Assembly: GCA_023898565.1 (NCBI GenBank)
Contig: CP060228.1
Coordinates: 776,930 to 840,929 of the forward strand
Source: Candidatus Nomurabacteria bacterium
GTDB taxonomy: Bacteria > Patescibacteriota > Minisyncoccia > Phycocordibacterales > UBA918
Length of the DNA stretch: 64,000 nt
Direction of reading: 5' to 3'
Shown: positions 1 through 64,000 of the stretch, one piece after another
Position numbering within the stretch: the stretch's first letter is position 1
Layout: the number at the start of each line of letters is the position of its first letter
Notes under the pieces: model-generated
Databases searched by the model: none
Told to the model about the DNA's origin: nothing
The model's input: the letters and a program-made list of their open reading frames with translations, nothing else
Position numbers and translations under genes: made by a program

Positions 1-3000
1 ACGCAGAGGATGATTTTGCTTTGCAGACATATTTCCCGAAAGGAGTCGGTGAAGTGAAGAGCCTGGAGGTGTTTAACCAAAACAAAGAACGTGATGCAGT
101 AATTCCTGAATACCATCCCTACGTCTACCACTGTGAAGCCGGCTGGGAGTATGCTGGTGAGTTTGCTCCAGGAACACTACAAGACCTTTCCAAGCAACTT
201 TCAGTTGAATTGCCTACTATGCCAAGTGCACCAGGAGACGCTTCAAGCACTTCTTCGTCCACCAGTGATGCTGTGAGTGAGATACCAACCGAAGCAGTAG
301 CCACTAGCTCTTCTTTTGATGAAGTTGTTGATGCTGAGGCGACAGACTTGTCGACTTCATCAGTGCTCGATATTCTGCCAGAACCAACACCTGCGCCACT
401 TTTCCAAATGTCACTCCTTGCAGGTACAAATACATCAGAAGTGGCAACATCAACTGAGTTACGTGCCTCTTCGGCTGAGGATGATTTTCTTACCGCGGGG
501 TATGCGTGTCGCGAGTCTGGACTCGTGCGTCAGTGTGATGAGCTTGATGGAGGTAACACGTCTTGCCGTGTGAATCGAGTAAAGGTAGCCGACCATGAAA
601 CAATCCAGTACGCACCAGGTTGGGACGCCGTCGCCACAAATGATGGAGTGATGCCAAAGCCAAACATGCTTCGACGCCTGGCTCAGTTCGTTGGTTTTGG
701 CCCGGATCGTAAAGATGTGCCTGATGAGTTTGAGGTTCGTCAGCACTCGGCCGACACCTATCATATCCGCCCGGGCGAAACAATGTACTTCAAGATGGAG
801 CTTGCATTCCCAGCCTTCTCAGAAGGTGAGTATTGGATTGAAGCGGTCGGCGATAGTGAGTATGGGTTGCTTGACCCGTTTTGGTCGTCTGATTGGAGCT
901 ACCGTATGCCGATTACGATCGATAATACAAACGGAACCACTGATCTCACTGAATACCAGGTATTCCTAGAACTCGATAATTCACTGACTGACTTCTGGAC
1001 AAACGTTCAGTCAGACGGTAGTGACATTCGCTTCGCGCAGCAACTTTCTGTCAATAACTTTAGTAATGCTGGCACAGCCAAGAACAACTGGTTTGATACT
1101 TCTTTCGGTGGACGTGTGCCGGTAACTATTCCGCCACTGACAGTCACTAGTGATCAACAAAATTTCCCGGTTTATGTAGACCTTTCACTTTTTGATGCTG
1201 GTTTCTGGAGTGCGGTGAAGACGGATGGTGGAGATATTCGTGTAACGACCAGTGATGGAACAGAGCTGCCGATTGATGTAGTTGAAATTGACACCACAGC
1301 AGAAACGGGTGAACTGCACTTCTTGGCAGATACTCTCGCTGCTAATGCTGCAAATACATTCTATGTGTATTACGACAAGCCAAGCGCCAGTGGGTATGCA
1401 GCTTCTGATCCGTTTGGATCAGAAGCAGTGTGGTCTGGTGCTGGGTACCAAGCGGTGTACCACTTTAGCGACGATCCAACCACAATTGGAAATACACTGA
1501 CCGACGAAACGGGTAATGGAAATAATTTGATTGTCACTACTTCTGCGCAAGCAACCACTACTGGTCAGATGGGTACAGCCTATGACTTCAATGGTTCGGC
1601 TGGGTATTTGTCAGCATCATCATGGACTTTTGATGGTGGTGATCCGCTTGTTACAACCGGTCTCTATAAAATGTCGTCTTCAGATAACTCTGCTATTTGG
1701 CAGTGGGGTACCGGTGCGCAGCCAGATGATATTGAGTTTCGCCCTTGGTATACGGGTGCAGACACAAATGGTTCAGGGCTTCACTATTTTGGAGCTACTG
1801 GCGGCGCGACATATTCGTTTGCTCGTGCTACGTCTTCATGGCATGCATTCGGGACAATCGGTACCACTTCTGCCTCAGACAATAACTTGGTGTACGAAGA
1901 TGGAGTGTTGGTTGAAACAGTTGCTCAAACAGTCGGTAATCCAACCAACACTGATGGTAATGGCTTTAGTGTTGGACGCACAGGCACGAATGGTTGGTGG
2001 GATGGATTGCTTGATGAGCTTCGTATTGCTACAACCACTCGTACTGAGGATCGAGTAAAATGGGAGACGGTCAACCTTTCTGAGCCGACTCACTTCTACG
2101 CCGTGAGCAGCTCTCAAGTGCCAGACAATGCTGCGAATCTCAACTGGTACAGTACTAGCTGGGAGCGGCGTGCGAAGTTCACAATTCCACAGGGGAAGGT
2201 TGAATCAAACCTGACTGATTTTCCTGTCTACGTTGATTTGGCAATGTTTGGCCCCGACTTCTTTGCTGCGGTACAAAATGATGGTGCTGATATCCGCGTT
2301 ACAACTGGCGATGGTGTTACTGAACTGCCGATTGAGTTGGTAGCAATCGACACTGGAGCGAAGACCGGTGAATTGTACTTTAAGACTGATTTATACCGCA
2401 ACGCAGCAAATGATTTTTATGTGTATTACCAAAACGAAGACGCCATTGCCTACGCTCGCACTAATACCTATGGATCAAATAATGTTTGGACCAATGGCTA
2501 CTTGGCGGTGTATCACTTAGAGGAGGATATGGCTGGCGTTAGCAATCTTAATGTCTATCAGGATTCAACTGCCAATCAGTATCATGGAGATGACTACAAC
2601 ACTTCAAATGACAAAACTGGTCTCTTTGGTAAGGGGCAGGAATTTGGTGATGATCAAAATGACTACTTGAGTCTTCCAAATACTGTCTTGGATGGCGTGG
2701 GAGATCTTACCACTTCATGGTGGATGTCTACGGTAAATGGTGGCGCGCAAGGTATCGTGTCTGGCGCAATGGACAATACGGGTGCCGGTGCCAATGAGTA
2801 TATTGTATGGTTTAACTCAAGCACAAATTTTCAGATTTATTATCAAAATGCAGCCGAGTCGTTTGGACTCTCTGATACAATCACAAACATTGATACTGGT
2901 AACTGGAACTACTTCGTGTCTACTGCAGAAGACGCTATCGATGAGGTTAATTTCTATGTAAATGGTGTTGGCGACACCGAAAACCCTGATCCTCAACCAA

Positions 3001-6000
3001 TTGCTCCACTTACGATTGCTAATGGAGGCTTGGTGGTAGGGCAGGAACAAGATGCACTCGGCGGCGGCTTCCAAACTACCCAAAACTTCGAAGGTCAGCT
3101 CGATGAACTGCGCTTTGCAGACGTGGTACGCGATGCTGATTGGGTAGCAACCGAATATGCCAACATGGGTGATGTGACTACCTTCATTGCCACTACTACG
3201 GCTGAAGAACTGAACATTACAGATTTTGTTGAACTTGATTTCTGGTTGCAGCACTTTGACAGTACTGCTGACGAGGCTGATATCTGGCTGCAGGTAGCAG
3301 ATCTTCCGGCGGGAGAAGAAACCGTTATCTACATGTATTACGGTGCGACCGGCGCGTCCTCAGCGAGCGATGAATTGGCTACCTTCTCTTACAGCACATC
3401 GACTGATTTGTACTATGTGGTTGATAATTCCGGCGCAACCAGTATTTCGGTACAGAGTTTGATTGATAATAATCAAGTATCAATTGATGGCGGCGCACCA
3501 GTTATCTTACACCAAGGTGAGCGAACCACCTTCGGTACCTTCACTGCTGCTTCAGTCATTAGTGCCCTTGGTCCAATTTCAGGGACGGTGACTGGATCTG
3601 GTAATGACGGCGGCGACACAATCGTGCCAGTTTCATTTGCCTCTACAACTATGGTAGTTCCAACCAATCGTGCCAACGAAAGTTGGTATCTATATTCGCC
3701 ATTTGCTTCTACCACAGTGCGTTCATACATAGCCAATAGTGGCACTGCAAACCAAACGATCAATATCGCGACCAGTAGCGCGGCTACCATCACGACTAAT
3801 CCTGGTACAAATCAGGGTGTGGTCTTTGAGTCAACGAGTCCAGTGCTGCTCACACAACGTAGTAATACGCCGGGTGACGGAGTGGTGGCATATCCGCCAA
3901 CCTTGCGTGACTTGTACGGTGTCTACTCAAACACTATTTACATTTCAACAGTCACTGACAATCCAAATCCACTGGTAACTTGTTCAGGTGGTGGTAGCGG
4001 AACTGTGTCTGGTATTACGAGAGGTGAGGCGCAATCTGAAACTGTTTGTAGCAATGGATCAGAAGGTGCGGGTAATGCGGTGCGATACCGCAGTCAAACA
4101 TATCCAATTGTTGCTATCCAACAGGCTGACTCCGATGGTAATGAAAGTACAGTGTTCTGGCCACAGCATGAATTTGGTACTCGTTATTACATGACAAATG
4201 ATTCAGCATACGCAGCAATTGTGTGTTCACCACGCTTTGGCGACGTGAACCTTGAAGTGCACGATACTGTTGGCGGTTTAGTTGAAAGCGCTACATGTTC
4301 CCCGGCCGGTAATAATCCAGGAAAAGCTTACTTCACTAATGGTACTGGTAATGGGGACTCGATAAACTTCACAGCAGGTCACGAAATTATTTCCACTAAC
4401 GGTAAACCATTCTACGTAATTTACGAAGATGTGGCGGTTGATCAGGACGAAAAGAATATTTTAGGCTCTGTGCAAGGGCGCAAATTTGATGGTGCTGCCG
4501 ATCGTGCTATAACGTTCGGCGCTGAAGAACCAGCCACTACAATTACATATGACGATAATCACGAGCAGCTTTCATATGCTTGGTACGAGAATACAACAAG
4601 CCAAACACCAACAGTGCGTTGGCCAATTGGTCCGACTGAAGATGCTGAAGAAGGTGTTGCGATTAGTGGTTCTGGTGCGGTTGATGAAGGTGATGTTCTC
4701 CGTCTGCGTCTCAATCTAGCAGTCAGTAGTGCAACCACTACAGCGCAGTCTTCAGCTTTCTCACTACAGTATGCAGCGGCGGCTGGCGTAGGTCAGTGTT
4801 CAGCGGCAGCCGGCTGGACAGATATTGGCGGTGTTGGCAGTACGACCGCGCTCTTTAGTGGGCATGATAACGCAGTGCTTGAAGATGGCACGACCTTGGC
4901 CTCAACCACACTCAGTCAAACAACCGTAGCTGGAACCTACGAAGAAAGAAATTACTCAGATTTCAATCCGTATGAAATCGGTGTTGGTGAAGTGGCAGAA
5001 TGGGATTGGGCTCTTGAAGTGGGTGCTGTCGATATTAATACCACCTACTGTTTCCGTATGATTCGTGCGACAGGAGAAGAGCTTACGACCTACACAGCAT
5101 ACCCAGAGCTTATTACTGTTGGTCCACCAAACGTGCCAACCAATTTAACCTACTTTGATAACGAGCACACAACAGACCTCACTCCTGTACTTGAATTTGT
5201 GGCGGTTGATTTAGCTGGTGATGATATTCAGTATCAGGTGCAAGTAGACGATGATCCTGCGTTCGCGAGTATTGATATTGATCGAAACTCAACTGATCAT
5301 TTTCTTAATTTTGAAAACGTTACCAATCCTCCTGACAAGGCGCCGTTTACTTCAGGCGATTTGATTCGCTTCACATCACCGACAGGGTTAGCTTCGAGTA
5401 CGACGTACTGGTGGCGTGTGCGTGCATCAGACCCAGATGGCTCAGCCACTACGAGTGACTGGTCTACCCCAACGAGCTTCACTACCAACCAAAATCTAGA
5501 GACGAGTGAGTGGTTCCAAACAACTGGCGCGCAGTTCGACACCAACTCTCTCAGCAGCCTTACTACTGCGGCTGGTTCGGTGAGTGTAAGCGGTATTTTG
5601 GGAACTATGGTAGGTACATCAGTAGATTTTGATGATGCAGTGGTTGGAAACGCCTGGGCTGAGGTGGACTGGAATGATACTGAAACATCAGGCGAAATTC
5701 GTGTACAAGTTGAGTATAAAAACGGTGGATCATGGCAACTTATTCCGGATTCGTTAATTCCTTCAAACTCAACCGGTATCAGTACTGCGCCGATTAATTT
5801 ACGAGAGCTTGATACTGATACATATAATGAGCTCCGCCTAGTAGCTACGTTTGACGGTAGTACATTGTCGCTACAGGACTGGACCATTCGCTGGGGCTTG
5901 CGCGTGGAGACGCCGGTTCTGGGTGATTTGTTCGATAATCAAAAAACAGTTGATACCTTGCCAATCTTTGATTTTATCTCTTCAGATCCACAAGGTGATG

Positions 6001-9000
6001 ATCTAGAATACGAAATTTCATTTAGTACGGACAAAACATTTGTCACCGGCAGTAGCACGTATAACTCTGGATCAGATGCCGGTTTTGCCAACCTTTCTAA
6101 TGGTGGTGACACCACTCCGTTTACTTCCGGTGATACGGTCACATACACCACACAGCCTGGCTCACCATTTACAAATGGTGTGACGTATTGGTGGCGTGCG
6201 CGTGCCAAGGACCCGAACGGTGATGATAGCTGGTCTCCGTGGTCACAACCGGATTCGTTCACCGTAGACACGGGCCTTTCGGTTTCGACGTGGTTCCAGA
6301 CCACGCGAGGTCAATTTGAAGAAGGTGAACTAACAGGAACCATCGCAACCACATCTGGTTCTGTGGTAGTAAATGATCTGGTGGGAGAGTACGGCAAGAC
6401 TACGGTGACTAACGGAACGTGGACCACGGTCAATCTCCAATCTGAATACAATACGCCAGTGGTGGTTGCGTCAGGACGCTATACGCCGCTCGGTGATACG
6501 CAGCGCTCAATTCGCGTTCGCAACAAAACAACTACTTCGTTTGAAGTCTTGGCCGACAATTTTGATTCGTCTGTGGGTGGTACCACGGTGGTGGATTACC
6601 TGGTAATGGAAGCTGGAGTATGGAATATCGATGATGGTGGTACTGGTACGCAAGTAATTGCCGGTACGTATGAAGATGTGTCAGATGTACAGGCAAATAC
6701 GTATGCTGCGGCTGGATACGGTGCTGATGTCACATTCTCACCAGCCTTCAGCAGTCCACCAGCAGTGATTGCGACGGTTTCTAGTGATAATGATTCAACC
6801 TGGGTGACCGCTCATTTAAATGATGGAAACACTCGAAATAATCCGCCGACTGCGTCTGCCATGGGCTTGTATCTTGGTCGTGGTTTTGAAAGTGCGGTAC
6901 ACGATCCTGAAGATATCGACTATATTGCATTCGAGACCGGCCATGGAGTCAATAATGGTGCCGAATTCGATGCTGATTTTAGTACTGACAATCACGACGA
7001 GCCTCCGGTGTCTGCTGAAGCATTTACCTCGGCTTTTTCTAGCGCGCCACAAGTGGTAATCGTGATGCAGGCAGCTGAACAGGGCGGCAATGGTGGATAC
7101 GCTGGTCTCTACGCAGCGACACCGCCAACTACTTCTAACTACTATCCATTTATCGATGAGGATGGTACCGGTGCCGACCGCAATCACACCACAGAGCCAG
7201 TTTTAACCTTGGCTTTTGAAGATGTTTCTGGTGTTTTGAAGCGCTACGCTGGCCCGGGCCTCTCAGGTACGATTGCTGGAGAAAACATTATCTTTAGTGA
7301 TGGTGCCGGACCGAAGTACGATAATTTCTCCTGGAATGACTCCACTCCTGGTGGTAGTGATATTTTGTATCAGATTGAATATGAAGTATCTCCAGGAGTG
7401 TATGCGCTAGTGCCAAACACTGCTATTCCAGGCAATAGCGCCGGAACCTCAACCAGTCCAATTGATCTCACCAGTGTTGATATTAATACGTATCCAGTGA
7501 TTCGACCGTTTGCAACACTTACCTGTTCGGGTGGCACCTGTCCACAAATTAACGACTGGCAGCTCGAGTGGAGCGAGGGGGTTAACATGTCTGGTACTCT
7601 TAAAGAGTATGACCGACTTACGGGGGTCGCTACTGGTACAATTCGTGTTGCGGTAGATGGCAGTATTATTCCAAGTACAGGCACCGTGTCTGGTGGTATC
7701 TGGTCAGTGGCCAACGTGACTGCTTTTGCGGGAGAAATAGTAACCGTGTGGGTCGATGGTGCAACTGAATCAGAAGAAGCAGTAGCCGCTTTTGTCTACG
7801 ATGGAACCGGCGACATCACTGGTGTTGAGCTGTTCGAGCAGCATCTCTCTATTTCGGCAGATGAAGAAGCAGTAGTGACAAACGCCTTGCTTGGACAGAA
7901 TGATAATCTTGCACTTGGTGACGAAGACATTTTCTATAACGTAGATGGTTCAAACAATCTGGTGGTTTGTAGTGCTGGTTCATGTTCTGATGCAAATATA
8001 TACGTAGGCCCAGGCAATACATATACACCAGCTTCTGCTGGCGGGGTGTCTGTGTCAACTCATGATGTTATTAACGATGGTTTCTTGGAGCTTGATACCA
8101 ATACCATCAACGTTTCAGGTTCTTGGACGAACAATGCCACTACATCGGTAGATACCTCGACCATAAATCTCACCGCAGCTACAGGCACCGAGTCTGTATA
8201 CAGCGGCGAGAATCCAATGCAGTTTTACAACCTTTCATTTGGTAGCGGTGCCGGAGAGGCCCTCTTTACACTTGCTGCCGGCCTTGATCTCGCGGGTAGT
8301 TTGACTGTGGCAAGTGGTACGCTCGATCGTAGCGATTATGCAATCTCAATTGCAGGTAATCTCACTACAGGAACAGGCGGATTTTGGCAGGGTACAGGCA
8401 CTACCACATTTGACGGCGCCGGTGCTAAGACCTGGCGTGATGACAATCTGCTCACGCAAAAAGTGGGTGATGTGCTTATTGATGGCGCATCAACCAATGT
8501 GACCGCTCTTACAAATGTTGCGGCGTACGACATCACTATTGGTGCCAATGACCGTTTGAATGGCACATCCGGAAAGGTGATTTATGTGGCAGGGGACTGG
8601 ATTAATAATGGTACCTTTACTGCTCAGTCAAGCCGAGTAGAAATCATTGAAGACGATCGCACGTACCCACCGGCGGTGCCTGGTTCTCAGAATTGGTATA
8701 GCGATAGCGCTTTTGATAAGCGTATTATGATCGCGGTTAATCCAGCTGAAGTATCTGCTGATTTGGTAAACTTCCCGCTGTATGTTGATCTCTCAACACT
8801 CGGCACTAATTTTTGGTCAGCTGTCGCAAGTAACGGTCGTGATATTCGCGTTACGAGTGGAGACGGCCAGACCGAGTTGCCACACGATCTTGTGTCGATT
8901 AACACGACTGCAAAAACAGGGGAGTTACACTTCTTGGCGGATGCGGTAGACAGTGCGACCACTACGTATTTCTTCGTGTACTTTGACAATCCAGCCGCTT

Positions 9001-12000
9001 CAGCATATTACCCAACTGATACGTATGGCAGTCAGGCTGTCTGGGCGGAGTATGAAGCGGTGTATCACTTTAGTGACTCTTCGGTTGCGGTGGATAGCTA
9101 CGCCCTTGATGCAACAGCCAATGAGCGTCACCTCTTGATTGAAGGGGCTGCGCTTGCAACATCGACCGGTCGTCTTGGGCAAGGTATCAACCTTATCGGG
9201 TCTACTGGTATCTTGCGTAACGCCGGCTTTACTTGGACAGCGGGCAATCCGCTCGTGACCTCTGGTTGGTACAAGATGCCTGCGTCTAGTAATGAATCAT
9301 TGTGGCAATGGGGTACTGGCGCATCACCAGACAACCTCGAGTTCAGGCCGTGGTACAACACAACGGGTGGTCTACACTACTTTGGTGTGACCAGTGGTGC
9401 GACGTATACACTTACTCCGCGTGATACGGTAAATTGGCTGCACTTTACTACTGTTGGTGCAACCACTACTGGACAGGATAATCTTGTGTACCAAAATGCT
9501 ATTGAAGTTGAGCGTGTGACACAGACGGTAGCAAATCCATATAATGACGCTGCGACCGGACTACAGGTTGGTCGCAACGGTACAGGTGGTTCATTACAGG
9601 CTCAAATTGATGAGTTCCGTATTACTACCAGCCCTCGTAGTGCGGGTTGGGTGCAAGCTGAATACAGTAACCAAAAGACACCTAAAATCTTTTATGCGAC
9701 TACTTCCGTACAAACATACACGCCTGATTTAGTGCTCGATGAAGCAACACACAATATCAAGATGGGTGGTTCAACCTTCTATGATTTGACGATTGATGAT
9801 GCTACCACGTCAGCAGCCTTTATCGATACTGCAGTAACCGTGTCGCGGAACTTCGTTGTAGTAAACGGTGATGTGACACTACCAACGACCCGATTAACCG
9901 TTGGGGGTTCTTTCACAAATACCGGCTACTTCCAGCATAACAATGCAGAAGTACGTTTCACTTCAAACTCACCAGCTTCTATCACGCTAAATGGGACGGA
10001 GTTTTACAATAGTTTCTACAATGTTACTTTCTCTGGAAACGGTACATTCACTTTCCTTGATACAAATGCTACCACCACCAACGACATGAGTATTACGAAA
10101 GGAACCGTTGTGTTCCCAAGCGGCAAGCTTACGATTGGCGGTCACTTGTCGGTAACCGGGACTGGTATTTTCAACGCCAACAACGGTACGGTTGAGTTTA
10201 TTTCTGAAGATAATGAATCAATTACTACTCGGGGATCATCTTTCAATAACGTAGTCTTCGGTGTTAATGAGGGTGGTGATGGTTGGTACAGTGCTGATTG
10301 GAGTGAGCGTGCTGCTATTCGAGTAGCCTCAACCTCTGTGGCTGGTTATATTGCAAATTTCCCAGTGTATGTCGATCTTTCAATGTTGGGTGCGAGTTTC
10401 TGGGGAGGTGTTGCGACCGACGGGCGTGATATTCGCGTTACCAGCGCTGATGGCAAAACAGAGCTGCCGGTTGAAATCGCTGAAATAAGCTATGGTGCAC
10501 AGACGGGTGAATTACACTTCTTAGCGCCAGCCCTCTCACCAATTAGCGATACCACGTTCTACATTTACTTTGATAATACTGACGCGACCGAGCCTGACGC
10601 GGCGAGTCAATATGGCTCTGAAGCTGTCTGGGCGGAGTATGAAGCGGTGTATCACTTTAATGGCGATCCAGTCGAGGGTGTAGCTGACGTTTCTGGCAAC
10701 GGCAGAGACCTTGCTCCGACGGTAGGTACTCCATCAACCACAGCAGGTGTGCTGGGTACTGCGCTTGATACGACAAGTAGTAACGTCATGCTTGAGGACG
10801 CCGATTGGACGTGGACAGCGGGTGAAGATTTGGTGTCATCCGGATTGTACTTCATGACTGGCTTTGACACCGGTGCGCTTTGGGAGTTTGGCTCATCGTG
10901 TGCCACTGACGATTGTCTAGCATTCATGCCGTGGTATGACAATGCGACTCGCGGGTATCATCGTTTTGGTGAGACGAGTGGAAATGATTACAACTTTACT
11001 CGCGACAACTCAAAGTGGCATCACTTTACAACCAATGGACGAGCAACAAATGGTGAGGCAGTTCGTATCTTTGAAGACGGTATTCTTCGCGGCAGCTACT
11101 TGCAGACGGGCACCGGTGAAAACCCAAGTCAGACTGGACTCCAAATTGGTCGATACGTCACTAATACCTACATGGATATCGACATTGATGAGCTTCGCTT
11201 TGCAACTACGACACGCAGCCAGCAATGGATTGTTACCGAGTACAACAACTTAACTGATGTTGACACTTTTTACAGCACATCCACTGAGTCCTATCTAGAT
11301 GTTGTTTCTTCATTCACACTGAACGAAGCGCTAACTGACGTACATGGTGACGTGACCATTTACTACGCAGATCTGGTTGCTCCAACCAATAACTTCACCA
11401 TCGGTGGTTCAGCGCTAAATGTCGGTGGTTCGTATAACCCAAACAATGCGACTACCACGTTTGATAGTACTGACGCTGGCGAAACAGTAGCCTTTGGTGA
11501 TGGTGCGTTTTATAACTTAAGCTTCAACGGCGCTGGAGGAGGCTGGACGATTGCAACGACTACAGTGCTCAATAACGCTTCCTTGGTAACTGGCGCTGAC
11601 TTCACGCTGGCACCAAACACCACCATGTCTGTGGCTGGAACGTTCCAAAACTCTTTCAATTCTGCGGCCACAACGTGGACTGGCAGTACGCTGGTGCTTA
11701 CTGGCGGTGACTACACTGTTACTGACCGTCTCGATTCGGGTGACACCTACGCAAAACTTGTTGTGTCTGGTGATTCTGATTTGGTGATGTGGAATTCTAG
11801 TGCAAGTACCTCAACGGTACTTGATACCTCATCGTTGTATATGCCAGCGTTTGCAGGTACGCCGGGATTGCTACGTATTTATGGTGCGTACGAACGTACA
11901 GCTGGTACTGAGCACTGGAGTTACGATACTGACTTTGACGGCACTGATCTCACTGGCGGTGGTGAGCGGCCGGCGACTGTTGAGATTGGTCGTGGTAGCA

Positions 12001-15000
12001 GCATTTACCTAGCAACCAGCACCACACTTTCTGTGCAAGGTGCAGCAGGGGCGACCACTACAGTGAGCGCAATTTCAGGTATTTATTCACTTAATGTAAA
12101 TGCCGGAACTGCTGATATTGCCTACGCTTCATTCCAAAACGTTGGTCCGAAAGGTCTGTATCTAACCAACGGCACAGTACTCAGCAGCCTTACTGCCACT
12201 GAATTTTCAATAGCGGGAGGACGGAGCGGTATCACGGTCGATGCTGCAACGGTGAATGCACAACCGTCAACTGAGTACACCAATGTCACATTTGGTACTT
12301 CAAGCGCCAATAGTGTGTATGAGCCAGCTTGGACTGATCAGGTCGTGATTACTCTGCAGTCAAGTGTTATTCCAGGAGATTTATCAAACTATCCAGTGTA
12401 CGTTGATCTTTCAACCCTCGGCAGTTCATTCTGGAGCGGGGTGCAGAGTGATGGTCGCGATATTCGTGTAACGACAGATAATGGTACGAAGTTACCGATT
12501 GATCTCGTGGAGATTGACGCATCTGCGCAAACGGGTGAACTGCATTTCTTGGCTTCAAGTATTTCGTCAAATAACGATACTTCATTCTATATTCACTTTG
12601 GCAATCCGGCTGCCACTGCGTATGCTGCAGATGACACGTACGGTGCTAATGCAGTATGGACTGACTATGAAGCGGTGTACCACTTTAATGAGGATCCGAC
12701 AGTGCAGATTACAGATATGACAGGCAACGGTCGGAACTTGTATGCAACGGTTGGTACCCCGGCTACTACCACTGGTCTTATTGGTACAGCACTTGATACG
12801 ACGGCTAGCAATGTTCGGCTTGAGAATGTTGGCTGGACCTGGCAAGCGGGAGATGACCTAGTGTCGTCTGGTCTGTACTTCATGAGTGGTAATGATACGG
12901 GCGCGCTGTGGCAGTTTGGTACTGGTAACGGAGCTGATAACGGTACGTATCTATCGTTCATGCCTTGGTACAACACTGCAACACGTGGCTACAACCGCTT
13001 TGGTGTGACCAGTGGTAGTGATTATGACTTTGCTCGTAATAGCACCATTTGGCACCACTTTACTACCAACGGTCGAGCGACGGCTGGTGAAAGTATTGAT
13101 ATTTATGAAGATAATTTACTGCAGGATTCGGTTACACAGCTTGGCTCTAGTGAAAATCCAACGAACACAGGCTTGCGAATTGGCGCGTATCAGTCAACTA
13201 CCTACATGGATATTGATGTTGATGAGCTCCGTTTCTCAACCGACCCTCGGTCAATTGATTGGATTGATGTGGAGTACCGCAACTTCACTGACCCGACCAG
13301 CTTGTACGCTACCAGTACTGCTTTGACTGATTCATTTAACGTGTCGGTCATTGGTGTGCCAACCACCTTCTGGCTATTTTCTGCTGGGACTGGTAACCGC
13401 TACGGTGAAGCATTTGATAACGACGATGGAGACCCGGGTTCAATCCAGTGGGATGATAGTAACTTCTCAATTACCATTTCTGGTGTGGTGTACAACGACG
13501 ATGGAACTACTCCGGCAACAGCACCGCTTTGTAATGCTTCAACTGAGGTGGTCACTGTGGTGCTTGATGGAGTTGATACATACACTGCAGCCTGTGATCC
13601 GCGTGACGGTAGTTTTGAAGTCACTGGCATTGTCTACACCGGCGAGCCAGAAATTGTCACGTACATCAGTAGTTCTGCCGCAACGCCACAAACAAACGTT
13701 GCGATTTACGACGAAACTACCGGTACCGGCACAGTGTCTGGTGGAGTCATGACTGTCGCACGACCAAATGTGATTGATGGTTCGGTGTTAGTCTTGATTG
13801 CTGGTAAAGACGATGACCCAACTATAATGGCAGCAGGAGGCTGGACACAGATAGATGTGCTCGGAAATACAACGGGTGACCAAATTGACACAGGCGCCTG
13901 GTACCGTGTGGTCGCTGACGCTGGCACTGAAGCAGCCACGTATGATTTTCCAGCAGACAATGGTGAAGGCTACAGCTACTGGATGGGAACGCTCATCAAT
14001 GTTGATACTAGTACTCCGATTGATGTTGCTAGCACTTGGTCAAAACTGCAAAATCAGTACGATCCGGCGGCACCAAGTATTACTACAGTGACAGACGGTG
14101 CGTTGGTACTGGGTGCGTGGTACACCTATCGAGACACTGAAATGATTACTCCAGTGTATGGCTGGTCTGACCGAGGGAAGAATATCGTTGGTCCAGAAAC
14201 AAACAACCTTAGTGTTTCTTCTAAGTCAATGCTCACTCAAGGTGCAACCGGTGCAGCGACGACAAGTGGCATTATTTCCAGTCGAGAAACGCACGTGGCG
14301 CAATTTGCCTTCAGGCCAGCCAGCGCACCAACTGCAACGAGTTCAATCGTAGCTGCGGCTGTTACTAAGACTCCGCTTGGTAACACTGGCTTGCCGTACG
14401 ACACAATTACGCTTCGGGATCAGACAAGTGCGTATGGTACAGCTGCTGCTGCTGCAAATATCGTTGTTACACGCCCAGAGATTGAAAATGGTGATGTGAT
14501 GGTATTGATAGTAGGAAAGGAAGATGACTTCAACATCACTCCACCAGCAGGTTGGGTCTTGGGTGACGAACGTATTGAAGCGACGGGAAATGATATGTAT
14601 ACGGCAATTTGGTATCGAGTGGTTGGAAACGCTGGGGCAGAACCAAGTACGTATGATTTTGTAAACAACGATACTACAACTGAAGAGTATTCATACTGGA
14701 TTGGTTCGTTCTCTGGTGTTGACACGAATAATGTCTTCGACGTTACGCCGGCATGGTCTAATTTGCAGAATGACTCTTCTCCAGCCGCGCCGGCTGTCAC
14801 TACTGCTTCTGATGGCGCCTATGTACTGGCCACGTGGTATGTAATCGACGATGGCGCAATGGACATGCCTGGGTCACCGTGGATCACACTGGCGCAAGAC
14901 GTGGTAACAAACAACCGCCTTCTTGCGGTAGCTGGTCGCTACATGGCAACAAATGGCAACACCGGAGCAGCGGTTATGACTGGTGGTAGCACTGATGATG

Positions 15001-18000
15001 TAAACGTTGGTCAGTTTGCATTGCGTCCGGCAGCGCTGTCAGTTGCAGACACCGTTGCTGATATGGATTTGTATCAGAACCGCGTGATTGTGCGCCACGA
15101 AGACATTAGCCCGCTTTCAATTGCTGATATGGCAATCTTTGATAACGATGACGCATTTGATCTACCATTTACCGCAACAATTGGAGCAACTGATTTGCTC
15201 ACGGTGCTTCCGGGAAGTGGACTGTTTGTGTGGTCAAACCGTACGTTTGCACCGGCGGGTGAAGTGATTCTGGCTGGTAGTGGTGCAACTGCAGCAGATG
15301 GGTCGCTCACTATTGGTGCCGGAGCAACGCTGCAAGCAAACGCAGCAGACGGTGTCACTATTGGTGGTTCACTACATCTTGCTTCTGGAGCAGTTTTCCA
15401 AGGAGCGACAAGTTTAATTGACTTCACGGCTACCAACGGCGGACAGACCATCACTTCAGCTGCTAGTTCCACTATTACGCTGCACGATGTTTCATTTACT
15501 GGCGTAGGCGGTGCATGGGCGGTGCAGACACCGCTAGTGTCTGAGACTGATATCCTTGTCTCCACGGGTACTGTTTCTGGCGTGGCAAACATTACTGTGA
15601 ATGACGGCTCGTTCTACGGCGACGGTACTGTTTCTCTGACTGGCGGTACAGCATTGCTCAAGAAAACTAATACTCTTGGGGGAGCTCGCGCGTGGACATT
15701 TAATAATCTTACGCTTGGTAGTGGTGGCGTGGCAGGCGTGACTACTCCGGCTTCATCAGCTACGACGACAGTACGAGGTGTACTCACGATTGCTTCAGCG
15801 CACTTCCTTGACGCGCTTGGTTCAACGTTTGATTTGCAAGGAAGCGGCAATGTGCTCGTTGAGAGTGGTACGCTGCTTGAGGGAACCAGTACCTTCCGCT
15901 ATAGCGGTCTGACACCAAATATTCTCCGCACTCCGTATTACAACCTTAAGATTGATACTGACAGTGGCCTCAGTGTTACCGCAAACGCACCAACGGTTGG
16001 TCTGCAGATTTTGGGCAACTTGACGGTGGGTGCAAGCGGCACATCAACGCTAAACGTGAACACCAATGACCCAGCTTTGGCTGTAACCAACAACGTTTAT
16101 ATTGGTACTAAAGGAACAGTCCTCGGTAGCAACTCCGCACTCTTTAGCGTTGCTGGCAGTTGGGACAATGATGGTGTCTTTACTGCAAATGGCGGATCGG
16201 TAGAGTTTGTGAAGACTGGCGGATCGGCAACTATCGCGGCAGGGAATTCGAGTTTTGGTACCGTCAGTATTGCAGGCACCGCGTCATACACTATGAGCGA
16301 GAGTGCTACTACAACCGGAAATCTAACGCTCAGCACCGGTTCATTCACATTGGCCGGCGGCTCAACGCTCGCGGTTGGTGGTATTTTCTCCAGCCAAATG
16401 AGTGATGCAGCTACCACATGGGCGGGCACAACGCTCAGTCTCTATGGCGGTCAGTCATACAACATCAATGCTAAGAATCGTTCTGAAACCTTTGACACAG
16501 TCGTTGTGTCAGGCAGTACACATCCTCGCGTATGGAACGCAACATCATCAGCTGTTGTTACTACCAGCGGTAGCTCACTTTACTCACGAAATCATTTGGG
16601 CGTGATTGGCGATCTATATATTTTTGGCGACTATGTAAATAGCAGCTTCGCTGATTACTGGAGTTATGCTGAAGATTTCGATGGAGCAGTGCTTGGCTCA
16701 CCTCGTACTGCCAATGTTTTGGTTGAAGACAATGGTTCTGTTTTATACACTGGCGGATCGCTTACTGTTGAGGGCGATGCAAGCGCATCAACCACTATTG
16801 CTTCACAGACCGGTGGTACCTATGACTTTACTATTGGCGGCTCCACTGATGTGTTGCTTGACCACTACGTAGTACGAGACACTACGAGCGCAGGTTTGGT
16901 GTTTACTGGTGTGCCAAGTGTGACAGATATTTCAAATGGCGATTTTGAAGTTGCGATTGCTGATGGAACAGCGATGACAGTGGGTGGAACAGTCATTAGT
17001 GCCAATCAGGCGATGAACTTTACCGGCATCCGTTTTGCTACAACTACAGCCATCAATGCATACAACGTAACTGCAACTGGTACGAGCGCAAGTGCATGGC
17101 GCTTTGTGAATGTAATTGGAAACCTTGATGGTGAAGCGAAGGATATAGATCCGGCAGGAGACCCAGGCTATGTTGTGTGGGAAGATTCAGCCGCGATTAT
17201 CAATATCTCAGGTACGGTCTACAGTGATGAAGGTGCCACGCCGATGGGCATCACTGTCTGTGACGGAATCACGAAGAGTATTGAACTAAGTATCGCTGGA
17301 CTCACATTCGCGTCTACCACTTGTGGAATTGGTACAGGTGCGTACACCTTCACTGGTATCAGCTATGGTCTTAGCGATACGCTTACGGTGTACATCAATG
17401 GTGAGGCTGAAAAGGCAGTGACTGTCACACAGGATCCTGTGTCATCTATCAGCGGTCTTGATTTGTATCAAAATCGCGTGATCGTGCGTCATCAGAGTGG
17501 CGCGCCACTTACTATTGCTGACATGGCGGCGTGGGATAGTGATGACGATCCTGATGTGCTCTTTGATGCAGAAACAACTGGCACTGATACGCTTGTATTA
17601 CCAGCTGACACCAAGCTAATCGTGTGGACTGGTCGTACGTTTGCGCCAAATGGTGACGTGACCGTTTCGGGCGGTGGCGCGGGCGCTTCATTTGATGGCA
17701 CGCTTGAGCTCCAGACTGGCGCAACGTTTACCGCTGCAAATGGTGAAACGCATACCATCGGTGGTAGCTTGATTGCGGGTGCTGGTGCACTCTTTACTCC
17801 AGCGCAGTCATCAATCGTGTTCACTACCGATGATGCCGGTCGGACTATCGATACAAATAACGCTGGTTTTTACAACCTTTCACTTACTGGAAGCGGCGAC
17901 TGGACAGTGACCGACACAACCCTTACGGTCGCTAATGATTATCTGCAAAATGCTGGAGCGGTAACACTGCCGACAGCTACCACAACGATTGGTGGTGCAA

Positions 18001-21000
18001 TGACTGTTTCTGGCGGTACGTTTGATGCCAATGGAGGACTCCTCTATTTCACTGCTGCCGACGCCGGCAACAATGTTTCATTTGGGGGATCAGATGTGGC
18101 AACAGTCCGCTTCAATGGCGCAGGTGGTTCGTGGATCATGAGTGATACTAATGCTACCGCCACTGACTCATTCACCGTTAGCGCAGGTACTGTAACACTG
18201 CCGACAGGTAATTTGGTAGTCGGTTCAGATTTTGTGGTAACCGGGGCAGTAAATCACTCAAATGGCACCGTTGTCTTGACCGCGTCTGATGCCGGCAATC
18301 TCATTACGCTTTCAGGTAGTAGCTTGTACAGCTTGGACCTTACTGGTACGGGGGACTACACCATGACAGACGCTAGCGCCGCTGCGCTCGGTAGTGTCAT
18401 TGTGACTAATGGTGAGTTGATTGCGCCGTCAGCAACCCTTTCGATCGGCGGCTCATTTGATGCAACTGGCGGCGTGTTTACGCACAGTTCAGGCACCGTT
18501 CTCTTCAACTCAGCTGATACTGGAGAATTTGTCGATCCGGGTGCAAATGATTTCTACAATGTCATCTTTGGTAGCGCTGCTGGTGGTTGGACGCTCTTTA
18601 GTGCAACAACGACTCGAAATTTTGCTCTCTCTAGTGCAAACAGCTTCACGCTAGCTTCTGGTGAAAGTCTGACGGTCGAAGGAGTGTTTTCAAACGCAGT
18701 TGGTGGCACGGCTACGACATGGGCAAATACACAGCTCATTCTAAACAGCGGTACTGAGTATGAAATCGGTGCCAAGACCGTGGCGACAGAGTTGTATGAA
18801 AACCTTCAGATTGGAGCAAACACAGACGTAAGCATGTGGAATTCAAGTGCCGTCGCAGTCACTGTTTCTCCGACTGGTTCTCTCTATTCACAAGATCATG
18901 CAGCGGTTAACGGTAGCTTGTACATTTACGGTGATTACCATGTGGCAACTACCACTGAGTACTGGAGCTACGCGACTGACTTTGATGGTGCTGCGCTTGG
19001 CGGTTCGCCGCGAGCGGCAACTGTTGCAATCTCCAGTGGTTCAACAGTGCACGTTGACGGCGGAGTCCTTCGTTTGCTTGGAAATGCTGCCGGAACTACG
19101 ACCGTGTCCAATCAAGGATCAGGTACGTTTGATTTCAAGGTAAAGAACGGCACCTTCAATGCAAGCTCTTATTCGTTCCGCAATCTGTCGGCGCTCGGCT
19201 TACAGTTTACTGGTAACGCGAGTGTACCGTCGCTCAGTTATGGAGACTTTGAGCAAGCGGCTGACAGTACGGTGTTGATTAGCTTGGCATCTACAACACT
19301 AAACGCCAATGCCTCTTTGCTCGTCACAAATACTCGCTTTGCTACTGGTGGCTTTGTAAGCGGTGCAAACGTTTCACTCGACGCCACAACTACCAATAGC
19401 TGGCGCTTCACTGGCGCCACTGGCAATCTCTGGGGTGAGGCGTTCGATGTTGACGGCTCTGATGATTGTAGTTCGGTGCGTTGGGACGACAGCCAGTGTT
19501 TGCTCACTGAGCAATCAGCCTACCGCTGGCGTAATGATGATGGTGGAGAAGGAGCGCCGGCCGGTACTTGGTTTGATTCCAGCTGGACAGATCGAAAGCG
19601 CATCCGAGTCGTAAATGATGACGCCAGCTCGTATGCCGACGTTGCTGTGAAGGTTCCGGTTGATTTTGAGGCTAATATGCAGACAAGCTTTGATGACCTT
19701 CGCTTCACTGATGCGAGCGGTACAACGACACTTTCGTACTGGATTGAAACATACAATACAGGTAGTGATGCGCTCGTGTGGGTAAAGGTACCTAGCTTAG
19801 CTGCTGCAGCCGTAACTGAAATCTATATGTATTACGGTAATGGTGCCGCATCATCACTGAGCGACCCAAGCAACGTGTTTACTGTAGCCGAAGACTTCGA
19901 AGACAATAATATTACTGAGTATTCTGGTGACATTACAAAGTTTGCTACTGCCGGTACCTATGCCTACGGTGGTGGTTATGGTCTTGATGCGTCACCAAAT
20001 CAGAGCGCAAAAGCAACTGACGGCATTGCTCGAACTGACCTCACCGTTGCACAAGGACAAATCATTCGCTACATGCAATACGTCGACACGACCGCGGGTA
20101 GTGGTGATGAAGTGTGTACACTCTTTGCGGTGCAGAGCCCGGTCACCGCAAATCAAAACTACGCCGTGTGTCTGGAGCAGTTTGGTACTGATCGTGTATC
20201 TTTGGTTAAAAATGCAGAAAACACAGACTCTACTGGTACTCTGCTTTCTTCAAAGAACATGACACTGAGCACGGGTTGGTATGAAGTGATGATTGATTGG
20301 CAGACCAATAACGATATCGACGTGTCTGTTTTCAACAGCTCGGGCGCCCTGCAGGCTACCACTTCAGCTACAGATAGTACGTACTCTTCTGGAGGTATCG
20401 GCTTCACGTTCTGGTTCCAGCACGGTGGCTGGGATAGCTACGTGTCATGGCCGCGCACTGCAACGCAGCCAACTGTGTACGTGGGTGCTGAACAGCAGCA
20501 AGGGGGTGCAACCTGGGCAGCGCCACAAGATACGTCAGTTGGCGGCTTTAACTTCGGTGAAACAGCACGCTTGCGCGTTGGTATCAATAACACGGGGCTA
20601 CCAATTGAAAGTCAACAATTCCGTCTAGAATTTGCGCCAAAACTAACTGCACCTAGTTGTGAAGCGGTATCTGGGGGATCATTTACTGCAGTACCAGTAG
20701 CTGCAAGTTGCGGTAGCTCGGCGGTGTGTATGGCTGCTTCCGCCAGTACCACCAACGCTGATCCAACCACTGATCATTTGGTGATTGACGCAGGCAACTT
20801 CCTGCCTGGTGAAATGGTGGTTGAGACAAGTAATCAATCAACTCCATTTGACGTTGACCAAAACCGTTACACCGAGCTTGAGTACGCAATTGCCCTCACA
20901 ATAAACGCAACGAGTGATTCGTACTGCTTCCGTGTTACCGACGGCGGCTCAGCGCTTGACTCATACGCCATCATGCCAGAACTTACCCTGGCGTTTGACC

Positions 21001-21773
21001 CACAGCTTGGCAGTATCAATCTTAATGACGGAGCAGATATCGTGCTTACTCCGGGAACGACGACTACTATCATGGCGTCTACTACGGTCACTGACTACAA
21101 CGGATATGGCGATTTGTTTGCGGCCACGACAACCTTCTACAAGAGCACTGTCTCAGCTGCTTGTACACCAGACAATAACAATTGTTACGTAGCTAGCGGT
21201 GCAGCTTGTTCGTTTACGAACTGTTCTGGCGCTACCTGTACGCTCACCTGTAGCGCGGATTTTGAATTCCATGCTGATGCGACCGATAATGACGGTGGGC
21301 AATTCTGGTATGCTTTTATGGAGGTCTCTGATCAGGGTGGTGCAACTGACTTTGACACATCACTTGGTGTGGACGTACTGACTATTCGTGCGCTCGAGGT
21401 TTTGAATAGCATCAACTATGGTTCAATTGGTATTAACGAAAATACTGGTACCTATAACCCGACAGTGACTATTGAAAACTTTGGAAACGAAGCGATTGAC
21501 GTGCAAGTAGCGGGAACCAGTATGACTGATGGTGCCGCTTCTACCATTCCTGCCTCACAGCAACGCTTCGCTACTTCAACGTTTGATTACGATGTGTGTA
21601 CTGAGTGTCAGACGCTTTCAGAATTGGGCACCAATCTAGAAGTTGATCTCTCAAAACCAACCACGACAACACCAGCAACTACGGATGAGATTTATTGGGG
21701 CATTGAAGTGCCGTTTGGTATCGCAAGTAACCCGCACAACGGCGTAAACACCTTCACGGCGATTTCAGATTAA
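1..21773 (+). CDS. Giant secreted/surface protein (>7,250 aa), 5'-truncated at the window edge. It contains repeated DUF2341-like and LamG units, FN3 domains, CarboxypepD_reg-like domains, beta-helix-like repeats and a conserved C-terminal domain
   Basis: The open frame runs 21.7 kb without a stop and continues upstream of nt 1. The motif 'NFPVYVDLS...DG.DIRVT..DG.TELP.E...ID....TGELHF' recurs, and LamG-type 'LDELRFATTTRS' follows each copy. 'YWWRVRA.DP.G' indicates FN3 domains. G/T/S-rich repeats resemble a parallel beta-helix. Coding status is near certain; the domain names are recalled from memory and not verified by search. Confidence 0.9.
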   Translation, partial: AEDDFALQTYFPKGVGEVKSLEVFNQNKERDAVIPEYHPYVYHCEAGWEYAGEFAPGTLQDLSKQLSVELPTMPSAPGDASSTSSSTSDAVSEIPTEAVATSSSFDEVVDAEATDLSTSSVLDILPEPTPAPLFQMSLLAGTNTSEVATSTELRASSAEDDFLTAGYACRESGLVRQCDELDGGNTSCRVNRVKVADHETIQYAPGWDAVATNDGVMPKPNMLRRLAQFVGFGPDRKDVPDEFEVRQHSADTYHIRPGETMYFKMELAFPAFSEGEYWIEAVGDSEYGLLDPFWSSDWSYRMPITIDNTNGTTDLTEYQVFLELDNSLTDFWTNVQSDGSDIRFAQQLSVNNFSNAGTAKNNWFDTSFGGRVPVTIPPLTVTSDQQNFPVYVDLSLFDAGFWSAVKTDGGDIRVTTSDGTELPIDVVEIDTTAETGELHFLADTLAANAANTFYVYYDKPSASGYAASDPFGSEAVWSGAGYQAVYHFSDDPTTIGNTLTDETGNGNNLIVTTSAQATTTGQMGTAYDFNGSAGYLSASSWTFDGGDPLVTTGLYKMSSSDNSAIWQWGTGAQPDDIEFRPWYTGADTNGSGLHYFGATGGATYSFARATSSWHAFGTIGTTSASDNNLVYEDGVLVETVAQTVGNPTNTDGNGFSVGRTGTNGWWDGLLDELRIATTTRTEDRVKWETVNLSEPTHFYAVSSSQVPDNAANLNWYSTSWERRAKFTIPQGKVESNLTDFPVYVDLAMFGPDFFAAVQNDGADIRVTTGDGVTELPIELVAIDTGAKTGELYFKTDLYRNAANDFYVYYQNEDAIAYARTNTYGSNNVWTNGYLAVYHLEEDMAGVSNLNVYQDSTANQYHGDDYNTSNDKTGLFGKGQEFGDDQNDYLSLPNTVLDGVGDLTTSWWMSTVNGGAQGIVSGAMDNTGAGANEYIVWFNSSTNFQIYYQNAAESFGLSDTITNIDTGNWNYFVSTAEDAIDEVNFYVNGVGDTENPDPQPIAPLTIANGGLVVGQEQDALGGGFQTTQNFEGQLDELRFADVVRDADWVATEYANMGDVTTFIATTTAEELNITDFVELDFWLQHFDSTADEADIWLQVADLPAGEETVIYMYYGATGASSASDELATFSYSTSTDLYYVVDNSGATSISVQSLIDNNQVSIDGGAPVILHQGERTTFGTFTAASVISALGPISGTVTGSGNDGGDTIVPVSFASTTMVVPTNRANESWYLYSPFASTTVRSYIANSGTANQTINIATSSAATITTNPGTNQGVVFESTSPVLLTQRSNTPGDGVVAYPPTLRDLYGVYSNTIYISTVTDNPNPLVTCSGGGSGTVSGITRGEAQSETVCSNGSEGAGNAVRYRSQTYPIVAIQQADSDGNESTVFWPQHEFGTRYYMTNDSAYAAIVCSPRFGDVNLEVHDTVGGLVESATCSPAGNNPGKAYFTNGTGNGDSINFTAGHEIISTNGKPFYVIYEDVAVDQDEKNILGSVQGRKFDGAADRAITFGAEEPATTITYDDNHEQLSYAWYENTTSQTPTVRWPIGPTEDAEEGVAISGSGAVDEGDVLRLRLNLAVSSATTTAQSSAFSLQYAAAAGVGQCSAAAGWTDIGGVGSTTALFSGHDNAVLEDGTTLASTTLSQTTVAGTYEERNYSDFNPYEIGVGEVAEWDWALEVGAVDINTTYCFRMIRATGEELTTYTAYPELITVGPPNVPTNLTYFDNEHTTDLTPVLEFVAVDLAGDDIQYQVQVDDDPAFASIDIDRNSTDHFLNFENVTNPPDKAPFTSGDLIRFTSPTGLASSTTYWWRVRASDPDGSATTSDWSTPTSFTTNQNLETSEWFQTTGAQFDTNSLSSLTTAAGSVSVSGILGTMVGTSVDFDDAVVGNAWAEVDWNDTETSGEIRVQVEYKNGGSWQLIPDSLIPSNSTGISTAPINLRELDTDTYNELRLVATFDGSTLSLQDWTIRWGLRVETPVLGDLFDNQKTVDTLPIFDFISSDPQGDDLEYEISFSTDKTFVTGSSTYNSGSDAGFANLSNGGDTTPFTSGDTVTYTTQPGSPFTNGVTYWWRARAKDPNGDDSWSPWSQPDSFTVDTGLSVSTWFQTTRGQFEEGELTGTIATTSGSVVVNDLVGEYGKTTVTNGTWTTVNLQSEYNTPVVVASGRYTPLGDTQRSIRVRNKTTTSFEVLADNFDSSVGGTTVVDYLVMEAGVWNIDDGGTGTQVIAGTYEDVSDVQANTYAAAGYGADVTFSPAFSSPPAVIATVSSDNDSTWVTAHLNDGNTRNNPPTASAMGLYLGRGFESAVHDPEDIDYIAFETGHGVNNGAEFDADFSTDNHDEPPVSAEAFTSAFSSAPQVVIVMQAAEQGGNGGYAGLYAATPPTTSNYYPFIDEDGTGADRNHTTEPVLTLAFEDVSGVLKRYAGPGLSGTIAGENIIFSDGAGPKYDNFSWNDSTPGGSDILYQIEYEVSPGVYALVPNTAIPGNSAGTSTSPIDLTSVDINTYPVIRPFATLTCSGGTCPQINDWQLEWSEGVNMSGTLKEYDRLTGVATGTIRVAVDGSIIPSTGTVSGGIWSVANVTAFAGEIVTVWVDGATESEEAVAAFVYDGTGDITGVELFEQHLSISADEEAVVTNALLGQNDNLALGDEDIFYNVDGSNNLVVCSAGSCSDANIYVGPGNTYTPASAGGVSVSTHDVINDGFLELDTNTINVSGSWTNNATTSVDTSTINLTAATGTESVYSGENPMQFYNLSFGSGAGEALFTLAAGLDLAGSLTVASGTLDRSDYAISIAGNLTTGTGGFWQGTGTTTFDGAGAKTWRDDNLLTQKVGDVLIDGASTNVTALTNVAAYDITIGANDRLNGTSGKVIYVAGDWINNGTFTAQSSRVEIIEDDRTYPPAVPGSQNWYSDSAFDKRIMIAVNPAEVSADLVNFPLYVDLSTLGTNFWSAVASNGRDIRVTSGDGQTELPHDLVSINTTAKTGELHFLADAVDSATTTYFFVYFDNPAASAYYPTDTYGSQAVWAEYEAVYHFSDSSVAVDSYALDATANERHLLIEGAALATSTGRLGQGINLIGSTGILRNAGFTWTAGNPLVTSGWYKMPASSNESLWQWGTGASPDNLEFRPWYNTTGGLHYFGVTSGATYTLTPRDTVNWLHFTTVGATTTGQDNLVYQNAIEVERVTQTVANPYNDAATGLQVGRNGTGGSLQAQIDEFRITTSPRSAGWVQAEYSNQKTPKIFYATTSVQTYTPDLVLDEATHNIKMGGSTFYDLTIDDATTSAAFIDTAVTVSRNFVVVNGDVTLPTTRLTVGGSFTNTGYFQHNNAEVRFTSNSPASITLNGTEFYNSFYNVTFSGNGTFTFLDTNATTTNDMSITKGTVVFPSGKLTIGGHLSVTGTGIFNANNGTVEFISEDNESITTRGSSFNNVVFGVNEGGDGWYSADWSERAAIRVASTSVAGYIANFPVYVDLSMLGASFWGGVATDGRDIRVTSADGKTELPVEIAEISYGAQTGELHFLAPALSPISDTTFYIYFDNTDATEPDAASQYGSEAVWAEYEAVYHFNGDPVEGVADVSGNGRDLAPTVGTPSTTAGVLGTALDTTSSNVMLEDADWTWTAGEDLVSSGLYFMTGFDTGALWEFGSSCATDDCLAFMPWYDNATRGYHRFGETSGNDYNFTRDNSKWHHFTTNGRATNGEAVRIFEDGILRGSYLQTGTGENPSQTGLQIGRYVTNTYMDIDIDELRFATTTRSQQWIVTEYNNLTDVDTFYSTSTESYLDVVSSFTLNEALTDVHGDVTIYYADLVAPTNNFTIGGSALNVGGSYNPNNATTTFDSTDAGETVAFGDGAFYNLSFNGAGGGWTIATTTVLNNASLVTGADFTLAPNTTMSVAGTFQNSFNSAATTWTGSTLVLTGGDYTVTDRLDSGDTYAKLVVSGDSDLVMWNSSASTSTVLDTSSLYMPAFAGTPGLLRIYGAYERTAGTEHWSYDTDFDGTDLTGGGERPATVEIGRGSSIYLATSTTLSVQGAAGATTTVSAISGIYSLNVNAGTADIAYASFQNVGPKGLYLTNGTVLSSLTATEFSIAGGRSGITVDAATVNAQPSTEYTNVTFGTSSANSVYEPAWTDQVVITLQSSVIPGDLSNYPVYVDLSTLGSSFWSGVQSDGRDIRVTTDNGTKLPIDLVEIDASAQTGELHFLASSISSNNDTSFYIHFGNPAATAYAADDTYGANAVWTDYEAVYHFNEDPTVQITDMTGNGRNLYATVGTPATTTGLIGTALDTTASNVRLENVGWTWQAGDDLVSSGLYFMSGNDTGALWQFGTGNGADNGTYLSFMPWYNTATRGYNRFGVTSGSDYDFARNSTIWHHFTTNGRATAGESIDIYEDNLLQDSVTQLGSSENPTNTGLRIGAYQSTTYMDIDVDELRFSTDPRSIDWIDVEYRNFTDPTSLYATSTALTDSFNVSVIGVPTTFWLFSAGTGNRYGEAFDNDDGDPGSIQWDDSNFSITISGVVYNDDGTTPATAPLCNASTEVVTVVLDGVDTYTAACDPRDGSFEVTGIVYTGEPEIVTYISSSAATPQTNVAIYDETTGTGTVSGGVMTVARPNVIDGSVLVLIAGKDDDPTIMAAGGWTQIDVLGNTTGDQIDTGAWYRVVADAGTEAATYDFPADNGEGYSYWMGTLINVDTSTPIDVASTWSKLQNQYDPAAPSITTVTDGALVLGAWYTYRDTEMITPVYGWSDRGKNIVGPETNNLSVSSKSMLTQGATGAATTSGIISSRETHVAQFAFRPASAPTATSSIVAAAVTKTPLGNTGLPYDTITLRDQTSAYGTAAAAANIVVTRPEIENGDVMVLIVGKEDDFNITPPAGWVLGDERIEATGNDMYTAIWYRVVGNAGAEPSTYDFVNNDTTTEEYSYWIGSFSGVDTNNVFDVTPAWSNLQNDSSPAAPAVTTASDGAYVLATWYVIDDGAMDMPGSPWITLAQDVVTNNRLLAVAGRYMATNGNTGAAVMTGGSTDDVNVGQFALRPAALSVADTVADMDLYQNRVIVRHEDISPLSIADMAIFDNDDAFDLPFTATIGATDLLTVLPGSGLFVWSNRTFAPAGEVILAGSGATAADGSLTIGAGATLQANAADGVTIGGSLHLASGAVFQGATSLIDFTATNGGQTITSAASSTITLHDVSFTGVGGAWAVQTPLVSETDILVSTGTVSGVANITVNDGSFYGDGTVSLTGGTALLKKTNTLGGARAWTFNNLTLGSGGVAGVTTPASSATTTVRGVLTIASAHFLDALGSTFDLQGSGNVLVESGTLLEGTSTFRYSGLTPNILRTPYYNLKIDTDSGLSVTANAPTVGLQILGNLTVGASGTSTLNVNTNDPALAVTNNVYIGTKGTVLGSNSALFSVAGSWDNDGVFTANGGSVEFVKTGGSATIAAGNSSFGTVSIAGTASYTMSESATTTGNLTLSTGSFTLAGGSTLAVGGIFSSQMSDAATTWAGTTLSLYGGQSYNINAKNRSETFDTVVVSGSTHPRVWNATSSAVVTTSGSSLYSRNHLGVIGDLYIFGDYVNSSFADYWSYAEDFDGAVLGSPRTANVLVEDNGSVLYTGGSLTVEGDASASTTIASQTGGTYDFTIGGSTDVLLDHYVVRDTTSAGLVFTGVPSVTDISNGDFEVAIADGTAMTVGGTVISANQAMNFTGIRFATTTAINAYNVTATGTSASAWRFVNVIGNLDGEAKDIDPAGDPGYVVWEDSAAIINISGTVYSDEGATPMGITVCDGITKSIELSIAGLTFASTTCGIGTGAYTFTGISYGLSDTLTVYINGEAEKAVTVTQDPVSSISGLDLYQNRVIVRHQSGAPLTIADMAAWDSDDDPDVLFDAETTGTDTLVLPADTKLIVWTGRTFAPNGDVTVSGGGAGASFDGTLELQTGATFTAANGETHTIGGSLIAGAGALFTPAQSSIVFTTDDAGRTIDTNNAGFYNLSLTGSGDWTVTDTTLTVANDYLQNAGAVTLPTATTTIGGAMTVSGGTFDANGGLLYFTAADAGNNVSFGGSDVATVRFNGAGGSWIMSDTNATATDSFTVSAGTVTLPTGNLVVGSDFVVTGAVNHSNGTVVLTASDAGNLITLSGSSLYSLDLTGTGDYTMTDASAAALGSVIVTNGELIAPSATLSIGGSFDATGGVFTHSSGTVLFNSADTGEFVDPGANDFYNVIFGSAAGGWTLFSATTTRNFALSSANSFTLASGESLTVEGVFSNAVGGTATTWANTQLILNSGTEYEIGAKTVATELYENLQIGANTDVSMWNSSAVAVTVSPTGSLYSQDHAAVNGSLYIYGDYHVATTTEYWSYATDFDGAALGGSPRAATVAISSGSTVHVDGGVLRLLGNAAGTTTVSNQGSGTFDFKVKNGTFNASSYSFRNLSALGLQFTGNASVPSLSYGDFEQAADSTVLISLASTTLNANASLLVTNTRFATGGFVSGANVSLDATTTNSWRFTGATGNLWGEAFDVDGSDDCSSVRWDDSQCLLTEQSAYRWRNDDGGEGAPAGTWFDSSWTDRKRIRVVNDDASSYADVAVKVPVDFEANMQTSFDDLRFTDASGTTTLSYWIETYNTGSDALVWVKVPSLAAAAVTEIYMYYGNGAASSLSDPSNVFTVAEDFEDNNITEYSGDITKFATAGTYAYGGGYGLDASPNQSAKATDGIARTDLTVAQGQIIRYMQYVDTTAGSGDEVCTLFAVQSPVTANQNYAVCLEQFGTDRVSLVKNAENTDSTGTLLSSKNMTLSTGWYEVMIDWQTNNDIDVSVFNSSGALQATTSATDSTYSSGGIGFTFWFQHGGWDSYVSWPRTATQPTVYVGAEQQQGGATWAAPQDTSVGGFNFGETARLRVGINNTGLPIESQQFRLEFAPKLTAPSCEAVSGGSFTAVPVAASCGSSAVCMAASASTTNADPTTDHLVIDAGNFLPGEMVVETSNQSTPFDVDQNRYTELEYAIALTINATSDSYCFRVTDGGSALDSYAIMPELTLAFDPQLGSINLNDGADIVLTPGTTTTIMASTTVTDYNGYGDLFAATTTFYKSTVSAACTPDNNNCYVASGAACSFTNCSGATCTLTCSADFEFHADATDNDGGQFWYAFMEVSDQGGATDFDTSLGVDVLTIRALEVLNSINYGSIGINENTGTYNPTVTIENFGNEAIDVQVAGTSMTDGAASTIPASQQRFATSTFDYDVCTECQTLSELGTNLEVDLSKPTTTTPATTDEIYWGIEVPFGIASNPHNGVNTFTAISD
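8770..13290 (+). repeat. Three tandem intragenic repeat units of about 1.6 to 2.0 kb (DUF2341-like plus LamG-like) inside the giant gene, with near-identical DNA stretches
   Basis: Units begin at about 8770, 10357 and 12390 (NFPLYVDLSTLG / NFPVYVDLSMLG / NYPVYVDLSTLG). The DNA around 9030 and 10615 is nearly identical ('gctgtctgggcggagtatgaagcggtgtatcacttta'). Confidence 0.8.
15062..17850 (+). repeat. Dispersed intragenic duplicate of about 400 nt ('DLYQNRVIVRH...RTFAP.G.V') at about 15062-15460 and about 17458-17850
   Basis: The peptide blocks DMDLYQNRVIVRHEDISPLSIADMA and GLDLYQNRVIVRHQSGAPLTIADMA are colinear for about 130 aa. Confidence 0.7.
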
Positions 21774-21777
21774 TCTT

Positions 21778-23349
21778 ATGGCTGTGAATTTCCAAAAAGA
21801 AAAGGTAATGCATGATAGACTACTACGTATGAAACGAGCTCTTTCGGTCGTACTTTTCACAGCACTGCTTGCTACGTTCTTGCCTGTAGGCGTGTACGCT
21901 GCAGATCAGTCAGCTCCAAATATTTCTGGTGTGGAAGTAACTGATGTAACCGAAACCAGTGTCACGGTTACCTGGGAGACCGACGAAAATGCTGACTCAG
22001 CAGTAAACTATGGCCTCCAACCCGACTACGGTATCGTTCGTGTGCCGGTGGCTGATCGCACGACTCACTCTATTACGCTTGATAACCTTGAGCCTGGTCG
22101 TGTGTATTACTTCAGAGTAGTCTCAGCTGATGACAGTGGCAATCAAGGCATTTCAGCGGATTACCGCGTACAGACTTCGGGCACACCACAGACCGGTGAT
22201 GGTCAGTCGTCCTCAGATGGGCAGGGAACAGCTGCCGGTGATGGAAGTAGTTCGCAAACAGAGACGACCACCACCTCACAGACGCAGAGTCAGACAACCC
22301 AAGAAATTATTGAGCAAATTAACGAAATCACTAACCCCGAGCAGTTACAGGAAATTCTTAACGAAACCGTGAAGGCAATTGAGGGTATTACGGAGGATCT
22401 CACTATTGTGGGTCCGCCAACGGTAATCCCAGAAACAACCACTGCCATAGTAAAATGGACAACAGACCGTGAAGCAACGTCAAAAGTGCTCTTTTCAGCA
22501 ACTCGTGGCTTTGACGGAGTAAATTATGCGTATGCCCAAGAGTCAACCGCTGGCGATACTACCGAACATGAAGTACAGCTCATCGGTCTCACTGCTTTCA
22601 CTGATTATAGTTTCAAAGTGGTCTCTACTGATACGTTCGGTATTACTGGTGAAAGTCGTAATTACACCTTCCAGACCAAAGCAACAATGCCTGAGATTCG
22701 AAACTTGCGCGTGGTCAAGGTGGAAGAAAACTCAGCTACGCTGGCCTGGGACACAAATGTTCCAACCAAGGCGTTGGTTGAATATCAAGACCAAACCACT
22801 GGTGAACAACAGTCTGTCGGCCGTCCAACGCTAGCAACAACGCACCAGATGCGTTTGTCAGACCTTACGCTGGGTACTAGATACGTAGCCTTTGTGACTG
22901 CGGAAAACTCTGGTGGTGATCGCGTACGTAGTCAGCCAATTCAGTTCATTACCGTCCGAGACATTGCACCACCGATTATTACCAACGTGACTAATGAATC
23001 AACGTTATTCCCCGGGGGTGAGTCACGCATTCAGACGATTGTTGAATGGGATACCGACGAGCCAGCGTCGTGTCTTATGACATACCAGGAAGGTGTGGCT
23101 GGCGGTACTGATGCATATACGATTGAGAAAGAGCAAGTTGAGTATAAGACAAGCCATGTTGAAGTAGTAGTAGATTTTGCCCCGGCTACGGTGTATCAGT
23201 TTTACCTTGATTGTGTTGACGAAGCGGGGAATGACATTCGGTCAGAAAACTTTGTGCTGTTTACGCCAATTCAAGAAAAGAACATCATTGACTTGATTCT
23301 CGAAAACTTTGAATCAACCTTTGGATGGGTCAAAAATATCGGTGGCTAG
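21778..23349 (+). CDS. Secreted protein with four fibronectin type III (purple-acid-phosphatase N-terminal-like) domains. An alternative start at 21808 is possible
   Basis: The signal peptide is 'ALSVVLFTALLATFLPVGVYA'. FN3 blocks such as 'VTVTWETDENADSAVNYG...YYFRVVSADDSGN' repeat. Confidence 0.75.
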   Translation: MAVNFQKEKVMHDRLLRMKRALSVVLFTALLATFLPVGVYAADQSAPNISGVEVTDVTETSVTVTWETDENADSAVNYGLQPDYGIVRVPVADRTTHSITLDNLEPGRVYYFRVVSADDSGNQGISADYRVQTSGTPQTGDGQSSSDGQGTAAGDGSSSQTETTTTSQTQSQTTQEIIEQINEITNPEQLQEILNETVKAIEGITEDLTIVGPPTVIPETTTAIVKWTTDREATSKVLFSATRGFDGVNYAYAQESTAGDTTEHEVQLIGLTAFTDYSFKVVSTDTFGITGESRNYTFQTKATMPEIRNLRVVKVEENSATLAWDTNVPTKALVEYQDQTTGEQQSVGRPTLATTHQMRLSDLTLGTRYVAFVTAENSGGDRVRSQPIQFITVRDIAPPIITNVTNESTLFPGGESRIQTIVEWDTDEPASCLMTYQEGVAGGTDAYTIEKEQVEYKTSHVEVVVDFAPATVYQFYLDCVDEAGNDIRSENFVLFTPIQEKNIIDLILENFESTFGWVKNIGG

Positions 23350-23350
23350 A

Positions 23351-23382
23351 AAGAGTTGGGGATACCCCAACTCTTTCTTTTG
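23351..23382 (+). terminator. Rho-independent terminator after the FN3 gene
   Basis: A perfect hairpin AAAGAGTTGGGG-ATA-CCCCAACTCTTT is followed by CTTTTG. Confidence 0.7.
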
Positions 23383-23405
23383 CCGAAGAGTGCCATAATA
23401 GTGCT

Positions 23406-24728
23406 ATGGCAAAACCGCTCATTGTAGCTCGGGATCTTTCGATTATTTACAATCAGGGTAAATCGAATGAATTTAAAGCCCTGCAAGGGGTGAATACTGA
23501 CATCTACGAAGGTGAGTACATTATTTTGTTCGGTCCGTCAGGCTGTGGAAAATCTACACTCATGTACTCCATTCAAGGTTCTTTACCGCCAGGTGAGGGA
23601 ACGCTTCTTATCAAGGGTGATGACGTGTATGCGTATCCGCCTGCAGAGCGCGTGTATTTTCAGCGCCACGTGATGGGTATTATTTTTCAGCAATTCAACC
23701 TCATCATGTCACTATCAGTGCTTGATAACGTGGCTCTGCCAATGATTTTTTGCGATGCCGATAAAGCAACGAGAGAACGACGTGCCCAGGCTCTGCTTGA
23801 TCGTTTTGGGGTAGGACATGTTTCCCATAAGCTGCCCATGATGCTCTCTGGAGGACAGCAGCAGCGTGTGTCAGTAGCGCGGTCAATGGTTAACGACCCT
23901 AAAATTCTTTTGGCTGACGAGCCAACGGGAAACCTCGACTCGGTTTCTACGCAACAGGTGATGGATAAAATTGACGAAATTAACACGTTTGATCGCCGAA
24001 CGATTATCATGGTGTCACATAATGCGGCGCATCTTAGTTATGCGCACCGTGTGTACTATCTAAAAGATGGTTGGATTTTACGCGAGGTCGTCAATCCGCA
24101 ACGAAAGCAAATCAAGCCTGTAAATGAGGGAGAGACAATTGTAACTGAGCTTGAGCAGCTTGCCCGTTTGTATCCGTACGATTCGGTGGAGACATGGCGC
24201 GTTAAAAGTATGGTTAATTTTTTAACCCAACAATATACATTTGATCAGCTTGGCAAGCTTGAGCGTGCAATCAATTTCTTCATCCAAGGCAAAATTGACC
24301 GGGACGCTTTCATAAAGGCTCTCATGATGCCGCTTGAGCGAGGAGGAGTCGAGATTTCGGAAAAAGAAGCACGTCACATGGCTGGCGTGGTGGCAAAGAT
24401 GATGGATCAGGCAGCCGACGTGCGAAGGTTTAGAGCGAGAAAAGAAAATGACAACGTGTTCTTTAGTCAGCATAAGCTTGCAGAGCGTCTAAAGGAACAT
24501 TTATTGCACCAGTATCATATTAAGCTTACCAAAGAACAAGATACCAACATGACCGAGCTCATTGCTGACCGTGTGACGGGCGTAATCGAGGAACCTGCTA
24601 TGAACGAACGAATGTTGCAAGGTATTCGAGCTGGCGGACTCGGCCTGTCTGAGCGTGAAGCCGATGATCTTACTCGATACTTTGAAAAAGTCATCGCTCA
24701 AGGCGTTGATGTAGACTATAAGAAATAA
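23406..24728 (+). CDS. ABC transporter ATP-binding protein (MacB/LolD/FtsE-like) with a C-terminal extension of about 215 aa and unknown function
   Basis: It has Walker A 'GPSGCGKST', signature 'LSGGQQQRVSVARSM' and Walker B 'LLADEPTGNLD'. The start at 23406 is preferred because the upstream ATG at 23325 lies before the terminator hairpin. Confidence 0.85.
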   Translation: MAKPLIVARDLSIIYNQGKSNEFKALQGVNTDIYEGEYIILFGPSGCGKSTLMYSIQGSLPPGEGTLLIKGDDVYAYPPAERVYFQRHVMGIIFQQFNLIMSLSVLDNVALPMIFCDADKATRERRAQALLDRFGVGHVSHKLPMMLSGGQQQRVSVARSMVNDPKILLADEPTGNLDSVSTQQVMDKIDEINTFDRRTIIMVSHNAAHLSYAHRVYYLKDGWILREVVNPQRKQIKPVNEGETIVTELEQLARLYPYDSVETWRVKSMVNFLTQQYTFDQLGKLERAINFFIQGKIDRDAFIKALMMPLERGGVEISEKEARHMAGVVAKMMDQAADVRRFRARKENDNVFFSQHKLAERLKEHLLHQYHIKLTKEQDTNMTELIADRVTGVIEEPAMNERMLQGIRAGGLGLSEREADDLTRYFEKVIAQGVDVDYKK

Positions 24729-24730
24729 TT

Positions 24731-25945
24731 ATGCGTGTACAAGATCTTGCATCACTCTCCACTCGAATGTTTAAAACGAACCCAATGCGTACGTGGTTGA
24801 CGATTCTTGGTATGGGAGTAGGGACCGGAGCCGTGGTAGTTTTGGTGGGACTCGGTTTCGGTTTGCAGCAAATTATTTTGGAGCAAATTGTGTTCGGTGA
24901 AACGCTGCTTTCGCTCGGTGTTTCCTCTACCGGAGCACAAGGCCTACGTCTTACGCCAGAAACAGTAACGAGCTTTGAAAATATGACTGAAGTGCTTGAC
25001 GCTGCGCCGCTGGCACGTTTTCCGGCACTTATTACCTTTAAGGGTCTTACCGGCAACGTTTTCGTGCAAGGAGTCGAACCACCATATTTGCGCTACGCTG
25101 GTGTGACCGCACAAGCTGGCACGGTGTTTACTGATGAAGATGCTGGAGACGCTAATTCAATCATGATTTCACCAGCAACCCTTAAGTTGTTTGGTGTGGC
25201 TGATGACGAGATGGATAGTTTTATTGGCCAAAAAGTTTCTATTCGTCTTCTGGTGCCTGCAAATGATGGAACGGACAACGTAAACGAAATTCTGATTGAT
25301 AAAGAGTACACCGTGAGAGGCATCACCAAAGAGGAGGCTGTTTTGAACGTCATGATGATGTTGCCAGAATTGCGTAATCACGTCGGTATTGAAGAGTACG
25401 AGCGCATACAGGTGCGTGTGGATACGAATGAAAATCTGCCAATCGTAGAAGAACGCTTGATTGAAGAGGGGTATAGAGTGTCAGCTCTCTCCAAGACAGT
25501 GGAGCAGGCGTCAAAAATCTTCCAGGGTATCCAGGTGGTACTTGCCACGTTCGGAGGTATTGCCCTCGTTGTGTCTGCTATTGGTATGTTCAACACGATG
25601 ACCGTTACTTTGCTCGAGCGTACTAAAGAAATTGGAATCATGCGTACTATCGGTGCCTCGCCTAATGATGTGAAATATCTCTTCGTGTCGGAGTCTATTG
25701 TGGTAGGTTTTCTCGGCGGTCTTAGCGGTATTTTGATGGGGGTCGTTCTGGGGGTGACGGTGAATGTTTTCCTCAATATTGTGGCTGGACAATTTGGTGG
25801 CCAGTCGGTAAGGCTGTTCTCATTCCCACTGGACTTTTTGAGCTTTATTGCACTTTTTTCTGCGGCTGTAGGATACTTGACCGGTATTTTCCCAGCCAGC
25901 CGTGCATCAAAACTAAACCCGCTTGATGCAATCAGATATGAGTAG
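24731..25945 (+). CDS. ABC transporter permease of the FtsX/MacB family (N-terminal TM, large extracytoplasmic domain, C-terminal FtsX 3-TM bundle)
   Basis: The C-terminal motif is 'ERTKEIGIMRTIGASPNDVKYLF...'. It lies 2 nt downstream of the ATPase stop. Confidence 0.85.
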   Translation: MRVQDLASLSTRMFKTNPMRTWLTILGMGVGTGAVVVLVGLGFGLQQIILEQIVFGETLLSLGVSSTGAQGLRLTPETVTSFENMTEVLDAAPLARFPALITFKGLTGNVFVQGVEPPYLRYAGVTAQAGTVFTDEDAGDANSIMISPATLKLFGVADDEMDSFIGQKVSIRLLVPANDGTDNVNEILIDKEYTVRGITKEEAVLNVMMMLPELRNHVGIEEYERIQVRVDTNENLPIVEERLIEEGYRVSALSKTVEQASKIFQGIQVVLATFGGIALVVSAIGMFNTMTVTLLERTKEIGIMRTIGASPNDVKYLFVSESIVVGFLGGLSGILMGVVLGVTVNVFLNIVAGQFGGQSVRLFSFPLDFLSFIALFSAAVGYLTGIFPASRASKLNPLDAIRYE

Positions 25946-26057
25946 TGGATAGGCGCAGCGTTATCCACAGAAAGTTCATTTCTCTGTGTATAACTCGTCA
26001 TCGAGGGAAGAAGTTATCGTTACAATGTTAGTAAAAGTAATTTAGAAATTTATTGTT

Positions 26058-27941
26058 ATGTCGTACAACCGAGAAGAGCTTCCGCGCTACGTGCGCACAG
26101 CAGGGAAGATAACGATCGTTACCGCCTTAGCTGGTTTATTAGTGTTTATGGTCGCATTTATGTTTGATGTGGGGACACAGGAATTCAATCGTGTGTCTGC
26201 ACAGACAGCTACTACGACTCTAACCGTGCTTAATACGCCGCCGCAATTTACCTTAAATGCACATGAGCAGACAGAGTCGTCAACCTCAACCCCGACCAAC
26301 TCTGGTGATCAGATTGTCTGGAACGCAATTGGAGAGGATAGTAACGGTGCACCGTATTTCTTGCTCATTTGCAGCACTAATGCGTCACCAACTGCCAATC
26401 AGGCAGCTGATGCTGGAAGTCTGGGAACAGCGCCGCCTGACTGTGGTGTAGGTGCGACGCAGTGGGCCGTTTCCACTAGTACGACAAGTGGGGCAGTAGC
26501 AACAGCTGCAACAACCACGACTGAAGCTGCGCCATTCGCAGAAATTCAAGAGTGGTACGCGTGGGTATGTGACGACGACCCATTCAATCCGCGATGTAAC
26601 AATATTCCAGTCCAGGGTTACAGCGCAACAAATTCATCTCCGTTCAACGTAAATAGTCGTCCTGTACTCACCGATTTCGGTAACGATGGACCAGCTGATC
26701 CTGGAGCTACTCTCGTATTCCACTCAACATCATCCGACCCGGATGTGGTTGGTGGGGAAGATGCAATCTATCTTGTGGTTTGTAGCTCAAACACTGACTA
26801 CAATGCCACACTCAACACTTGTCCAAACGATTTTATCGCTTCAACTACCATTACTATTTTGAGTGATGCTTCGGCAACCTACACATTGCCAGCAATCATT
26901 CGAGATGATACATACGCTGCCTATGGGTACATTGTGGATGAACACGGCCACGAAGCTACTGCTAACCCGCTTAACCAGGACTTTGATGTAAACAACGTTG
27001 CTCCGGTGGTATTGAGTGGAGACATTGATCTCAACGGTGGTTCTGATATCACGCTCACTATTCCAGCTGGTGAAACACCAAGTACGACACTTGATTTCAC
27101 CATTAGAGATGCTAATAGCTGTTTAACGGCAGCTTCAACTACTGATGAAATCGCTAGCTTCACCGTATCGATTTTCCGGTCTGGTGTCGGAACAACAACC
27201 TGTGATGGAAGCGCTGGTTCATATGATCCAAACAACTGTTATCCAAGCGGTGTGCCAACTGCAACCTGGAACCTTTCTTGTACTGCTACCACCACCTGTG
27301 CAAGTCCACTTCAGGACTACATGGATTACACGTGTGAATTCCCGCTCTGGTTTATTGCAGATCCTACCGACTCTGGTCCTGAAACACCAGCTGCACTTGC
27401 TGCACAAAATTGGTCAGCCGGTGTGTCTGGGACCGACGATGATGGTTTGACGGGTCCAATGTCAACGACCTCAAATCCTGTTGAATTAAATAGCTTTACT
27501 GCCATTGATATTGAAAGTGCCCAGATTGCCTATGGATCAATTGAGCCAGGAAGTGATTCTGGTACACTGTCTGCAACTTCATCGGCGCTCAATGTGGGAA
27601 ATACAGGCCTTGACCAGGAAGTCCGTGGAGATTCAATGTGTGGCACCTATAGTCCATCTACACCATGTAGCAATTCAGCTACTTCTACAATTCCTGACGA
27701 TCAGCAGAAGTTCGCCTCTACCTCGTTGTCATACGCAAGTGGGTTGGCTTTCGCGCTGTCTTCTACCACAAACCAGGAAGTAGAACTTAACATTCCAAAA
27801 ACAACAGGTACTTCAAGTGCCTCTTGGGAACAAGATTATACTTACTGGGGTATCGCAGTTCCGGTAGCGATTACTCTTGCCGGTAACTACCAAGGCCTTA
27901 ACACCTTTACTGCAGTGACTGCAGAAGCAATCGACTGGTAA
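26058..27941 (+). CDS. Secreted surface protein (627 aa) whose C-terminal domain of about 150 aa is homologous to the C-terminus of the giant protein (WxL-like?)
   Basis: It has an N-terminal signal/anchor. Its C-terminus 'DYTYWGIAVPVAITLAGNYQGLNTFTAVTAEAIDW' matches 'DEIYWGIEVPFGIASNPHNGVNTFTAISD' at the end of the giant ORF. Confidence 0.7.
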   Translation: MSYNREELPRYVRTAGKITIVTALAGLLVFMVAFMFDVGTQEFNRVSAQTATTTLTVLNTPPQFTLNAHEQTESSTSTPTNSGDQIVWNAIGEDSNGAPYFLLICSTNASPTANQAADAGSLGTAPPDCGVGATQWAVSTSTTSGAVATAATTTTEAAPFAEIQEWYAWVCDDDPFNPRCNNIPVQGYSATNSSPFNVNSRPVLTDFGNDGPADPGATLVFHSTSSDPDVVGGEDAIYLVVCSSNTDYNATLNTCPNDFIASTTITILSDASATYTLPAIIRDDTYAAYGYIVDEHGHEATANPLNQDFDVNNVAPVVLSGDIDLNGGSDITLTIPAGETPSTTLDFTIRDANSCLTAASTTDEIASFTVSIFRSGVGTTTCDGSAGSYDPNNCYPSGVPTATWNLSCTATTTCASPLQDYMDYTCEFPLWFIADPTDSGPETPAALAAQNWSAGVSGTDDDGLTGPMSTTSNPVELNSFTAIDIESAQIAYGSIEPGSDSGTLSATSSALNVGNTGLDQEVRGDSMCGTYSPSTPCSNSATSTIPDDQQKFASTSLSYASGLAFALSSTTNQEVELNIPKTTGTSSASWEQDYTYWGIAVPVAITLAGNYQGLNTFTAVTAEAIDW

Positions 27942-27964
27942 CGCATATCTCCAATTAGCACAAA

Positions 27965-28005
27965 AGCAACAGCCACTGTTATCCAGCAGTGGCTGTTGCT
28001 TTTTA
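27965..28005 (+). terminator. Rho-independent terminator
   Basis: The 13-bp perfect stem GCAACAGCCACTG / CAGTGGCTGTTGC has loop TTATCCAG and is followed by TTTTT. Confidence 0.8.
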
Positions 28006-28037
28006 GGTACTTTTTATCGATAATATGTAGCATACAC

Positions 28038-28994
28038 ATGAATAGGGTTGTGCAAAATTTCGTGATGCTTGTTCTTTTTTTACCTGTGCTTTTTTTTAGC
28101 ATGGGTGCGCAGCATGTATTTGCTGGCTTTGGTATCACACCGCCGTATGTGCGAAATACAAGCCTAACTCGCAATTCAACGTACGAGCAGCAGATTCTTC
28201 TCGTTCGCAGTGACACGAATGTCGGGCAGATAGCTGAAATTTCTGTTGATGCTCCAGAAATTGAAAGTTGGATACAAATCGTTGAAGGTGAAGAAATTCA
28301 CATGCCCAAGGGTGCTCAAAAAGTGCCAATGACAGTGCGAGTTACAGTACCGTCTGACGCTGAATTTAAGGATTACGAGGGTGCCATTCGCATCCGTACA
28401 CTACCTGAAGATGGGAAGGTGTCACCGGGAGCTGTCAGTATTTCCCTCGGCGCACTGGTAGATATTAGTCTCTCTGTTATTGATAAACAAATCAAAGATT
28501 TTCGTGTTCGCAAAATTTCAGCGGCAGATTTAAACGAAGGACACAAAGTAGCCTGGCTCTATTTTCCGGGAAAAATTGATTTTGACATGATGATTGAGAA
28601 TACCGGTAACGTGGACATTGCACCGTCGAAAATTGAATTTAGAATTTTTGATAGAGCAGGTAAGGTGTTACTTGAAGAAACAAAAAACATCGGAAAGCTT
28701 GTAAAGGTTGCGCCGTATGGAACAGAGACAATTACCGCAGAGCTCCCGACTAGGCTTCCAGCCGGTAGTTATGTCGCTAGATACAGAATCTTCAATGGTG
28801 AGGACATTAAGCAGGAAGGAGACATTAGCTTAAATATCCTTGCGTACGGCACATTGCAGACAGCAGGTTTTGGTTTCATTGGTCTTTCTTTTGCTCACAA
28901 GATTTCAGTACTTCTTCCAATCTTCGCACTTGTTATTGCCGGTATTTACGCGTGGCAGTCACGACAAAAGGATAAAGTTCGTCGTCGCAGGTAA
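28038..28994 (+). CDS. CscA-like (DUF916/DUF3324-like) cell-surface protein with a signal peptide and a C-terminal TM anchor plus basic tail
   Basis: The signal peptide is followed by 'FGITPPYV...' and a 'DYEGAIRIRT' motif reminiscent of DUF916. The C-terminus is 'LLPIFALVIAGIYAWQSRQKDKVRRRR'. It is paralogous to the genes at 44196 and 45187. The family assignment is from memory. Confidence 0.55.
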   Translation: MNRVVQNFVMLVLFLPVLFFSMGAQHVFAGFGITPPYVRNTSLTRNSTYEQQILLVRSDTNVGQIAEISVDAPEIESWIQIVEGEEIHMPKGAQKVPMTVRVTVPSDAEFKDYEGAIRIRTLPEDGKVSPGAVSISLGALVDISLSVIDKQIKDFRVRKISAADLNEGHKVAWLYFPGKIDFDMMIENTGNVDIAPSKIEFRIFDRAGKVLLEETKNIGKLVKVAPYGTETITAELPTRLPAGSYVARYRIFNGEDIKQEGDISLNILAYGTLQTAGFGFIGLSFAHKISVLLPIFALVIAGIYAWQSRQKDKVRRRR

Positions 28995-28996
28995 GT

Positions 28997-30103
28997 ATGA
29001 AGTACCTCTTCTTTTTCTTCACCCTAAACATTCTTGTGGTGCCAACTTTTCTGCTGGCAGCAACACTCGATTACGCAACTACTACGCTAAGTGTAAGTAT
29101 TTGTGGAAACTCTATTGTGGATTCGGGCGAACAGTGCGATGTGCCTGGAGAGACTGGAGTGTACAGTCAAACAATTGCAGGTAGGCAGTGTACAGCTTCC
29201 TGCAATTTTGGTCCGTACTGTGGTGACGGTATTCTCCAGACCGTACACGGAGAAGAGTGTGATGATGGTAATAATGATAACGGTGATTTTTGCTCCGCGC
29301 TTTGTAAAATTGAGCCAGCAGGTTCTGGCGGCGGCGGTTCGTCTGGCGGCGGTTCGTCTGGCGGCGGCGGAAGCTCAAAAAGTGTTGGTGATACTTTAAT
29401 CAGCATCATCGGAAGAGCGTATCCCTCTCGTACAATAAACTTTCTTCTTGATACAGAGACCGTAGGCACGGTTCGTTCAGGCAGTGACGGACGTTTTGAA
29501 TTTACAACCGAGGCAGATCCAGGCACAGCTACGTTAGGCATCTGGGCTAATGACGATAGTGGTAACCGCTCAATCACTCTTAACAACACGTTTGATGTAA
29601 CGCAAGGCGCAATTACAAACATCAATGGTGTCATTCTGCCGCCAACCATTTCTGTGCCCAGCCAGAATGTTGATCCGGGTGCTGCGGTAACAGTGTCGGG
29701 ACAAAGTGTGCCAGGGTCAACCGTAGAACTGCATGTTGACAATAGTTCACTTATTGAAAAAGCAACGGCGGGTAGCGACGGTAAGTGGAGTATTCTTTTT
29801 GACACCTCTAAGATTTCAATAGCCGAACACACGCTGCGTGCTCGTACTATTACTGATACACCCCCACTTACTACCAATAGTAGCTTTAGTGCCTCACTGC
29901 AGCTGTTTGTTGGTGTTGAAGGTCGCGCGACCACGCCATCTGATCTTAATCGTGATGGGTTCATAAACTTGATTGACTTTTCTATTCTGATTTTCTGGTG
30001 GCAGACTGACGGCGGTGACTCAAATCCACCAGCAGATATCAATGGTAATGGGCGAGTGAGTCTGGAAGACTTTTCTATTTTACTTTTCAACTGGAGTGGC
30101 TAA
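28997..30103 (+). CDS. Secreted protein with two Myxococcus-type cysteine-rich repeats, a Gly/Ser linker, Ig-like domains and a C-terminal dockerin-like domain
   Basis: The cysteine-rich repeats read 'CGDGILQTVHGEECDDGNNDNGDFCSALC'. The linker is GSGGGGSSGGGSSGGGGSS. The dockerin-like Ca-binding repeats are 'DLNRDGFINLIDFSIL' and 'DINGNGRVSLEDFSILLFNW'. Confidence 0.7.
   Translation: MKYLFFFFTLNILVVPTFLLAATLDYATTTLSVSICGNSIVDSGEQCDVPGETGVYSQTIAGRQCTASCNFGPYCGDGILQTVHGEECDDGNNDNGDFCSALCKIEPAGSGGGGSSGGGSSGGGGSSKSVGDTLISIIGRAYPSRTINFLLDTETVGTVRSGSDGRFEFTTEADPGTATLGIWANDDSGNRSITLNNTFDVTQGAITNINGVILPPTISVPSQNVDPGAAVTVSGQSVPGSTVELHVDNSSLIEKATAGSDGKWSILFDTSKISIAEHTLRARTITDTPPLTTNSSFSASLQLFVGVEGRATTPSDLNRDGFINLIDFSILIFWWQTDGGDSNPPADINGNGRVSLEDFSILLFNWSG
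29321..29377 (+). repeat. Tandem nucleotide repeat (ggcggcggttcgtct x2 plus variants) encoding the Gly/Ser linker
   Basis: It is directly visible as 'ggcggcggcggttcgtctggcggcggttcgtctggcggcggcgg'. Confidence 0.8.
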
Positions 30104-30430
30104 CACCTGCCTTGCGGCAGGTTTTGCCGTTTTTATAAACTCATGAATGAATGTGTGAAATTATGCATTTCAGAAATAAAATTTTGTGAATAAACTAATT
30201 TTTAAAAAAACTCTTGCGGTAAAATTAAGTTGTACTTGCAAAGGAGGTAATCAATTAGCATTACTGCTTGTATCACATACGAGGGCACTTCAGCCGAGTG
30301 TTACTTTGTAGGTATGCTTACAGTGTATTTTGTTGTAGTCGGAGTGGAGACCGTACTACACGCATGGGTTTTTGCCCATCTGTTTTTACACCACAAAAAC
30401 AGGCTGTGAGTCTAATACAACGTAGAGTAT
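30104..30430 (+). promoter_or_regulatory. AT-rich upstream region of 327 nt (putative promoter plus long 5' leader) with an orphan strong Shine-Dalgarno sequence (AAGGAGGT at 30241-30248) that is not followed by a start codon
   Basis: It is very AT-rich (tttttaaaaaaa, taaaat). The SD-like element lies about 180 nt upstream of the ATG at 30431. The -10-like TAGAGT sits 3 nt before the ATG. Confidence 0.35.
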
Positions 30431-31588
30431 ATGCACAGAGCGTCCAACGCGTTCACTGTGCTCCAAGCTACCGCAGCTATCGTAGCTACAGCAATCATTT
30501 TTTGGTCGCTTGGCTTACCAACATTCCGCTTTGCGGAAGCTGCAAATGTCACGACGTTTAGCAACACCCTTTCTAGCTCTGCTCCAGCAGCAGCCGCTGA
30601 CCATACCATTGCGTTCACTACTCCAACCGGAGTGGCCAACGGAGAAACAATCACGGTTGATTTCTCAGATGGACCGTTTGTGGTTGGTTCAGTCGACTTC
30701 ACTGATATTGATGTAGCCACATCATCTGGTGAGTTCTCACTGGCAGCTGATTGTTCAGGCTCAGAAATGGCTAGCGCTGCTTTTTCAGGCACAACTCTCA
30801 CCATCACTATGTGTGCTGGTGACGGCAGCTTGATCGCAGCAAATGGAACCACAACGATTGAGATTGGTACTAATGCTACAAACCAAACTCTTGGTGATCA
30901 GCAACTAACCAATCCAGCAGCTGGTTCATACGAAATCAACCTTACTGCAGGTTCTGTTGATACAGGCGCAACACGTGTTGCAATTGTTGAAACAGTTACT
31001 GTTACCGCTTCAGTTGACACCCAGTTTACATTTACAGTAACTGGCGTTGCTGGAGGTCAAACAGTTAACGGTGAAACCACTGGCGGTACAACGACAGCAA
31101 CTACCATTCCATTTGGTCAGCTGGAAATTGATACCGCGAGTACTGCAGCACAGGATTTGGTTGTTGTGACCAACGCACGTAATGGTTTTGTTGTAACGGT
31201 AGAGGCAGATCAACAGCTTACATCGTCTAATGGTGCTGATATCGACAGCTTCCGCAACGGTAACGGAGATACTACTCCAACCGCCTGGGAAGCACCGTCA
31301 CAGACGCTTGGCGATGAAGATACATACGGTCACTGGGGTATTACATCTGATGACGACACATTGACATCAGGTCTCACCAATCCGTTCAATGTTGGTTCTG
31401 GCGGCGATCGATTCGCAGCCGTACTGACTACGCCAACAGAAGTATTTCGTCACACTGGGCCATCAAATGGTACAACACAGGGTGAAGGAACCACTCGAGT
31501 TGGTTACAAGGTCGAGGTTTCCTCACTACAGGAAGCTGCCGACGACTACACTGCTACACTGACATATGTAGCAACGCCGGTTTTCTAG
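30431..31588 (+). CDS. Secreted surface protein (385 aa), T/G/S-rich, with a C-terminal WxL-like motif 'DDYTATLTYVATPVF'. It has its own promoter region and a strong terminator, so it may be an abundant surface component
   Basis: The signal peptide reads 'AIVATAIIFWSLGLPTFRFAEA'. The C-terminus is colinear with the end of the 2,063-aa protein ('GDYTADLQYIVIPVF'). Confidence 0.65.
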   Translation: MHRASNAFTVLQATAAIVATAIIFWSLGLPTFRFAEAANVTTFSNTLSSSAPAAAADHTIAFTTPTGVANGETITVDFSDGPFVVGSVDFTDIDVATSSGEFSLAADCSGSEMASAAFSGTTLTITMCAGDGSLIAANGTTTIEIGTNATNQTLGDQQLTNPAAGSYEINLTAGSVDTGATRVAIVETVTVTASVDTQFTFTVTGVAGGQTVNGETTGGTTTATTIPFGQLEIDTASTAAQDLVVVTNARNGFVVTVEADQQLTSSNGADIDSFRNGNGDTTPTAWEAPSQTLGDEDTYGHWGITSDDDTLTSGLTNPFNVGSGGDRFAAVLTTPTEVFRHTGPSNGTTQGEGTTRVGYKVEVSSLQEAADDYTATLTYVATPVF

Positions 31589-31620
31589 TAAAATTGGCTT
31601 CAAGCTTGGAGTTAACAAAC

Positions 31621-31657
31621 AAAAAACCCTATCTCCCACCACGAGAAGGGTTTTTTG
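31621..31657 (+). terminator. Rho-independent (potentially bidirectional) terminator
   Basis: AAAAAACCCT pairs perfectly with AGGGTTTTTT around a 16-nt loop. An A-tract lies upstream and a T-tract downstream. Confidence 0.8.
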
Positions 31658-31707
31658 CTTGTGTACAGAGCGGATTATTTGTAAATGAGGTTGCTATACT
31701 GTGTGTA

Positions 31708-32778
31708 ATGAAACGAGGTACGTATTTGTTTTTTCTCGCCAGTTTTTTCTGGATGTTGTCATCAACTAACGTTTACGCGGCTTCACTATATATTGACCCG
31801 GGCACTCCAACATTACATAGCGGCGACTCGGCGACACTCGCGGTGAGACTTGATGTAGATGAAATGGCAGAGGAGTGCGTTAATGCCGTGAGTGCAGTGA
31901 TTAGCTACCCAACCAATATTGAACCAGTAGACGTTTCGATTGGCGAATCAATTTTTTCGATGTGGGTAGAACAGCCTACTATCAATCGAACGGAGCGAAC
32001 AATAACTTTCGCTGGCGGCATTCCAAATGGATATTGCGGCCGAGTAATTGGAGACCCGCGACTCAGTAATATTCTCATGAAGTTAGTTGTAATGGTGCCG
32101 GGTTTTTCAATTGGTGGTGCTGCTGATAGTAATATCGCTGAAATTTACTTTACAGACGAGAGTCTTGCGTATCTCAATGATGGACAAGGTACTGCTGTGC
32201 CGGTTGAAAGCTATCCATCAAGAATTTCAATTATCAGAAAGCCAGGTGCAGAATTACAGAACGCGTGGCAAAAAGAAGTTGATGCAGACAGGGTTTTGCC
32301 TGAAGAATTTAGCATCTCACTACAGCGTGACGAAAAGGCTTTTTCTGGAAAGTACTATATCGTCTTCAACACCTCAGACAAGCAAACTGGTATTGATCAT
32401 TATGAGGTTATTGAGGAGCCTATGAGTCAATTTGGTGCATTTCAATGGGGAAGAGCAGATGCGCCATGGATTACAGCGCGGAGTCCGTACGTACTAAAAG
32501 ACCAAAGTCTAAACAGTATTGTTAGGGTTAAGGCGGTGGACAAAGCAGGTAATGAGCGTATTGCAAATCTTCTGCCGGACGAAAGTATGCGTACGATGTC
32601 ATACTCACAAATTATAACGATTGCCGTTGTAGGAGCTTCACTCGTGTTAATGTTGCTGCTTCTTGTTGGTGGCCTGCTCTATGTTAAACGTAAGCGTCAA
32701 AAGCGAGTGAGTGAGAATGAGTTAGCTGCTACTCCAGATCAAAATGATGAGCGTAACAAGGATGAGTATGATGTATAA
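31708..32778 (+). CDS. Membrane-anchored protein with a cohesin-like domain (signal peptide, cohesin-like beta-sandwich, C-terminal TM and charged tail)
   Basis: The cohesin-like block is 'SLYIDPGTPTLHSGDSATLAVRLDVDE...VSAVISYP...'. The C-terminal TM is 'IAVVGASLVLMLLLLVGGLLYVKRKRQKR'. Confidence 0.55.
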   Translation: MKRGTYLFFLASFFWMLSSTNVYAASLYIDPGTPTLHSGDSATLAVRLDVDEMAEECVNAVSAVISYPTNIEPVDVSIGESIFSMWVEQPTINRTERTITFAGGIPNGYCGRVIGDPRLSNILMKLVVMVPGFSIGGAADSNIAEIYFTDESLAYLNDGQGTAVPVESYPSRISIIRKPGAELQNAWQKEVDADRVLPEEFSISLQRDEKAFSGKYYIVFNTSDKQTGIDHYEVIEEPMSQFGAFQWGRADAPWITARSPYVLKDQSLNSIVRVKAVDKAGNERIANLLPDESMRTMSYSQIITIAVVGASLVLMLLLLVGGLLYVKRKRQKRVSENELAATPDQNDERNKDEYDV

Positions 32779-34537
32779 AACAAATCTTATAGTCAGTTTT
32801 GCAAAAAAAGCTGCTCTTCTTCTTGGGCTTGTTTTGGCATATTTCGTATGCTTCAGTGCAACGTCCTATGCTGCAACATTGAGCCTCTCGCCAAACACCG
32901 GTGTATACCCAGTAAACAGCACTTTTTCAGTAAGTGTGAGTGTTGCGCCTGATGGAAAATCAATTAATGCCGCTGAAGGGACGCTATCGTTCAATCCGCG
33001 CGAGCTCTCAGTCGTCTCTGTGAACCGTAGCAGCTCGATTTTTAATCTATGGGTGACGGAGCCAACGTTTTCAAACAGTGCAGGAACAATATCCTTTAGC
33101 GGTGGTTCACCGGCTGGTTACTCCGGTCGAAGTGGAACCATTATGACCATTACATTTCGAGCGGTAACTGCTGGCTCACCCCGGGTAAGTTTTAAGAACG
33201 GTTCGGTGCTGGCCAACGACGGTAAAGGTACAAACATCCTAACCGCAATGAATGGTGGCAGTTATACAATTCAAGCAGCCGTTTCAACACCAGTTCCGGA
33301 AGTAATTGAATATGTGGCGCCTGCCAATACACCAGCAGCTCCGAAGGTGACTTCTAGTTCTCATTCGGATAGCACAGGCTGGTATACAAACACCAAAGCA
33401 GAGCTTGCTTGGCTCGTGCCGGAGGGAGTGACTGCGGTACGGACACTGCTCGACGCAAACCCGAGTTCAATCCCAACTAAAGTGTACGAAGAAGCCGTCT
33501 CACACATAACCGTAGATGACTTAGATGAAGGTGTGCAGTACTTCCATGTGCAGTTTAAGAACAGTGAAGGCTGGGGTAAGGTCGCACATTACCGCTTAGC
33601 AGTTGACACCGAAAAGCCTACTCGCATTGATATTTCGTTGGCGGCAGAGGCTGATTTGGCAAATCCTGTTCAGGTACTTAAAATAGACGTAAATGATGAA
33701 ACATCAGGAATTGAGAAATTTAAGATTAAGCTTGACGCAGACGACCCATTTGAAGTAACTGATTCAGTTGCCTCTGGCAGTGTGCGTTTGCCATCGTTGG
33801 AGCCGGGGTACCACACAGCAATTGTGGAGGCCTTTGATCAGGCTGGAAATAGCATCGTGGGCACGTTCTCATTTACTATCGCAGCGTTTGATCGCCCAAT
33901 TTTTACTGAATATCCAAGTGAAGTTAGCGAACAAGTTATTCCTGTTATAAAGGGTCAGACCAGACCGAATGCAGTAGTGGAGGTTTTTGTTACGAAGCTG
34001 GGGAGTGAGCCGCTATCCTATGAGGTGACTGCAAACGACAGAGGGGAGTTTACCTTTATTCCAGAAGGAAGATTTAGTCTTGGTGTGTATGAGCTTACGG
34101 CACGCGCCACAGACACTTTTGGGGCACAAAGTGAACTCTCAGATGTGGTGCGAATCGCTGTTCAACAGCCGGGCTTTGTTCGGATTGGTTCATTACTGGT
34201 AAGTGCTTTGTCAGTTTTGATACCGCTACTTGTCTTAATTGCCGTGCTGTTGCTTGGTGTGTGGTACTCGTTTATCTACGCACGCCGTTTCCGAAAAGCT
34301 GTTCGCGTAGAATCCATCGAAGCATTGCAAATCTTGAGGCGCGAGTTTGCTGACCTGCAAACTACCTTGATGCAGCAGTCACGTGTTATGGCCGAGTCGC
34401 GTCGAACAAAAAAACTAACAATCGCTGAAGAGTCAATGGTTGAGCTTTTTGCCGCAGCACTTCGCAATTCACAACAGAAAGTAGAGAGGGAAATTGTTGA
34501 TATCGCGGACCTTACAAATAAGTCAGATAAGAAATAA
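32768..34537 (+). CDS. Membrane-anchored protein with an N-terminal cohesin-like domain, Ig/FN3-like domains, a C-terminal TM and a cytoplasmic tail of about 100 aa
   Basis: The cohesin-like block is 'TLSLSPNTGVYPVNSTFSVSVSVAPDGKSINAAEGTLSFNPRELSVVSV'. The TM is 'LIPLLVLIAVLLLGVWY'. Its start overlaps the previous stop (ATGTATAA). Confidence 0.55.
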   Translation: MMYKTNLIVSFAKKAALLLGLVLAYFVCFSATSYAATLSLSPNTGVYPVNSTFSVSVSVAPDGKSINAAEGTLSFNPRELSVVSVNRSSSIFNLWVTEPTFSNSAGTISFSGGSPAGYSGRSGTIMTITFRAVTAGSPRVSFKNGSVLANDGKGTNILTAMNGGSYTIQAAVSTPVPEVIEYVAPANTPAAPKVTSSSHSDSTGWYTNTKAELAWLVPEGVTAVRTLLDANPSSIPTKVYEEAVSHITVDDLDEGVQYFHVQFKNSEGWGKVAHYRLAVDTEKPTRIDISLAAEADLANPVQVLKIDVNDETSGIEKFKIKLDADDPFEVTDSVASGSVRLPSLEPGYHTAIVEAFDQAGNSIVGTFSFTIAAFDRPIFTEYPSEVSEQVIPVIKGQTRPNAVVEVFVTKLGSEPLSYEVTANDRGEFTFIPEGRFSLGVYELTARATDTFGAQSELSDVVRIAVQQPGFVRIGSLLVSALSVLIPLLVLIAVLLLGVWYSFIYARRFRKAVRVESIEALQILRREFADLQTTLMQQSRVMAESRRTKKLTIAEESMVELFAAALRNSQQKVEREIVDIADLTNKSDKK

Positions 34538-35226
34538 TGAATATGAAAACAGCAATCAAAAATTGGTTTACCGTAAAGACTGTAGGTGCATGTTTGCTTG
34601 GAGTCTTGGTAATTTACTTTGCAACCACCGCGATCGTCGACGTTCGCCTTAGTGCTTATGAGCAGACGTCGCGGTTACAAATTGCAGATCAACAGACTGT
34701 TTTGCTTGCTATTGCAGAAGCTACTGGTAGAAACGGGGTAGACGTTGCAGGTGAGTCAATTATTCATGACTGTGCTGTAAACGAAAGGACGGAGTTTGAC
34801 AGTTTGCTCAGCCGCTTAAATGTTGGATTATCTCAAACTGAACTGATAACTTTAGAACGTCTATTCGGTCGTTGTGGTTCATTTTTTTCTGACCGAAAGT
34901 CTTTGATGTCCTCACGACTTACTCGAGAAATTGAAATATACGAAACGTACGTTACACAACTAAGTATTCTTTTAGGGGACAATCTAAGTGGAGCCTTTTT
35001 AGTTCAAAAATGGAAGGCGCTTGCGGCTGAGGAGGAGCGACAAAGCGAACTTTTTGGGAGACTGGTTGGCGCACAAGACAAAATAATCGCAACGTTGCTT
35101 TCTGGTAAGAGTGCAAATTCAGATGAAATCCAGGAAATTTTACAAGAAGCAAAAGAAATTCAAGAAACACTCCTGGTAGCAAATAAGCAAGCCTCAACCC
35201 TCCGTGCTGAGCTGGTGCCGCTCTAA
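34537..35226 (+). CDS. N-terminally TM-anchored hypothetical protein (229 aa), predicted helical/coiled
   Basis: The ATG overlaps the previous TAA (TAATG). The TM is 'VGACLLGVLVIYFATTAIV'. No recognisable domain was found. Confidence 0.5.
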   Translation: MNMKTAIKNWFTVKTVGACLLGVLVIYFATTAIVDVRLSAYEQTSRLQIADQQTVLLAIAEATGRNGVDVAGESIIHDCAVNERTEFDSLLSRLNVGLSQTELITLERLFGRCGSFFSDRKSLMSSRLTREIEIYETYVTQLSILLGDNLSGAFLVQKWKALAAEEERQSELFGRLVGAQDKIIATLLSGKSANSDEIQEILQEAKEIQETLLVANKQASTLRAELVPL

Positions 35227-35234
35227 ACTGGAGT

Positions 35235-35978
35235 ATGAACGCATTTATTCAGAAGTATCTTCTGCAGAGAAAAAGAAAAAGTACGAGAACGGTACGCTTC
35301 TTGTTCTCTGCAGTTTTCACCGCTGCGATGTTGCTTGGTGCAGCAGCAATCACGAGTACTTCTGATGTTTCGTATATTCGGCTCGCTACTTCTGCTGCCA
35401 CGGTTGAGTCAGGCCAACGTTTTTCAATTGATGTATACGCCTATGCTCACGTGCCTGTAAACGCCGTTGATATAACTCTTCACTTTGATCCAGATGCTGT
35501 CACCGTCCTTTCGGTTGACCGAGGTCAATCTGTGTTAACTATTTGGACTGAAGAGCCGGTGATTAAAAACGGCACAGTATCATTAAGCGGCGGTACGTTT
35601 AGGCGCGGGTTTGTTAAAGAGCACAAGATTGCAACTCTCGACATGGTGGCTAAAGAGACTGGTCAGAGCACGTTTAGCGTCTCAGACGTCATGCTTTTGG
35701 CGGGTGACGGCGCCGGTAGCCCTGTTTCAACAACTGAGACGGATAGCTCGTCAGTAAGCTTGTATGTGTATGACGAGAATACTTCTCCAGAAAACATAGG
35801 CGTAGACGTTAAAATTAAAGTGGTTTCCGACATTGATGGTGATGGAAAGGTTACATTGACTGACATAAGCGCATTTATGGCCGCTTGGCATAATAAAAAC
35901 ACACTTTATGACTTCAATAACGATGGCAAAATGTCCTTCCGAGACTTTTCGATCATACTGGCAAATTTCTTTTTCTAG
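35235..35978 (+). CDS. Protein combining a cohesin-like domain and a C-terminal dockerin-like domain
   Basis: The cohesin-like block is 'RFSIDVYAYAHVPVNAVDITLHFDPDAVTVLSV'. The dockerin repeats are 'DIDGDGKVTLTDISAFMAAW' and 'DFNNDGKMSFRDFSIILANF'. Confidence 0.6.
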   Translation: MNAFIQKYLLQRKRKSTRTVRFLFSAVFTAAMLLGAAAITSTSDVSYIRLATSAATVESGQRFSIDVYAYAHVPVNAVDITLHFDPDAVTVLSVDRGQSVLTIWTEEPVIKNGTVSLSGGTFRRGFVKEHKIATLDMVAKETGQSTFSVSDVMLLAGDGAGSPVSTTETDSSSVSLYVYDENTSPENIGVDVKIKVVSDIDGDGKVTLTDISAFMAAWHNKNTLYDFNNDGKMSFRDFSIILANFFF

Positions 35979-36001
35979 TGTGTAAGTCAAAATATGTTGA
36001 T

Positions 36002-36029
36002 AGCAGGACTCACAATTGTGAGTCCTGCT
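36002..36029 (+). terminator. Strong 12-bp hairpin (AGCAGGACTCAC-AATT-GTGAGTCCTGCT) with a weak T-tract, likely a terminator
   Basis: The perfect palindrome lies immediately after the stop at 35978. Confidence 0.5.
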
Positions 36030-36095
36030 TGGTATCATATGTATGTGGTATAGCCGCCACATCGGTACAACGTAGAGCGTGTTCTCAATACAAGA

Positions 36096-37949
36096 ATGAG
36101 CTCAAACCGAACTTTTTTTAATGGAGGAAGAAGCCACCAATCGTGGTTGTATTTTGCTGTATTTAGAAGTAATTTCTCACTCTTTTTAGTATTGTGTCTA
36201 TTCGGTTCGTTTTTACTGCAACCATTTCATAAAGTATTAGCAAATGAAGAGCTAGCTGCTGAAGTGGAAACCGTGGTGGTTCCAGTTGCGGACGATGTGA
36301 AGGTTCAAGAACGTTCTGATAACGAACAGCCTGAAGCGATGGGAGAAGCATCACAGAGCACTAGTGCTGTGTCAGACGAAGATGCAACAACTCCAAATAC
36401 ACACACCTTGTCTGTGGTAGATGACGTGAGCGATGACGCTGATGATGGTAGCCAAGCTGAAGAGCAGGAAAATCAATCAGGCGCTGAAGATTTGGCGGTA
36501 GATAGTGTATCAGGAACTGGTTCCGCTACAACAACAGATGACAGTCCTGTCGTACCAGAGACTGTCATTCCGCAAAACAACGCTTCTACAAGCATTCTAC
36601 AAGCGACTACGTCTGTGCTGGCAAGTGCAACAAGCACGGCCAGCCAAGCGGCTGAAACAAGCACAGAAGGTTCGGTTGATGGCGCTGACGACACAACGAC
36701 CGTTTCTACAGAAACAGACCCTGCTGATGTTTCAGATGACGAGGTTTCAGATTCTGGGGCAGAAGCTCCCTCTGAAGATGATGAGGCGGAACTTATCGTA
36801 GTGAATCACACAGATGATTCAACTGTGGAAAACGACCTGCCTGTAGACACCATTGAACCTGGCCTCACTTTGGATGGGCAGTATCTCGTTACCGATGATA
36901 ATTATTATCAGTTCAGCAGACAGTCTTGCGTCGCTGTTGGTAATGGAACCTATCACTGCAGTATTAGTTCTGAATTACCAGTTGATCAGCAGTCAACGGT
37001 GTACAGTGCGCGTGACGTCGATGGTGACATGGAGATTTTTTTGAAAACAAAACGTGGAGACATTGAACAGTTAACGAACAACGAACTCGATGACGCCTCG
37101 CCTCAACTAGACGCAGAGTCAATGCAGATTGTATGGCAGCGGTTCATTGATGGTCGGTATCAAATTATTTTGTATGACTTAAGAAGTCGTGAAGAGAGAC
37201 AGTTGACGTTTTCTCGTACCAACAACATGGAGCCAAAAGTTTCTAGTGAGGGCATTGTGTGGCAGGCGTGGGATGGTCATGACTGGGAGATTATGTATTT
37301 TGATGGATTTTACACGGATCAGCTCACCGATAACGCTGCACAAGATGTTGCGCCTGCAATTGAAGACGGTTATGTGTTGTGGAGTGTTCTAGGGAAAGAT
37401 CAACAAGAGGCTATGGTGTATTCTTTAGAGAGCGGTGAGAGTATGGCGATTGCAGGACATGAAGGGGGAGTAATTGAAAACCCTCGTTTTGTGCTGGTTT
37501 ATGACACAAAATTCGATAACGGTGACGTAGTGACGCAAGGATTTGACCCTGCTACTGGGCTTTCGGCTCCAATTGCTGCTAAGCCGGCCGAGGACCCAGT
37601 CGATATACCGGAGGCAGACCCGACCGGAGAGATTAGGGCTTTGATTCAGAACAAATCTGCTCAAAAGGAAAAGGACGTAATGCATACCACTCCCCAAACT
37701 GATTCACCAGATGGTGACTTAAATCTTGCAACCAGCACAGCGACTTCTACAGACATCTTAAATATTAAACAGATCCAATCTGACGCGGCTTCAGAGCCTA
37801 TGGCACCTGCAACTACATCACCAGCCGTTGACTTTGAGCTGACCGAATATGACTTAGTAATCGTTCCGACTACTACGCCAAGCACGATAAAAGTAGACAG
37901 TGTCGCCAATGTGGTCGTCTCGACAACCTCATCAAGTACACAACCATAG
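36096..37949 (+). CDS. Secreted or anchored protein with a long acidic D/E/S/T-rich region and PD40/TolB-like beta-propeller repeats
   Basis: The signal/anchor is 'FSLFLVLCLFGSFLL'. A low-complexity acidic stretch spans about 36300-36850. The repeats are 'DVDGDMEIFL', 'IDGRYQIILYD', 'WDGHDWEIMYFD' and 'EDGYVLWSV'. Confidence 0.6.
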   Translation: MSSNRTFFNGGRSHQSWLYFAVFRSNFSLFLVLCLFGSFLLQPFHKVLANEELAAEVETVVVPVADDVKVQERSDNEQPEAMGEASQSTSAVSDEDATTPNTHTLSVVDDVSDDADDGSQAEEQENQSGAEDLAVDSVSGTGSATTTDDSPVVPETVIPQNNASTSILQATTSVLASATSTASQAAETSTEGSVDGADDTTTVSTETDPADVSDDEVSDSGAEAPSEDDEAELIVVNHTDDSTVENDLPVDTIEPGLTLDGQYLVTDDNYYQFSRQSCVAVGNGTYHCSISSELPVDQQSTVYSARDVDGDMEIFLKTKRGDIEQLTNNELDDASPQLDAESMQIVWQRFIDGRYQIILYDLRSREERQLTFSRTNNMEPKVSSEGIVWQAWDGHDWEIMYFDGFYTDQLTDNAAQDVAPAIEDGYVLWSVLGKDQQEAMVYSLESGESMAIAGHEGGVIENPRFVLVYDTKFDNGDVVTQGFDPATGLSAPIAAKPAEDPVDIPEADPTGEIRALIQNKSAQKEKDVMHTTPQTDSPDGDLNLATSTATSTDILNIKQIQSDAASEPMAPATTSPAVDFELTEYDLVIVPTTTPSTIKVDSVANVVVSTTSSSTQP

Positions 37950-37991
37950 CATGGTTTTTGCTTAATTTATCTTGTAAAATATAGATAATTT

Positions 37992-40900
37992 ATGTTGTGG
38001 AGGAAACGCTTTTGGAGTCGGTGTATTGTTCCTGTGGCTGGATTGCTGCTGGCCTTAGTGTGGGTAGAAGCAATTCGCTTCGCTGTTCCACTTGACCGGC
38101 TGATTTCGGTATTTACCCTCGTCCAGGCGGCAGAGGTTACTATCGACAGTGCCGTAAGCACTACCCCCACTGAGCATCATATTTTGGGATCACAGACAGT
38201 TTTTGTGAGTGATCAGGTTGGCTATAAGTTTTATACTAACAGCAATGGTACTTGTGTGTACAACAAAACAAGCAATGGTGGCACGAGCTGGGGCACAGAA
38301 GTTACCTTCGATAGCCAGACCGACTGTTGGGGAGTAGTGGTTTGGTACGATCAGTGGACTGCCGGCGACACTGGGAATTACATCCATATCATCAGCGCAG
38401 ATAGCAGCAGCGACGTTGTTTGGTACAACCGTCTAGACACCACATCTGATACGCTGTTGCTCGGCTCAACTCCAGTAAATGTCTCATCAAACTCTGGTCA
38501 AACCGGCACACTTGCAACGGCTGCTAACAACCCAAGTATCACAAAGGCTACTAATGGCGTACTGTACATTGCCATTGCAGACAACACTGATAGTTATGTC
38601 GTTGAATGTTCTGCGAGTTGTGGCTCAGCAACCAGTTGGACAGAAACTGGCACAAACCCCATGGACCTGCAGCCAGACAAGTCACTCATCTTGCCGCTTG
38701 CAGACGGAGATATAATTCTCATTCAACGAGATCGGTCCGCAGATGATATGCGCAGCAAAATTTGGGATGATAGCGCCGGTACCTGGTCGGGCACTTGGAC
38801 GATAATCGATGCGAACGCTATTGAAAACAGCACCTACGATCCTTCTTTTGCCGCTATGGCAGATCCTGATTCGGGAGATATTTTTTTAGTGTATATAGAC
38901 AACGGGACAACGGGCGCGATTGGTGGAGGCAATGACAACATCAGAACGGCCAAATATTCAGGGGGTTCGTGGACCAATACTGCCAACGTGGTTACCAATA
39001 GCGCAATGGGTCTGACAAAACTCTCAATGGCGATGGATGGAAATAATTCTGAGATTTATGTTGCCTTTTCTGCGCGAGTCACTCCAGGCACGGCAAACAC
39101 AGCAAATATCTATTGGGCAACATCGACCGCTGCCATGAGTTCATGGGGGTCTGTGCAAGGCCCAGTCAACAGCACACCAGACGATATGTACGGAGTTGAT
39201 CTCAACAACTACAACAAGGAGCGCATTTATGTTTCATGGTATCAGCCAGCAATCGATGACATCTTAGGTGACACAATCGCGAACATTTCACCGATTACCG
39301 TTGTTAGTTCATTTGGTACTCAGAGTAGTGAAGTCAGGGCAAGTAGTACGGATACGTATATTGGTGGAGGCTTTGCAATCGTTGAAAATTCAGCTAGTCG
39401 AAATGTTACCGACATCATTATTTCGGAGAACGGCAGTGTTGATGCTGCAAATGCTCTAGACAACATTAAGCTCTACTACGACCTCGACACCAGCGCGCCG
39501 TACGATTGTGCGAGTGAATCATACAGCGGTACTGAAAGTCAGTTTGGTAGTACGGACACCAATGGCTTTTCCGGAGCAGATGGCGTTTCTGCTTTTACTG
39601 GCTCGGTCGGTATTTCTCCGACGACGGCAATGTGTGTGTATGTTGTCATGGACGTGCTTAAAGTAGCGGTAGACGGCAGTACACTGGATGTTGAGATTTC
39701 CAATCCAGCCACTGACGTGCTTGTGAGTGGAAGCGTGACGGCCGTGCCTCCGACTGCTCAGCAAATCGGCGGCACTACAAATATTGTTGACTCAGACTTA
39801 ACACAAACTCATTATCATTGGCGTAATGACGATAATATTGAACTGCTGGCAACTTCTCGAACGGGTGGTGCAGAGGACATTCCGCTGACAGCGCTGCAAA
39901 AAGAAACACCAGTACGTCTGCGTTTTGGGGTCTCCAACGAAGGGTCAACCACGACACTTCCAACAACATTGCGACTCGAATATGCAACCAATCCCTCAGT
40001 CTGCTCAGCTGCAACGGGGTGGACAGATATTGATGTGGTGGATGATGCTTGGAACTTGTATGATTCGACATACGTGGTAAACGGTACGGATACTACAGAT
40101 ATAAGCGTCGCCTCGGGAGGCGTAGACAATGAAAATAGTGTTTTCCTAACTCCAAACGGCGGACAGCTCGACACTTCCTCTGAAACAGGTTCGCTTGCTT
40201 TCTTGCCAACAAATTGGACGGAGGTTGAATATGCAATTGTTGCCTCAAGCTCTGCACAAGAGGGTGATGGCTACTGTTTTAGACTAACCAATGCAGGTGA
40301 ACCATTACCGCAATACAATACCTATCCATCGGCCGTCATTGCGGCAGATGTGCGCGTGCGTGCTACAAGTACCCAGATAGCTGCAGCCGACATACCAGCG
40401 GATAACGTGTACTTGGGTGGCGCATTTACTATTACGGAAAACAGCTCGGCGAGAACGGTGTCTGGAATCACAATCACTGAAAATGGCACTGTTGATGCTT
40501 CTGCTGGTCTGGCGAATATTCGTTTGTATTATGATCTCGACACCAGCGCGCCGTACGATTGTGCGAGTGAATCATACAGCGGTACTGAATTTCAGTATGG
40601 GGCAACCTCAAGCGCATTTAGTGCGGCAAATGGCACGTCCACTTTTAGTGATGCTGTTGGTATTACCACCACGCAAACGATGTGTGTGTACGTTGTGGCG
40701 GATGTTACAGAAACCGCTCAAAATGGAGAGAATATAAACATTTTACTTGCTTCACCCGCAACCGACATTGTGGTGTCAGGCGGGGGCACGGTCTCTCCAT
40801 CAACGCCGCTTGATATAAATGGCTCAACAACATTGGCGGGAGCAATCGTCACACAAACTGGATATCATTGGCGCTATGATGACGGTGACGAAACCTCCAG

Positions 40901-43900
40901 TGGTGCCACGTCGGCAACAGGGGGGGCAGAAAACACGGCGCTGGCTGATCTTGAGAACGGTAGCGCAATCAGGTTGCGTATGCAAATTTCTAATGAGGGA
41001 TCGACGACCTCTGTGCCTCGTCAATATGGGCTGGAATACGGAGTTAAAAGCACCACTTGTGATGCGATTAGTGTTTGGACGGACGTGGATGGCGGTGGGC
41101 TCATTTGGGCAATGAGTGATTCAAGCAATTTGACGCACGGCGCTGACACTACAGATGTTTCTGTTGGTTCAGGAGGTGTCAGTAACCCCGGTGGTAAAAC
41201 ATTTTTAACACCAAATGGAGGGGTGCGTGATATCTCATCATTTTCAGCTACTACCACACTTACGAATAGCCAATTTACAGAATTTGAGTACAGCATCACA
41301 ACGACAGAGGACACGCCATACGAGACTGATTTCTGTTTTCGTTTAACGCAAAATGGATCACCGCTATTGGCTTACACTCAGTACGCAGAACTCAATATTG
41401 AACCAAAGCGCGATTTTAAGATACAGCAGGGAGAATCAATTGTAAGTGGAACCGGTCTCACACTAACTGCGGGAGTCGACTACGAAGCACCAAGTTCTGC
41501 TTCTACTGCTTTTGTTCGGATTACAAATTCACACATGACTGGCGCAGGGCGCGATGCAGCAGGCGGTGCACAAAATGCAGACGACTACGGTGCGTACATC
41601 TCAAATCCAGCAAATCTTACAACGAGTTTTACCATCTCACGCGATACTGACTCAATCAATAATACCTATGTCGCTTGGGAAATTATCGAGTATGTCGGCG
41701 CGGCCGGCGGAGACAATGAAATTATTGTGAGAGACCAAAGCACGCTGAGTCTCGGTACTACCGCAAATACTGCCACTGGTTCCGCGGTGCCAACGGTCGC
41801 TGACGATGCGGATGTTGTGGTGTTCATTACTGGGCAGATGCATCATACCGGTAATCGAACTGAGACGTATTCCCACCAGTTCACATCAACGTGGAGCGCA
41901 GGTTCTGGTGAGCCAACGTTTGAGCGCGGAGATAATGGTGGTAATGCGGCAGAAGTGAGCTATGCGGTAGTAGAGTTTACTGGCCTCAATTGGAAAGTGC
42001 AGCGCACTGAGCACAATTACGCTGCCGCCGGAGTGACAGAAACTGAACCAATTACTGCAGTAAATAGTCTTGGACGAACATTTATACATGCACAAAAGCG
42101 ATACACAGCAGTTAGCGGCATTGGTAATGTGGGGCACGAAGTCTGGCTCTCGAGTATTGGAGCGGTTTCGTTTGAGGTCAACAATCTGGCAACAATCACA
42201 GGGGTGACACACACCTCCGTTGCCTGGATTATTGAAAATACTCAAACCGGAACTGGTGCCATGTCTGTGCAGCGTAGTTCTGGTAATACTACGGGTGGAA
42301 CGGAGCCTGTTCTTATTTCACTACCTATTTCTACGAGTCTCAACTCTGTAAATAATGCTTCTATCTTTGTCACGACAGACGTTAATCAAACGGGAGACAC
42401 GATGCCCCGACCAATTGCCGGTGCCTTCATCACATCAACTTCTACCTACCAGCTTTGGCGCAGTGAAGCCTCTGGCGGTGGTGTTTTGAGCTATCGTACG
42501 GAGATTGTGCAATGGCCGGCAGCTGACCTCGCCATTCGGCAAAACTATTACCGTCTGTATGCGGATAATGATGACCTTACCCCCTCCGATCCGTGGCCAA
42601 TTGGTGCGTACGACTTGGGTGAAAATGCTCCCATTACTGCTGTCGATGAGCCGCCGGCGGATGGTGGACATATTCGAGTACGTATGACGTTGCAAATTGC
42701 AAACGCAACACTGCCAAGTGGGTTCTTGACTACGAAACTACAATACGGTGAGCTAGAAACGACTTGTTCTGCTGTTTCTGTCTGGAGCGATGTGGGGGCA
42801 GCTGGAAGTGGTGCTATCTGGAGAGGATACGATGCTGCAGGAATAGTTGATGGCGCTTCTTTGTCTGGTAATCCACCGACTGGTGGTGATTTGCTTATCT
42901 CAGTGGCTGATCGAGCGGGTCGCTACACTGAAAGTAACCCTAGCTCTGCAAACCAGTATGCAACTTTGCGAACTGAGGATATTGAATATGATTGGCACAT
43001 TGAACACAACGGGGCTCCACAGCGTACAACGTATTGTTTTCGCATGGTTAAGGCGGATGATACTGAACTAGACGGATATTTTTATTACCCACAAATTCGC
43101 ACTGAAGGGTATAGTCCTGCAACGCAGAATTGGCGTTGGTATGATGACGAGACAAACGAAACCCCTTCGCTCGCACTTGCTGCCGAAAATGTTACGCCAA
43201 CCGGTCTGCCTGACCAGAATGAAATAAAACTTCGCATCAGCTTGACTGAGCTTAAGAATCTGTCGCAACTAAATGCCCGCTTCAAGTTGCAATATTCTGA
43301 GTCGCCAAACTTTGGCATTGCGTATGACTTGTCTGCGACCACATCGTGTACAGCCAGCTCCTTGTGGTGTTACGCTGACGGTGCAGGGGTCGATACTGCA
43401 CTCATCACTACAAGCGTGCTTAGTGACAGTGACGGCTGTGTCGCAGGGGTTGGTGATGGTTGTGGTACACATAACGAAGCAGGATACGCAGTAAATGGTT
43501 TTACCCATTATGGCAACAGAACGATTGAAAATGAGTTTACGATTAAATATAGCAGCGCCACGCGCAACTTCGGTAAAGTGTATTACTTTAGGTTATACGA
43601 CGTCACCAACGATGAGCCTGTCGCAGTGAATAATGGCTACACGATTCCCTCAATCGGAGTTGATCCAACATCACTCACGTTATCGGTTAACGGTGTCAAC
43701 AGCGGAACGTCTATCGCAGGAATCACAACTGACGTGACGACTACCGCAACGGGCGTGGATTTCGGCTCTTTGCCAGTCGGGAGCTCAGTAGCTGCGGCAC
43801 AGGATATTGATGTGAGCACCAATGCGACGGAAGGGTATCAACTACTTGTATTCAATACACAAGGATTATTAAATTCATACGGTGATGCAATCAATCCAAT

Positions 43901-44183
43901 AGCAAGTACTAATGCGGCCCCGCAGGGTTGGACAGCGGCTTGTGATGGTTCGACGGGTTGCTTTGGTTATCACACTACTGACGCCACTTTATGGGGAGGC
44001 TCAACCAGGTTTGCTCCGATAGACTCCTACGCACCATTAAGTACAAGTCCAGAAGAGATTATGTATAACTCAGCCTCGAGTAGCGAAAGTCACTCAATTA
44101 TTTATCGTGTGAGCGTTACTCCCGATCAACCAGCGGGCGACTATACGGCTGATTTGCAGTACATTGTGATTCCAGTCTTTTAA
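37992..44183 (+). CDS. Large surface protein (2,063 aa) with an N-terminal BNR/Asp-box beta-propeller, four copies of the 'WRxDDG...YCFR' domain, an internal tandem duplication of about 1 kb and a C-terminal WxL-like domain
   Basis: The N-terminus has a signal/TM. BNR motifs are 'SNGGTSWG' and 'SGGSWTN'. The WR...CFR repeats are 'YHWRNDDN...GYCFRLT', 'YHWRYDDGDE...DFCFRLT', '...TYCFRMV' and 'WRWYDDE...YYFRLY'. The C-terminus is 'GDYTADLQYIVIPVF'. Confidence 0.85.
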   Translation: MLWRKRFWSRCIVPVAGLLLALVWVEAIRFAVPLDRLISVFTLVQAAEVTIDSAVSTTPTEHHILGSQTVFVSDQVGYKFYTNSNGTCVYNKTSNGGTSWGTEVTFDSQTDCWGVVVWYDQWTAGDTGNYIHIISADSSSDVVWYNRLDTTSDTLLLGSTPVNVSSNSGQTGTLATAANNPSITKATNGVLYIAIADNTDSYVVECSASCGSATSWTETGTNPMDLQPDKSLILPLADGDIILIQRDRSADDMRSKIWDDSAGTWSGTWTIIDANAIENSTYDPSFAAMADPDSGDIFLVYIDNGTTGAIGGGNDNIRTAKYSGGSWTNTANVVTNSAMGLTKLSMAMDGNNSEIYVAFSARVTPGTANTANIYWATSTAAMSSWGSVQGPVNSTPDDMYGVDLNNYNKERIYVSWYQPAIDDILGDTIANISPITVVSSFGTQSSEVRASSTDTYIGGGFAIVENSASRNVTDIIISENGSVDAANALDNIKLYYDLDTSAPYDCASESYSGTESQFGSTDTNGFSGADGVSAFTGSVGISPTTAMCVYVVMDVLKVAVDGSTLDVEISNPATDVLVSGSVTAVPPTAQQIGGTTNIVDSDLTQTHYHWRNDDNIELLATSRTGGAEDIPLTALQKETPVRLRFGVSNEGSTTTLPTTLRLEYATNPSVCSAATGWTDIDVVDDAWNLYDSTYVVNGTDTTDISVASGGVDNENSVFLTPNGGQLDTSSETGSLAFLPTNWTEVEYAIVASSSAQEGDGYCFRLTNAGEPLPQYNTYPSAVIAADVRVRATSTQIAAADIPADNVYLGGAFTITENSSARTVSGITITENGTVDASAGLANIRLYYDLDTSAPYDCASESYSGTEFQYGATSSAFSAANGTSTFSDAVGITTTQTMCVYVVADVTETAQNGENINILLASPATDIVVSGGGTVSPSTPLDINGSTTLAGAIVTQTGYHWRYDDGDETSSGATSATGGAENTALADLENGSAIRLRMQISNEGSTTSVPRQYGLEYGVKSTTCDAISVWTDVDGGGLIWAMSDSSNLTHGADTTDVSVGSGGVSNPGGKTFLTPNGGVRDISSFSATTTLTNSQFTEFEYSITTTEDTPYETDFCFRLTQNGSPLLAYTQYAELNIEPKRDFKIQQGESIVSGTGLTLTAGVDYEAPSSASTAFVRITNSHMTGAGRDAAGGAQNADDYGAYISNPANLTTSFTISRDTDSINNTYVAWEIIEYVGAAGGDNEIIVRDQSTLSLGTTANTATGSAVPTVADDADVVVFITGQMHHTGNRTETYSHQFTSTWSAGSGEPTFERGDNGGNAAEVSYAVVEFTGLNWKVQRTEHNYAAAGVTETEPITAVNSLGRTFIHAQKRYTAVSGIGNVGHEVWLSSIGAVSFEVNNLATITGVTHTSVAWIIENTQTGTGAMSVQRSSGNTTGGTEPVLISLPISTSLNSVNNASIFVTTDVNQTGDTMPRPIAGAFITSTSTYQLWRSEASGGGVLSYRTEIVQWPAADLAIRQNYYRLYADNDDLTPSDPWPIGAYDLGENAPITAVDEPPADGGHIRVRMTLQIANATLPSGFLTTKLQYGELETTCSAVSVWSDVGAAGSGAIWRGYDAAGIVDGASLSGNPPTGGDLLISVADRAGRYTESNPSSANQYATLRTEDIEYDWHIEHNGAPQRTTYCFRMVKADDTELDGYFYYPQIRTEGYSPATQNWRWYDDETNETPSLALAAENVTPTGLPDQNEIKLRISLTELKNLSQLNARFKLQYSESPNFGIAYDLSATTSCTASSLWCYADGAGVDTALITTSVLSDSDGCVAGVGDGCGTHNEAGYAVNGFTHYGNRTIENEFTIKYSSATRNFGKVYYFRLYDVTNDEPVAVNNGYTIPSIGVDPTSLTLSVNGVNSGTSIAGITTDVTTTATGVDFGSLPVGSSVAAAQDIDVSTNATEGYQLLVFNTQGLLNSYGDAINPIASTNAAPQGWTAACDGSTGCFGYHTTDATLWGGSTRFAPIDSYAPLSTSPEEIMYNSASSSESHSIIYRVSVTPDQPAGDYTADLQYIVIPVF
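39363..41400 (+). repeat. Intragenic tandem duplication (2 units of about 1.05 kb) in the 2,063-aa gene, including a 54-bp identical stretch at 39483-39536 and 40536-40589
   Basis: 'ctcgacaccagcgcgccgtacgattgtgcgagtgaatcatacagcggtactgaa' occurs twice. The flanking peptides 'GGFAIVENSASRNVTDIIISENGSVDAANALDNIKLYYDLDTSAPYDCASESYSGTE' and 'GGAFTITENSSARTVSGITITENGTVDASAGLANIRLYYDLDTSAPYDCASESYSGTE' are colinear. Confidence 0.85.
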
Positions 44184-44195
44184 TGAATAAATGGT

Positions 44196-45212
44196 ATGAT
44201 TAAGACTAAGATGAAAAGAGGGTTCACTCAATTTCTAAATGCCATTACGATTGCGTTGGTCATATTTCCTTTAGCATCACAAGCATCTGATGTGACTGTT
44301 CGTCCATTTCTTATAGACCGAACGCTTTTACCTCGAGACACAGCAACGGAAACAATCACTATTAAAAGCGATTACGATATTCGAAAAGCTGTTCTTTTTG
44401 CAACGGTCAATGAGATTACTCTAGACTCTGAGGGGGAAATTAAAGAGTTTGTTTCTCCAGTAATGACCGATCGAACCAACACTATTACTAGTTGGATCGA
44501 GGTGTCCCGTGGTCGAATTGAAGTCCCGCCGGGTGAGACTGTTGAAGTTCCACTGACCGTACGAGTACATCCACAAGCTCAGCCAGGTGAGTACACGGCA
44601 TTTATTGGGTTGGTTGAAGCGGCAAATCGAGACAAGGCGGAAGCCATTGCTCTGGCTGGTGAAGCGAAGGGTGTATTACTTAAAGTGACAGTGAGTGATC
44701 AGCGTAAGGAAACAATGAGCATTACCAGCTTTATGATTAATCGATTCGTGACTGGTGAAGCTCGGAAGAAAATTGAGATTAGTGTTGAAAATAAGGGTGA
44801 TATCACCTCTGCACCAGCCGGAGAAATTATATTTTACGATTCTCGGGGGAGAGAAGTTGATTCTGTTACGGTAAAGGGAGAAGCTATCAATCCTGGTGAA
44901 ATGGGCACGCTTACTAGTGTTGTTCCTCTTTCTGAAAAATTGGGTCGCTTCAAGGCGAATGTGACCTTGCATTATGGTGACACACAGCAAGCCTCATTGT
45001 TTGATACCACATACTTTTATCTTGTGCCGATGTATCCACTGTTAATGCTGTTTGGCATTGTACTACTCATTTCAATTGCGATTGCTTTGATGTTTAGACG
45101 CGCATTCTTTAGTCACGAATCACCTGATGATTACCATGAAGTAACCATGTATGTTCGTGACGGACACGAACCTAACCCGCAAGATCATGACATCGACCTT
45201 AAACAAAACTAG
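44196..45212 (+). CDS. CscA-like (DUF916/DUF3324-like) cell-surface protein with a C-terminal TM anchor
   Basis: The signal peptide is followed by 'DVTVRPFLIDRT...'. The motif 'QPGEYTAFIGLVEA' is present. The C-terminal TM is 'LLMLFGIVLLISIAIALMFRR'. Confidence 0.55.
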   Translation: MIKTKMKRGFTQFLNAITIALVIFPLASQASDVTVRPFLIDRTLLPRDTATETITIKSDYDIRKAVLFATVNEITLDSEGEIKEFVSPVMTDRTNTITSWIEVSRGRIEVPPGETVEVPLTVRVHPQAQPGEYTAFIGLVEAANRDKAEAIALAGEAKGVLLKVTVSDQRKETMSITSFMINRFVTGEARKKIEISVENKGDITSAPAGEIIFYDSRGREVDSVTVKGEAINPGEMGTLTSVVPLSEKLGRFKANVTLHYGDTQQASLFDTTYFYLVPMYPLLMLFGIVLLISIAIALMFRRAFFSHESPDDYHEVTMYVRDGHEPNPQDHDIDLKQN

Positions 45213-46881
45213 TTCACTGCTAGCCTCGCTGCTATTCTTTTGTGGCATCACGTTTTTTCCTTTTGCGTCAGAAGCGGCGGATGGCTCAGTTACCTTAAGT
45301 GTGTCTCCAACACTCTATGAGATGAGTGCAGATCCAATGCAGGTCTGGACCAGCAATGTGCGAGTCATAAATCCAAATGGTTTTGATTTAGATGTATATG
45401 CACGGGTGGTAAATTTTGAAGCGCAAGATGAAACCGGTCGAGCTAGCTTCTTACCGGTTCTGGACGCGGCAACGACTGAAAACACTCTGGCAGAATGGGT
45501 CCATTTAGATCAGGATTCGTACACTATTCCAGCGGGCCAAACGGTTGAGATTCCGTTTCAAATCTCAATTCCAAAAAGTGCTCCACCCGGAGGTCACTTC
45601 GGAGCGATAATGATTGGAACTCGACCCCTTAGCAATGCGAGTGGTCAAAGCTCAGTAGAAACGTCACAAGTAGTAACGTCGCTCATTTTTTTGCGAGTTA
45701 CTGGTGACGTGGTTGAGAATGGCAGCATTCGTGAGTTCCGTAGCAGTAAGCGCCTCGCTGAAAAACCAGAAATGTCTTTTGAACTACGCTTTGAGAATAC
45801 CGGTAACGTGCACGTATTGCCGCAGGGTGAAATACGCATATTTAATATGTGGGGCCATGAGCGAGGTGTTATACCAGTAAATCGACAAACCATGTTTGGT
45901 AATGTGCTTCCAAATAGTGTTCGAAAGTATAGCTTTAGCTGGTCTGGTGAGTGGTCCTTGGCTGACATTGGAAGATACACTGCCGTTGCCACTTTGGCCT
46001 ACGGTGAAGATGGTCGAAAATTTACTGATGCAGAAACCGCTTTCTGGGTATTGCCTTGGAAAGCTGTTGGCTCTGTGTTGTTGCTTATCTGCAGTTTCTT
46101 CTATTTCTTGACCTGGGCAATTAAACTATACGTTAGAAAAATGCTTAAACTAGCAGGAGTCACTTCCGTAATGTCAGAGCAGCCTGCAGAAATGCACCAG
46201 CAGACAAAGGCGCGCAAACAGGTCGCAGAAGCTGGCAATACTGATACTCGGCATATTCTAACTAACGGGAAGGCGAAGAGGCTTTCTATCGTCGCACCGT
46301 TTGAGGAAGGCATGCTTGACCTTAGAAGTCGTTTCAAAAATTCGGTGACGTGGCGCGAGTACACAAAACAGGCATGGTTTTTTATTACTGCGTACAAAAC
46401 ATTCTTTATTGCTGCTGTGCTGTTTGCTGTCTTTGTTTCACTCGCTTTCTGGTTTTTGGATTCAGTCAAAGAGGAGAGAGGGTTTAATATCACTATCGAT
46501 GGGATTGATCAAAACATCACACTTTCGTCAGAGCAAATGCAATATGAAAACATGCGTAAGGAGTCGCCTGCAACAACTCAAGTAAAAATGAAAGGTACAC
46601 CATCAATAACCGTGATCAATCGTAGTGGTGTGGCAGGATTAGCGGCTGAGTGGAGACTGCGACTGGAACAAGAAGGATATGCGGTGGGGGAACTGAGAAA
46701 TGATCTTGATGCTGCGGAAAGCAAGACGGTCATTGTGTATGAGAGTAGCTATACAGATGAAGCATTAGTCTTGAGTGAACTTCTCCATGGAGCACTGCTT
46801 TCAGCAAACACAAACAGTGATGCAAAGGCAGAACCGTTAATTATTTATATCGGCAATGATTTGCAAAATGCGGTAGAATAA
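45187..46881 (+). CDS. CscA-like (DUF916-like) surface domain fused through two TM helices to a C-terminal LytR_C-like domain
   Basis: The DUF916-like motif is 'PPGGHFGAIMIGTRP'. The TMs are 'VLLLICSFFYFLTWAI' and 'FFIAAVLFAVFVSLAFWFL'. The C-terminal block 'ITVINRSGVAGLAAEWRLRLEQEGYAVGELRN...TVIVY' resembles LytR_C. The start at 45187 (MTSTLNK) overlaps the upstream gene by 26 nt. Confidence 0.55.
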   Translation: MTSTLNKTSSLLASLLFFCGITFFPFASEAADGSVTLSVSPTLYEMSADPMQVWTSNVRVINPNGFDLDVYARVVNFEAQDETGRASFLPVLDAATTENTLAEWVHLDQDSYTIPAGQTVEIPFQISIPKSAPPGGHFGAIMIGTRPLSNASGQSSVETSQVVTSLIFLRVTGDVVENGSIREFRSSKRLAEKPEMSFELRFENTGNVHVLPQGEIRIFNMWGHERGVIPVNRQTMFGNVLPNSVRKYSFSWSGEWSLADIGRYTAVATLAYGEDGRKFTDAETAFWVLPWKAVGSVLLLICSFFYFLTWAIKLYVRKMLKLAGVTSVMSEQPAEMHQQTKARKQVAEAGNTDTRHILTNGKAKRLSIVAPFEEGMLDLRSRFKNSVTWREYTKQAWFFITAYKTFFIAAVLFAVFVSLAFWFLDSVKEERGFNITIDGIDQNITLSSEQMQYENMRKESPATTQVKMKGTPSITVINRSGVAGLAAEWRLRLEQEGYAVGELRNDLDAAESKTVIVYESSYTDEALVLSELLHGALLSANTNSDAKAEPLIIYIGNDLQNAVE

Positions 46882-46910
46882 GAAGAATTATTAGTGTAAG
46901 TAAAACTACT

Positions 46911-47390
46911 ATGAGTCAAAAAACAATCATTCTCATCGTGACACTCTTTGTGCTCATTATCATTGGGATGTTTAGTTATGCACATCTAAAGAAAGTAGAA
47001 CTTGAAGCGGTGCCGACGCCAAGCGAGGAAGAACAAGCTCCTTCTGTCCCGTATCCAAACATTACACGTATTGATGCGAAACACTATTTTATTGATGGCG
47101 TTCATACACTCGTGGGTGAAATTGAAATGCCAACGCCGTGTGATTTAGTGGAATCTTCTGCACTTGTTATGGAGTCGTATCCTGAACAGGTTATGGTTGA
47201 TTTTACCGTGATAAACAATGCGGACATATGTACGCAGGTTATTACTGCACAGCGCTTTAAAGTAGCTTTTCAAGCCTCGGAAAACGCTTCAATAAAAGCA
47301 GTTTTTATGGGTAGAGAAGTTACTCTCAACCTTATTCCAGCTGCCGCAGGCGAAACACCTGACGAATTTGAATTATTCATTAAGGGGTAA
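46911..47390 (+). CDS. N-terminally anchored hypothetical extracytoplasmic protein (159 aa)
   Basis: The TM is 'IILIVTLFVLIIIGMF'. No known motif was found. It is immediately followed by the next gene (TAAATG). Confidence 0.55.
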   Translation: MSQKTIILIVTLFVLIIIGMFSYAHLKKVELEAVPTPSEEEQAPSVPYPNITRIDAKHYFIDGVHTLVGEIEMPTPCDLVESSALVMESYPEQVMVDFTVINNADICTQVITAQRFKVAFQASENASIKAVFMGREVTLNLIPAAAGETPDEFELFIKG

Positions 47391-47954
47391 ATGGTGACCA
47401 AAGAACGAGAACGAGCAGTTACGCTTGGAGCGATGTTAGTCGTCCTGGTTATTGCGTTGACATACACTGCCTATACTGTCTTAAAGGTGAAACAGGCGGA
47501 AAGAGCAGACAATCCAGCAGCACACGCCTTTAGCAACAAGGAGGGTCAAACTCCATACACAGACCTACAGGGAAATGCTGTGACTCTAGATACGTATGTC
47601 GGTGATGTTATTGTTGCCAATTCGTGGGCGAGCTGGAGTCCAAAATCAGCAACAGAGTTGCCACGCCTAGTCTCGATTGCAGATGAATTCAGAGAAGAAG
47701 GAATTGTCATCATTGCTGTTAATAGAGCAGAGCCTAGATCCACGGCAGAAAGATTTTTACGATCAATTGGCGTCTCGGGTGACGTAAAGCTTGTTCTGGA
47801 TCCAGATGATCGATATTACGAATCAATTGAAGGCTATGCTATGCCGGAAACCTTAATATACGACCGACAAGGTCAGGTAGTTTTTCACCAGCATGGCAGC
47901 ATTTCCACTGAAGTGTTACGTGCAAATATTAGAAGGGCGATTGAAGCTGAGTAG
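47391..47954 (+). CDS. Membrane-anchored thioredoxin-fold (TlpA/ResA-like) protein with a degenerate active site (CxxC replaced by SPKS)
   Basis: 'VIVANSWASWSPKSATELPRL' aligns to the canonical 'WASWCGPC' redoxin motif with both cysteines lost. It has an N-terminal TM. Confidence 0.6.
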   Translation: MVTKERERAVTLGAMLVVLVIALTYTAYTVLKVKQAERADNPAAHAFSNKEGQTPYTDLQGNAVTLDTYVGDVIVANSWASWSPKSATELPRLVSIADEFREEGIVIIAVNRAEPRSTAERFLRSIGVSGDVKLVLDPDDRYYESIEGYAMPETLIYDRQGQVVFHQHGSISTEVLRANIRRAIEAE

Positions 47955-48030
47955 CTTTACACTAACTAAAAAGTTTGTCATGATATAAAAGGGCAAGAGG
48001 CCAACCTGCGATTACTCTCAATATACTGAG

Positions 48031-48062
48031 AACTCCTTCTGTCGAGAAGGAGTTTGTAATCG
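48031..48062 (+). terminator. Rho-independent terminator
   Basis: The 10-bp stem AACTCCTTCT / AGAAGGAGTT has loop GTCGAG and is followed by TTGTAAT. Confidence 0.7.
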
Positions 48063-48075
48063 CAACAAGCAATCT

Positions 48076-48225
48076 ATGTTTCGAGCAGTTGGCTTTTTGA
48101 TAGTACTTTGGGGATTATCACAGTTCTTTTCCTCAGCTTTTGCAGCGGCGGATGACGCAGCTCGTGAATCATTCAAACTCATTGAACGAGCAGCAGTTGT
48201 CACACAAGCAAAAATTGGAGATTAG
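48076..48225 (+). CDS. Putative small secreted peptide (49 aa) that is below the 60-aa ORF-track cut-off
   Basis: It encodes MFRAVGFLIVLWGLSQFFSSAFAAADDAARESFKLIERAAVVTQAKIGD, which has a signal-peptide-like N-terminus with AFA|A. Terminator hairpins flank it on both sides (48031-48062 and 48235-48262). Confidence 0.35.
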   Translation: MFRAVGFLIVLWGLSQFFSSAFAAADDAARESFKLIERAAVVTQAKIGD

Positions 48226-48234
48226 CAAACATCT

Positions 48235-48262
48235 GGCTTCTGCTTTCCGCAGGAGCCTTTTT
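48235..48262 (+). terminator. Rho-independent terminator
   Basis: The stem GGCTTCTGC / GCAGGAGCC (one G.U pair) has loop TTTCC and is followed by TTTTT. Confidence 0.65.
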
Positions 48263-48297
48263 GCATGAGGCAGAGATGCTGTATACTAATATACAAC

Positions 48298-49353
48298 ATG
48301 CAATTAGCTCGGGTCGTTCAATACGTTTTTTTCTTTGCCCTTCTGTTGTTAGCGGGCTATATGGTGTGGCAAATTATCTCACCTTTTATTTCTGCACTTG
48401 CGCTCTCGGCAGTGATTGTCACTATTTGTCATCCACTATATCTCCGCATAAAACGAAGATTGCCTCGCCAGAACAAAACACTTGCTGCCTTTATTACGAC
48501 TATGGTTGTACTGGTCGTCGTAATCATTCCAGTAGTACTACTTTCGTCATTGGTAGTTAGAGAAATTGTGGGTTTTTATCAAGACTTAGATACTGGCAGT
48601 TTATCAATTCAGCCAAGTATTGCAGCGCTTGAGACAAAAATTCATACCTTTGCACCAGATTTTAGAATTGACTTAACCGAGCAGATAAAGGTTACTGCCC
48701 AGTGGCTTACAGGCAATCTTGGTGCCATTTTCAAAGGAACGGTATCAACGATATTTGTCTTCTTCATTTCACTGATTGGTTCTTTTTACTTTTTTAGAGA
48801 TGGTAAGGAATTTTTGGAAGTGCTTATCAAAGCGAGCCCTCTTCCTGACAAAGAAGATCGGATTATTTTTGATAGACTTGCGGTTGCTGTGCGCTCAGTA
48901 GCGACAGGAACAGTGCTTGTGGCGATTATTCAAGGGTCGCTTGTGGCAATAGGATTTGCGTTATTCGGCATTGAACGAGCTATTTTATGGGGGTCATTAG
49001 CGTCTGTAGGAGCACTTATGCCTGGCGTTGGTACCACAATTGTCACAGCTCCGGCAATTGTGTACCTCTTTTTTACTGGAGACATGTTAAGCGCAACCGG
49101 TCTTCTGGTGTGGTCAATGCTTATTGTCGGTTTGGTGGACAACTTAATCGGTCCATATCTTATAAGCCGGGGTAATAATCTACACCCATTCATCGTACTG
49201 ATTTCAGTACTTGGCGGTATCGCTTTATTTGGACCAATTGGTTTTATTATTGGACCTGTAGTGGTGACCTTCTTCTTGGTCCTGCTTGAGATTTATCATC
49301 AATACATCATCAAGGAGCAGCCAATAGAGACAATCAATGAACTCGAGCTATGA
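48298..49353 (+). CDS. AI-2E family transporter (PerM/UPF0118-like membrane protein)
   Basis: It is a multi-TM protein of about 350 aa with the family-typical C-terminal half 'GTVLVAIIQGSLVAIGFALFGIERAILWG...'. The start at 48298 is preferred because TTGCAT-15nt-TATACT lies just upstream. Confidence 0.7.
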   Translation: MQLARVVQYVFFFALLLLAGYMVWQIISPFISALALSAVIVTICHPLYLRIKRRLPRQNKTLAAFITTMVVLVVVIIPVVLLSSLVVREIVGFYQDLDTGSLSIQPSIAALETKIHTFAPDFRIDLTEQIKVTAQWLTGNLGAIFKGTVSTIFVFFISLIGSFYFFRDGKEFLEVLIKASPLPDKEDRIIFDRLAVAVRSVATGTVLVAIIQGSLVAIGFALFGIERAILWGSLASVGALMPGVGTTIVTAPAIVYLFFTGDMLSATGLLVWSMLIVGLVDNLIGPYLISRGNNLHPFIVLISVLGGIALFGPIGFIIGPVVVTFFLVLLEIYHQYIIKEQPIETINELEL

Positions 49354-49769
49354 TTTCACGCGACCAAATTGAAACGCTTTTAAAGATTAATGGAGTCTCA
49401 TCTTCCTCTCCAGATGAGCACATTAGATCGGTGTTACTCAGTGCTCGTTACACGAAGGATGAAGTCGACACCGCTATAATGGTGCTGCGAGAAGATGTAA
49501 AGACCAAACAAACGAGAGTAGACGGACTGCACAAAGTCTTTCGCACCAATGAAGCACTTGCCCCTGCTGAAGTTTCGGCACTGCTGGGAATCGACGTATC
49601 CATTGCTGACACAATTGAACAGCGTCAGAAAGCAAGACAACTTTCGACTTTACAGATTATGATTGTTTGGCTTATGTCGGTGGCTGTCGCAGTCTCTGGA
49701 ATCATGTTTTATATGTATATGCAAAAAGTTGGCGTTTTTCACCCAAGCGTATACGCTAGTAACAAATGA
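49350..49769 (+). CDS. Hypothetical protein with a C-terminal TM helix (139 aa)
   Basis: It forms ATGA overlaps with both neighbours. The C-terminal TM is 'IMIVWLMSVAVAVSGIMFYMY'. Confidence 0.55.
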   Translation: MISRDQIETLLKINGVSSSSPDEHIRSVLLSARYTKDEVDTAIMVLREDVKTKQTRVDGLHKVFRTNEALAPAEVSALLGIDVSIADTIEQRQKARQLSTLQIMIVWLMSVAVAVSGIMFYMYMQKVGVFHPSVYASNK

Positions 49770-50893
49770 CCAATTATACCTTCTTCTCGCTTGTTGCTGG
49801 CGGAGTTTTGCTATTTGAAATTGTATCACTGCAATTTTCTTTTAGTATGACGGCCCATTCATACGGCATTACAGCTTTACGAGCCGAGTTTGCGCTCCCG
49901 GCCAGAGTACAGCGTGCGCTTCCAGCTTTATTTACTACGGCGAAGAGTAGTGTTCCAGACACCGTCATGTTTACAGGAGATGTGCTTCTGGCGAGAAACG
50001 TAGAATATCTAATGAACCAGAAAGGCTCAGATTATCCTTTTCGAGGTATTGATTTTTCTCAGTTTGAAACTAACTCGTACTTGGTGGGCAATTTTGAGTC
50101 CGCTATACCAAATGTTCACCTGCCGACCGAAGCTGGGCAAATGCGTTTTTCAGTAAACCCAGCACATGTACCTGCTGCTAAGCAAGCTGGCTTTACTCAC
50201 TTTTCTTTAGCTAATAATCACACTCTCGACTACGGCTCGTCTGGATATCAAAACACTTGGCAAACTTTAATTAATAATGAAATAAAGCCGGTAGGGGATC
50301 CGCGTGGCTTATCGCAACAGTCTGTGACTATTTTGGATACTGAATCACAAAAAGTGGCCCTTGTAGCCGTGGAATTGCTTCAGAGCGTACCGTCAGAGGC
50401 AGAAGTGCGCGCGTTAATGCAGTATGCAAACAGTGTTTCTGATATGCAGATTTTGTACGTTCATTGGGGCGATGAGTACATCTTGACAAACAATAAAACA
50501 CAACGTTTTTTTGCTGAGCTGTTTATTGCAAACGGGATTGATTTGATTGTCGGACATCACCCTCATGTGGTGCAAAATGTTGAAAGAATTGATGGAATTC
50601 TTGTGTTCTATTCATTAGGAAATTTTATTTTTGACCAATACGACACAAGCGACACACAAGAAAGCCTCGTGCTTAAACTAAACCTAGGCAGAACAGCAAC
50701 CATTGATTTACTGCCTGTTACTAGCGAAAACCAGTTATCGCAACCAGAGCTTATGACACCAAAAAATCATGCAAAATTCCTTGCCTCACTTGCAAATCGG
50801 AGTGATTCGAGTCTTCACTCATTTATTGAGGCGGGCAGGTTGCCATTGCATAGTCTGGTTGCAAGTTCAACAAAAATGGCTATGATAAACTAA
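49766..50893 (+). CDS. CapA/PgsA-family metallophosphoesterase (poly-gamma-glutamate synthesis CapA-like)
   Basis: It carries 'MFTGDVLLARNVE', 'YVHWGDEY' and 'DLIVGHHPHVVQ'. Confidence 0.75.
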   Translation: MTNYTFFSLVAGGVLLFEIVSLQFSFSMTAHSYGITALRAEFALPARVQRALPALFTTAKSSVPDTVMFTGDVLLARNVEYLMNQKGSDYPFRGIDFSQFETNSYLVGNFESAIPNVHLPTEAGQMRFSVNPAHVPAAKQAGFTHFSLANNHTLDYGSSGYQNTWQTLINNEIKPVGDPRGLSQQSVTILDTESQKVALVAVELLQSVPSEAEVRALMQYANSVSDMQILYVHWGDEYILTNNKTQRFFAELFIANGIDLIVGHHPHVVQNVERIDGILVFYSLGNFIFDQYDTSDTQESLVLKLNLGRTATIDLLPVTSENQLSQPELMTPKNHAKFLASLANRSDSSLHSFIEAGRLPLHSLVASSTKMAMIN

Positions 50894-50906
50894 TAATTTC
50901 TTGAGT

Positions 50907-51458
50907 ATGTTTAATAAATTTGAATTAATCGGGGCTGGTATTAGCGTGTTTGCAATGGGGTTAGCTCTCTACTTGATACAAGTACAGACCACTCTGCTTC
51001 GTCCGCTTGAGACCGATGTAGCAGCTCAGGTAATTTCAGCAACAGATCAGGGTGTTGTTGTGGTTGCAAATGACGGTGACAGAACGGCTGCTCGCACCGC
51101 GGCATACACAGCCGCAGCAGATAATCAGGGTAATATTTATCGTATGGTAATTGATGACATTAAATTTGGCACAGGGGAAGAAGTAAAAGAAGGTGATGTT
51201 GTGGCGGTGCACTATGTTGGCACACTACAAAATGGTCAGGAGTTTGATAATTCCCGAAAGCGCGGTGAACCATTTGAGTTCAAAGTAGGTGGAGGGATGG
51301 TTATTGAGGGTTGGGACAAGGGATTACTCGGCATGAAAGTTGGTGGTCAGCGAGTGCTGGTTATTCCACCAGAGATGGCCTATGGCGATCAAGGCATTGG
51401 CCCTATCCCGGGAGGATCTACACTGGTGTTCTCTATCGAGCTGATGGACATCAAGTAA
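50907..51458 (+). CDS. FKBP-type peptidyl-prolyl cis-trans isomerase with an N-terminal TM anchor
   Basis: It carries 'GDVVAVHYVGTLQNGQEFDNS...FEFKVGGGMVIEGWDKGLLGMKVGGQRVLVIPPEMAYG'. Confidence 0.85.
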   Translation: MFNKFELIGAGISVFAMGLALYLIQVQTTLLRPLETDVAAQVISATDQGVVVVANDGDRTAARTAAYTAAADNQGNIYRMVIDDIKFGTGEEVKEGDVVAVHYVGTLQNGQEFDNSRKRGEPFEFKVGGGMVIEGWDKGLLGMKVGGQRVLVIPPEMAYGDQGIGPIPGGSTLVFSIELMDIK

Positions 51459-51471
51459 CCAGGACGACTCT

Positions 51472-51504
51472 AAATGCCAGCAGTCGCTGGCATTTATTTA
51501 TTTC
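51472..51504 (+). terminator. Rho-independent terminator
   Basis: AAATGCCAGC-AGTC-GCTGGCATTT is followed by ATTTATTTC. Confidence 0.7.
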
Positions 51505-51507
51505 ATT

Positions 51508-52710
51508 ATGAGCGACAGACCAGTAACATTTGAAATTGAAAAACGGATTCCCGGCACCTTAGGGAGAGCTGGTGTGATTCATACTCCACATGGCGACATA
51601 CAGACGCCGGCGTTTGTCGTCGTGGGTACAAAAGGTACCGTAAAAAGCCTCAAACCAGAAGATTTGCGTGACTATGTTGGCAACCAAGTAACGCTAGCAA
51701 ATACCTATCATCTTTTCTTGCAGCCAGGCGACGATATTGTTAAAGAGGGTGGGGGACTAAACAAATTTGCCAACTGGGAAACGCCAACCATGACCGACAG
51801 TGGTGGCTTTCAGGTATTTTCACTTGGTGCCGCGTTTGGTAAAGGGGTGACCAAGTTTGCTAAAGGAGAAGCGCAAGAAACAGTTGAAAAGGCTGGACTC
51901 AATGTCTACTCAAAGAAATTTGCCGAAGAACACGGAAAACTCTGTGTGATTGACGAGGAGGGAGTGACCTTCACTTCGCATCTCGATGGCTCTATGCACC
52001 GCTTTACGGCTGAACGCTCAATTGATATTCAGCACAACATCGGCGCAGATATCATTGTGGCCTTTGACGAATGCACGAGTCCGACTGCCGATAAAGAATA
52101 CCAGCGTGAAGCTATGGAGCGCACACACCGCTGGGCGAAGCGCAGTATAATGGCGCATAAACAGAACTACGAAGCGTTAAAAAAGCAAGGCTTGTATGGT
52201 GTGGTGCAGGGCGGACGTTTTCTTGATTTGCGCGAAGAAAGCGCCAGAGTCTTGGCGGCAATGGATTTTGACGGCTTTGGCATTGGCGGCTCATTCACTA
52301 AAGAAGACCTAGGCGATGCGCTTCGCGTAGTTAATGAAATTTTGCCAGAAGATAAGCCGCGGCACCTGCTTGGTATTGGTGAGCCAGAAGATATCACCGA
52401 GGGGGTAAAGCTTGGTTGCGATACGTTTGACTGTGTAGCGCCAACCCGTATTGCACGCACCGGCACTATCTACGAGCGCACTAGTGAAGGTCATAAGCGC
52501 ACCAATCTCCTTAATAGCAAGTACAAACGTGATTTCGGTAAGCCAGATGAATCGTGTGACTGCTATGTGTGCCAGCACTACACCAAGGCCTACCTGGCAC
52601 ACCTCTTTAGGAGCCAGGAAATGCTTGGTGCCCATCTTGCCTCACTGCACAATCTTTACTACATCGTCAATTTCACCAAGCGTTTACGCGAGCAGATTCT
52701 TACCCTCTAG
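51508..52710 (+). CDS. tgt: Queuine tRNA-ribosyltransferase
   Basis: It has 'DSGGFQVFSL' and 'VAFDECTSP', and the zinc site 'CDCYVCQHYTKAYLAHLF'. Confidence 0.9.
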   Translation: MSDRPVTFEIEKRIPGTLGRAGVIHTPHGDIQTPAFVVVGTKGTVKSLKPEDLRDYVGNQVTLANTYHLFLQPGDDIVKEGGGLNKFANWETPTMTDSGGFQVFSLGAAFGKGVTKFAKGEAQETVEKAGLNVYSKKFAEEHGKLCVIDEEGVTFTSHLDGSMHRFTAERSIDIQHNIGADIIVAFDECTSPTADKEYQREAMERTHRWAKRSIMAHKQNYEALKKQGLYGVVQGGRFLDLREESARVLAAMDFDGFGIGGSFTKEDLGDALRVVNEILPEDKPRHLLGIGEPEDITEGVKLGCDTFDCVAPTRIARTGTIYERTSEGHKRTNLLNSKYKRDFGKPDESCDCYVCQHYTKAYLAHLFRSQEMLGAHLASLHNLYYIVNFTKRLREQILTL

Positions 52711-52807
52711 TAACGCTACGCAGTAGCAGAATAGGTCAAGGCAGGTATTGCTTTTTTACGATTCTCTGTCATTATGCACCCAGACTAGTACTCGAAGGAG
52801 GTGCATC

Positions 52808-53452
52808 ATGCACCAAGACCTCAAGCGGGTACGGAAAATCATCCGGGCCCACAAATACCGCTCGCAGCTTAATGCGAGAATCATTTCCATCTTTGCTGAA
52901 GGTTCGCACGAGCATCAGGAACTCATGGGTGCACTAGATGATGTTGCCGCCACACACGACAAAGGACGTCGCGATGACGGTCAGTTTCTGAAGTCGCACG
53001 AGTACGCCATGCTGGCGATTGCACTTGTGTATTGCAGGATTCGCGACCTAGCAACGCTTCTGGCGATTGTCTACCACGATATGTACGAAGACTACCCAGA
53101 CATCTGGCCTCTTTCTAAGATTGAAAGGAAGCGTGGTGCAGAGGTGGCGCAACTTGTAGACAGTGTCAGCAAACCCCCGAAGGAGGATTACGCTACCGAG
53201 GAAGATCATGATGAAGCGGTCTTCGCAAAAGTGCGTGCTGGAGGAATCAAAGCGATGCAAATCAAATGCATTGATCGTCTGCACAATCTCTTGACTTTGG
53301 TTGGTGAAGTTAAGAAGAAAACGCGGAAGATTTTACAGACCGTACAACACGTGATGCCAATTGCGTGCGAGATCAGCTTTCTGATTCCGGAACTCGTCGC
53401 TGCGCTTGGCGAGCAATCCGTCTACCTCACAAGCAAAGTGCCAGCTCATTGA
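52808..53452 (+). CDS. HD-domain protein resembling the RelA/SpoT N-terminal (p)ppGpp hydrolase domain (small alarmone hydrolase-like)
   Basis: It carries 'LLAIVYHDMYEDYPD', '...VAQLVDSVSK' and 'IKCIDRLHNLLTL'. The RBS AAGGAGG lies 7 nt upstream of the ATG at 52808. Confidence 0.6.
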   Translation: MHQDLKRVRKIIRAHKYRSQLNARIISIFAEGSHEHQELMGALDDVAATHDKGRRDDGQFLKSHEYAMLAIALVYCRIRDLATLLAIVYHDMYEDYPDIWPLSKIERKRGAEVAQLVDSVSKPPKEDYATEEDHDEAVFAKVRAGGIKAMQIKCIDRLHNLLTLVGEVKKKTRKILQTVQHVMPIACEISFLIPELVAALGEQSVYLTSKVPAH

Positions 53453-53455
53453 GGT

Positions 53456-53485
53456 GCCGAGGAACTATGTTCCTCGGCTTTTTTT
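53456..53485 (+). terminator. Rho-independent terminator
   Basis: GCCGAGGAAC-TATG-TTCCTCGGC is followed by TTTTTTT. Confidence 0.85.
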
Positions 53486-53529
53486 ATCCAATTACTTTAA
53501 AATCCTGAAAAACCCAGTATAGTACTACA

Positions 53530-55557
53530 GTGGAATTTCAAATCTCAACGAGCAAGCAGCCGGCAGGGGATCAGCCAAAGGCAATTGAAGCATTGGTAAA
53601 CGGAGTAAAGGCTGGGCACCAACACCAGACGCTTTTGGGTGTGACCGGCTCAGGGAAAACATTTACCGCTGCAAATGTTATCCAGCAAATCCAGAAGCCA
53701 ACGCTCGTAATCGCGCACAACAAAACCTTGGCTGCACAGCTCGCTCAGGAGTATCGAGACTTCTTTCCTAATAATGCTGTGCATTATTTTGTGTCATACT
53801 ACGACTACTATCAGCCAGAGGCCTACATGCCCACTTCTGACACGTATATTGAGAAGGAGGCGCAAATCAATGAGGAAATCGACCGTTTACGTCACGCTTC
53901 TACCCAAGCTCTCCTGACTCGTAAGGATGTGATTATCGTCGCTTCGGTGTCGTGCATTTACGGTCTTGGTTCGCCGGCTGAGTATGAGCGCGTCCATCGT
54001 AAAATCGAACGTGGCTACGAGACAAACCGCACTGAAATGCTCCGGATTTTAGTCGATATGTACTTTGAGCGCACCAACGCCGACCTGACACCAGGTCACT
54101 TCCGCGCGGTAGGAAATACTATCGAAATCATGCCCACGAACGAGCGAACCATTTATCGCTTAGCATTTTCAGGTAATAGCGTGTCACACATTACTAAGAT
54201 TGATGGGGTAACGCGGGAAATTATTGAAGAACCAGACGTCTTTTATCTGTTTCCAGCCAAGCACTTTGTTACTCCGGAAGATGAACGAAAAGTGGCTATT
54301 AATGACATTAAGCTTGAGCTAGATGCGCAGCTAAAGCAATTTAAAAAAAACGGCAAACTACTCGAAACCGAGCGCCTCAAGCGCCGTACCGACCATGATT
54401 TGGCGCTCATTCGCGAGATTGGGTATTGTAACGGGATTGAGAACTACTCACGACATTTTGATCGCCGCAAGCCAGGTGAGGCCCCGTACACGCTGCTTTC
54501 ATATTTCCCGCACAAAGAGGATGGAACGCCCGATTTCCTGACCATTATCGACGAGTCTCACGTCACCATTCCGCAGCTCAACGGTATGTTTGCCGGCGAT
54601 CAGTCACGAAAAAAGACGCTCGTCGAGCACGGATTTCGCTTGCCAAGCGCGGTTGATAACCGACCGTTGCGTTTTGAGGAGTTTGAGGAGCGCGTAGGGC
54701 AACAGATTTACACTACCGCGACACCAGGCAAGTTTGAACTGGCAGCCCTCGAAAAGGAAGGGCTAAAACCGGTAGAGCAGATTATTCGTCCAACTGGTCT
54801 TGTAGACCCTGAGATTGATGTGCGCGGTGTGGTAGAGGAGGGTGAGTATCCGGGGCAAGTAAAAGACTTTATTGCTGAAGCTGAGAAAGTGATAAAGGGC
54901 GGTGCACGCGTACTAGTGACAACCCTTACTAAGAAAATGGCGGAAGATCTCTCTGAGTTTCTTTCTGAAAAAAATCTAAAAACCAAGTATATTCACAGTG
55001 ATGTTGAAACCATTGAACGCATTGAGATTCTAACTGACTTTAGAAAGGGTGTGTTCGACTGTTTAGTGGGCGTAAACCTGCTCCGCGAAGGTCTCGATTT
55101 GCCTGAAGTAGAGCTGGTGGCCATTCTCGATGCCGACAAAGAAGGCTTCCTACGCAGCGAAACCGCCCTTATTCAGACGATTGGTCGCGCTGCCCGTAAC
55201 GTAAATGGACGAGTGATTGTCTACGCTGACGAGATAACCAAATCACTCAACTATGCGCTGACTGAAACTTCTAGACGCCGTGAGCTCCAGCTGGCATACA
55301 ACAAAGAGCACGGTATTACACCAAAGACCATCATGAAGGAAATTAAGTCCATCGCCGACCAAATGCGCACCAGTCATGATGAAACTGTAGATACACTGCT
55401 TAAGGTAGATGTTGAGCTTTATAAAAAGAATCCTAAGAAAGTCCTCAAAGACAAGCGCCGGCAGATGGAAGAAGCTGTGGCTATCCTGGATTTTGAAACT
55501 GCCGCAATCATTCGTGATGAAATTAAATATCTAGAAGAATTGGCAGCCAAGAAATAG
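53530..55557 (+). CDS. uvrB: Excinuclease ABC subunit B
   Basis: It has 'GVTGSGKTFT', helicase motifs and a C-terminal UVR domain 'ILDFETAAIIRDEIKYL'. The GTG start lies 6 nt after a TATAGT box. Confidence 0.95.
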   Translation: MEFQISTSKQPAGDQPKAIEALVNGVKAGHQHQTLLGVTGSGKTFTAANVIQQIQKPTLVIAHNKTLAAQLAQEYRDFFPNNAVHYFVSYYDYYQPEAYMPTSDTYIEKEAQINEEIDRLRHASTQALLTRKDVIIVASVSCIYGLGSPAEYERVHRKIERGYETNRTEMLRILVDMYFERTNADLTPGHFRAVGNTIEIMPTNERTIYRLAFSGNSVSHITKIDGVTREIIEEPDVFYLFPAKHFVTPEDERKVAINDIKLELDAQLKQFKKNGKLLETERLKRRTDHDLALIREIGYCNGIENYSRHFDRRKPGEAPYTLLSYFPHKEDGTPDFLTIIDESHVTIPQLNGMFAGDQSRKKTLVEHGFRLPSAVDNRPLRFEEFEERVGQQIYTTATPGKFELAALEKEGLKPVEQIIRPTGLVDPEIDVRGVVEEGEYPGQVKDFIAEAEKVIKGGARVLVTTLTKKMAEDLSEFLSEKNLKTKYIHSDVETIERIEILTDFRKGVFDCLVGVNLLREGLDLPEVELVAILDADKEGFLRSETALIQTIGRAARNVNGRVIVYADEITKSLNYALTETSRRRELQLAYNKEHGITPKTIMKEIKSIADQMRTSHDETVDTLLKVDVELYKKNPKKVLKDKRRQMEEAVAILDFETAAIIRDEIKYLEELAAKK

Positions 55558-55606
55558 CTGTGAGTTACTCTAAATACTAACGTCTCTAAGGTGCTAATAT
55601 TTAGAT

Positions 55607-56413
55607 ATGTCGGTACTAACTCACAAAAATATTCTTATCGTTGGAAGCGAACATGTGTACGTCACAAAACTTTCAGAAGTACTTGTCGCAGAGGACGCTA
55701 AGCTTCATCACACTAGCTGTGCTGATTTTAGTGCCAGTTTAATTGAAGAATTACATATTGAGCTCATTCTAGTAAACGACTTAATCGTAGACCCAGCTTG
55801 CAATGAAGCGCTGCATATGATTCGTGACTTTTTCACTGAAAAGGCCATTCCTGTGTTCGTACTAATTAATGACGATTCAGAGCGAATCCAGGAGGTGCTC
55901 GCCCTTGGCGCTGCTGATTACATTACTCCGCAAGAAGACCACGAATCTGTGGTAGCAAAAATGAAAGCGGTGTTTGGGCAAGGCGACGCGTTTTCTGGCA
56001 GTACCGCAATCGACATCTCAACCGTTGATGCAGAAGTGACTGCTACTGGCATTCGCGTGTTTGTGGTTGAAGACGATCCTCTTTTACGCAATCTCTTGTC
56101 GCTTAAGATGGATAAATCAAAGTTTCCATATGAATTCAGCAAGGACGGCATGAACGTGCTGCCAGCGATGCGTCAGTTTAAGCCAGATATTGTTGTACTA
56201 GATCTCATGCTTCCAGGCAGAAGTGGCTTTGATGTCTTAGCTGAAATAAAGGGAGATGAAAAACTAAAATCAGTACCAGTTGTTATCTTTTCAAATAAAG
56301 ACACTCAGGAGGATAAGCAAAAGGCTCAAGAGATGGGAGCTCGAGGTTTTTATGTAAAAGCAATGACTGATCTCTCTGAACTTATTGAATTAATCGAGTC
56401 TTTAGTTAAGTAA
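55607..56413 (+). CDS. Response regulator with a degenerate N-terminal pseudo-receiver, a canonical C-terminal receiver domain and no output domain
   Basis: The C-terminal half reads 'VFVVEDDPLLRNLLS...IVVLDLMLPGRSGFDVL...VPVVIFSNK'. The N-terminal half lacks the acidic pocket (IVGSEH). Confidence 0.75.
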   Translation: MSVLTHKNILIVGSEHVYVTKLSEVLVAEDAKLHHTSCADFSASLIEELHIELILVNDLIVDPACNEALHMIRDFFTEKAIPVFVLINDDSERIQEVLALGAADYITPQEDHESVVAKMKAVFGQGDAFSGSTAIDISTVDAEVTATGIRVFVVEDDPLLRNLLSLKMDKSKFPYEFSKDGMNVLPAMRQFKPDIVVLDLMLPGRSGFDVLAEIKGDEKLKSVPVVIFSNKDTQEDKQKAQEMGARGFYVKAMTDLSELIELIESLVK

Positions 56414-56457
56414 CATGCAACGCACGAGCCTGACGCGAGCTCGTGTATACTTTACAT

Positions 56458-58767
56458 ATGGCGGATTCTGAACGAAAGCGCAGTGTAGCATCTAAGAAAA
56501 AAAATGCCACCAAGCAAGCGGCTGTGAAAGCTGTTCCTAAACGAGCTCCCCGAAAGCGCGCTGCTAGAAAAGTTGCACCGAAATCTGCTCCTAAGAAAAG
56601 CGAATCCAAGCAACCTAAGAAACCAGCCGAAAATGACATACATCTTCCCCAAAATATGAGCGTCCGCTCAATCGAAAAGAGCTTGGTCTATCAGAGGGAA
56701 TTCGATTACTTCTACCGCAATGCGATGTATAAAATCGCGTATGCAAGCGGCCTTTGTTTTTTGTTGGTTGGCATTTCATATTTGAGTTTAGGACACATTG
56801 CTGACACGAAACTGCAGAGAGCGACAGTGATTGAGAGTACTGCAGACAACATTCTTGGCGCTGCTGATAGTCTTGTCGACAATTCTGCCTCAACATTTAG
56901 ACTTATTTCTGATATACCAGCAAACATCACCGCACCGACTCAAGTTGCTTTTGAAGTCACAAATGCAGCGGATGTAAAAGTAGTGGTGGCGCCAAAAGAC
57001 AAATTTAATGGTTACTCCACTGAGCTTAAGAAAATTAGTGACAGCAAATACTCGGTAACGTTCAGTGGTCCAGATAAAATTTCTGCTGGCTATTACACGC
57101 TGCTTTTCTTTATTAAGACCCCCTCAGGAGAGCGATACCAGAAGCGTAGTGATCTTTTCTTCATGGGCAATCAAGATGTTGAAGCTTGGTACAATAAGCC
57201 AGTGGAGGCAGTCACAGAGTCAGGAATCATTTCCGAAGAGTCTCATGCTGAGCCTGTTGATGAAATTTCAGTAAAGCAAGAAGTCACTCCTGAAGTTATC
57301 AACAAAGATGAAATTGAGCCTCCTGAGGATGCACCTTCTGCGGAAAACACTGACACTGCTGCGACAACAGACGAGGAGGCGCTAACCCTACAATTATTGA
57401 CTCCTCCCGCTGACATACTTACCGGCACTACCGTTCTTTCTTTACGGACATCTGCAACACCCCCATTTGTGGAACTGTACGCACGATCGACATCAGCGAC
57501 CACGCCAACATTTGTCACTTTAGGAGTGGAGCGACTTGATCGATGGGTTTTTCAGTTTGACAGTAGCAATCTTCCGAACGGAAGCTACGCTTTTTTTGTC
57601 AAAACAAAGGTTGACGGAAAATCAGTAGTTTCACCATCACTCACACTTCGCGTTGCAAATACAGTCAACACGACATCCAACACCGTATCACTTCCAAGCA
57701 CTGAAGATCGGCCAGTAATTACAACAGCGGATTTCCTTCCATCATCAAAAGCAGCTTCATTACCAGAAGTTGCGCACGAAACAGATTTGATTATTAAAGA
57801 AAACGAAGAAAGCATCAACGAACTGCTCAAACGCTACGCCACAGCGAAGCAAGCCGGCGATGACTCATTGGTGCAGGCGGCACGCAATGCTTTATCTGAA
57901 GAACAGGAACGCATTGCCATCAAAACCACAACCAATCTTCGCACCAGGGATATTTCAGACAGCATCGACACGGAGCTGCAAGAACGGCTTATCGATTTGC
58001 AAGATCGCATCGATACTTTTGAATCACTTCGGAAAGAGCAATCTGGCGGTAATAGTTCGAAGGATAGCGATAACGACGGCATTTCAGACGTTGATGAGGT
58101 GAACTTGTATAAAACTGACCCATCATCACCTGACACCGACGGAGATGGTTTTGCCGACGGTATAGAAATTGTGCGTGGCTACAATCCTATTGACCCTGCC
58201 GTCGAAGCCGTTATTTCTTTTGAGTCGCCAAAGGAGTCAGTTGGCCTTGTTCGAGATGATGTTCTCAGTGTGACAGTAACTCCAGTGGAAGTGATTGCCG
58301 CAAATACCACCTCAGGTACGCTAAACGCAGAAATTCGCGGCACTGCACTACCAAATAGTTATGTGACTATTTATATCTTTAGTTCTCCAACAGTTGTTAC
58401 TGTGCGCACTGATGCTGATGGTTCATTTGTTTATTCTTTTGATAAAGAGCTCGAAGATGGTACTCATGACGTATATGTAGCCATCACGGACAATGCGGGA
58501 GAAATTCTTGCACAGAGCAGTCCATTTTCTTTTGTGAAAGAGGCACAAGCTATCACACCGATTGCTGCCGCTGGGGCAGAATCGGTTTCTCCATCTCCAC
58601 TTGCTGTGACAGAGTCTAAGCAAAGTGGCTATAATGCAGCACTAGGGATTGGTGTACTCGCATTCGGATTAATTCTCTTCATGCTTGGCATCAGCCTCCG
58701 AAAGCGTAACGAGGAAATTATTGTACCTGAAGATACTGTACTGAATGACGACACTGAAAATATATGA
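56458..58767 (+). CDS. Bitopic or double-TM membrane protein with a Lys/Ala/Pro-rich cytoplasmic N-tail, a large extracytoplasmic region including thrombospondin-type-3-like Ca-binding repeats, and a C-terminal TM
   Basis: The N-tail reads 'KKKNATKQAAVKAVPKRAPRKRAARKVAPKSAPKK'. The Ca-binding repeats are 'DSDNDGISDVDEVNLYKTDPSSPDTDGDGFADGIE'. The TMs lie at about aa 95 and at the C-terminus. Confidence 0.65.
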   Translation: MADSERKRSVASKKKNATKQAAVKAVPKRAPRKRAARKVAPKSAPKKSESKQPKKPAENDIHLPQNMSVRSIEKSLVYQREFDYFYRNAMYKIAYASGLCFLLVGISYLSLGHIADTKLQRATVIESTADNILGAADSLVDNSASTFRLISDIPANITAPTQVAFEVTNAADVKVVVAPKDKFNGYSTELKKISDSKYSVTFSGPDKISAGYYTLLFFIKTPSGERYQKRSDLFFMGNQDVEAWYNKPVEAVTESGIISEESHAEPVDEISVKQEVTPEVINKDEIEPPEDAPSAENTDTAATTDEEALTLQLLTPPADILTGTTVLSLRTSATPPFVELYARSTSATTPTFVTLGVERLDRWVFQFDSSNLPNGSYAFFVKTKVDGKSVVSPSLTLRVANTVNTTSNTVSLPSTEDRPVITTADFLPSSKAASLPEVAHETDLIIKENEESINELLKRYATAKQAGDDSLVQAARNALSEEQERIAIKTTTNLRTRDISDSIDTELQERLIDLQDRIDTFESLRKEQSGGNSSKDSDNDGISDVDEVNLYKTDPSSPDTDGDGFADGIEIVRGYNPIDPAVEAVISFESPKESVGLVRDDVLSVTVTPVEVIAANTTSGTLNAEIRGTALPNSYVTIYIFSSPTVVTVRTDADGSFVYSFDKELEDGTHDVYVAITDNAGEILAQSSPFSFVKEAQAITPIAAAGAESVSPSPLAVTESKQSGYNAALGIGVLAFGLILFMLGISLRKRNEEIIVPEDTVLNDDTENI

Positions 58768-60104
58768 TTTCACGTGTACTCACAGCACTAGAAAACGGTT
58801 TACGCACGATGCGCTTGAATACTCGGTTCATGCTCGTTGGAGTGCTTGTATTTGTATTTCCTCTAGCATTTATTTGGATCACCGAGAGCTTTTTTAGCGC
58901 CTCATACGAGAATATTCACACTGTGCAAAAACAGCGAGTAGGAATGGCACACGACACAGTCACCGCACTTCTCCTGAATGCCGAATCAGACAGGCAGCTC
59001 CTAACATCCGTCATAAAAAAGGTGAAAACCGATAACGAGGACGTTTCAAAGTTTAGAGTATATCTACAGACGCCAAACGGCCTCCTGGTGGTAGCTGCGG
59101 CTGATGATGCACTGATTGGGAATTATGATCCTACTGCCGAAGAGATCAAAAAGCTTGGTTTCTCAAATGTGTTAGACTTCCAGCTCTTAGAATTTCTGAT
59201 TGATGGCAATAGGGTTTGGCAAGCCTATAAATGGGTGCCCGTTGCAAGTAACGATTACTATATTTTTACGGAACTCGACCTATCTCGCGTGGACCGCACC
59301 ATGTCATATCGTCGTCAGCAGTCGTACTTCGGACTGACTGGCATCTTTATTTTTTTGCTGGCGCTGGCATATTGGCTACGTAAGCAAGTTGACTGGAAGG
59401 CTAAACACGAGCATTTGTCTGAACTCATGCACGAGCGTGACCTTTTTTCTAACATGATTGCCCATGAATTTAGGTCTCCACTAACAGCTATCAAGGGCTA
59501 CGCAAGTTTTCTTGAGGAATCACAAAACCTACCTCCTGACGAACGTCGTTTTGCAGGGAATATCCATAAATCTGCTCAAGGACTTATCGCACTTGTGAGC
59601 GATTTCCTCGAGGTAGCTCGCCTACAGTCTGGTACTTTGAAGCTAAACCTAGAGACGGTGGACGTGCGCACGCTCGTAGCAAACACCCTTGAAAACATGC
59701 AATCACTAGCGCAAGAAAAGGGGTTGGCACTCGAATTCGAGGAGCCGAGCGCCCCACTCGAACTTCATACTGATCCGGCCCGCTTATCGCAAGTGCTGAC
59801 CAACATCATTTCAAATGCTATTAAGTACACCAATCACGGCTCTGTTAAACTCCGGTGTGATTCAGACTACAACACAGTGAGCATTAGAGTTATGGACACG
59901 GGAATGGGCATTAGCGCCGAAGATCAAAAAAAGCTTTTTACTCCATTCATGCGCGTCGGGGGCGTTGATAATGCAAAGATTACCGGCACCGGTCTCGGCA
60001 TGTACATCACGAAACAGTTGGTAGGGATTTTACACGGCACCATTGGAATTGAATCAATTAAAGGTGTCGGCAGTCACGTGGTGATTACCATTAAAACAAA
60101 GTAA
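58764..60104 (+). CDS. Sensor histidine kinase (2 TM, HisKA plus HATPase_c)
   Basis: The H-box is 'HEFRSPLTAIKGYASFL'. N/G boxes are present ('ISNAIKYTNHGSV', 'GTGLGMYITKQLV'). Confidence 0.85.
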   Translation: MISRVLTALENGLRTMRLNTRFMLVGVLVFVFPLAFIWITESFFSASYENIHTVQKQRVGMAHDTVTALLLNAESDRQLLTSVIKKVKTDNEDVSKFRVYLQTPNGLLVVAAADDALIGNYDPTAEEIKKLGFSNVLDFQLLEFLIDGNRVWQAYKWVPVASNDYYIFTELDLSRVDRTMSYRRQQSYFGLTGIFIFLLALAYWLRKQVDWKAKHEHLSELMHERDLFSNMIAHEFRSPLTAIKGYASFLEESQNLPPDERRFAGNIHKSAQGLIALVSDFLEVARLQSGTLKLNLETVDVRTLVANTLENMQSLAQEKGLALEFEEPSAPLELHTDPARLSQVLTNIISNAIKYTNHGSVKLRCDSDYNTVSIRVMDTGMGISAEDQKKLFTPFMRVGGVDNAKITGTGLGMYITKQLVGILHGTIGIESIKGVGSHVVITIKTK

Positions 60105-60170
60105 CGCACTATTTTGCTGCACTGCTCAAAAGTGTGTCGTGCGCTCATTCGCTCGACTACTTGCAAGTAA

Positions 60171-60198
60171 TTGCACCTAGGCCGCTTATTTGTATAAT
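60171..60198 (+). promoter_or_regulatory. Sigma70-type promoter for uvrA (TTGCAC-16nt-TATAAT). A downstream inverted repeat TTCAC-N6-GTGAA (60211-60226) lies at or after the predicted TSS
   Basis: It was read directly from the sequence. The -10 is a perfect TATAAT. Confidence 0.55.
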
Positions 60199-60237
60199 GA
60201 CTATACGACCTTCACCATCATGTGAAGGTATGCTCAT

Positions 60238-62889
60238 ATGGCAGAAAACAACAAGAAAAAAACAACTAAAACAAAGTGGGAAGATGATACAGGAGTAGGC
60301 GGTGGCAAGCTCTCAATTCGCGGTGCGCGCACACACAATCTAAAAAATATCGATGTCGAGATGCCTCGCGGCAAGATGATTGCGATTACTGGTCCATCAG
60401 GCTCAGGAAAGTCATCTTTAGCGTTTGACACCATCTTCGCCGAAGGACAACGGCGTTATGTCGAGTCACTTTCGCCGTATGCGCGTCAGTTCCTCAACAA
60501 AATGCAAAAGCCTGACGTCGACGAAATCTCTGGTCTTTCACCAGCCATTTCTATCGATCAAAAATCTGCCTCACGAAACCCACGTTCAACAGTTGCTACC
60601 ATCACTGAAATTTACGACTACCTCCGTATCGTCTACGCGCGTATTGGTCAGCCGTACTGTCTTGATGTTGACACGCCAATTCAGAAGCTGTCTCAAGACG
60701 AAATCCTCAATATCGTCCTTAAATCAATCGAGGAAAAAGAAGTAAAAGCTGCTACTAAAAAGCAGTCGGAAAAGGTGATGGGGATTGAGGTCTCAAAGGG
60801 TCGCGTGGCAATTTTTGCTCCGATGGTAGTGGGGCGTAAAGGCGAATACTATCAACTCCTCTATGATTTGCTCGGCAAGGGATTCGAGACAGTAAAGATC
60901 GACGGCCAAATTAAGCAGCTACGTGAACGCATTGAGCTGACGAAGACAAAGCGACATGATATCGATGTTCTTATTGATGAGATTTATGTCAGCGAATTTA
61001 CTGACGATCCGAAAGGATCACGTGAGCGATTGTCTGAAGCGGTGGAAATTGCACTGCATGAAGCTAATGGTCTGGTGAAAATCGAAAGCCCCGATGGCGG
61101 AGAGCGCACACTCTCAGCAAAATTTATTTGTCCAGTCGACGGGTCATCATTTCCAGAAGTAGAACCACGTCTCTTTTCATTTAACTCACCGTACGGAGCC
61201 TGCCCAGAGTGTAATGGCCTGGGTGTAGTGGGAATTTTTCAAAACGACGAGTGTCCAGTCTGTAAGGGTGCGCGTTTGCGCAAAGAAGCGCTGCGTGTCT
61301 ACCTCGGTGGCGATGGTAAAAAGAACTTAGGTACGAATATTGTTGGTTTTACCAATATGACGGTAGCAGAAGCAGCCGATTTTGTGTCAAACCTCAAGCT
61401 CTCAAAGAAAGATGAAGAAATTGCCTGGCCAGCGCTTCGTGAAGTAATCGAACGGCTCGACTTTATGAAGGATGTAGGAATTGAGTATCTCACGCTTGAT
61501 CGTCGAGCCAACACACTTTCTGGTGGCGAAGCACAGCGTATTCGCTTAGCTTCTCAGCTCGGCTCAGGACTCGTAGGAGCGCTCTACGTGCTCGATGAGC
61601 CAACGATTGGTCTTCATCAGCGCGATAATGACAAGCTGATTAAAACCCTGCAGGAGTTGCGCGACCTCGGAAATACCATTGTGGTTGTTGAACACGATGA
61701 AGATACCATTTACGCTGCTGACTATTTGGTAGACATTGGTCCTGGAGCCGGTGTTCATGGCGGTAATGTAATTGTAGCTGACTATCTGGAGAAGCTCCTT
61801 AGTGATAAGAAAAATGAGTCCGGCTCAATCACACTCGACTACTTGCGTGGCGACCGAAAAATTGAAATTCCAGAACGTCGTACGAGTGAAAAAGGAAAGA
61901 TTCAAATTAAGGGTGGCAAAGCCTTTAATATTAAAAACTTAAATGTCGATATTCCACTCGGCCGCCTCATCTGTGTCACTGGGGTTTCTGGCTCTGGTAA
62001 ATCTACCTTCATGTACGAGATCGTAGACCGCAATCTTAAGGCACGCCTTGAGAAACGTCACCGCACGGCAAAAATTTACAACTGCAAAACTTTCACGGGT
62101 ACCGAATACCTCGGACGTTCAGTGCTGATTGATCAATCTCCGATTGGGCGTACACCACGCTCAAACCCCGCTACCTACACCGGTGCGTTTACGCACATTC
62201 GCGACTTATTTGCGGCCACGAGCGAAGCGCGAGCGCGTGGCTGGAAGCCAGGCCGCTTCAGCTTCAACGTGAAGGGCGGACGCTGTGAGGCGTGTCAGGG
62301 TAATGGCGTGATCGCGGTTGAAATGCATTTCTTGCCGACGGTGTTTGTGACCTGTGACGTCTGTGACGGCAAGCGTTTCACCAAAGAGACGCTTGAAGTC
62401 TACTACAAGAAGAAAAATATCCACGAAGTGCTCCACATGACCATCGAGGAAGCACATGATTTCTTCATTGATGTCCCGGCAATTCAGGAGCGCTTGAAGT
62501 CACTCCTTGATGTGGGACTCAGCTACCTCGAGCTCGGCCAGAGCGCTACTACACTTTCTGGTGGCGAAGCACAGCGCGTAAAGATTGCGTCTGAACTCTA
62601 CCGACCACACACCCAGAAGACGATTTATCTTCTCGATGAGCCGACCATTGGTCTTCATTACGAAGATGTGCGCAAGCTGATTGAAATCTTGCAGCAGCTC
62701 GTCGACCGTGGTAATACCGTAATGGTAATTGAGCACAACCTTGATCTCGTCAAAAGTGCTGATTACATCATTGATATTGGCCCTGAAGGCGGAGCAGGCG
62801 GCGGTCAGATTGTTGCCAAAGGCACCCCTGAGGAAGTCGCCGAGGTAGAAAAGTCACACACCGGACGATACTTAAAGAAAATATTGTAA
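60238..62889 (+). CDS. uvrA: Excinuclease ABC subunit A
   Basis: It has two ABC modules ('[12 protein letters not shown]' and '[13 protein letters not shown]'), zinc-finger cysteines and the signature 'LSGGEAQR' twice. Confidence 0.95.
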
Positions 62890-62893
62890 TTGT

Positions 62894-62919
62894 AAAAGCG
62901 GCCAAAGGGCCGCTTTTGG
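62894..62919. terminator. Bidirectional Rho-independent terminator between convergent uvrA and the minus-strand small gene
   Basis: AAAAGCGGCC-AAAG-GGCCGCTTTT has symmetric A and T tracts. Confidence 0.8.
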
Positions 62920-63231
62920 TTATGCCACATCAAGGAGTGGCGAAAGCAAAGGGGAGCCATGTTTCCGCTCGAGTGCAGCTGTAATGCGTCCAAATGCTTG
63001 CATTGCGCCATGCTCGTGGAAAAGCTCGTCCCAACGTGGATCAGTTGCTGACTTTGGCGTATCACCGTACACCCAGATGAAAAATTCTCGCCAAAATACT
63101 TCGTCTACTGATGAAGTGGTTTGGCGAACCAACTCGCAATTGTTTGACTTGCGAATAAAGCGCAGCAGCCGCTTGCGCGTAGCGCGATACATGGGATCAG
63201 ACCGCTTATGAACAGCAACTTTTACAGTCAT
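62920..63231 (-). CDS. Hypothetical protein (103 aa), the only minus-strand gene in the window
   Basis: A GGAGGT Shine-Dalgarno sequence lies 6 nt upstream of the ATG (rc of 63232-63250). It is convergent with uvrA and shares the terminator. No recognisable domain was found. Confidence 0.5.
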   Translation of the reverse strand: MTVKVAVHKRSDPMYRATRKRLLRFIRKSNNCELVRQTTSSVDEVFWREFFIWVYGDTPKSATDPRWDELFHEHGAMQAFGRITAALERKHGSPLLSPLLDVA

Positions 63232-63305
63232 TGCGCACCTCCATATGACAACTAGAACACTCTAAAAACTAACTATACCACCAGTAACGAAACTAATCTG
63301 CGCAT

Positions 63306-63333
63306 TTGTGCACAATTCTAAAATTGCTATAGT
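63306..63333 (+). promoter_or_regulatory. Putative promoter of uvrC (TTGTGC-16nt-TATAGT) with the -10 box 7 nt before the ATG, suggesting a leaderless mRNA. A 10-bp palindrome TTGTGCACAA overlaps the -35
   Basis: It was read directly from the sequence. Confidence 0.45.
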
Positions 63334-63340
63334 TAGCAGC

Positions 63341-64000
63341 ATGAAAAAAGCGGATTTGGCCAAGAAAAAGCTACCTGATGCACCTGGTGTGTATTTTTTT
63401 CTTGGATCAAAAAAGAAAATCCTTTATATCGGAAAGGCAACTTCACTCAAGAACCGCGTCCGCAGCTATTTCTCAGACGACCTCATCGAGAAGCGCTCCG
63501 AGCTTATCGACAAGATGGTAAAGGAAGCTGTGACTGTCGAATGGACCGAAACCGACAGCGTGCTTGAAGCGCTTATCCTTGAAACCAATCTCATTCGCAG
63601 TCACAAGCCTCATTTCAACACTCGCAGCAAAGACGACAAAAGTTACAACCATCTGGTAATCACTAATGAGGAATTTCCACGAGTACTAGTAGTACGTGGT
63701 AAAGACCTGACCGAAAAGTTTAGTAACGACGACATTAAGTATGAGTTCGGTCCATTTCCGAGTGGCTCACTATTCCGCGAGGCGCTTAAAATTATCCGTA
63801 AACTCTTTCAGTTTTATGACACCAGAGTGCCAGTCGGTAGCGAGAAAACAAAAATGGCTCGTGGAAAAATAGATTTTAATCGCCAAATTGGACTCTATCC
63901 AGGCCAACAATCAAAGGCAGAATACGCTAAGACCATTCGCCACATCAAGCTTTTTTTTGAAGGCAAAAAGCAGCAAATCATCAAAGAACTGGAGAAGGAA
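63341..64000 (+). CDS. uvrC: Excinuclease ABC subunit C, N-terminal GIY-YIG part (3'-truncated by the window end)
   Basis: The GIY-YIG block is 'GVYFFLGSKKKILYIGKATSLKNRVRSYF'. The frame is open to nt 64000. Confidence 0.85.
   Translation, partial: MKKADLAKKKLPDAPGVYFFLGSKKKILYIGKATSLKNRVRSYFSDDLIEKRSELIDKMVKEAVTVEWTETDSVLEALILETNLIRSHKPHFNTRSKDDKSYNHLVITNEEFPRVLVVRGKDLTEKFSNDDIKYEFGPFPSGSLFREALKIIRKLFQFYDTRVPVGSEKTKMARGKIDFNRQIGLYPGQQSKAEYAKTIRHIKLFFEGKKQQIIKELEKE

Follow-up and report, generated by a model that had tools for sequence, protein, structure and literature searches.

A type VII ABC transporter of Patescibacteria with a duplicated helical extension on its ATPase and a conserved FN3-repeat neighbour

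The window (64,000 nucleotides of contig CP060228.1, Candidatus Nomurabacteria bacterium; the whole stretch that was analysed) encodes an ABC ATPase and a permease of MacB/FtsX fold, preceded by the gene for an FN3-repeat protein. The ATPase carries a 215-aa C-terminal extension (residues 226-440) that consists of a flexible linker followed by two tandem helical modules. We tentatively interpret these three genes as a Patescibacteria-specific module in which the transporter would act as a mechanotransducer on the C-terminal tail of the FN3 protein and the extension would serve as a control or docking domain. On the combination of a nucleotide-binding domain (NBD) with tandem helical modules, a MacB-type permease and a tail-bearing FN3 protein, all of which occur here, we propose a new family. 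A search of the literature on CPR giant proteins together with ABC, MacB or FtsX returned nothing describing the module.

Table 1. Features of the three-gene module, with positions in the window
Feature	Position	Strand	Basis or remark
FN3-repeat protein, 523 aa, Sec signal, directly upstream of the ATPase	21778..23349	+	Pfam fn3 and Pur_ac_phosph_N
C-terminal tail of the FN3 protein, FTPIQEKNIIDLILENFESTFGWVKNIGG	23260..23346	+	near-invariant, 72 loci
12-bp perfect hairpin AAAGAGTTGGGG-ATA-CCCCAACTCTTT, then CTTTTG	23350..23376	+	between FN3 stop and ATPase start
ABC nucleotide-binding domain, aa 1-225 of the ATPase	23406..24080	+	Pfam ABC_tran, solved-chain matches
Extension linker and lead-in, aa 226-264	24081..24197	+	~20-aa disordered stretch, short helix, conserved YP motif
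Helical module 1, aa 265-334, loop G313-G314 (ERGGVEISEKEA)	24198..24407	+	hhalign, pLDDT 85-96 in helices
Helical module 2, aa 358-431, loop G410-G411 (RAGGLGLSEREA)	24477..24698	+	hhalign, model, alignments
Permease, 404 aa, MacB/FtsX fold	24731..25945	+	Pfam MacB_PCD and FtsX, 4 TM

The ATPase gene occupies positions 23406-24728 and encodes 440 aa. The open reading frame as called spans 23325-24728, and ATG 23406 (MAKPLIV...) is taken as the true start because homologues P0101-P0109, whose N-termini are complete, start at this position. Walker A (GPSGCGKST, aa 43-51), the Q-loop (Q95), the signature (LSGGQQQR, aa 147-154), Walker B (ILLADEP, aa 167-173) and the H-loop (H205) were all read directly and are intact, which for both Walker motifs and the signature agrees with a previous sequence-only reading of this DNA. 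Pfam ABC_tran matches aa 26-174 (E 1e-32), and the solved chains closest to the NBD are 5xu1_A, MJ0796, BceA, YtrE, MacB and FtsE, with LolD also strong. Alignments of NBD type, to solved structures and NCBIfam models alike, stop at approximately aa 224-229; only the fused MacB and PsdA extend further, to aa 236-249. Median identity of the NBD is 90% (76 species). The ATPase stop codon (24726-24728) and the permease ATG (24731) are separated by 2 nt.

Recoding or a split ATPase gene was considered for the recurring homologue lengths of 351, 295, 280, 255 and 172 aa, and was rejected. In alignment the short homologues are fragments beginning at internal Met codons, and the split genes on the long contigs L001 and L002 look like frameshift errors, with neighbouring genes broken too. 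The spacing between the NBD match and the extension match is 675 nt in the 76 species-genome loci, the same as in the window.

The permease matches Pfam MacB_PCD (aa 21-243, 64 bits; cut-off 27) and FtsX (aa 273-397, 60 bits; cut-off 25.5). Its hydrophobic segments (21-39, 263-281, 317-354 and 362-380) give four TM helices, with an extracytoplasmic domain of ~220 aa between TM1 and TM2, in agreement with the four-TM FtsX/MacB permease with a large extracytoplasmic domain described earlier. The solved chains closest to it are YtrF (9o9x_C, E 5.7e-31) and MacB (5gko_A, aligned over aa 13-402); for the pair as a whole, the closest solved relatives are YtrEF, MacB, Spr0694/5, LolF and LolC. By the domain content of both NBD and permease, the pair is classed as a type VII (MacB/FtsX-fold) ABC system.

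Two well-known members of this class were rejected as identities for the pair. For a MacAB-TolC tripartite pump, there is no adaptor gene and the MacB equivalog reaches 164 bits where the cut-off is 966. A scan of the proteins between 21778 and 62889 (all listed open reading frames of at least 150 aa except 58764-60104) gave no HlyD/MFP-type domain, so that the missing membrane-fusion protein noted in the sequence-only reading holds over this range; nor were HlyD, Biotin_lipoyl_2 or OEP-type domains found in the scanned window proteins or in the called genes of L001, L002, L079 and L081-083. For LolCDE, LolD scores 167 bits (cut-off 307.75) and lolCE 84 bits (cut-off 362). To our knowledge, Patescibacteria lack an outer membrane, unlike the diderm hosts of LolCDE lipoprotein sorting.

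The extended ATPase has a restricted distribution. An exhaustive family-profile search of 1.84 billion representatives recovered only 235 cluster representatives; nearly all full-length matches listed have the NBD-plus-extension architecture, and every family member with a name belongs to Patescibacteria. Gene order was compared in close loci, which comprise 76 species genomes collected with an alignment of nearer relatives and the two long contigs, and in divergent loci, for which a degenerate DNA pattern was written by hand. Practically all of the 76 species genomes with sufficient contig preserve the order giant protein, FN3 protein, ATPase, permease, p627, p332 and dockerin protein. The permease lies directly 3' of the extended ATPase in 75 of the 78 close loci and in every divergent locus whose contig continues past the ATPase, a branch in which identity of the extension is 17-26%. 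The FN3 gene is upstream of the ATPase in 73 of 78 related loci. Most divergent loci whose contig extends past the pair also have an FN3-rich neighbour of 1500-2300 aa (L079, L081, L082, L084-086, L089-091, L095, L097, L100, L102, L105, L107, L109 and L111); an adjacent FN3 gene is absent in L098, L104 and L106. The placement beside a giant adhesin and surface proteins, on which the sequence-only reading had remarked, is therefore not accidental. That reading had named a common known domain in the extension and random genomic contexts as findings that would speak against it, and neither was found.

This conserved synteny, together with the FN3 link in distant lineages, argues for a dedicated role in a surface apparatus and against a generic drug exporter, which had also been judged unlikely before. 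It is rather doubtful that the pair is an ordinary type VII exporter or detoxifier (of antimicrobial peptides, lipid-linked or glycolipid material, or a small secreted peptide) that happens to sit in a surface island, with the extension as a lineage-specific dimerising or trans-inhibition domain as in MalK, MetN and ModC. Although the best NCBIfam and PDB similarities include DarD, the TIGR03608 bacteriocin-export family, BceA, PsdA, MacB and Spr0694, the equivalog scores are all far under cut-off. That an NBD can carry a regulatory domain at its C-terminus is well established, and the flexible tether and repeated module of the extension would suit dimerisation beneath the NBDs, but no TOBE, NIL or CBS domain was detected after the NBD in the window protein or in 26 diverse extensions (E up to 1). 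The cluster has no biosynthetic or immunity genes, and synteny with FN3 and giant genes over 76 species and lineages of ~20% identity would be unusual for a generic pump.

FtsEX was likewise rejected as the identity of the pair: FtsE scores 170.5 bits against a cut-off of 264.85, the FtsX models reach 34-42 bits where the cut-offs are 225-255, and the ~220-aa extracytoplasmic domain is of MacB_PCD type rather than the small FtsX domain of about 100 aa. With FtsE/FtsX and LolD/LolCE scores this far below cut-off, the likeness to FtsEX or LolCDE proposed in the sequence-only reading stands for the general mechanism and does not extend to equivalence. An FtsEX-like regulator is improbable as well; its extracytoplasmic domain would activate a wall hydrolase encoded elsewhere, opening the wall for giant fibres, and the extension would tether the transporter to proteins of cell division or of the cytoskeleton, much as FtsE contacts FtsZ. 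The best NBD matches include FtsE, the system is monoderm-like and without a membrane-fusion protein, and a LytR_C-domain protein is encoded in the cluster (45151-46881). Against this, the extracytoplasmic domain has the size of those in MacB and LolC, the gene kept next to the pair encodes an FN3 protein, and the cluster encodes no peptidoglycan hydrolase or EnvC/PcsB-type coiled-coil activator; among the scanned proteins there are no amidase, peptidase, CHAP or coiled-coil activator genes. The suggestion that the pair controls cell-wall hydrolysis thus finds no partner gene in the cluster.

The two modules of the extension are ~70-75 aa each and both contain a GG-x-G-L loop. Family-profile hhalign aligns module 1 with module 2 over 70 columns (probability 99.4%, E 2.3e-21), and exactly two modules are present in 119 of the 148 representatives listed. 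The family loop signature is GG[VAIL]G[LF]..(R/Q)TA(K), and that of the module is LD.P...GG.GL..TA. The AlphaFold2 model of the extension is all-helical (mean pLDDT 82.7, pTM 0.75); pLDDT is below 50 over extension residues 1-19, followed by a helix at 23-30. The lead-in segment is near-invariant inside the Kaiserbacteria-like group and variable in length in the wider family, and a conserved C-terminus, QGVDVxYK, comes after module 2. The full-length model is no guide to where the extension lies with respect to the NBD dimer, as confidence in the NBD is low owing to an alignment that is shallow at the N-terminus. The extra region of about 215 aa, described earlier as helical and charged with no recognisable motif, is thus confirmed in length, helicity and charge (34 K+R and 35 D+E, net neutral in the window protein), whereas the last point gives way to an internal tandem duplication with a conserved loop. 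The extension is real and under constraint: all 76 species genomes have it in frame behind the NBD, and the family profile recovers 235 cluster representatives. Conservation in orthologous loci was one of the checks that the same reading had suggested.

Another of these checks, a profile and structure search, matched no known domain. The extension has no Pfam or NCBIfam match, and comparison with PDB sequence profiles gave nothing significant: the best match, ribosomal bL20 (E 0.07, 88 columns), and the TAF4 TAFH domain (E 0.09) were treated as noise. When 26 diverse extensions were compared with Pfam at E up to 1, only scattered matches (ARGLU, Sigma54_CBD) and no consistent family were obtained. 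Foldseek matches were not meaningful against either PDB (best E 1, TM ~0.2) or BFVD (best E 0.6), with the whole extension as query, for which the relative orientation of the two modules may lower the scores. An HhH identity was rejected, as the conserved Ala lies two residues further from G-h-G than in the HhH consensus (h-x-x-h-x-G-h-G-x-x-x-A-x-x-h). It is very improbable that the extension binds nucleic acid or the ribosome, coupling the transporter to giant-protein translation or acting as a membrane-sequestered transcription regulator: bL20 is the best PDB profile match and the loop signature superficially resembles the G-h-G hairpin of HhH motifs, but the bL20-type E-values are not significant, both window loops are acid-flanked (GGVEISEKEA and GGLGLSEREADD) in a net neutral extension, and no HhH or ribosomal protein fold was returned by Foldseek.

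The FN3 protein has a signal-like hydrophobic segment at aa 20-38 and a C-terminal tail that is almost invariant, compared to a median identity of 70% for the whole protein. FN3 proteins of close and distant lineages share the terminal peptide ...TP...NIIDLILENFESTFGWVKNI, and the motif is recognisable in all distant lineages, where the counterparts are 1500-2300 aa in length. The family pattern, ...TP....[IV][IV].[LI][IM][IL]..F[EQ]..F.[WF].K..., occurs once in the window, and 88 of its 89 occurrences lie at the very C-terminus. The helical hydrophobic moment of the tail is 0.37-0.52, a modest amphipathicity that is equalled by 9% of shuffles. A protein search with a profile of the tail gave 36 matches, all of them short fragments. 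We consider the FN3 protein, which the sequence-only reading had overlooked in this role, the likely client of the transporter, and its near-invariant terminal peptide a putative docking or recognition site for the permease.

Family membership and genomic context suggest that the pair works by mechanotransmission. In the mechanism that we tentatively favour, the module would have three components: a Sec-exported FN3-repeat stalk protein ending in a near-invariant amphipathic peptide, an ATPase composed of NBD, flexible linker and two tandem four-helix modules, and a type VII permease. The module would be a mechanotransducer and not a pump across the membrane: on the cytoplasmic side, ATP would be bound and hydrolysed to move the large extracytoplasmic domain of the permease, and this motion would grip, release or extract the FN3 tail. 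The module may thereby assemble, anchor or actuate the surrounding surface complex of giant, WxL-like and cohesin-dockerin proteins. As the only non-catalytic cytoplasmic element of the cluster, the extension would be a docking or regulatory platform that gates the ATPase in response to cytoplasmic signals.

The ATPase is the sole cytoplasmic protein of the cluster, as the other proteins encoded between 21778 and 47951 all have an N-terminal signal or TM segment. In L084, L090, L091, L094, L097 and L106, a stand-alone CheY-like receiver gene adjoins the start of the ATPase gene or overlaps it, a recurrent feature of relatives that the sequence-only reading had also overlooked. About four groups of these receivers can be distinguished, which are some 30-35% identical to one another. 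In L106 the order is response regulator, another gene, histidine kinase, response regulator, ATPase and permease, and in L056 two response regulators, a PAS-histidine kinase and a further response regulator are inserted between ATPase and permease. That the adjacent regulators are mostly stand-alone receivers without DNA-binding output suggests control of the ATPase, not of transcription, and in several lineages the gating signal may come from the receiver encoded immediately upstream, possibly by contact with the extension. In the Kaiserbacteria-like group of the window, a two-component gene lies within 10 kb of the pair in 1 of 78 loci; the nearest receiver and kinase in the window (55607-56413 and 58764-60104) are ~30 kb away.

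A mechanotransmission mechanism is described for MacB-family (type VII) transporters such as MacB, LolCDE and FtsEX by Greene et al. 2018 (PMC5985334). The pair resembles these systems in its complete NBD motifs, in a four-TM permease with a large TM1-TM2 extracytoplasmic domain and MacB_PCD and FtsX domains, and in probably working on an extracytoplasmic client instead of passing a substrate across the bilayer. It differs from them in lacking partners of MacA/TolC type and in being an equivalog of neither FtsEX nor LolCDE, in the tandem helical domain on the NBD, which is absent from the best-matching solved NBDs, and in its conserved partner, an FN3 protein with a C-terminal peptide and not a lipoprotein, coiled-coil hydrolase activator or periplasmic adaptor. 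As far as we have found, no type VII system with an accessory domain dedicated to its NBD would have been described before, and, if the proposed mechanism is correct, the C-terminal peptide of an FN3 protein would be a new type of client for this class. The extension itself represents a domain family of 235 clusters that lacks annotation and for which a new model could be built.

Bacillus subtilis YtrBCDEF influences cell-wall thickness, competence and biofilm (PMC8060467). YtrEF (PDB 9o9x/9o9y) resembles the pair as a type VII system of a monoderm whose role concerns the envelope rather than efflux, and its subunits are the best solved permease match (YtrF) and a strong NBD match (YtrE, E 2e-40). 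The YtrF match is limited to the TM2-TM4 region (aa 225-404), and thus the extracytoplasmic domains are not detectably similar; moreover, YtrE (251 aa) has no extension, and the context of YtrEF is without FN3 or giant proteins. BceAB-BceRS is similar in that BceA is among the closest NBDs (E 3e-41) and histidine kinase and receiver genes are attached to the transporter in several relatives. BceB has 10 TM helices as opposed to the four of the permease described here, and no such regulators adjoin the pair in the window. MalK/TOBE, MetN/NIL and OpuAA/CBS also have an accessory, probably regulatory domain after the NBD in the same polypeptide, but those domains are mostly beta or alpha/beta and belong to importers, whereas the extension is all-alpha, duplicated, joined by a disordered linker and part of a type VII system, with no sequence similarity to them.

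The neighbouring genes resemble the WxL/Csc clusters of Firmicutes, a likeness based on motifs and one weak Pfam match: some neighbours have WxL-like C-termini (...DYTATLTYVATPVF; ...YWGIAVP...), and others are CscA/WxLIP-like, with a signal peptide, a C-terminal TM anchor and a weak WxLIP_PGBD match. We know of no WxL/Csc cluster with a dedicated ABC transporter, giant DUF2341/LamG proteins or cohesin-dockerin pairs.

Most Patescibacteria (CPR) live as episymbionts, and host attachment is thought to depend on giant surface proteins. The conserved module puts an ATP-driven MacB-type machine, with the only cytoplasmic domain of the cluster, beside the genes for such fibres; large proteins containing DUF2341 and FN3 have been named only as possible adhesins (PMC11809585). 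A bolder and rather unlikely extension of the favoured mechanism is that the module is a signal-controlled surface machine, in which the transporter would grip the invariant C-terminal helix at the membrane-proximal end of the FN3 stalk or giant fibre for the ATP-driven deployment, release or retraction of a host-attachment structure, and the extension would receive a cue from the cytoplasm, such as a phosphorylated CheY-like protein. If true, this would be an ABC-powered, two-component-gated adhesin actuator without a described counterpart.

The intergenic region between the FN3 and ATPase genes contains the hairpin listed in Table 1, with an RNA fold of -23.8 kcal/mol (z = -5.8). A strong hairpin (-15 kcal/mol or lower) is present in the equivalent region of 24 of 73 related loci, where its sequence is not conserved, and the window hairpin appears terminator- or attenuator-like.

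The transporter is encoded by two genes in the same direction. The ATPase start was placed at ATG 23406, inside the listed ORF 23325-24728, because nine N-terminally complete homologues start with MAKP(L/F/Y)I...; the stop codon (24726-24728) is followed after 2 nt by the permease ATG. The nucleotide-binding domain (NBD) motifs are intact, and four hydrophobic segments of the permease (residues 21-39, 263-281, 317-354 and 362-380) predict four transmembrane (TM) helices and an external domain of ~220 aa. NBD-only alignments (solved structures, NCBIfam models) stop at approximately residue 224-229 of the ATPase, leaving 215 residues (226-440) with no match in Pfam or NCBIfam. The sequence-only reading had described intact Walker A, signature and Walker B motifs, an extra C-terminal region of about 215 aa, a 4-TM FtsX/MacB permease with a large extracytoplasmic domain, and no membrane-fusion protein gene; all of this is borne out. 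No HlyD-type adaptor was found among the window proteins scanned.

Features of the transporter, its surface-protein cluster and related loci (nucleotide positions in the window, or residues where marked aa)
Feature	Position	Description	Median identity to window
Giant DUF2341/LamG protein	21..21773	C-terminus ...EIYWGIEVPFGIASNPHNGVNTFTAISD	51% (C-terminus)
FN3 protein	21778-23349	523 aa; tail ...FTPIQEKNIIDLILENFESTFGWVKNIGG	70%
FN3 tail, relative L079		...SPKPKENVVNLIINNVEDVFGFLKVN	
FN3 tail, relative L081		...TPRPRENILDLIIQNFEQTFEFLKHLRF	
FN3 tail, relative L082		...TPQQRRTIIQIMISQFEQTFGWIKRLGI	
Hairpin	23350-23376	perfect 12 bp, 3-nt loop, then CTTTTG	
ATPase	23406-24728	440 aa	
NBD	aa 1-225		90%
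ABC_tran	aa 26-174	Pfam, well above curated cut-off	
Walker A	aa 43-51	GPSGCGKST, intact	
Q-loop	aa 95	Q95, intact	
Signature	aa 147-154	LSGGQQQR, intact	
Walker B	aa 167-173	ILLADEP, intact	
H-loop	aa 205	H205, intact	
ATPase extension	aa 226-440		69%
Repeat copy 1	aa 265-334	internal repeat	
Repeat copy 2	aa 358-431	internal repeat	
Permease	24731-25945	404 aa	83%
MacB_PCD	aa 21-243	Pfam, well above curated cut-off	
FtsX	aa 273-397	Pfam, well above curated cut-off	
p627	26058-27941	C-terminus ...YTYWGIAVPVAITLAGNYQGLNTFTAVTAEAIDW	51%
p332	27996-28994	N-terminal signal, C-terminal TM anchor, then basic tail	
Dockerin and cohesin modules	28997-30103, 32744-34537, 35235-35978		
p385	30431-31588	C-terminus ...DDYTATLTYVATPVF	
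2063-aa protein	37992-44183	C-terminus ...GDYTADLQYIVIPVF	
Anchored protein	44196-45212	N-terminal signal, C-terminal TM anchor	
Anchored protein	45151-46881	N-terminal signal, C-terminal TM anchor	
Receiver protein	55607-56413	150-aa N-terminal part of no assigned family	
Big_13/TSP3 surface protein	56443-58767	774 aa	
Histidine kinase	58764-60104		

The extension is a genuine helical domain, conserved and duplicated internally. A word-indexed search returned 109 relatives of residues 226-440 (43-80% identity; the few named are Candidatus Kaiserbacteria), many of them fragments starting at internal Met codons; such starts are shared among the fragment homologues (lengths 351, 295, 280, 255 and 172 aa). 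An exhaustive search of 1.84 billion cluster representatives with an HMM of the extension profile recovered 235 proteins at E ≤1e-3 and 116 at E ≤1e-10. Among the 51 listed representatives that reach 400 aa, most have the extension beginning at ~residue 215, right behind the NBD, and the nine longest extension-bearing proteins have ABC_tran where scanned; the surplus length of long variants (545-775 aa) is a low-complexity tail, with no TM segments or additional domains. Divergent members with a source name are all Patescibacteria (e.g., Spechtbacteria, 'Patescibacteria group bacterium'). Alignment of 26 diverse extensions, 17-36% identical to the window protein, reveals the repeated pattern ...RLE..I...L.G.I....F...LD.P...GG.GL(Y/N)..TA...; the two copies match in profile-profile comparison with 99.4% probability (E 2.3e-21, 70 columns), and exactly two are present in 119/148 listed representatives. 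AlphaFold2 modelling of the extension alone (60 sequences; mean pLDDT 82.7, pTM 0.75) predicts ~20 disordered N-terminal residues, then nine helices: a short lead helix and two four-helix units. Searched with Foldseek, the PDB (best E 1, at TM ~0.2) and BFVD yielded nothing comparable to this model, and sequence profiles gave only marginal matches to PDB chains (bL20, E 0.07; TAF4-TAFH, E 0.09), so the profile and structure searches that the earlier reading had proposed identify no known domain.

The ATPase-permease pair belongs to a conserved surface-apparatus cluster. Scanning one genome for each GTDB species gave 76 close loci (extension identity 53-77%), with record titles of Paceibacteria, Kaiserbacteria, Parcubacteria, Patescibacteria or 'Saccharibacteria'. 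L030 and L048, labelled Saprospiraceae and Acidimicrobiales MAGs yet carrying the full Patescibacteria-type cluster, are probably mis-binned contigs. When window proteins were compared by tblastn with these loci and two long metagenomic contigs, the window's gene order (giant protein, FN3 protein, ATPase, permease, p627, p332, DUF4215/dockerin protein, p385, p394, cohesin protein) was kept nearly everywhere the contig reaches. Across the 76 species-genome loci, without exception, the NBD and extension matches keep the window's 675-nt spacing: the extension is conserved in orthologous loci. The pair's placement beside the giant-protein and surface genes is not random. In L056 and L067, and also in L062 and L070, extra genes lie between ATPase and permease; those of L067 (10658-13830, same strand) are a 196-aa ORF and an 861-aa Gly_rich_2/CARDB protein. 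The ATPase gene is called in two or three pieces in the two long JGI contigs (L001, 9191-10519; L002, 9520-10843), where neighbours are broken too; indel errors from long-read assembly, rather than pseudogenes, are the probable cause.

The partner conserved alongside the pair is the FN3 protein, with its C-terminal peptide. Three divergent members (P0255, P0258 and P0261) have extensions 18-26% identical to the window's; a MacB-type permease follows the ATPase in both contexts whose contig continues downstream, and an FN3/Pur_ac_phosph_N-repeat protein of 1533 to 2171 aa is near the pair in all three, abutting it in two and three small genes off in the third. The C-terminal ends of the window's FN3 protein and those of L079, L081 and L082 are alike (table), and this tail is almost invariant across 72 Kaiserbacteria-like loci. 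A regular expression for it matches once in the window and, over all loci, falls at the extreme C-terminus in 88/89 matches. A degenerate DNA pattern for LDxPxxxGGVGLNxRTA added 28 metagenomic loci from the divergent branch; in each whose contig runs on past the extended ATPase, the permease comes next. Directly upstream, L084-086, L089-091, L095, L097, L100, L102, L105, L109 and L111 have an FN3 protein with the tail; L107 has an FN3 protein downstream of the pair, and no adjacent FN3 protein is present in L098, L104 or L106. In L098 (1367-4329) the extended ATPase and permease adjoin a gene that is secY-like by sequence and ribosomal-protein-like genes. The most informative partners of the pair fall outside 23406-25945, the interval that the sequence-only reading had covered.

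The FN3 tail has a moderate helical hydrophobic moment (0.37-0.52, equalled by 9% of shuffles) and is too polar for a TM anchor. Since the protein carries a Sec-type signal, its tail is expected on the outer side of the membrane, where the sole transporter parts open to it are the permease external domain or outer-leaflet groove; we infer that it is a ligand of the permease. The hairpin, which sits right behind the FN3 stop codon and 30 nt ahead of the ATPase start, has a fold energy of -23.8 kcal/mol (z = -5.8), and strong hairpins, unrelated in sequence, occupy the equivalent place in 24/73 related loci; it may be a terminator or attenuator setting a high FN3-to-transporter expression ratio.

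The pair has the hallmarks of the MacB/FtsX-fold (type VII) family and lacks those of MacAB-TolC, FtsEX and LolCDE. We tentatively favour a type VII ABC mechanotransducer dedicated to a surface-fibre complex, in which ATP-driven motions of the permease external domain would hold, release or extract the FN3 tail and the tandem helical extension would serve for docking or control on the cytoplasmic side. The general idea of mechanotransmission rather than drug export, proposed earlier, is consistent with the evidence; its specific forms (control of cell-wall hydrolysis, Lol-like extraction) are conjectural. An ordinary exporter, its extension a dimerising regulatory domain, would fit the likeness to export pumps but not the deep synteny, and seems unlikely. 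Less likely still is an FtsEX-like hydrolase regulator: equivalog scores fall short, the domain size does not agree, and the window proteins scanned contained no peptidoglycan hydrolase domain. Binding of nucleic acid or ribosomes by the extension is very improbable: the spacing of its motif, the acidic residues flanking its loops, its neutral charge and the absence of supporting fold matches all speak against it.

The closest solved relatives of the pair (B. subtilis YtrEF, MacB and S. pneumoniae Spr0694/5) have no NBD appendage comparable to the extension. Large DUF2341/FN3 proteins of Patescibacteria are described as possible adhesins, with no transporter mentioned (PMC11809585), and the literature searched contained no account of an ATPase-extension/permease/FN3 module. 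As judged from sequence, the transporter belongs to a known class and brings with it a new family of accessory domain and a new conserved motif of its putative client.

Apart from the ATPase, all cluster proteins (21778-47951) have an N-terminal signal or TM segment; the NBD and extension are therefore the sole cytoplasmic parts of the system. Some loci of the divergent branch have a gene for a stand-alone CheY-like receiver (121-135 aa) immediately upstream of the ATPase or overlapping its start (L084, L090, L091, L094, L097 and L106), or one gene further away (L082 and L083). The ATPase-adjacent receivers retain the acidic pocket, phospho-acceptor Asp and conserved Lys, and form about four groups with only 30-35% identity between groups. 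The order in L106 is receiver, unassigned gene, membrane histidine kinase, receiver, ATPase, permease; in L079 a Crp-type regulator adjoins on the upstream side, with receiver and kinase genes 6-8 kb off. The association is weak in the window's own group (1/78 loci). The Kaiserbacteria-like L056 has a receiver, receiver, PAS histidine kinase, receiver block between ATPase and permease (7451-11694, opposite strand). With no output domain, such a receiver must act on another protein, and the extension is the only non-catalytic part of the only cytoplasmic protein; it is thus a candidate docking site, plausible from gene association, and phosphorelay input to the module is possible. The window has no two-component genes other than the receiver and histidine kinase that flank the Big_13/TSP3 surface protein, some 30 kb downstream of the transporter.

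C-terminal ends are common to two pairs of surface proteins, the giant protein with p627 and p385 with the 2063-aa protein. These ends have no Pfam match and look like WxL-type surface-attachment domains with Y/W variation. The three anchored proteins share the signal and TM-anchor architecture of CscA/WxL-interacting proteins, and only that at 45151-46881 matches WxLIP_PGBD (weakly), plus LytR_C. The dockerin and cohesin modules, with no glycoside hydrolases nearby, suggest that cohesin-dockerin pairing is used to assemble the surface complex.

Follow-up and report, generated by a model that had tools for sequence, protein, structure and literature searches.

The stretch of DNA analysed here, hereafter the window, comprises 64,000 nt of contig CP060228.1 (GCA_023898565.1, forward strand, positions 776,930-840,929), and the genes of the locus within it are labelled G0 to G17 (Table 1). 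They code for secreted and membrane-anchored proteins and for an ABC transporter, and signal peptides or signal-anchor helices are seen in the sequences of all components. The original prediction had described almost all genes as co-directional, and up to at least 62.9 kb from the window start every large gene lies on the plus strand, with small gaps or overlaps. However, this co-directionality spans the whole window including housekeeping genes and is therefore no evidence for an operon. Promoter and terminator scans were overall at chance level. The module also reaches further upstream than position 23406, with G0 and G1 belonging to the conserved block.

Table 1. Features of the locus, with positions in the window and the basis of each description
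Feature	Position	Strand	Description	Basis
G0	1..21773	+	Giant secreted protein, >7250 aa, 5' end off window	Pfam, C-terminal comparison
G1	21778..23349	+	N-terminal membrane/signal helix, three fibronectin type III domains	Pfam
G2	23406..24728	+	ABC ATPase with ~200-aa C-terminal extension	Pfam
G3	24731..25945	+	MacB/FtsX-type (type VII) ABC permease, large extracytoplasmic domain	Pfam
G4	26058..27941	+	Secreted, 627 aa, 14 Cys, N-terminal membrane helix, class II C-terminal domain	
G5	28038..28994	+	WxLIP/PapD-like membrane-anchored chaperone or anchor	AF2 model, Foldseek, hhalign
G6	28997..30103	+	Secreted; Cys-rich DUF4215 repeat, Big_6 Ig domain, C-terminal dockerin; 'cargo'	
Leader	30104..30430	+	Long intergenic leader before G7	Length, conserved blocks across relatives
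G7	30431..31588	+	Candidate major fibre subunit, 385 aa	AF2 model, NCBIfam profile, conservation
Hairpin	31621..31657	+	Terminator-like, directly 3' of G7 stop	Fold score, pairing conservation
G8	31708..32778	+	Signal peptide, cohesin-like domain, C-terminal TM helix	hhalign
G9	32744..34537	+	Membrane-anchored scaffold: signal peptide, cohesin, Big_13 Ig, TM segment, charged cytoplasmic tail	
G10	34537..35226	+	229 aa, N-terminal membrane helix	
G11	35235..35978	+	Adaptor with cohesin-like domain and dockerin	Pfam, hhalign
G12	36096..37949	+	Secreted, acidic low-complexity N-terminal half	Sub-threshold NCBIfam only
G13	37992..44183	+	Adhesin-like, 2063 aa	C-terminal ~170 aa homologous to G7 C-terminal domain
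G14	44196..45212	+	Signal peptide, two-domain WxLIP/DUF916-like region, C-terminal TM	Paralog of G15
G15	45151..46881	+	WxLIP/DUF916-like two-domain region, two TM segments, C-terminal LytR_C	Pfam
G16 and G17	46911..47954 (together)	+	Small membrane-anchored protein; membrane-anchored thioredoxin-fold protein	

Domain content of the locus proteins

The open reading frame of G0 lacks a stop codon upstream of nt 21, and no signal peptide is present where the window begins. Pfam assigns it two DUF2341 domains and Laminin_G_3/pentaxin-like lectin domains, and its C-terminal ~240 aa form a 'class II' domain in common with G4 (32% identity, E 4e-16; hhalign probability 100%, E 5e-64). G4, which matches no Pfam or NCBIfam family, is thus the 'small' partner to the giant G0. 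G1 matches fn3 and Pur_ac_phosph_N (E ~1e-22) and has a median identity of 71% in 27 syntenic relatives.

The ABC transporter had been predicted correctly, with both G2 (ABC_tran, 113.7 bits) and G3 (MacB_PCD, 64 bits; FtsX, 60 bits) passing the Pfam cut-offs. The closest solved relatives are 5xu1_A, YtrE, the MacB NBD, LolD and FtsE for G2, and YtrF (5.7e-31), MacB and LolC/E/F for G3. Median identity in relatives is 80% for G2 and 83% for G3, the latter being the highest in the block.

Cohesin and dockerin bind each other by definition, and the scaffolds of this type that had been predicted are borne out by Cohesin in G9 (29.4 bits, cut-off 24.1) and by Dockerin_1 in G6 (29.4 bits) and G11 (24.5 bits, cut-off 22.9). 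Orthologs and paralogs of G9 score 25.8-35.7 bits against Cohesin, and G9 also carries Big_13 at 44.6 bits. The cohesin-like domain of G11 lies just under the cut-off (22.2 bits) and is related to that of G9 by hhalign (probability 99.9%), while G8, which probably starts at the ATG at 31708 (signal peptide MKRGTYLFF...VYA) and has its TM helix at 335-353 of the ORF, is paralogous to the G9 N-terminal domain (hhalign probability 100%). In G6 the DUF4215 (39.8 bits) and Big_6 (40.1 bits) matches are likewise above cut-off, in line with the Cys-rich dockerin cargo originally proposed. Two DxNxDGxI Ca-loop repeats are visible in its sequence, as are both dockerin repeats in G11, and the median identity of G6 in relatives is 65%. 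G10 is syntenic and weakly conserved (median identity 37%), with no family in Pfam or NCBIfam.

The two beta-propeller assignments made earlier fared less well. For PD40, the C-terminal half of G12 is a possible PD40/TolB-like propeller that gives sub-threshold NCBIfam matches only (beta_prop_Msarc repeat E 5e-8, TolB E 7e-5), with no Pfam match and no PDB sequence match. For BNR, G13, which runs from a signal peptide through a possible degenerate sialidase-like propeller and a long Ig-rich middle to a pilin-type C-terminus, matches BNR_4 only at E 0.015; there is no canonical SxDxGxTW motif and no PDB sequence match.

The G7 region, pilin-type domains and WxLIP-like proteins

The leader before G7 contains a terminator-like hairpin (30114-30130) just 3' of the G6 stop, which is the top-ranked terminator-like site in the scan. 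This gap always measures 268-1183 nt in 41 relatives and holds blocks conserved at >=90% identity across relatives, such as TTTGTGAATAA, AAGGAGGT and GGAGTGGAGACCG. The hairpin after G7, AAAAAACCCTATCTCCCACCACGAGAAGGGTTTTTT, has a 5' A-tract, a 3' T-tract and an invariant apical sequence, folds with a z-score of -2.6, and follows the G7 ortholog in 61 of 78 loci, with no other occurrence in 1.39 Mb. In its alignment 89.8% of cells are paired versus 45-67% in slid controls, and seven pairs have changes on both sides; it corresponds to no Rfam family. Leader and hairpin together would fit separate and high expression of G7 as a structural subunit.

G7 consists of an N-terminal signal/membrane helix, a beta-sandwich (residues ~40-185), an alternating-hydrophobic conserved linker strand (186-203, VTVTASVDTQFTFTV) and a C-terminal Ig-like domain (204-385) that ends in DDYTATLTYVATPVF. 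The AF2 model has a pLDDT of 80 with low confidence at residues 190-194. The linker and the C-terminal strand are the most conserved segments of G7, whose homologs form >1699 clusters. The sole recurrent profile match of the G7 and G13 C-terminal domains is NCBIfam CPR_Pam_pilin_C. This model matches 22 of 32 G7 family members (best E 1e-7) and aligns over its full length both to G7 (17.9 bits) and to the G13 C-terminal domain (28.2 bits, E 1.7e-6), with G13 orthologs reaching 36.3 bits (E 5.4e-9); the matches are significant, but as all of these scores are below the curated NCBI cut-off of 55 bits, the relationship is a remote one. The two domains are also directly related to each other (G13 residues 1893-2063, 33% identity, E 9e-12; hhalign probability 100%). 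In contrast, Pfam WxL gave no match at E<=10 with any protein or isolated C-terminal domain. The 'WxL-like' call of the original prediction is therefore not upheld, and on sequence grounds the C-terminal domain of G7 and G13 is more aptly seen as distantly related to that of Pam pilins. Fold searches with G7, in PDB copies that hold no PamA/B structures, returned generic two-Ig adhesins and pilins only, with neither the WxL chain of 9i25 nor chaperone-usher pilins near the top. A search for a PamT-like tip subunit gave a single weak match (E 0.036).

The start of G5 is placed at the ATG at 28038, judged by ortholog lengths of ~317 aa, and the protein has a signal peptide; its AF2 model (pLDDT 77) shows Ig-like sandwiches at 31-147 and 155-268 and a C-terminal TM helix at 285-317. 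Foldseek against the PDB matched this model to Enterococcus faecium WxLIP bound to WxL (9i25_C, 5.8e-9; also 9i1y) and to FimC (3sqb_C, 2.5e-8), as well as to PapD, CfaA, SafB, Caf1M and RbmA, with E values from 1e-7 to 6e-9 for WxLIP and the chaperones FimC, PapD, CfaA, SafB and Caf1M. Since RbmA is matched about as well as FimC, a chaperone and a PamR-like anchor both fit. G14 (TM helix at 272-290) and G15 are related by blastp (E 1.6e-15) and hhalign (probability 100%), and G5 joins their families at hhalign probabilities of 93-98%; judged by these comparisons, G5, G14 and G15 are homologous. The family HMM of G14 scores 31-47 bits on annotated actinobacterial DUF916 proteins, and the G15 family reaches such proteins at 62-64 bits by tblastn and HMM. 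WxLIP_PGBD matches 27 of 32 G15 orthologs (best E 2.3e-9), with G15 itself at 19.6 bits, below the 27.3 cut-off, and one ortholog carries the NCBI name 'DUF916 domain-containing protein'. The predicted CscA/DUF916-like anchors thus hold at family level for G14 and G15 and by profile comparison and fold for G5, and so does the LytR_C domain on one of them (G15, 41.7 bits, above the Pfam cut-off). Pfam WxLIP_HBD (DUF3324) has no match in the locus proteins. The true start of G15 may be the ATG at 45187.

Conservation, proposed working and alternatives

Conservation in relatives, which had been suggested as a check on the module, was observed: the gene order G1-G13 is preserved in 28 of the 36 species-level relatives whose flanks are complete, G0 is syntenic in relatives, and G11-G17 are kept in three further relatives (L081-L083). 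In these three the synteny continues unchanged through AI-2E, PGA_cap, FKBP, TGT, HD, UvrB and response regulator genes; with housekeeping genes included in this way, collinearity by itself does not mark the bounds of a machine. Pilin, WxLIP-like, dockerin and cohesin genes also occur as a compact paralogous set with other genomic surroundings (L071, L072), in L071 between the unrelated metabolic genes PfkB and FBP aldolase, and some genomes contain the full and compact locus types together. Neither the compact loci nor L029, which otherwise keeps G4-G13, contain the ABC transporter, so its link to the fibre is weak. Membership of G16 and G17 in the module is uncertain; both are syntenic in L081-L083, as are the housekeeping genes that follow, and both are missing from the compact loci. 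G17 matches AhpC-TSA and Redoxin and has SPKS in place of CxxC and no Cys. Within the locus, the internal paralogy (two C-terminal-domain pairs, three WxLIP-like genes, three cohesins and two dockerins) implies interacting partners.

Overall, these results support a real, deeply conserved module dedicated to the cell surface that combines a WxLIP/DUF916-type set with cohesin-dockerin proteins and a MacB-type ABC transporter. The original prediction of a surface-display module is supported in part, with most of its domain calls upheld and the WxL-like and BNR/PD40 assignments as its weak points. With moderate confidence we read the locus as encoding a surface fibre/adhesin system of the donor-strand type that works with chaperones but without an usher, in a CPR bacterium of the Kaiserbacteria (Parcubacteria/Paceibacteria). 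The extra N-terminal domain and linker of G7 suggest polymerisation, and by analogy we infer donor-strand complementation. In this scheme Sec would export all components, and G7 would be the abundant shaft subunit with an incomplete C-terminal Ig-like domain, which the linker strand of the next G7 would complete to give a linear fibre, as extrapolated from Pam structures. G13 carries the G7-type C-terminal domain behind ~1900 aa of binding domains and so would enter the same fibre as an adhesin, like a 'large WxL protein' or FimH/PapG. G5, G14 and G15, held in the membrane by their C-terminal helix, could shield the open C-terminal domains until strands are exchanged, serve as the membrane anchor, or both, and LytR_C of G15 may tie the base to the wall. 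G0 and G4 would be a second small-plus-giant pair with a different common C-terminal domain, served by the adjacent G5. The membrane cohesins G8 and G9, the adaptor G11 and G6 would make up a Ca-dependent add-on by which accessory proteins are attached to the same surface, a proposal in which the domains are seen and the pairing is presumed. More speculatively, G2/G3 may convert cytoplasmic ATP into mechanical work outside the membrane, for example by releasing or maturing membrane-held subunits. The likely role would be reaching and binding a host cell or substrate, and it is reasonable to infer host attachment by analogy with Pam pili and WxL clusters.

A static WxL/Csc-type complex without a polymer, in which G5, G14 and G15 would stay bound to the C-terminal domains of G7, G13, G4 and G0, complementing them for good and so displaying single adhesins at the wall or membrane in the way proposed for WxL clusters of Firmicutes, is an unlikely though credible alternative. 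It draws on the homology of G14 and G15 to DUF916/WxLIP, on WxLIP bound to WxL as the top specific structural match of G5, and on the defining WxL cluster layout of small and large proteins with a common C-terminal domain beside a WxLIP-like gene; three WxLIP-like genes for four C-terminal-domain proteins would also be compatible with 1:1 holding. However, Pfam WxL never matches, the Pam pilin model is the only profile that does match the C-terminal domains, and the extra N-terminal domain and linker strand of G7 are typical of polymerising Pam pilins and unlike a 'small WxL'. The leader and terminator that G7 has to itself further suggest a stoichiometric excess over its partners.

We give little credence to the absence of any integrated machine, that is, to separate secreted or membrane surface proteins and an unrelated MacB-type transporter that are linked by nothing more than the strand bias and overall high collinearity of such small genomes. 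The uniform strand of the large genes, the synteny that extends through housekeeping genes in L081-L083, the chance-level promoter and terminator scans and the transporter-free compact and L029 loci are all congruent with it, but the recurrence of pilin, WxLIP-like, dockerin and cohesin genes together with different flanks (L071, L072), second copies of this set within one genome, and the partners implied by paralogy and by cohesin-dockerin binding argue against it. An S-layer or cellulosome-like polysaccharide-degrading assembly, with G7 as lattice protein and cohesin-dockerin organising enzymes, appears very improbable: G7 is highly conserved and probably abundant and cohesin and dockerin domains are present, yet no glycoside hydrolase, CBM or SLH domain was found in G0-G17, G7 matches the Pam pilin model and not any S-layer family, and its mature size of about 36 kDa is small and near that of PamB, at 38.7 kDa (bioRxiv 10.64898/2026.03.03.709456).

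Comparison with known systems

The partner proteins of the donor-strand fibre system favoured here share the PapD/FimC-like two-domain fold with chaperone-usher pili (Pap/Fim, CFA/I, Caf1), as well as Ig-like subunits, a conserved alternating-hydrophobic strand that is the candidate donor strand, and an adhesin with a pilin-type C-terminal domain. The locus differs in having no usher and no outer membrane, in its membrane-anchored chaperone-like proteins, and in a candidate donor strand that is an inter-domain linker and not an N-terminal extension; sequence-level homology to these pili was not detected. With cellulosome-type and non-cellulosomal cohesin-dockerin assemblies it has in common Cohesin and type I dockerin domains above or near Pfam cut-offs, one protein that bears both, and membrane-anchored cohesin proteins. 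In contrast to these assemblies it has no enzymes or CBMs, its cargo is a Cys-rich Ig protein, and the domains occur within a CPR locus of pilin/WxLIP type. As in type VII ABC systems (MacB/LolCDE/FtsEX/YtrEF), a separate NBD accompanies a 4-TM FtsX permease with a MacB periplasmic core domain, and YtrEF and Spr0694-0695 are the closest solved relatives of G2/G3. Here, however, there is no MacA/HlyD-type adaptor, the NBD has its C-terminal extension, and it is unusual for such genes to be associated with a surface-fibre locus.

WxL clusters of Firmicutes contain a small WxL, a large WxL and a WxLIP protein (DUF916-DUF3324-TM) (PMC10599100; PDB 9i1y, 9i25). The WxLIP strand is predicted to insert into WxL, and 'small WxL' proteins consist of the WxL domain only. 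The locus likewise has small and large secreted proteins with a common C-terminal domain beside a membrane-anchored two-Ig protein, DUF916 homologs in G14 and G15, a G5 model that matches solved WxLIP, and a C-terminal strand motif, DDYTATLTYVATP, that resembles the YxGxLTWxL end of WxL domains. It differs in that neither class of C-terminal domain is detected by Pfam WxL, WxLIP_HBD (DUF3324) is undetected, an LPXTG CscD-like protein is lacking, G7 has its additional domain and linker, and the host lineage is another.

The Pam pilus of CPR bacteria, described in Ca. Mycosynbacter amalyticus (NCBIfam NF058581, NF058579), comprises the pilins PamA/PamB, with an N-terminal sandwich, a linker and a C-terminal domain and the linker and C-terminal strand most conserved, the FimC/PapD-like membrane-anchored chaperones PamC/PamD with a C-terminal TM helix, PamR and PamT (bioRxiv 10.64898/2026.03.03.709456). 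The locus is similarly CPR-specific, Sec-exported and usher-less, its two-Ig PapD-like proteins with a C-terminal TM helix adjoin pilin genes, and G7 has the same layout with the same two segments most conserved. In contrast to Pam, its lineage is Parcubacteria/Kaiserbacteria and not Saccharimonadia or Microgenomatia, its scores do not reach the curated family cut-off, C-terminal domains of the pilin type or the second type are borne by proteins of 2063 and >7250 aa, the chaperone-like proteins can be recognised as DUF916/WxLIP with one fused to LytR_C, and cohesin/dockerin proteins and a MacB-type ABC transporter lie within the block. No PamT-like gene was detected, and the window shows no ATP synthase or CorB neighbourhood. 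The locus is most likely a divergent and itself undescribed variant of this pilus, reported in 2026, and is best read as a fibre system to which cohesin-dockerin docking and a type VII ABC transporter have been added. The original claim that the system was not a described one thus gives way for the core of pilin and membrane-anchored chaperone, which is that of the Pam pilus. The Pam paper makes no mention of WxL, DUF916, cohesin, dockerin or ABC transporters (bioRxiv 10.64898/2026.03.03.709456), and in the literature found no paper joins pilin/WxLIP-type proteins, cohesin-dockerin and an ABC transporter. The fibre system is probably related both to the Saccharimonadia Pam pilus and to the Csc-type WxL/WxLIP clusters found in Firmicutes, and the locus thereby connects the Pam pilus with WxL surface clusters in Gram-positive bacteria.

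Gene content and conservation of the block

All substantial open reading frames of the window lie on the + strand and were numbered G0 to G22. Since every gene-sized reading frame is on this strand, and since the cumulative GC skew climbs monotonically across positions 1-64000, the strand bias belongs to the replichore rather than to the module. The frame of G0 is open at the window start with no signal peptide there, which places its 5' end off-window; it codes for two DUF2341 domains and Laminin_G_3/pentaxin-like domains, and its C-terminal ~240 aa are common only to G4. Although G0 lies outside the interval 23406-47000, which the original prediction had assigned to a surface-display module, it is part of the conserved block. 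This block makes up about 5% of a ~0.95-Mb genome. The proposed reduced-genome CPR organism was borne out, with the candidate fibre subunit G7 being 100% identical to a hypothetical protein of Ca. Kaiserbacteria (Patescibacteria group; Parcubacteria group).

Table. Reading frames of the surface block and its downstream flank (window positions)
Feature	Position	Strand	Matches and remarks
G0	1-21773	+	>7250 aa; 5' end off-window
G1	21778-23349	+	
G2	23406-24728	+	ABC_tran
G3	24731-25945	+	MacB_PCD, FtsX
G4	26058-27941	+	class II C-terminal domain
G5	28038-28994	+	WxLIP/chaperone-like (hhalign, fold)
G6	28997-30103	+	DUF4215, Big_6, Dockerin_1
G7	30431-31588	+	CPR_Pam_pilin_C match, below cut-off
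G8	31708-32778	+	cohesin-like (hhalign)
G9	32744-34537	+	Cohesin, Big_13
G10	34537-35226	+	
G11	35235-35978	+	Dockerin_1; Cohesin just below cut-off
G12	36096-37949	+	sub-threshold TolB/propeller-repeat matches
G13	37992-44183	+	class I C-terminal domain
G14	44196-45212	+	G15 paralog
G15	45151-46881	+	LytR_C, DUF916-like
G16, G17	46911-47954	+	
Downstream of G17		+	housekeeping genes (AI-2E transporter, PGA_cap, FKBP, TGT, others)

We scanned GTDB species representatives with the G7 family, which yielded 80 loci, mostly from Kaiserbacteria, Nomurabacteria, Paceibacteria and Parcubacteria. Among the 36 loci with full 10-kb flanks, G2-G13 are collinear on a single strand in 28, and 27 of these also keep G1 (full G1-G13). 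Median identities are highest for G3 (83%), G2 (80%) and G1 (71%), followed by G5 and G6 (65% each), G7 (58%), G4 (52%), G9 and G13 (51% each), G8 and G11 (48% each), G12 (41%) and G10 (37%). Across dozens of species-level genomes, few regions outside the housekeeping genes are as well conserved as this block. Three relatives found via G15 orthologs keep G11-G17, and also keep all of the subsequent housekeeping genes, so collinearity alone cannot delimit the module. Conservation as a unit, which had been proposed as a check, therefore holds for G2-G13 and for a core that recurs elsewhere, but the synteny runs on into housekeeping genes.

More informative than collinearity is the recurrence of this core in compact loci, which coexist with the full type in some genomes. 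Specifically, a paralogous Harrisonbacteria locus (L071), contiguous and located between PfkB and FBP aldolase, codes for a protein resembling G13 in its C-terminal domain, proteins resembling G14 and G15, a pilin resembling G7, a WxLIP_PGBD protein, a protein with a dockerin, a protein resembling G8 and one with cohesin plus Big_13. In another locus (L072) the genes for the pilin, a WxLIP_PGBD protein, dockerin and cohesin are interleaved with MgtE/CBS, ABC exporter and HSP20 genes. These compact loci indicate that pilin, WxLIP-like chaperone, dockerin and cohesin genes occur together repeatedly, whatever their genomic context. Note that the MgtE/CBS Mg2+ transporter gene of L072 (13122-14120), located between the WxLIP-like and dockerin genes, recalls the CorB-like CBS-domain Mg2+ transporter that adjoins the pam operon (bioRxiv 10.64898/2026.03.03.709456).

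Two further observations concern the downstream part. Contig JBDNIW010000014.1 (L035) has a G7 ortholog with its hairpin, then only G8/G9 fragments, then AI-2E, FKBP and TGT, with a G14/G15-like gene upstream; this is a natural reduced variant in which the downstream part of the module is lost while the flanks stay. G17 (47391-47954), which directly follows the surface module in synteny, codes for a membrane-anchored thioredoxin fold (AhpC-TSA/Redoxin matches) with zero cysteines and WSPKS in place of the usual WCxxC, and is presumably a redox-inactive binding protein.

Pilin-like proteins and their probable membrane-anchored partners

Filaments of Ca. Mycosynbacter amalyticus analyzed by cryo-EM contain two pilins, PamA and PamB, in which the linker of one pilin completes the C-terminal domain of its neighbour via donor-strand exchange (bioRxiv 10.64898/2026.03.03.709456). 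The NCBIfam model CPR_Pam_pilin_C ('Pam pilus system pilin subunit'; curated cut-off 55 bits) is matched over its full length by G7 residues 222-385 (17.9 bits) and by the isolated C-terminal domain of the 2063-aa adhesin-like protein G13 (E 1.7e-6, 28.2 bits). Matches are also exhibited by 22 of the 32 G7-family members (best E 1e-7), which have no other recurrent match, and by G13 orthologs (up to E 5.4e-9, 36.3 bits). All of these matches span the whole model; as their scores, with a maximum of 36.3, fall below 55 bits, they indicate remote homology and not family membership. For the Pam tip subunit PamT, the single match, from a G13 ortholog, was weak (E 0.036).

In the AF2 model of G7 (pLDDT 80), a sandwich (residues 40-185) is joined by a low-confidence linker (190-194) to a C-terminal domain (199-385), a layout that matches that of Pam pilins. 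In a diverse G7-family alignment conservation is highest in the linker VTVTASVDTQFTFTV, which has alternating hydrophobics, and in the last strand DDYTATLTYVATPVF; the linker and C-terminal strand are likewise the most conserved parts of Pam pilins (bioRxiv 10.64898/2026.03.03.709456). Fold searches with G7 against PDB sets without PamA/B returned only generic two-Ig adhesins and pilins. Sequence-profile searches of these sets with the G7 family, the class I domain and the G15 family remained at chance level (CfaE at E 0.6, CpcG2, a LytR_C-like peptide), reaching neither WxL/WxLIP structures nor PamA/B.

The C-terminal domain that G7 and G13 have in common (class I) and the one that G4 and G0 have in common (class II) were each recovered by hhalign at 100% probability. 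Each class thus has two members, one small and one giant, and WxLIP-like genes come next to each pair (G5 after G4; G14 and G15 after G13), an arrangement that also defines WxL clusters (PMC10599100). Class II as a divergent form of class I was rejected (hhalign probability <2%, no NCBIfam or Pfam match for class II), as was the N-terminal domain of G7 as a dockerin-binding cohesin (<20% against G8, G9 and G11). The 'WxL-like' assignments made previously failed, as Pfam WxL (PF13731) has no match at E<=10 in full proteins, isolated C-terminal domains of both classes or their orthologs.

Regarding the partner proteins, G15 has a LytR_C domain (Pfam, 41.7 bits), in agreement with the prediction of this domain on one anchor. 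Its score for WxLIP_PGBD (DUF916, PF06030) is sub-threshold at 19.6 bits, but 27 of 32 G15 orthologs match this model (best E 2.3e-9), precomputed annotation assigns PF06030 to about 20 of 120 orthologs, and NCBI gives one ortholog the name 'DUF916 domain-containing protein'. A tblastn search with G15 also led to plasmids of Actinobacteria and Deinococcus with annotated DUF916 genes; the products of these genes score 62-64 bits with the G15 family HMM and 31-47 bits with that of G14. G14 is a clear paralog of G15, and G5 is more distant (hhalign probability 93-98%). Because a Pfam scan of the G5 family gave weak E-set/Ig matches (CopC, TcfC) and no DUF916, its link to the DUF916 family rests on hhalign and fold. 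DUF3324 (PF11797) has no Pfam match in the locus proteins or in G15 orthologs. The CscA/DUF916-like anchors of the original prediction are thus supported by Pfam for G15 orthologs, by HMM for G14 and by hhalign and fold for G5, but not for G15 itself at threshold.

In the AF2 model of G5 (pLDDT 77), two beta-sandwich domains lie between a signal peptide and a C-terminal helix, which is long. Foldseek against the PDB matched this model to the WxLIP of Enterococcus faecium locus A in complex with long WxL (9i25_C, 5.8e-9; also 9i1y), to the chaperone-usher chaperones FimC, PapD, CfaA, SafB and Caf1M (2.5e-8 to 3e-7) and to RbmA. TM helices are also present in the G5 homologs G14 and G15; like the pam operon, the locus codes for PapD/FimC-like proteins with a C-terminal TM helix.

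We also observed that on Streptomyces (L084 2867-5825) and Clavibacter (L085 3990-5804) plasmids each annotated DUF916 gene is preceded by a gene whose secreted product is either a RICIN-domain protein (646 aa) or a hypothetical protein (208 aa). Their C-termini, ...GDYAGTLTLTLL and ...GDYSSTITLSLFE, have a terminal strand motif of the G7/G13 kind. The HMMs of both C-terminal-domain classes gave no significant match to these actinobacterial neighbours, leaving the terminal motif alone in common. The arrangement and its terminal motif hint that a pairing of partner protein and DUF916 extends well beyond Firmicutes and CPR.

Accessory proteins and RNA elements

Scores above the Pfam cut-offs for Cohesin (PF00963, 24.1 bits) and Dockerin_1 (PF00404, 22.9 bits) are found on separate secreted or anchored proteins, in line with the earlier cohesin/dockerin assignment: Cohesin in G9 (29.4 bits, with Big_13), and Dockerin_1 in G6 (29.4 bits, with DUF4215 and Big_6) and in G11 (24.5 bits, with Cohesin just below its cut-off at 22.2 bits). 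A cohesin-like domain is common to G8, G9 and G11 (hhalign probability 99-100%), and two DxNxDG Ca-loop repeats are visible in both dockerins. G8 and G9 are membrane-anchored cohesin-like proteins, G11 is a cohesin-dockerin adaptor and G6 is a Cys-rich Ig protein with a dockerin.

The predicted MacB/FtsX transporter is also present. Its ATPase G2 has 5xu1_A and YtrE as closest solved relatives, and its permease G3, a 4-TM FtsX protein, has YtrF (5.7e-31), MacB and LolF/C/E; together G2 and G3 form a type VII 'mechanotransmission' ABC transporter. A MacA/HlyD-type membrane fusion partner was sought in G0-G17, with no HlyD or biotin-lipoyl-like match. Residues ~230-440 of G2 form a C-terminal extension of ~200 aa without a Pfam or PDB match, and G2 is about 80% identical across relatives notwithstanding this extension. 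The beta-propeller assignments are weak: BNR is represented by BNR_4 at E 0.015 without canonical Asp-boxes, PD40 by sub-threshold NCBIfam TolB and propeller-repeat matches in G12, and PDB sequence searches were empty for both.

A scan for sigma-70 promoters and terminators was at chance level overall; its top terminator-like site (30114-30130) lies just 3' of the G6 stop. The gap between G6 and G7 (30104-30430) is always long in relatives (268-1183 nt) and includes blocks of >=90% identity such as TTTGTGAATAA, AAGGAGGT (some 180 nt before G7 starts) and GGAGTGGAGACCG; the gap may constitute a structured or stabilising 5' leader, or contain a small leader ORF. Immediately 3' of the G7 stop there is a terminator-like hairpin (31621-31657), preceded by an A-tract and followed by a T-tract. 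Its core TCTCCCACCACGAG (at 31632) recurs behind the G7 ortholog at 61 of 78 loci and is absent elsewhere in 1.39 Mb. The stem covaries, with 89.8% of cells paired as compared to 45-67% in slid controls and with 7 pairs that change on both sides. This covariation is in the outer A/T stem, and the apex is invariant (TATCTC-CCACCAC-GAGA). The constraint on the loop sequence suggests a putative protein or RNA binding site beyond plain termination, and hairpin and leader together fit a structural gene that is expressed on its own and at a high level, with regulated read-through. An Rfam scan of 21-49 kb gave nothing meaningful and no family for this hairpin. A near-perfect inverted repeat in the gap from G4 to G5 (27971-27995, AGCCACTG-TTATCCAG-CAGTGGCT) gave rise to spurious two-strand Rfam miRNA matches; it may serve as a terminator or as a hairpin for processing.

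Proposed fibre assembly and relation to Pam and WxL systems

Domain identities and fold classes, paralogy, topology and conservation are observed, and on this basis we consider that the locus probably codes for a chaperone-assisted donor-strand surface fibre system. In such a system G7 would polymerise by donating its linker strand to the C-terminal domain of the next subunit, and G13 would enter the fibre as an adhesin via the same class I domain. G5, G14 and G15 would cap subunits or pass them on at the membrane and/or act as anchors of the base, with the LytR_C domain of G15 contacting the wall, and G0 and G4 would be a second set of cargo, which G5 would serve. Cohesin-dockerin pairs would tether G6 and G11 to G8 and G9 and, more speculatively, G2/G3 could power an extracytoplasmic step.

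A static WxL-type display complex instead of a fibre is an unlikely but not negligible alternative. In WxL clusters a WxLIP accompanies a small and a large protein, and >=2 proteins have the WxL domain (PMC10599100); the small-plus-large pairing and adjoining WxLIP-like genes occur here too, but the Pfam WxL domain does not. That there is no integrated machine at all is improbable; the MacB-type transporter and G1 are limited to full-type loci and are absent from one locus (L029), which weakens their functional link, and the pilin, chaperone, dockerin and cohesin genes recur together in the compact loci. An S-layer or cellulosome-like assembly is very improbable: cohesin and dockerin domains are present, and cellulosome-type cargo (GH/CE/PL, CBM) has no Pfam match in G0-G17.

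Returning to the donor-strand fibre, we tentatively put forward a wider reading, doubtful as a whole, in which Firmicute WxL/Csc loci, actinobacterial and Deinococcus DUF916 loci and CPR Pam would be one ancient monoderm family, usher-less and built on a membrane-anchored chaperone and donor-strand complementation. As Pam-type pilin domains adjoin DUF916/WxLIP-type partners, this Paceibacteria locus could be a linking form between WxL/DUF916 and Pam. The Paceibacteria elaboration, of at least 47 kb, would polymerise a G7 shaft and mount adhesins of 2000 to >7000 aa, which would be decorated or anchored by cohesin-dockerin, with the MacB-type ABC transporter energising extracytoplasmic assembly. 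To our knowledge, a MacB-type ABC transporter is the energy source for assembly in no known donor-strand pilus.

A large part of bacterial diversity belongs to CPR/Patescibacteria, which live attached to other cells, and we know of almost nothing on how Parcubacteria-type lineages hold their hosts. If Pam-like fibres are built by this locus, then a newly found pilus class would extend to the largest CPR class, with concrete candidates for shaft, adhesins, chaperones and anchors, and Pam pili would be linked at the sequence level to the long-enigmatic Gram-positive WxL/DUF916 clusters. The embedded cohesin-dockerin set and type VII transporter suggest testable new assembly principles, and the conserved hairpin 3' of the G7 shaft gene provides a handle on regulation.

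The locus had been proposed to be an undescribed system. Its core is a remote relative of the described Pam and WxL/WxLIP systems, having architectural features of both while failing the curated thresholds of both. We found no description of the combination of pilin, WxLIP, cohesin-dockerin and ABC transporter, in literature whose coverage is incomplete, so that absence is unproven, and the literature searched contained nothing relevant on CPR cohesin-dockerin systems. WxL, DUF916, cohesin, ABC, Paceibacteria and Kaiserbacteria are unmentioned in the text and supplement of the Pam preprint (bioRxiv 10.64898/2026.03.03.709456).

The pam operon codes for FimC/PapD-like chaperones PamC/D with a C-terminal transmembrane helix, an RbmA-like anchor PamR (2 x FnIII and a C-terminal TM) and a tip subunit PamT consisting of a C-terminal domain only, has no usher, and gives rise to a linear helical filament (bioRxiv 10.64898/2026.03.03.709456). 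WxLIP consists of DUF916, DUF3324 and a TM helix, with two Ig-like domains at right angles, and one of its strands is predicted to insert into the WxL domain (PMC10599100). WxLIP and PamC/D thus have the same architecture and the same proposed action, and the two-Ig plus TM fold of WxLIP is also predicted for G5. With Pam-type pilin domains encoded beside DUF916/WxLIP partners here, the Pam matches of the G7 family and G13, the Foldseek result for G5 and the WxLIP_PGBD matches of G15 orthologs together suggest that the Pam and WxL/DUF916 literatures may describe related systems. By analogy, G8 and G9 (Ig/cohesin with a C-terminal TM) could be PamR-like anchors. Unlike chaperone-usher pili, the locus has no usher (PF00577) match, and its chaperone-like proteins are TM-anchored and not soluble. 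It differs from both Pam and WxL systems in its lineage, its giant proteins with shared C-terminal domains, its second class of C-terminal domain, its WxLIP-LytR_C fusion, its embedded cohesin-dockerin set and its conserved type VII ABC transporter.

Follow-up and report, generated by a model that had tools for sequence, protein, structure and literature searches.

The locus described here, found in a window of 64,000 nt (the whole stretch of DNA that was analysed), on balance probably encodes a Pam-type surface fibre of Parcubacteria/Paceibacteria (Kaiserbacteria), which would be built by usher-less donor-strand assembly with the help of membrane-anchored chaperones homologous to WxLIP. Such a Pam-type variant is the most likely reading, rather than the classical Csc/WxL complex that the initial annotation had proposed. 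All features lie on the forward strand, and their positions are those of the window.

The three open reading frames on which that annotation was built were all present at 28038-28994 (A), 44196-45212 (B), and 45187-46881 (C) and encode proteins of 318, 338, and 564 aa, respectively, with the start of C corresponding to Met13 of the longest ORF, in line with its orthologs. ORF and TM segment analysis of A gave a signal peptide, two beta-sandwich domains, a C-terminal TM helix, and a basic tail. In the AlphaFold2 model of B (pLDDT 83), a signal helix was followed by beta-sandwich domains at residues 33-166 and 174-276 and a TM helix at 279-306, behind which lies a conserved cytoplasmic tail of 32 aa that is acidic and His-rich. 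C consists of an A/B-type core with a 250-aa extension; TM scan and Pfam placed a first TM helix at 305-328, a cytoplasmic loop, a second TM helix at 409-440, and then an extracellular LytR_C domain (PF13399, E 2.3e-10). The single architecture formerly ascribed to all three holds for the signal peptide, the two beta domains, and the TM helix, while the basic tail occurs in A only. The aromatic-G motif was also seen in the sequences, in the form 'PGEY.AFIG / PGGHFGAIMIG / DYEGAIRIR'.

The similarity among A, B, and C is far above chance level and makes them paralogs. BLASTP gave 6e-17 over 332 aa for B and C, 8e-7 for A and C, and 9e-4 for A and B, and the family HMM matched A at 2.6e-58. Profiles of the B and C families aligned over 310 columns with an hhalign probability of 99.6% (E 1.7e-23). 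Across the A/B/C-type families the ectodomains share 53-80% identity and conservation is maximal in one hairpin, which in B is the best-conserved stretch of the protein (residues 80-100). A profile search against 1.84 billion representatives returned close relatives only, among the best 150 listed. Weak matches of the paralogs to CARDB, NPCBM_assoc, and fn3_5 were also observed.

A profile built from all three paralogs was compared with seven bona fide 'DUF916 and DUF3324 domain-containing' proteins, which come from WxL clusters of Enterococcus, Bacillus, and Lactiplantibacillus. The alignment spanned both domains over 255 columns, with an hhalign probability of 96.4% and an E of 1.1e-9, and both domains were likewise covered in the match to the solved EfmWxLIP1 (PDB 9i25_C / 9i1y_A, E 2.5e-5). 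PF06030 (DUF916 / WxLIP_PGBD) was matched at E<=0.01 by 35 of the 42 C orthologs (best 2.3e-9), some of which carry the NCBI name DUF916, and by 1 of 38 members of the B family. Within the window it was matched by C alone (E 9.6e-4, 19.6 bits against a gathering score of 27.3), and A and B gave no match. PF11797 (DUF3324 / WxLIP_HBD) was not found in A, B, or C at E<=1, nor in any of 80 B/C-family orthologs at E<=0.01, while profile-profile and profile-sequence comparisons still aligned the second domain with the DUF3324 region of genuine WxLIPs. These profile alignments make the three paralogs true, if remote, homologs of the WxLIP/CscA proteins of Firmicutes. The CscA-like identity first given to them is retained in this sense; on the Pfam side, PF06030 is borderline and PF11797 was never matched.

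A and B share the WxLIP layout, in which a signal peptide precedes two tandem Ig-like domains and a TM helix closes the protein at its C-terminus, within about 320-380 aa; C is an extended form of it. The motif NQIDKxxxYFDLK of WxLIP/CscA is not kept as such, and the host is a CPR bacterium rather than a Firmicute. Unlike WxLIP/CscA clusters, the locus carries three paralogs, of which C has a further TM helix and LytR_C fused to it, their partners have no recognisable WxL domains, and an LPXTG CscD-like protein is absent. The fold of the paralogs is PapD-like, and they are candidate WxLIP/PapD-like membrane-anchored chaperones. The chaperone-usher chaperones PapD/FimC, CfaA, and CsuC were not matched in sequence by the A+B+C profile in the PDB at E<=10, and A, B, and C matched none of the NCBIfam Pam chaperone models.

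Two Ig-like domains on a TM stalk are also a common adhesin layout, and the weak domain matches noted above would suit generic membrane adhesins that attach directly to the surface of a host or of prey, with no partner among the neighbouring proteins. This reading is very improbable. Surface-exposed variable regions would be expected of it and were not seen, and ectodomain conservation that peaks in one hairpin is atypical of host-facing adhesins and typical of a protein-protein interface. The homology to WxLIP also argues against it.

The putative subunit of the fibre is a 385-aa pilin-like protein (30431-31588) with a signal peptide, an N-terminal beta-sandwich at about residues 39-185, a linker strand, and a Pam-pilin-like C-terminal domain at 206-385. 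The linker strand VTVTASVDTQFTFTV covers residues 186-205 and is highly conserved; together with the C-terminal strand it forms the best-conserved stretches of the family, for which more than 1699 homologs with identities of 63-80% were found. The AF2 monomer (pLDDT 83) contains beta domains at 43-185 and 199-383, and residues 186-198 of the linker appear as coil of lower pLDDT. By this model and its domain order, the protein has the predicted architecture of a Pam-type pilin, namely an N-terminal beta-sandwich, a single linker (donor) strand, and an open Ig-like C-terminal domain. A consensus scan gave a weak terminator-like hairpin followed by a promoter-like site at 30114-30182, behind which a leader of about 250 nt precedes the pilin gene.

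NF058581 (NCBIfam CPR_Pam_pilin_C) has a curated cut-off of 55 bits and was matched below it throughout. The 385-aa protein scored 17.9 bits at full length and 22.9 bits (7.5e-5) with its C-terminal domain alone, and as these scores lie under 55 bits, NCBI's rule does not count it as a member. All 12 C-terminal domain sequences that were compared nevertheless matched over the full model length, the best at 4.2e-9, as did 22 of 37 full-length family members below the cut-off. Sequence and profile searches of a PDB copy without 25PZ and 25QA gave no match for the protein or its C-terminal domain, any Pam or WxL chain included.

The same domain forms the last ~180 aa (nt 43638-44180) of a 2063-aa giant surface protein (37992-44183), which is encoded directly upstream of B and C and is a candidate tip adhesin. 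The C-terminal domains of the two proteins share 36% identity and were connected by an iterative HMM at 9e-32, and that of the giant protein is counted within the twelve NF058581 matches. A second type of conserved C-terminal domain was found in a 627-aa protein (26058-27941; domain at nt 27369-27938), which has an N-terminal TM/signal anchor and lies directly upstream of A, its orthologs being kept upstream of A-type genes. Alignments placed this second-type domain also at nt 21201-21770 of a 7250-aa giant protein (21-21773) with a DUF2341 match. It matched neither Pam, WxL, nor any library model, and its relation to the pilin C-terminal domain was not detectable (hhalign probability 1%).

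The neighbours of the paralogs had been taken for WxL-like proteins, an assignment that is not demonstrable. PF13731 (Pfam WxL) was matched by no neighbour protein and by no neighbour ortholog family. Against real WxL domains from Firmicutes plasmids, the C-terminal domains of the partners gave a non-significant hhalign result (probability 0.6%, E 0.09), and the pilin domain scored no better than the unrelated second-type domain. What the pilin-type domain shares with WxL is a set of collinear motifs (FG / NG[WF]xLxV / Y.TTLT[WY]), a motif resemblance only.

These results bear on a static Csc/WxL-type complex, where WxLIP-like anchors would hold the 385-aa and giant proteins non-covalently by strand complementation and no fibre would form. 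The robust homology of the paralogs to WxLIP and the collinear motifs speak for such a complex, as does the make-up of Firmicutes clusters, where a single WxLIP accompanies two WxL proteins, one small and one large, comparable to the 385-aa and 2063-aa proteins with their common domain. However, it is the Pam pilin model rather than WxL that the partners match, the strongly conserved interdomain linker strand would be left with no role, and neither an LPXTG CscD-like gene nor sugar-utilisation genes are present. The static complex is rated as rather unlikely. A role in polysaccharide utilisation, the first proposal for csc clusters, was rejected because glycoside hydrolases and sugar transporters are absent from the cluster.

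The Pam-type reading agrees with the known system in several respects. PamC and PamD are FimC/PapD-like chaperones with a C-terminal TM helix that are encoded with the pilins PamA and PamB, in which conservation is highest at the linker and the C-terminal binding site (Troman et al., bioRxiv 10.64898/2026.03.03.709456). The present cluster likewise belongs to a CPR host, has no usher, and combines PapD/FimC-like, TM-anchored chaperones with a pilin that is most conserved in its linker and C-terminal region; A, B, and C are likened to PamC/PamD by their described architecture. The homologs reported in the Pam survey come mainly from Saccharimonadia and Microgenomatia, and Parcubacteria are not mentioned there (bioRxiv 10.64898/2026.03.03.709456), whereas the host here belongs to the Paceibacteria/Parcubacteria. 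Further differences from Pam are the pilin score under the NCBIfam cut-off, the giant 2063-aa protein with a pilin C-terminal domain, and the cohesin-dockerin proteins and MacB-type ABC transporter embedded in the cluster, in which no clear PamT-like or PamR-like component was recognised. Unlike in chaperone-usher pili, the chaperone-like proteins are TM-anchored instead of soluble and periplasmic, the outer membrane is absent, no usher-like protein was found among the cluster proteins, and the proposed donor strand is an interdomain linker rather than an N-terminal extension.

The embedded components confirm the cohesin/dockerin modules and giant proteins that had been reported for the locus. 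The transporter is of the MacB/LolCDE type by NCBIfam (23325-25945), with an ATPase at 23325-24728 and an FtsX-like permease at 24731-25945. Between A and the pilin gene lies the gene of a 368-aa secreted protein (28997-30103) with Cys-rich repeats, Ig-like domains, and a C-terminal dockerin (Pfam Dockerin_1 9.5e-7, Big_6, DUF4215). Two cohesin-type proteins with C-terminal TM segments follow the pilin gene at 31594-34537. The second of them (597 aa, 32744-34537) matched Pfam Cohesin at 1.1e-6, and the N-terminal domain of the first (394 aa, 31594-32778) is homologous to it at 1e-11. A 247-aa adaptor at 35235-35978 combines a cohesin (1.8e-4) with a dockerin (Dockerin_1, 3e-5).

Co-localisation elsewhere, which had been named as a test of the Csc proposal, was found without exception. 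Of the related loci identified by pilin alignment, 68 could be evaluated, and all 68 had a chaperone-like gene next to that of the pilin. This chaperone-like gene was located immediately downstream in 17 of them, forming a second operon type, while in 51 loci orthologs of A occurred 1.2-5.0 kb upstream of the pilin gene. The gene order giant-B-C is kept in Nomurabacteria, and the locus, vertically conserved among housekeeping genes, is retained with its synteny in dozens of species-level genomes. An origin as a mobile island was rejected because composition is uniform and synteny with the housekeeping genes TGT and UvrB is conserved in Nomurabacteria. With 228 confirmed relatives of the pilin among GTDB species genomes and 14,887 clusters of the chaperone superfamily at 50% identity, the system is widespread in the lineage and not rare, so that the earlier description as lineage-novel does not apply in the sense of rarity.

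Some members of the chaperone family gave weak matches to the Cei envelope-integrity model (best 7.5e-4). Together with the LytR_C domain of C and the vertically conserved position among housekeeping genes, such matches would fit a module for envelope integrity, in which the paralogs, C above all, maintain the wall or envelope and the neighbours form a general 'surface island'. This is improbable, as LytR_C occurs in C only and A and B share the ectodomain without it. The strict linkage to the pilin, with immediate adjacency in the second operon type, also argues against it, and fold and sequence point to subunit binders of the WxLIP/PapD type.

For the Pam-type fibre, we infer the following working. 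The 385-aa protein would be the polymerising subunit, whose conserved linker strand would be donated to a neighbouring subunit and whose incomplete Ig-like C-terminal domain would serve as the acceptor. The 2063-aa protein, with the same acceptor domain at its C-terminus, would be placed at the tip of the fibre as an adhesin. A, B, and C, as PapD-fold two-domain proteins, would be held in the cytoplasmic membrane by their C-terminal helix and, after Sec export, would supply a strand, probably from the highly conserved hairpin that residues 80-100 form in B, to cap a subunit's open C-terminal domain before passing the subunit to the growing fibre. A may serve the neighbouring 385-aa and 627-aa proteins, and B and C the adjacent 2063-aa protein. 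The LytR_C module of C, located outside the membrane, would possibly tie the base of the fibre to the wall.

WxLIP itself has been predicted to contribute a hairpin strand that completes the WxL sandwich (PMC10599100). Tentatively, an ancient donor-strand system of chaperones and subunits in single-membrane bacteria may have given rise to both the WxL/WxLIP (Csc) clusters of Firmicutes and the Pam pili of CPR bacteria, as two branches, though we hold this as a possibility rather than as the expected outcome. The Paceibacteria proteins would then be the sequence bridge, because their anchored component is WxLIP-homologous and PapD-folded while their subunit domain matches the Pam model and shows WxL-like motifs. 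If so, WxLIP would be a membrane-anchored assembly chaperone or platform, not an adhesin that inserts into host membranes, and WxL proteins would be pilin-derived subunits. For Parcubacteria/Paceibacteria, which rank among the most abundant of uncultured bacteria, the locus supplies a concrete candidate fibre, in which a 385-aa subunit of very high conservation would be combined with giant adhesins at the tip and three chaperones anchored in the membrane. Such a fibre would extend the Pam pilus beyond Saccharimonadia and Microgenomatia. The sequence tie to WxLIP/CscA further suggests a common strand-complementation logic for chaperone-usher pili, Pam pili, and the still poorly understood WxL clusters found in enterococci, listeriae, and lactobacilli.

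Every gene between positions 21 and 47954 is encoded on the + strand, and composition is uniform over this stretch. The first gene encodes a 7250-aa giant protein (21-21773) and is followed by genes for an FN3 protein, a MacB/Lol-type ABC transporter (23325-25945), a 627-aa protein (26058..27941) and paralog A (28038-28994). A dockerin protein with myxo-type Cys-rich repeats (28997-30103), a 385-aa protein termed the pilin here (30431..31588), two TM-anchored cohesin proteins (31594-34537), a 229-aa protein and a cohesin-dockerin adaptor (35235-35978) come next. A TolB-like 617-aa protein, a 2063-aa giant protein (37992..44183), paralog B (44196-45212) and paralog C (45187-46881) precede housekeeping genes including redoxin and TGT. 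Paralog B was 100% identical to KC902_00195 of Candidatus Kaiserbacteria (CPR, Parcubacteria/Paceibacteria).

Several features of this surface-protein cluster were recorded in their own right. The TTG start of the 7250-aa ORF lies 20 nt inside the window, and neither a signal peptide nor a TM segment could be recognised in its product. The ATPase of the embedded MacB/LolCDE-like transporter carries a C-terminal extension of ~210 aa. The cohesin-dockerin set is complete: besides the pair of TM-anchored cohesins it has an adaptor bearing both modules and a single dockerin protein. Its genes are scattered among those for the pilin and the chaperones, and it constitutes a second, independent assembly principle within the locus. 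Between 30114 and 30430 there is a terminator-like hairpin directly 3' of the dockerin gene, then a promoter-like site rich in A and T, and finally a leader of ~250 nt ahead of the pilin gene; this arrangement suggests that the pilin gene may be a separate, possibly strong, transcription unit.

The initial annotation had proposed a Csc-type surface complex of three CscA-like paralogs and WxL-like partners. The three ORFs proved to be real and mutually related by BLASTP and family-profile alignment. B and C matched with an E-value of 6e-17 over 332 aa, A and C with 8e-7, and A and B with 9e-4, while hhalign of the B and C ortholog-family profiles gave a probability of 99.6% (E 1.7e-23). In the AlphaFold2 model of B (alignment of 38 sequences, pLDDT 83), a signal helix leads into a pair of beta-sandwich domains, after which a TM helix spans 279-306. 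The strand motif of the proposed common architecture was present in the sequences, but two details, the basic tail for B and the end after one TM helix for C, were wrong. The cytoplasmic tail of B is acidic/His-rich and nearly invariant, and in C the first TM helix is followed by a cytoplasmic loop, then by a second TM helix and finally by a LytR_C domain, predicted to be extracellular because of its position after that second helix. This LytR_C domain (46600-46860) was carried by 42/42 orthologs examined. The B-family tail (45112-45209) contains the near-invariant VTMYVRDGHDPNPxDHDIDLK and the C loop (about 46270-46330) the conserved APIEEGILDLR, so that [IL]DL[KR] is common to both. The shared motif hints at a cytoplasmic partner common to B and C; a chaperone acting only outside the cytoplasm would not usually have one.

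Among the window proteins, PF06030 (DUF916) was matched by C only, with a score short of the threshold (E 9.6e-4; 19.6 bits, 27.3 required). At the family level the match was found in 35/42 C orthologs (best 2.3e-9), one of which had already been named "DUF916 domain-containing protein" by NCBI, but PF11797 (DUF3324) gave zero matches in A, B and C. A profile of A and the B and C families searched against the PDB returned the solved E. faecium WxLIP (9i25_C / 9i1y_A, E 2.5e-5) as the sole significant match, in a single collinear stretch spanning both domains. Bona fide WxL clusters carried on plasmids of Enterococcus, Bacillus and Lactiplantibacillus served as the comparison set, and hhalign of the window family with seven "DUF916 and DUF3324" proteins gave a probability of 96.4% (E 1.1e-9, 255 columns). 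Because these comparisons with real WxLIPs are clear, the CscA-like assignment holds: the profiles identify A, B and C as remote WxLIP homologs across both domains, though invisible to the DUF3324 Pfam model. The anchored-protein superfamily is very large, with 14,887 clusters at E<=1e-3 in a profile search.

Two observations outside the window concern the WxL systems themselves. On B. cereus plasmid NZ_CP053953.1 (locus L090, 263280-273972), genes for an ATPase of the CpaF/VirB11 family and for small hypothetical proteins lie directly upstream of a genuine WxL/DUF916 cluster, which is an association of such a cluster with a secretion or pilus ATPase. An unannotated protein 74% identical to E. 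faecium WxLIP1 is encoded at 101785-102477 of plasmid CP069367.1, which is filed under Klebsiella pneumoniae; the sequence is probably mis-assigned or Gram-positive-derived.

The neighbours could not be upheld as WxL-like proteins. Pfam WxL had no match in any neighbour of the three paralogs or in the neighbours' ortholog families. The 2063-aa protein ends in a 180-aa domain that also forms the C-terminal part of the 385-aa protein (36% identity, in agreement with an iterative HMM); hhalign of this domain with twelve real WxL domains gave a probability of 0.6% (E 0.09). At a permissive setting, FG, NG[WF]xLxV and Y.TTLT[WY] were collinear with WxL; the label remains a lead rather than a result because an unrelated domain scored at least as well. 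A second C-terminal domain of ~190 aa is common to the 627-aa protein (27369-27938) and the 7250-aa giant (21201-21770), with the motifs I.YG, N.GN.GLD, YWGIxVP and G.NTFTA. This domain is conserved in many Paceibacteria; it matched no Pfam or NCBIfam model and had no detectable relation to the pilin C-terminal domain or WxL.

The pilin C-terminal domain instead matched NCBIfam NF058581, "CPR_Pam_pilin_C". The match spanned the whole model and was made by 12/12 C-terminal sequences (best 4.2e-9); the window's own domain stood at 7.5e-5 and 22.9 bits, where the curated cut-off is 55. Of the full-length orthologs of the 385-aa protein, 22/37 matched. Pam filaments have been solved from the Saccharimonadia bacterium M. 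amalyticus (preprint 10.64898/2026.03.03.709456). There, in the pilins PamA and PamB (PDB 25PZ, 25QA), a single linker strand joins an N-terminal beta-sandwich to an open Ig-like domain at the C-terminus, which takes up the linker of the next subunit, and conservation is highest at the linker and the C-terminal binding site (10.64898/2026.03.03.709456). Both pilins rank among the most abundant proteins. PamC (WP_260763277.1) and PamD (WP_260763284.1), encoded in the pilin operon, are chaperones of the FimC/PapD type that carry a TM helix at the C-terminus; WxL, DUF916 and Parcubacteria are not mentioned in that preprint (10.64898/2026.03.03.709456).

The 385-aa protein has the PamA/PamB layout in its predicted monomer model, with beta domains at 43-185 and 199-383 joined by a coil linker of lower confidence. 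Conservation is highest, at 0.94, in the C-terminal strand (DDYTATLTYVATPVF), with the linker (VTASVDTQFTFTV) next at 0.89; these two were also chosen independently as the most conserved peptides in a related-locus search. The linker segment TVTVTASVDT (30986-31015) is almost identical to NITVTASVDP in dscCfaE (PDB 2hb0), a statistically insignificant resemblance. We take the latter peptide to be the fused CfaB donor strand. With >1699 homologs at 63-80% identity, the pilin family is both large and under tight constraint, as would be fitting for a subunit that polymerises. The main rival, in which the WxLIP-type proteins would form a static anchoring complex without polymerisation, is judged rather unlikely.

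In WxLIPs, a disordered DUF916 hairpin is predicted by AlphaFold2 to turn into a strand filling the gap of the WxL sandwich (PMC10599100), which would be donor-strand complementation in all but name. The hairpin of B at 80-100, GEIKEFVSPVMTDRTNTITSWIE, is the top-conserved stretch of the protein (mean column identity 0.93) and the lowest-confidence part of the modelled ectodomain, which fits an interface that may order upon binding.

The pilin alignment search identified 228 confirmed relatives in GTDB species genomes; 80 of their loci, all Patescibacteria, were retrieved and the ORFs scanned with HMMs of two families. The arrangement of the window, in which a chaperone-like gene precedes the pilin gene by 1.2-5.0 kb and the 627-aa ortholog lies further upstream, occurred in 51/80 loci, while 17/80 had a chaperone-like gene directly downstream of a second pilin paralog. 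With the 12/80 loci whose flanks were too short to judge set aside, a chaperone-like gene was present at every locus. In Nomurabacteria, the order giant-B-C-redoxin...TGT-UvrB is conserved, which argues that the locus is core and vertically inherited. At loci of the second operon type (L060, L061, L063, L068-L071, L075, L079), the pilin paralog is followed by a protein of ~620-660 aa that shares only the pilin N-terminal domain and linker and differs in its C-terminal part, making it a candidate base or terminator subunit.

The best-supported reading, to which we attach modest confidence, sees in the locus a Pam-type, usher-less donor-strand fibre in a Paceibacteria variant, with putative anchored chaperones that are homologous to Firmicutes WxLIP/CscA. 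Unlike the published Pam operon, the locus belongs to a different lineage, has a pilin of sub-threshold similarity, and includes a giant adhesin bearing the C-terminal domain of the pilin, a chaperone-LytR_C fusion, cohesin-dockerin modules and an embedded ABC transporter. More tentatively, WxL/WxLIP clusters and Pam pili might share a common origin.
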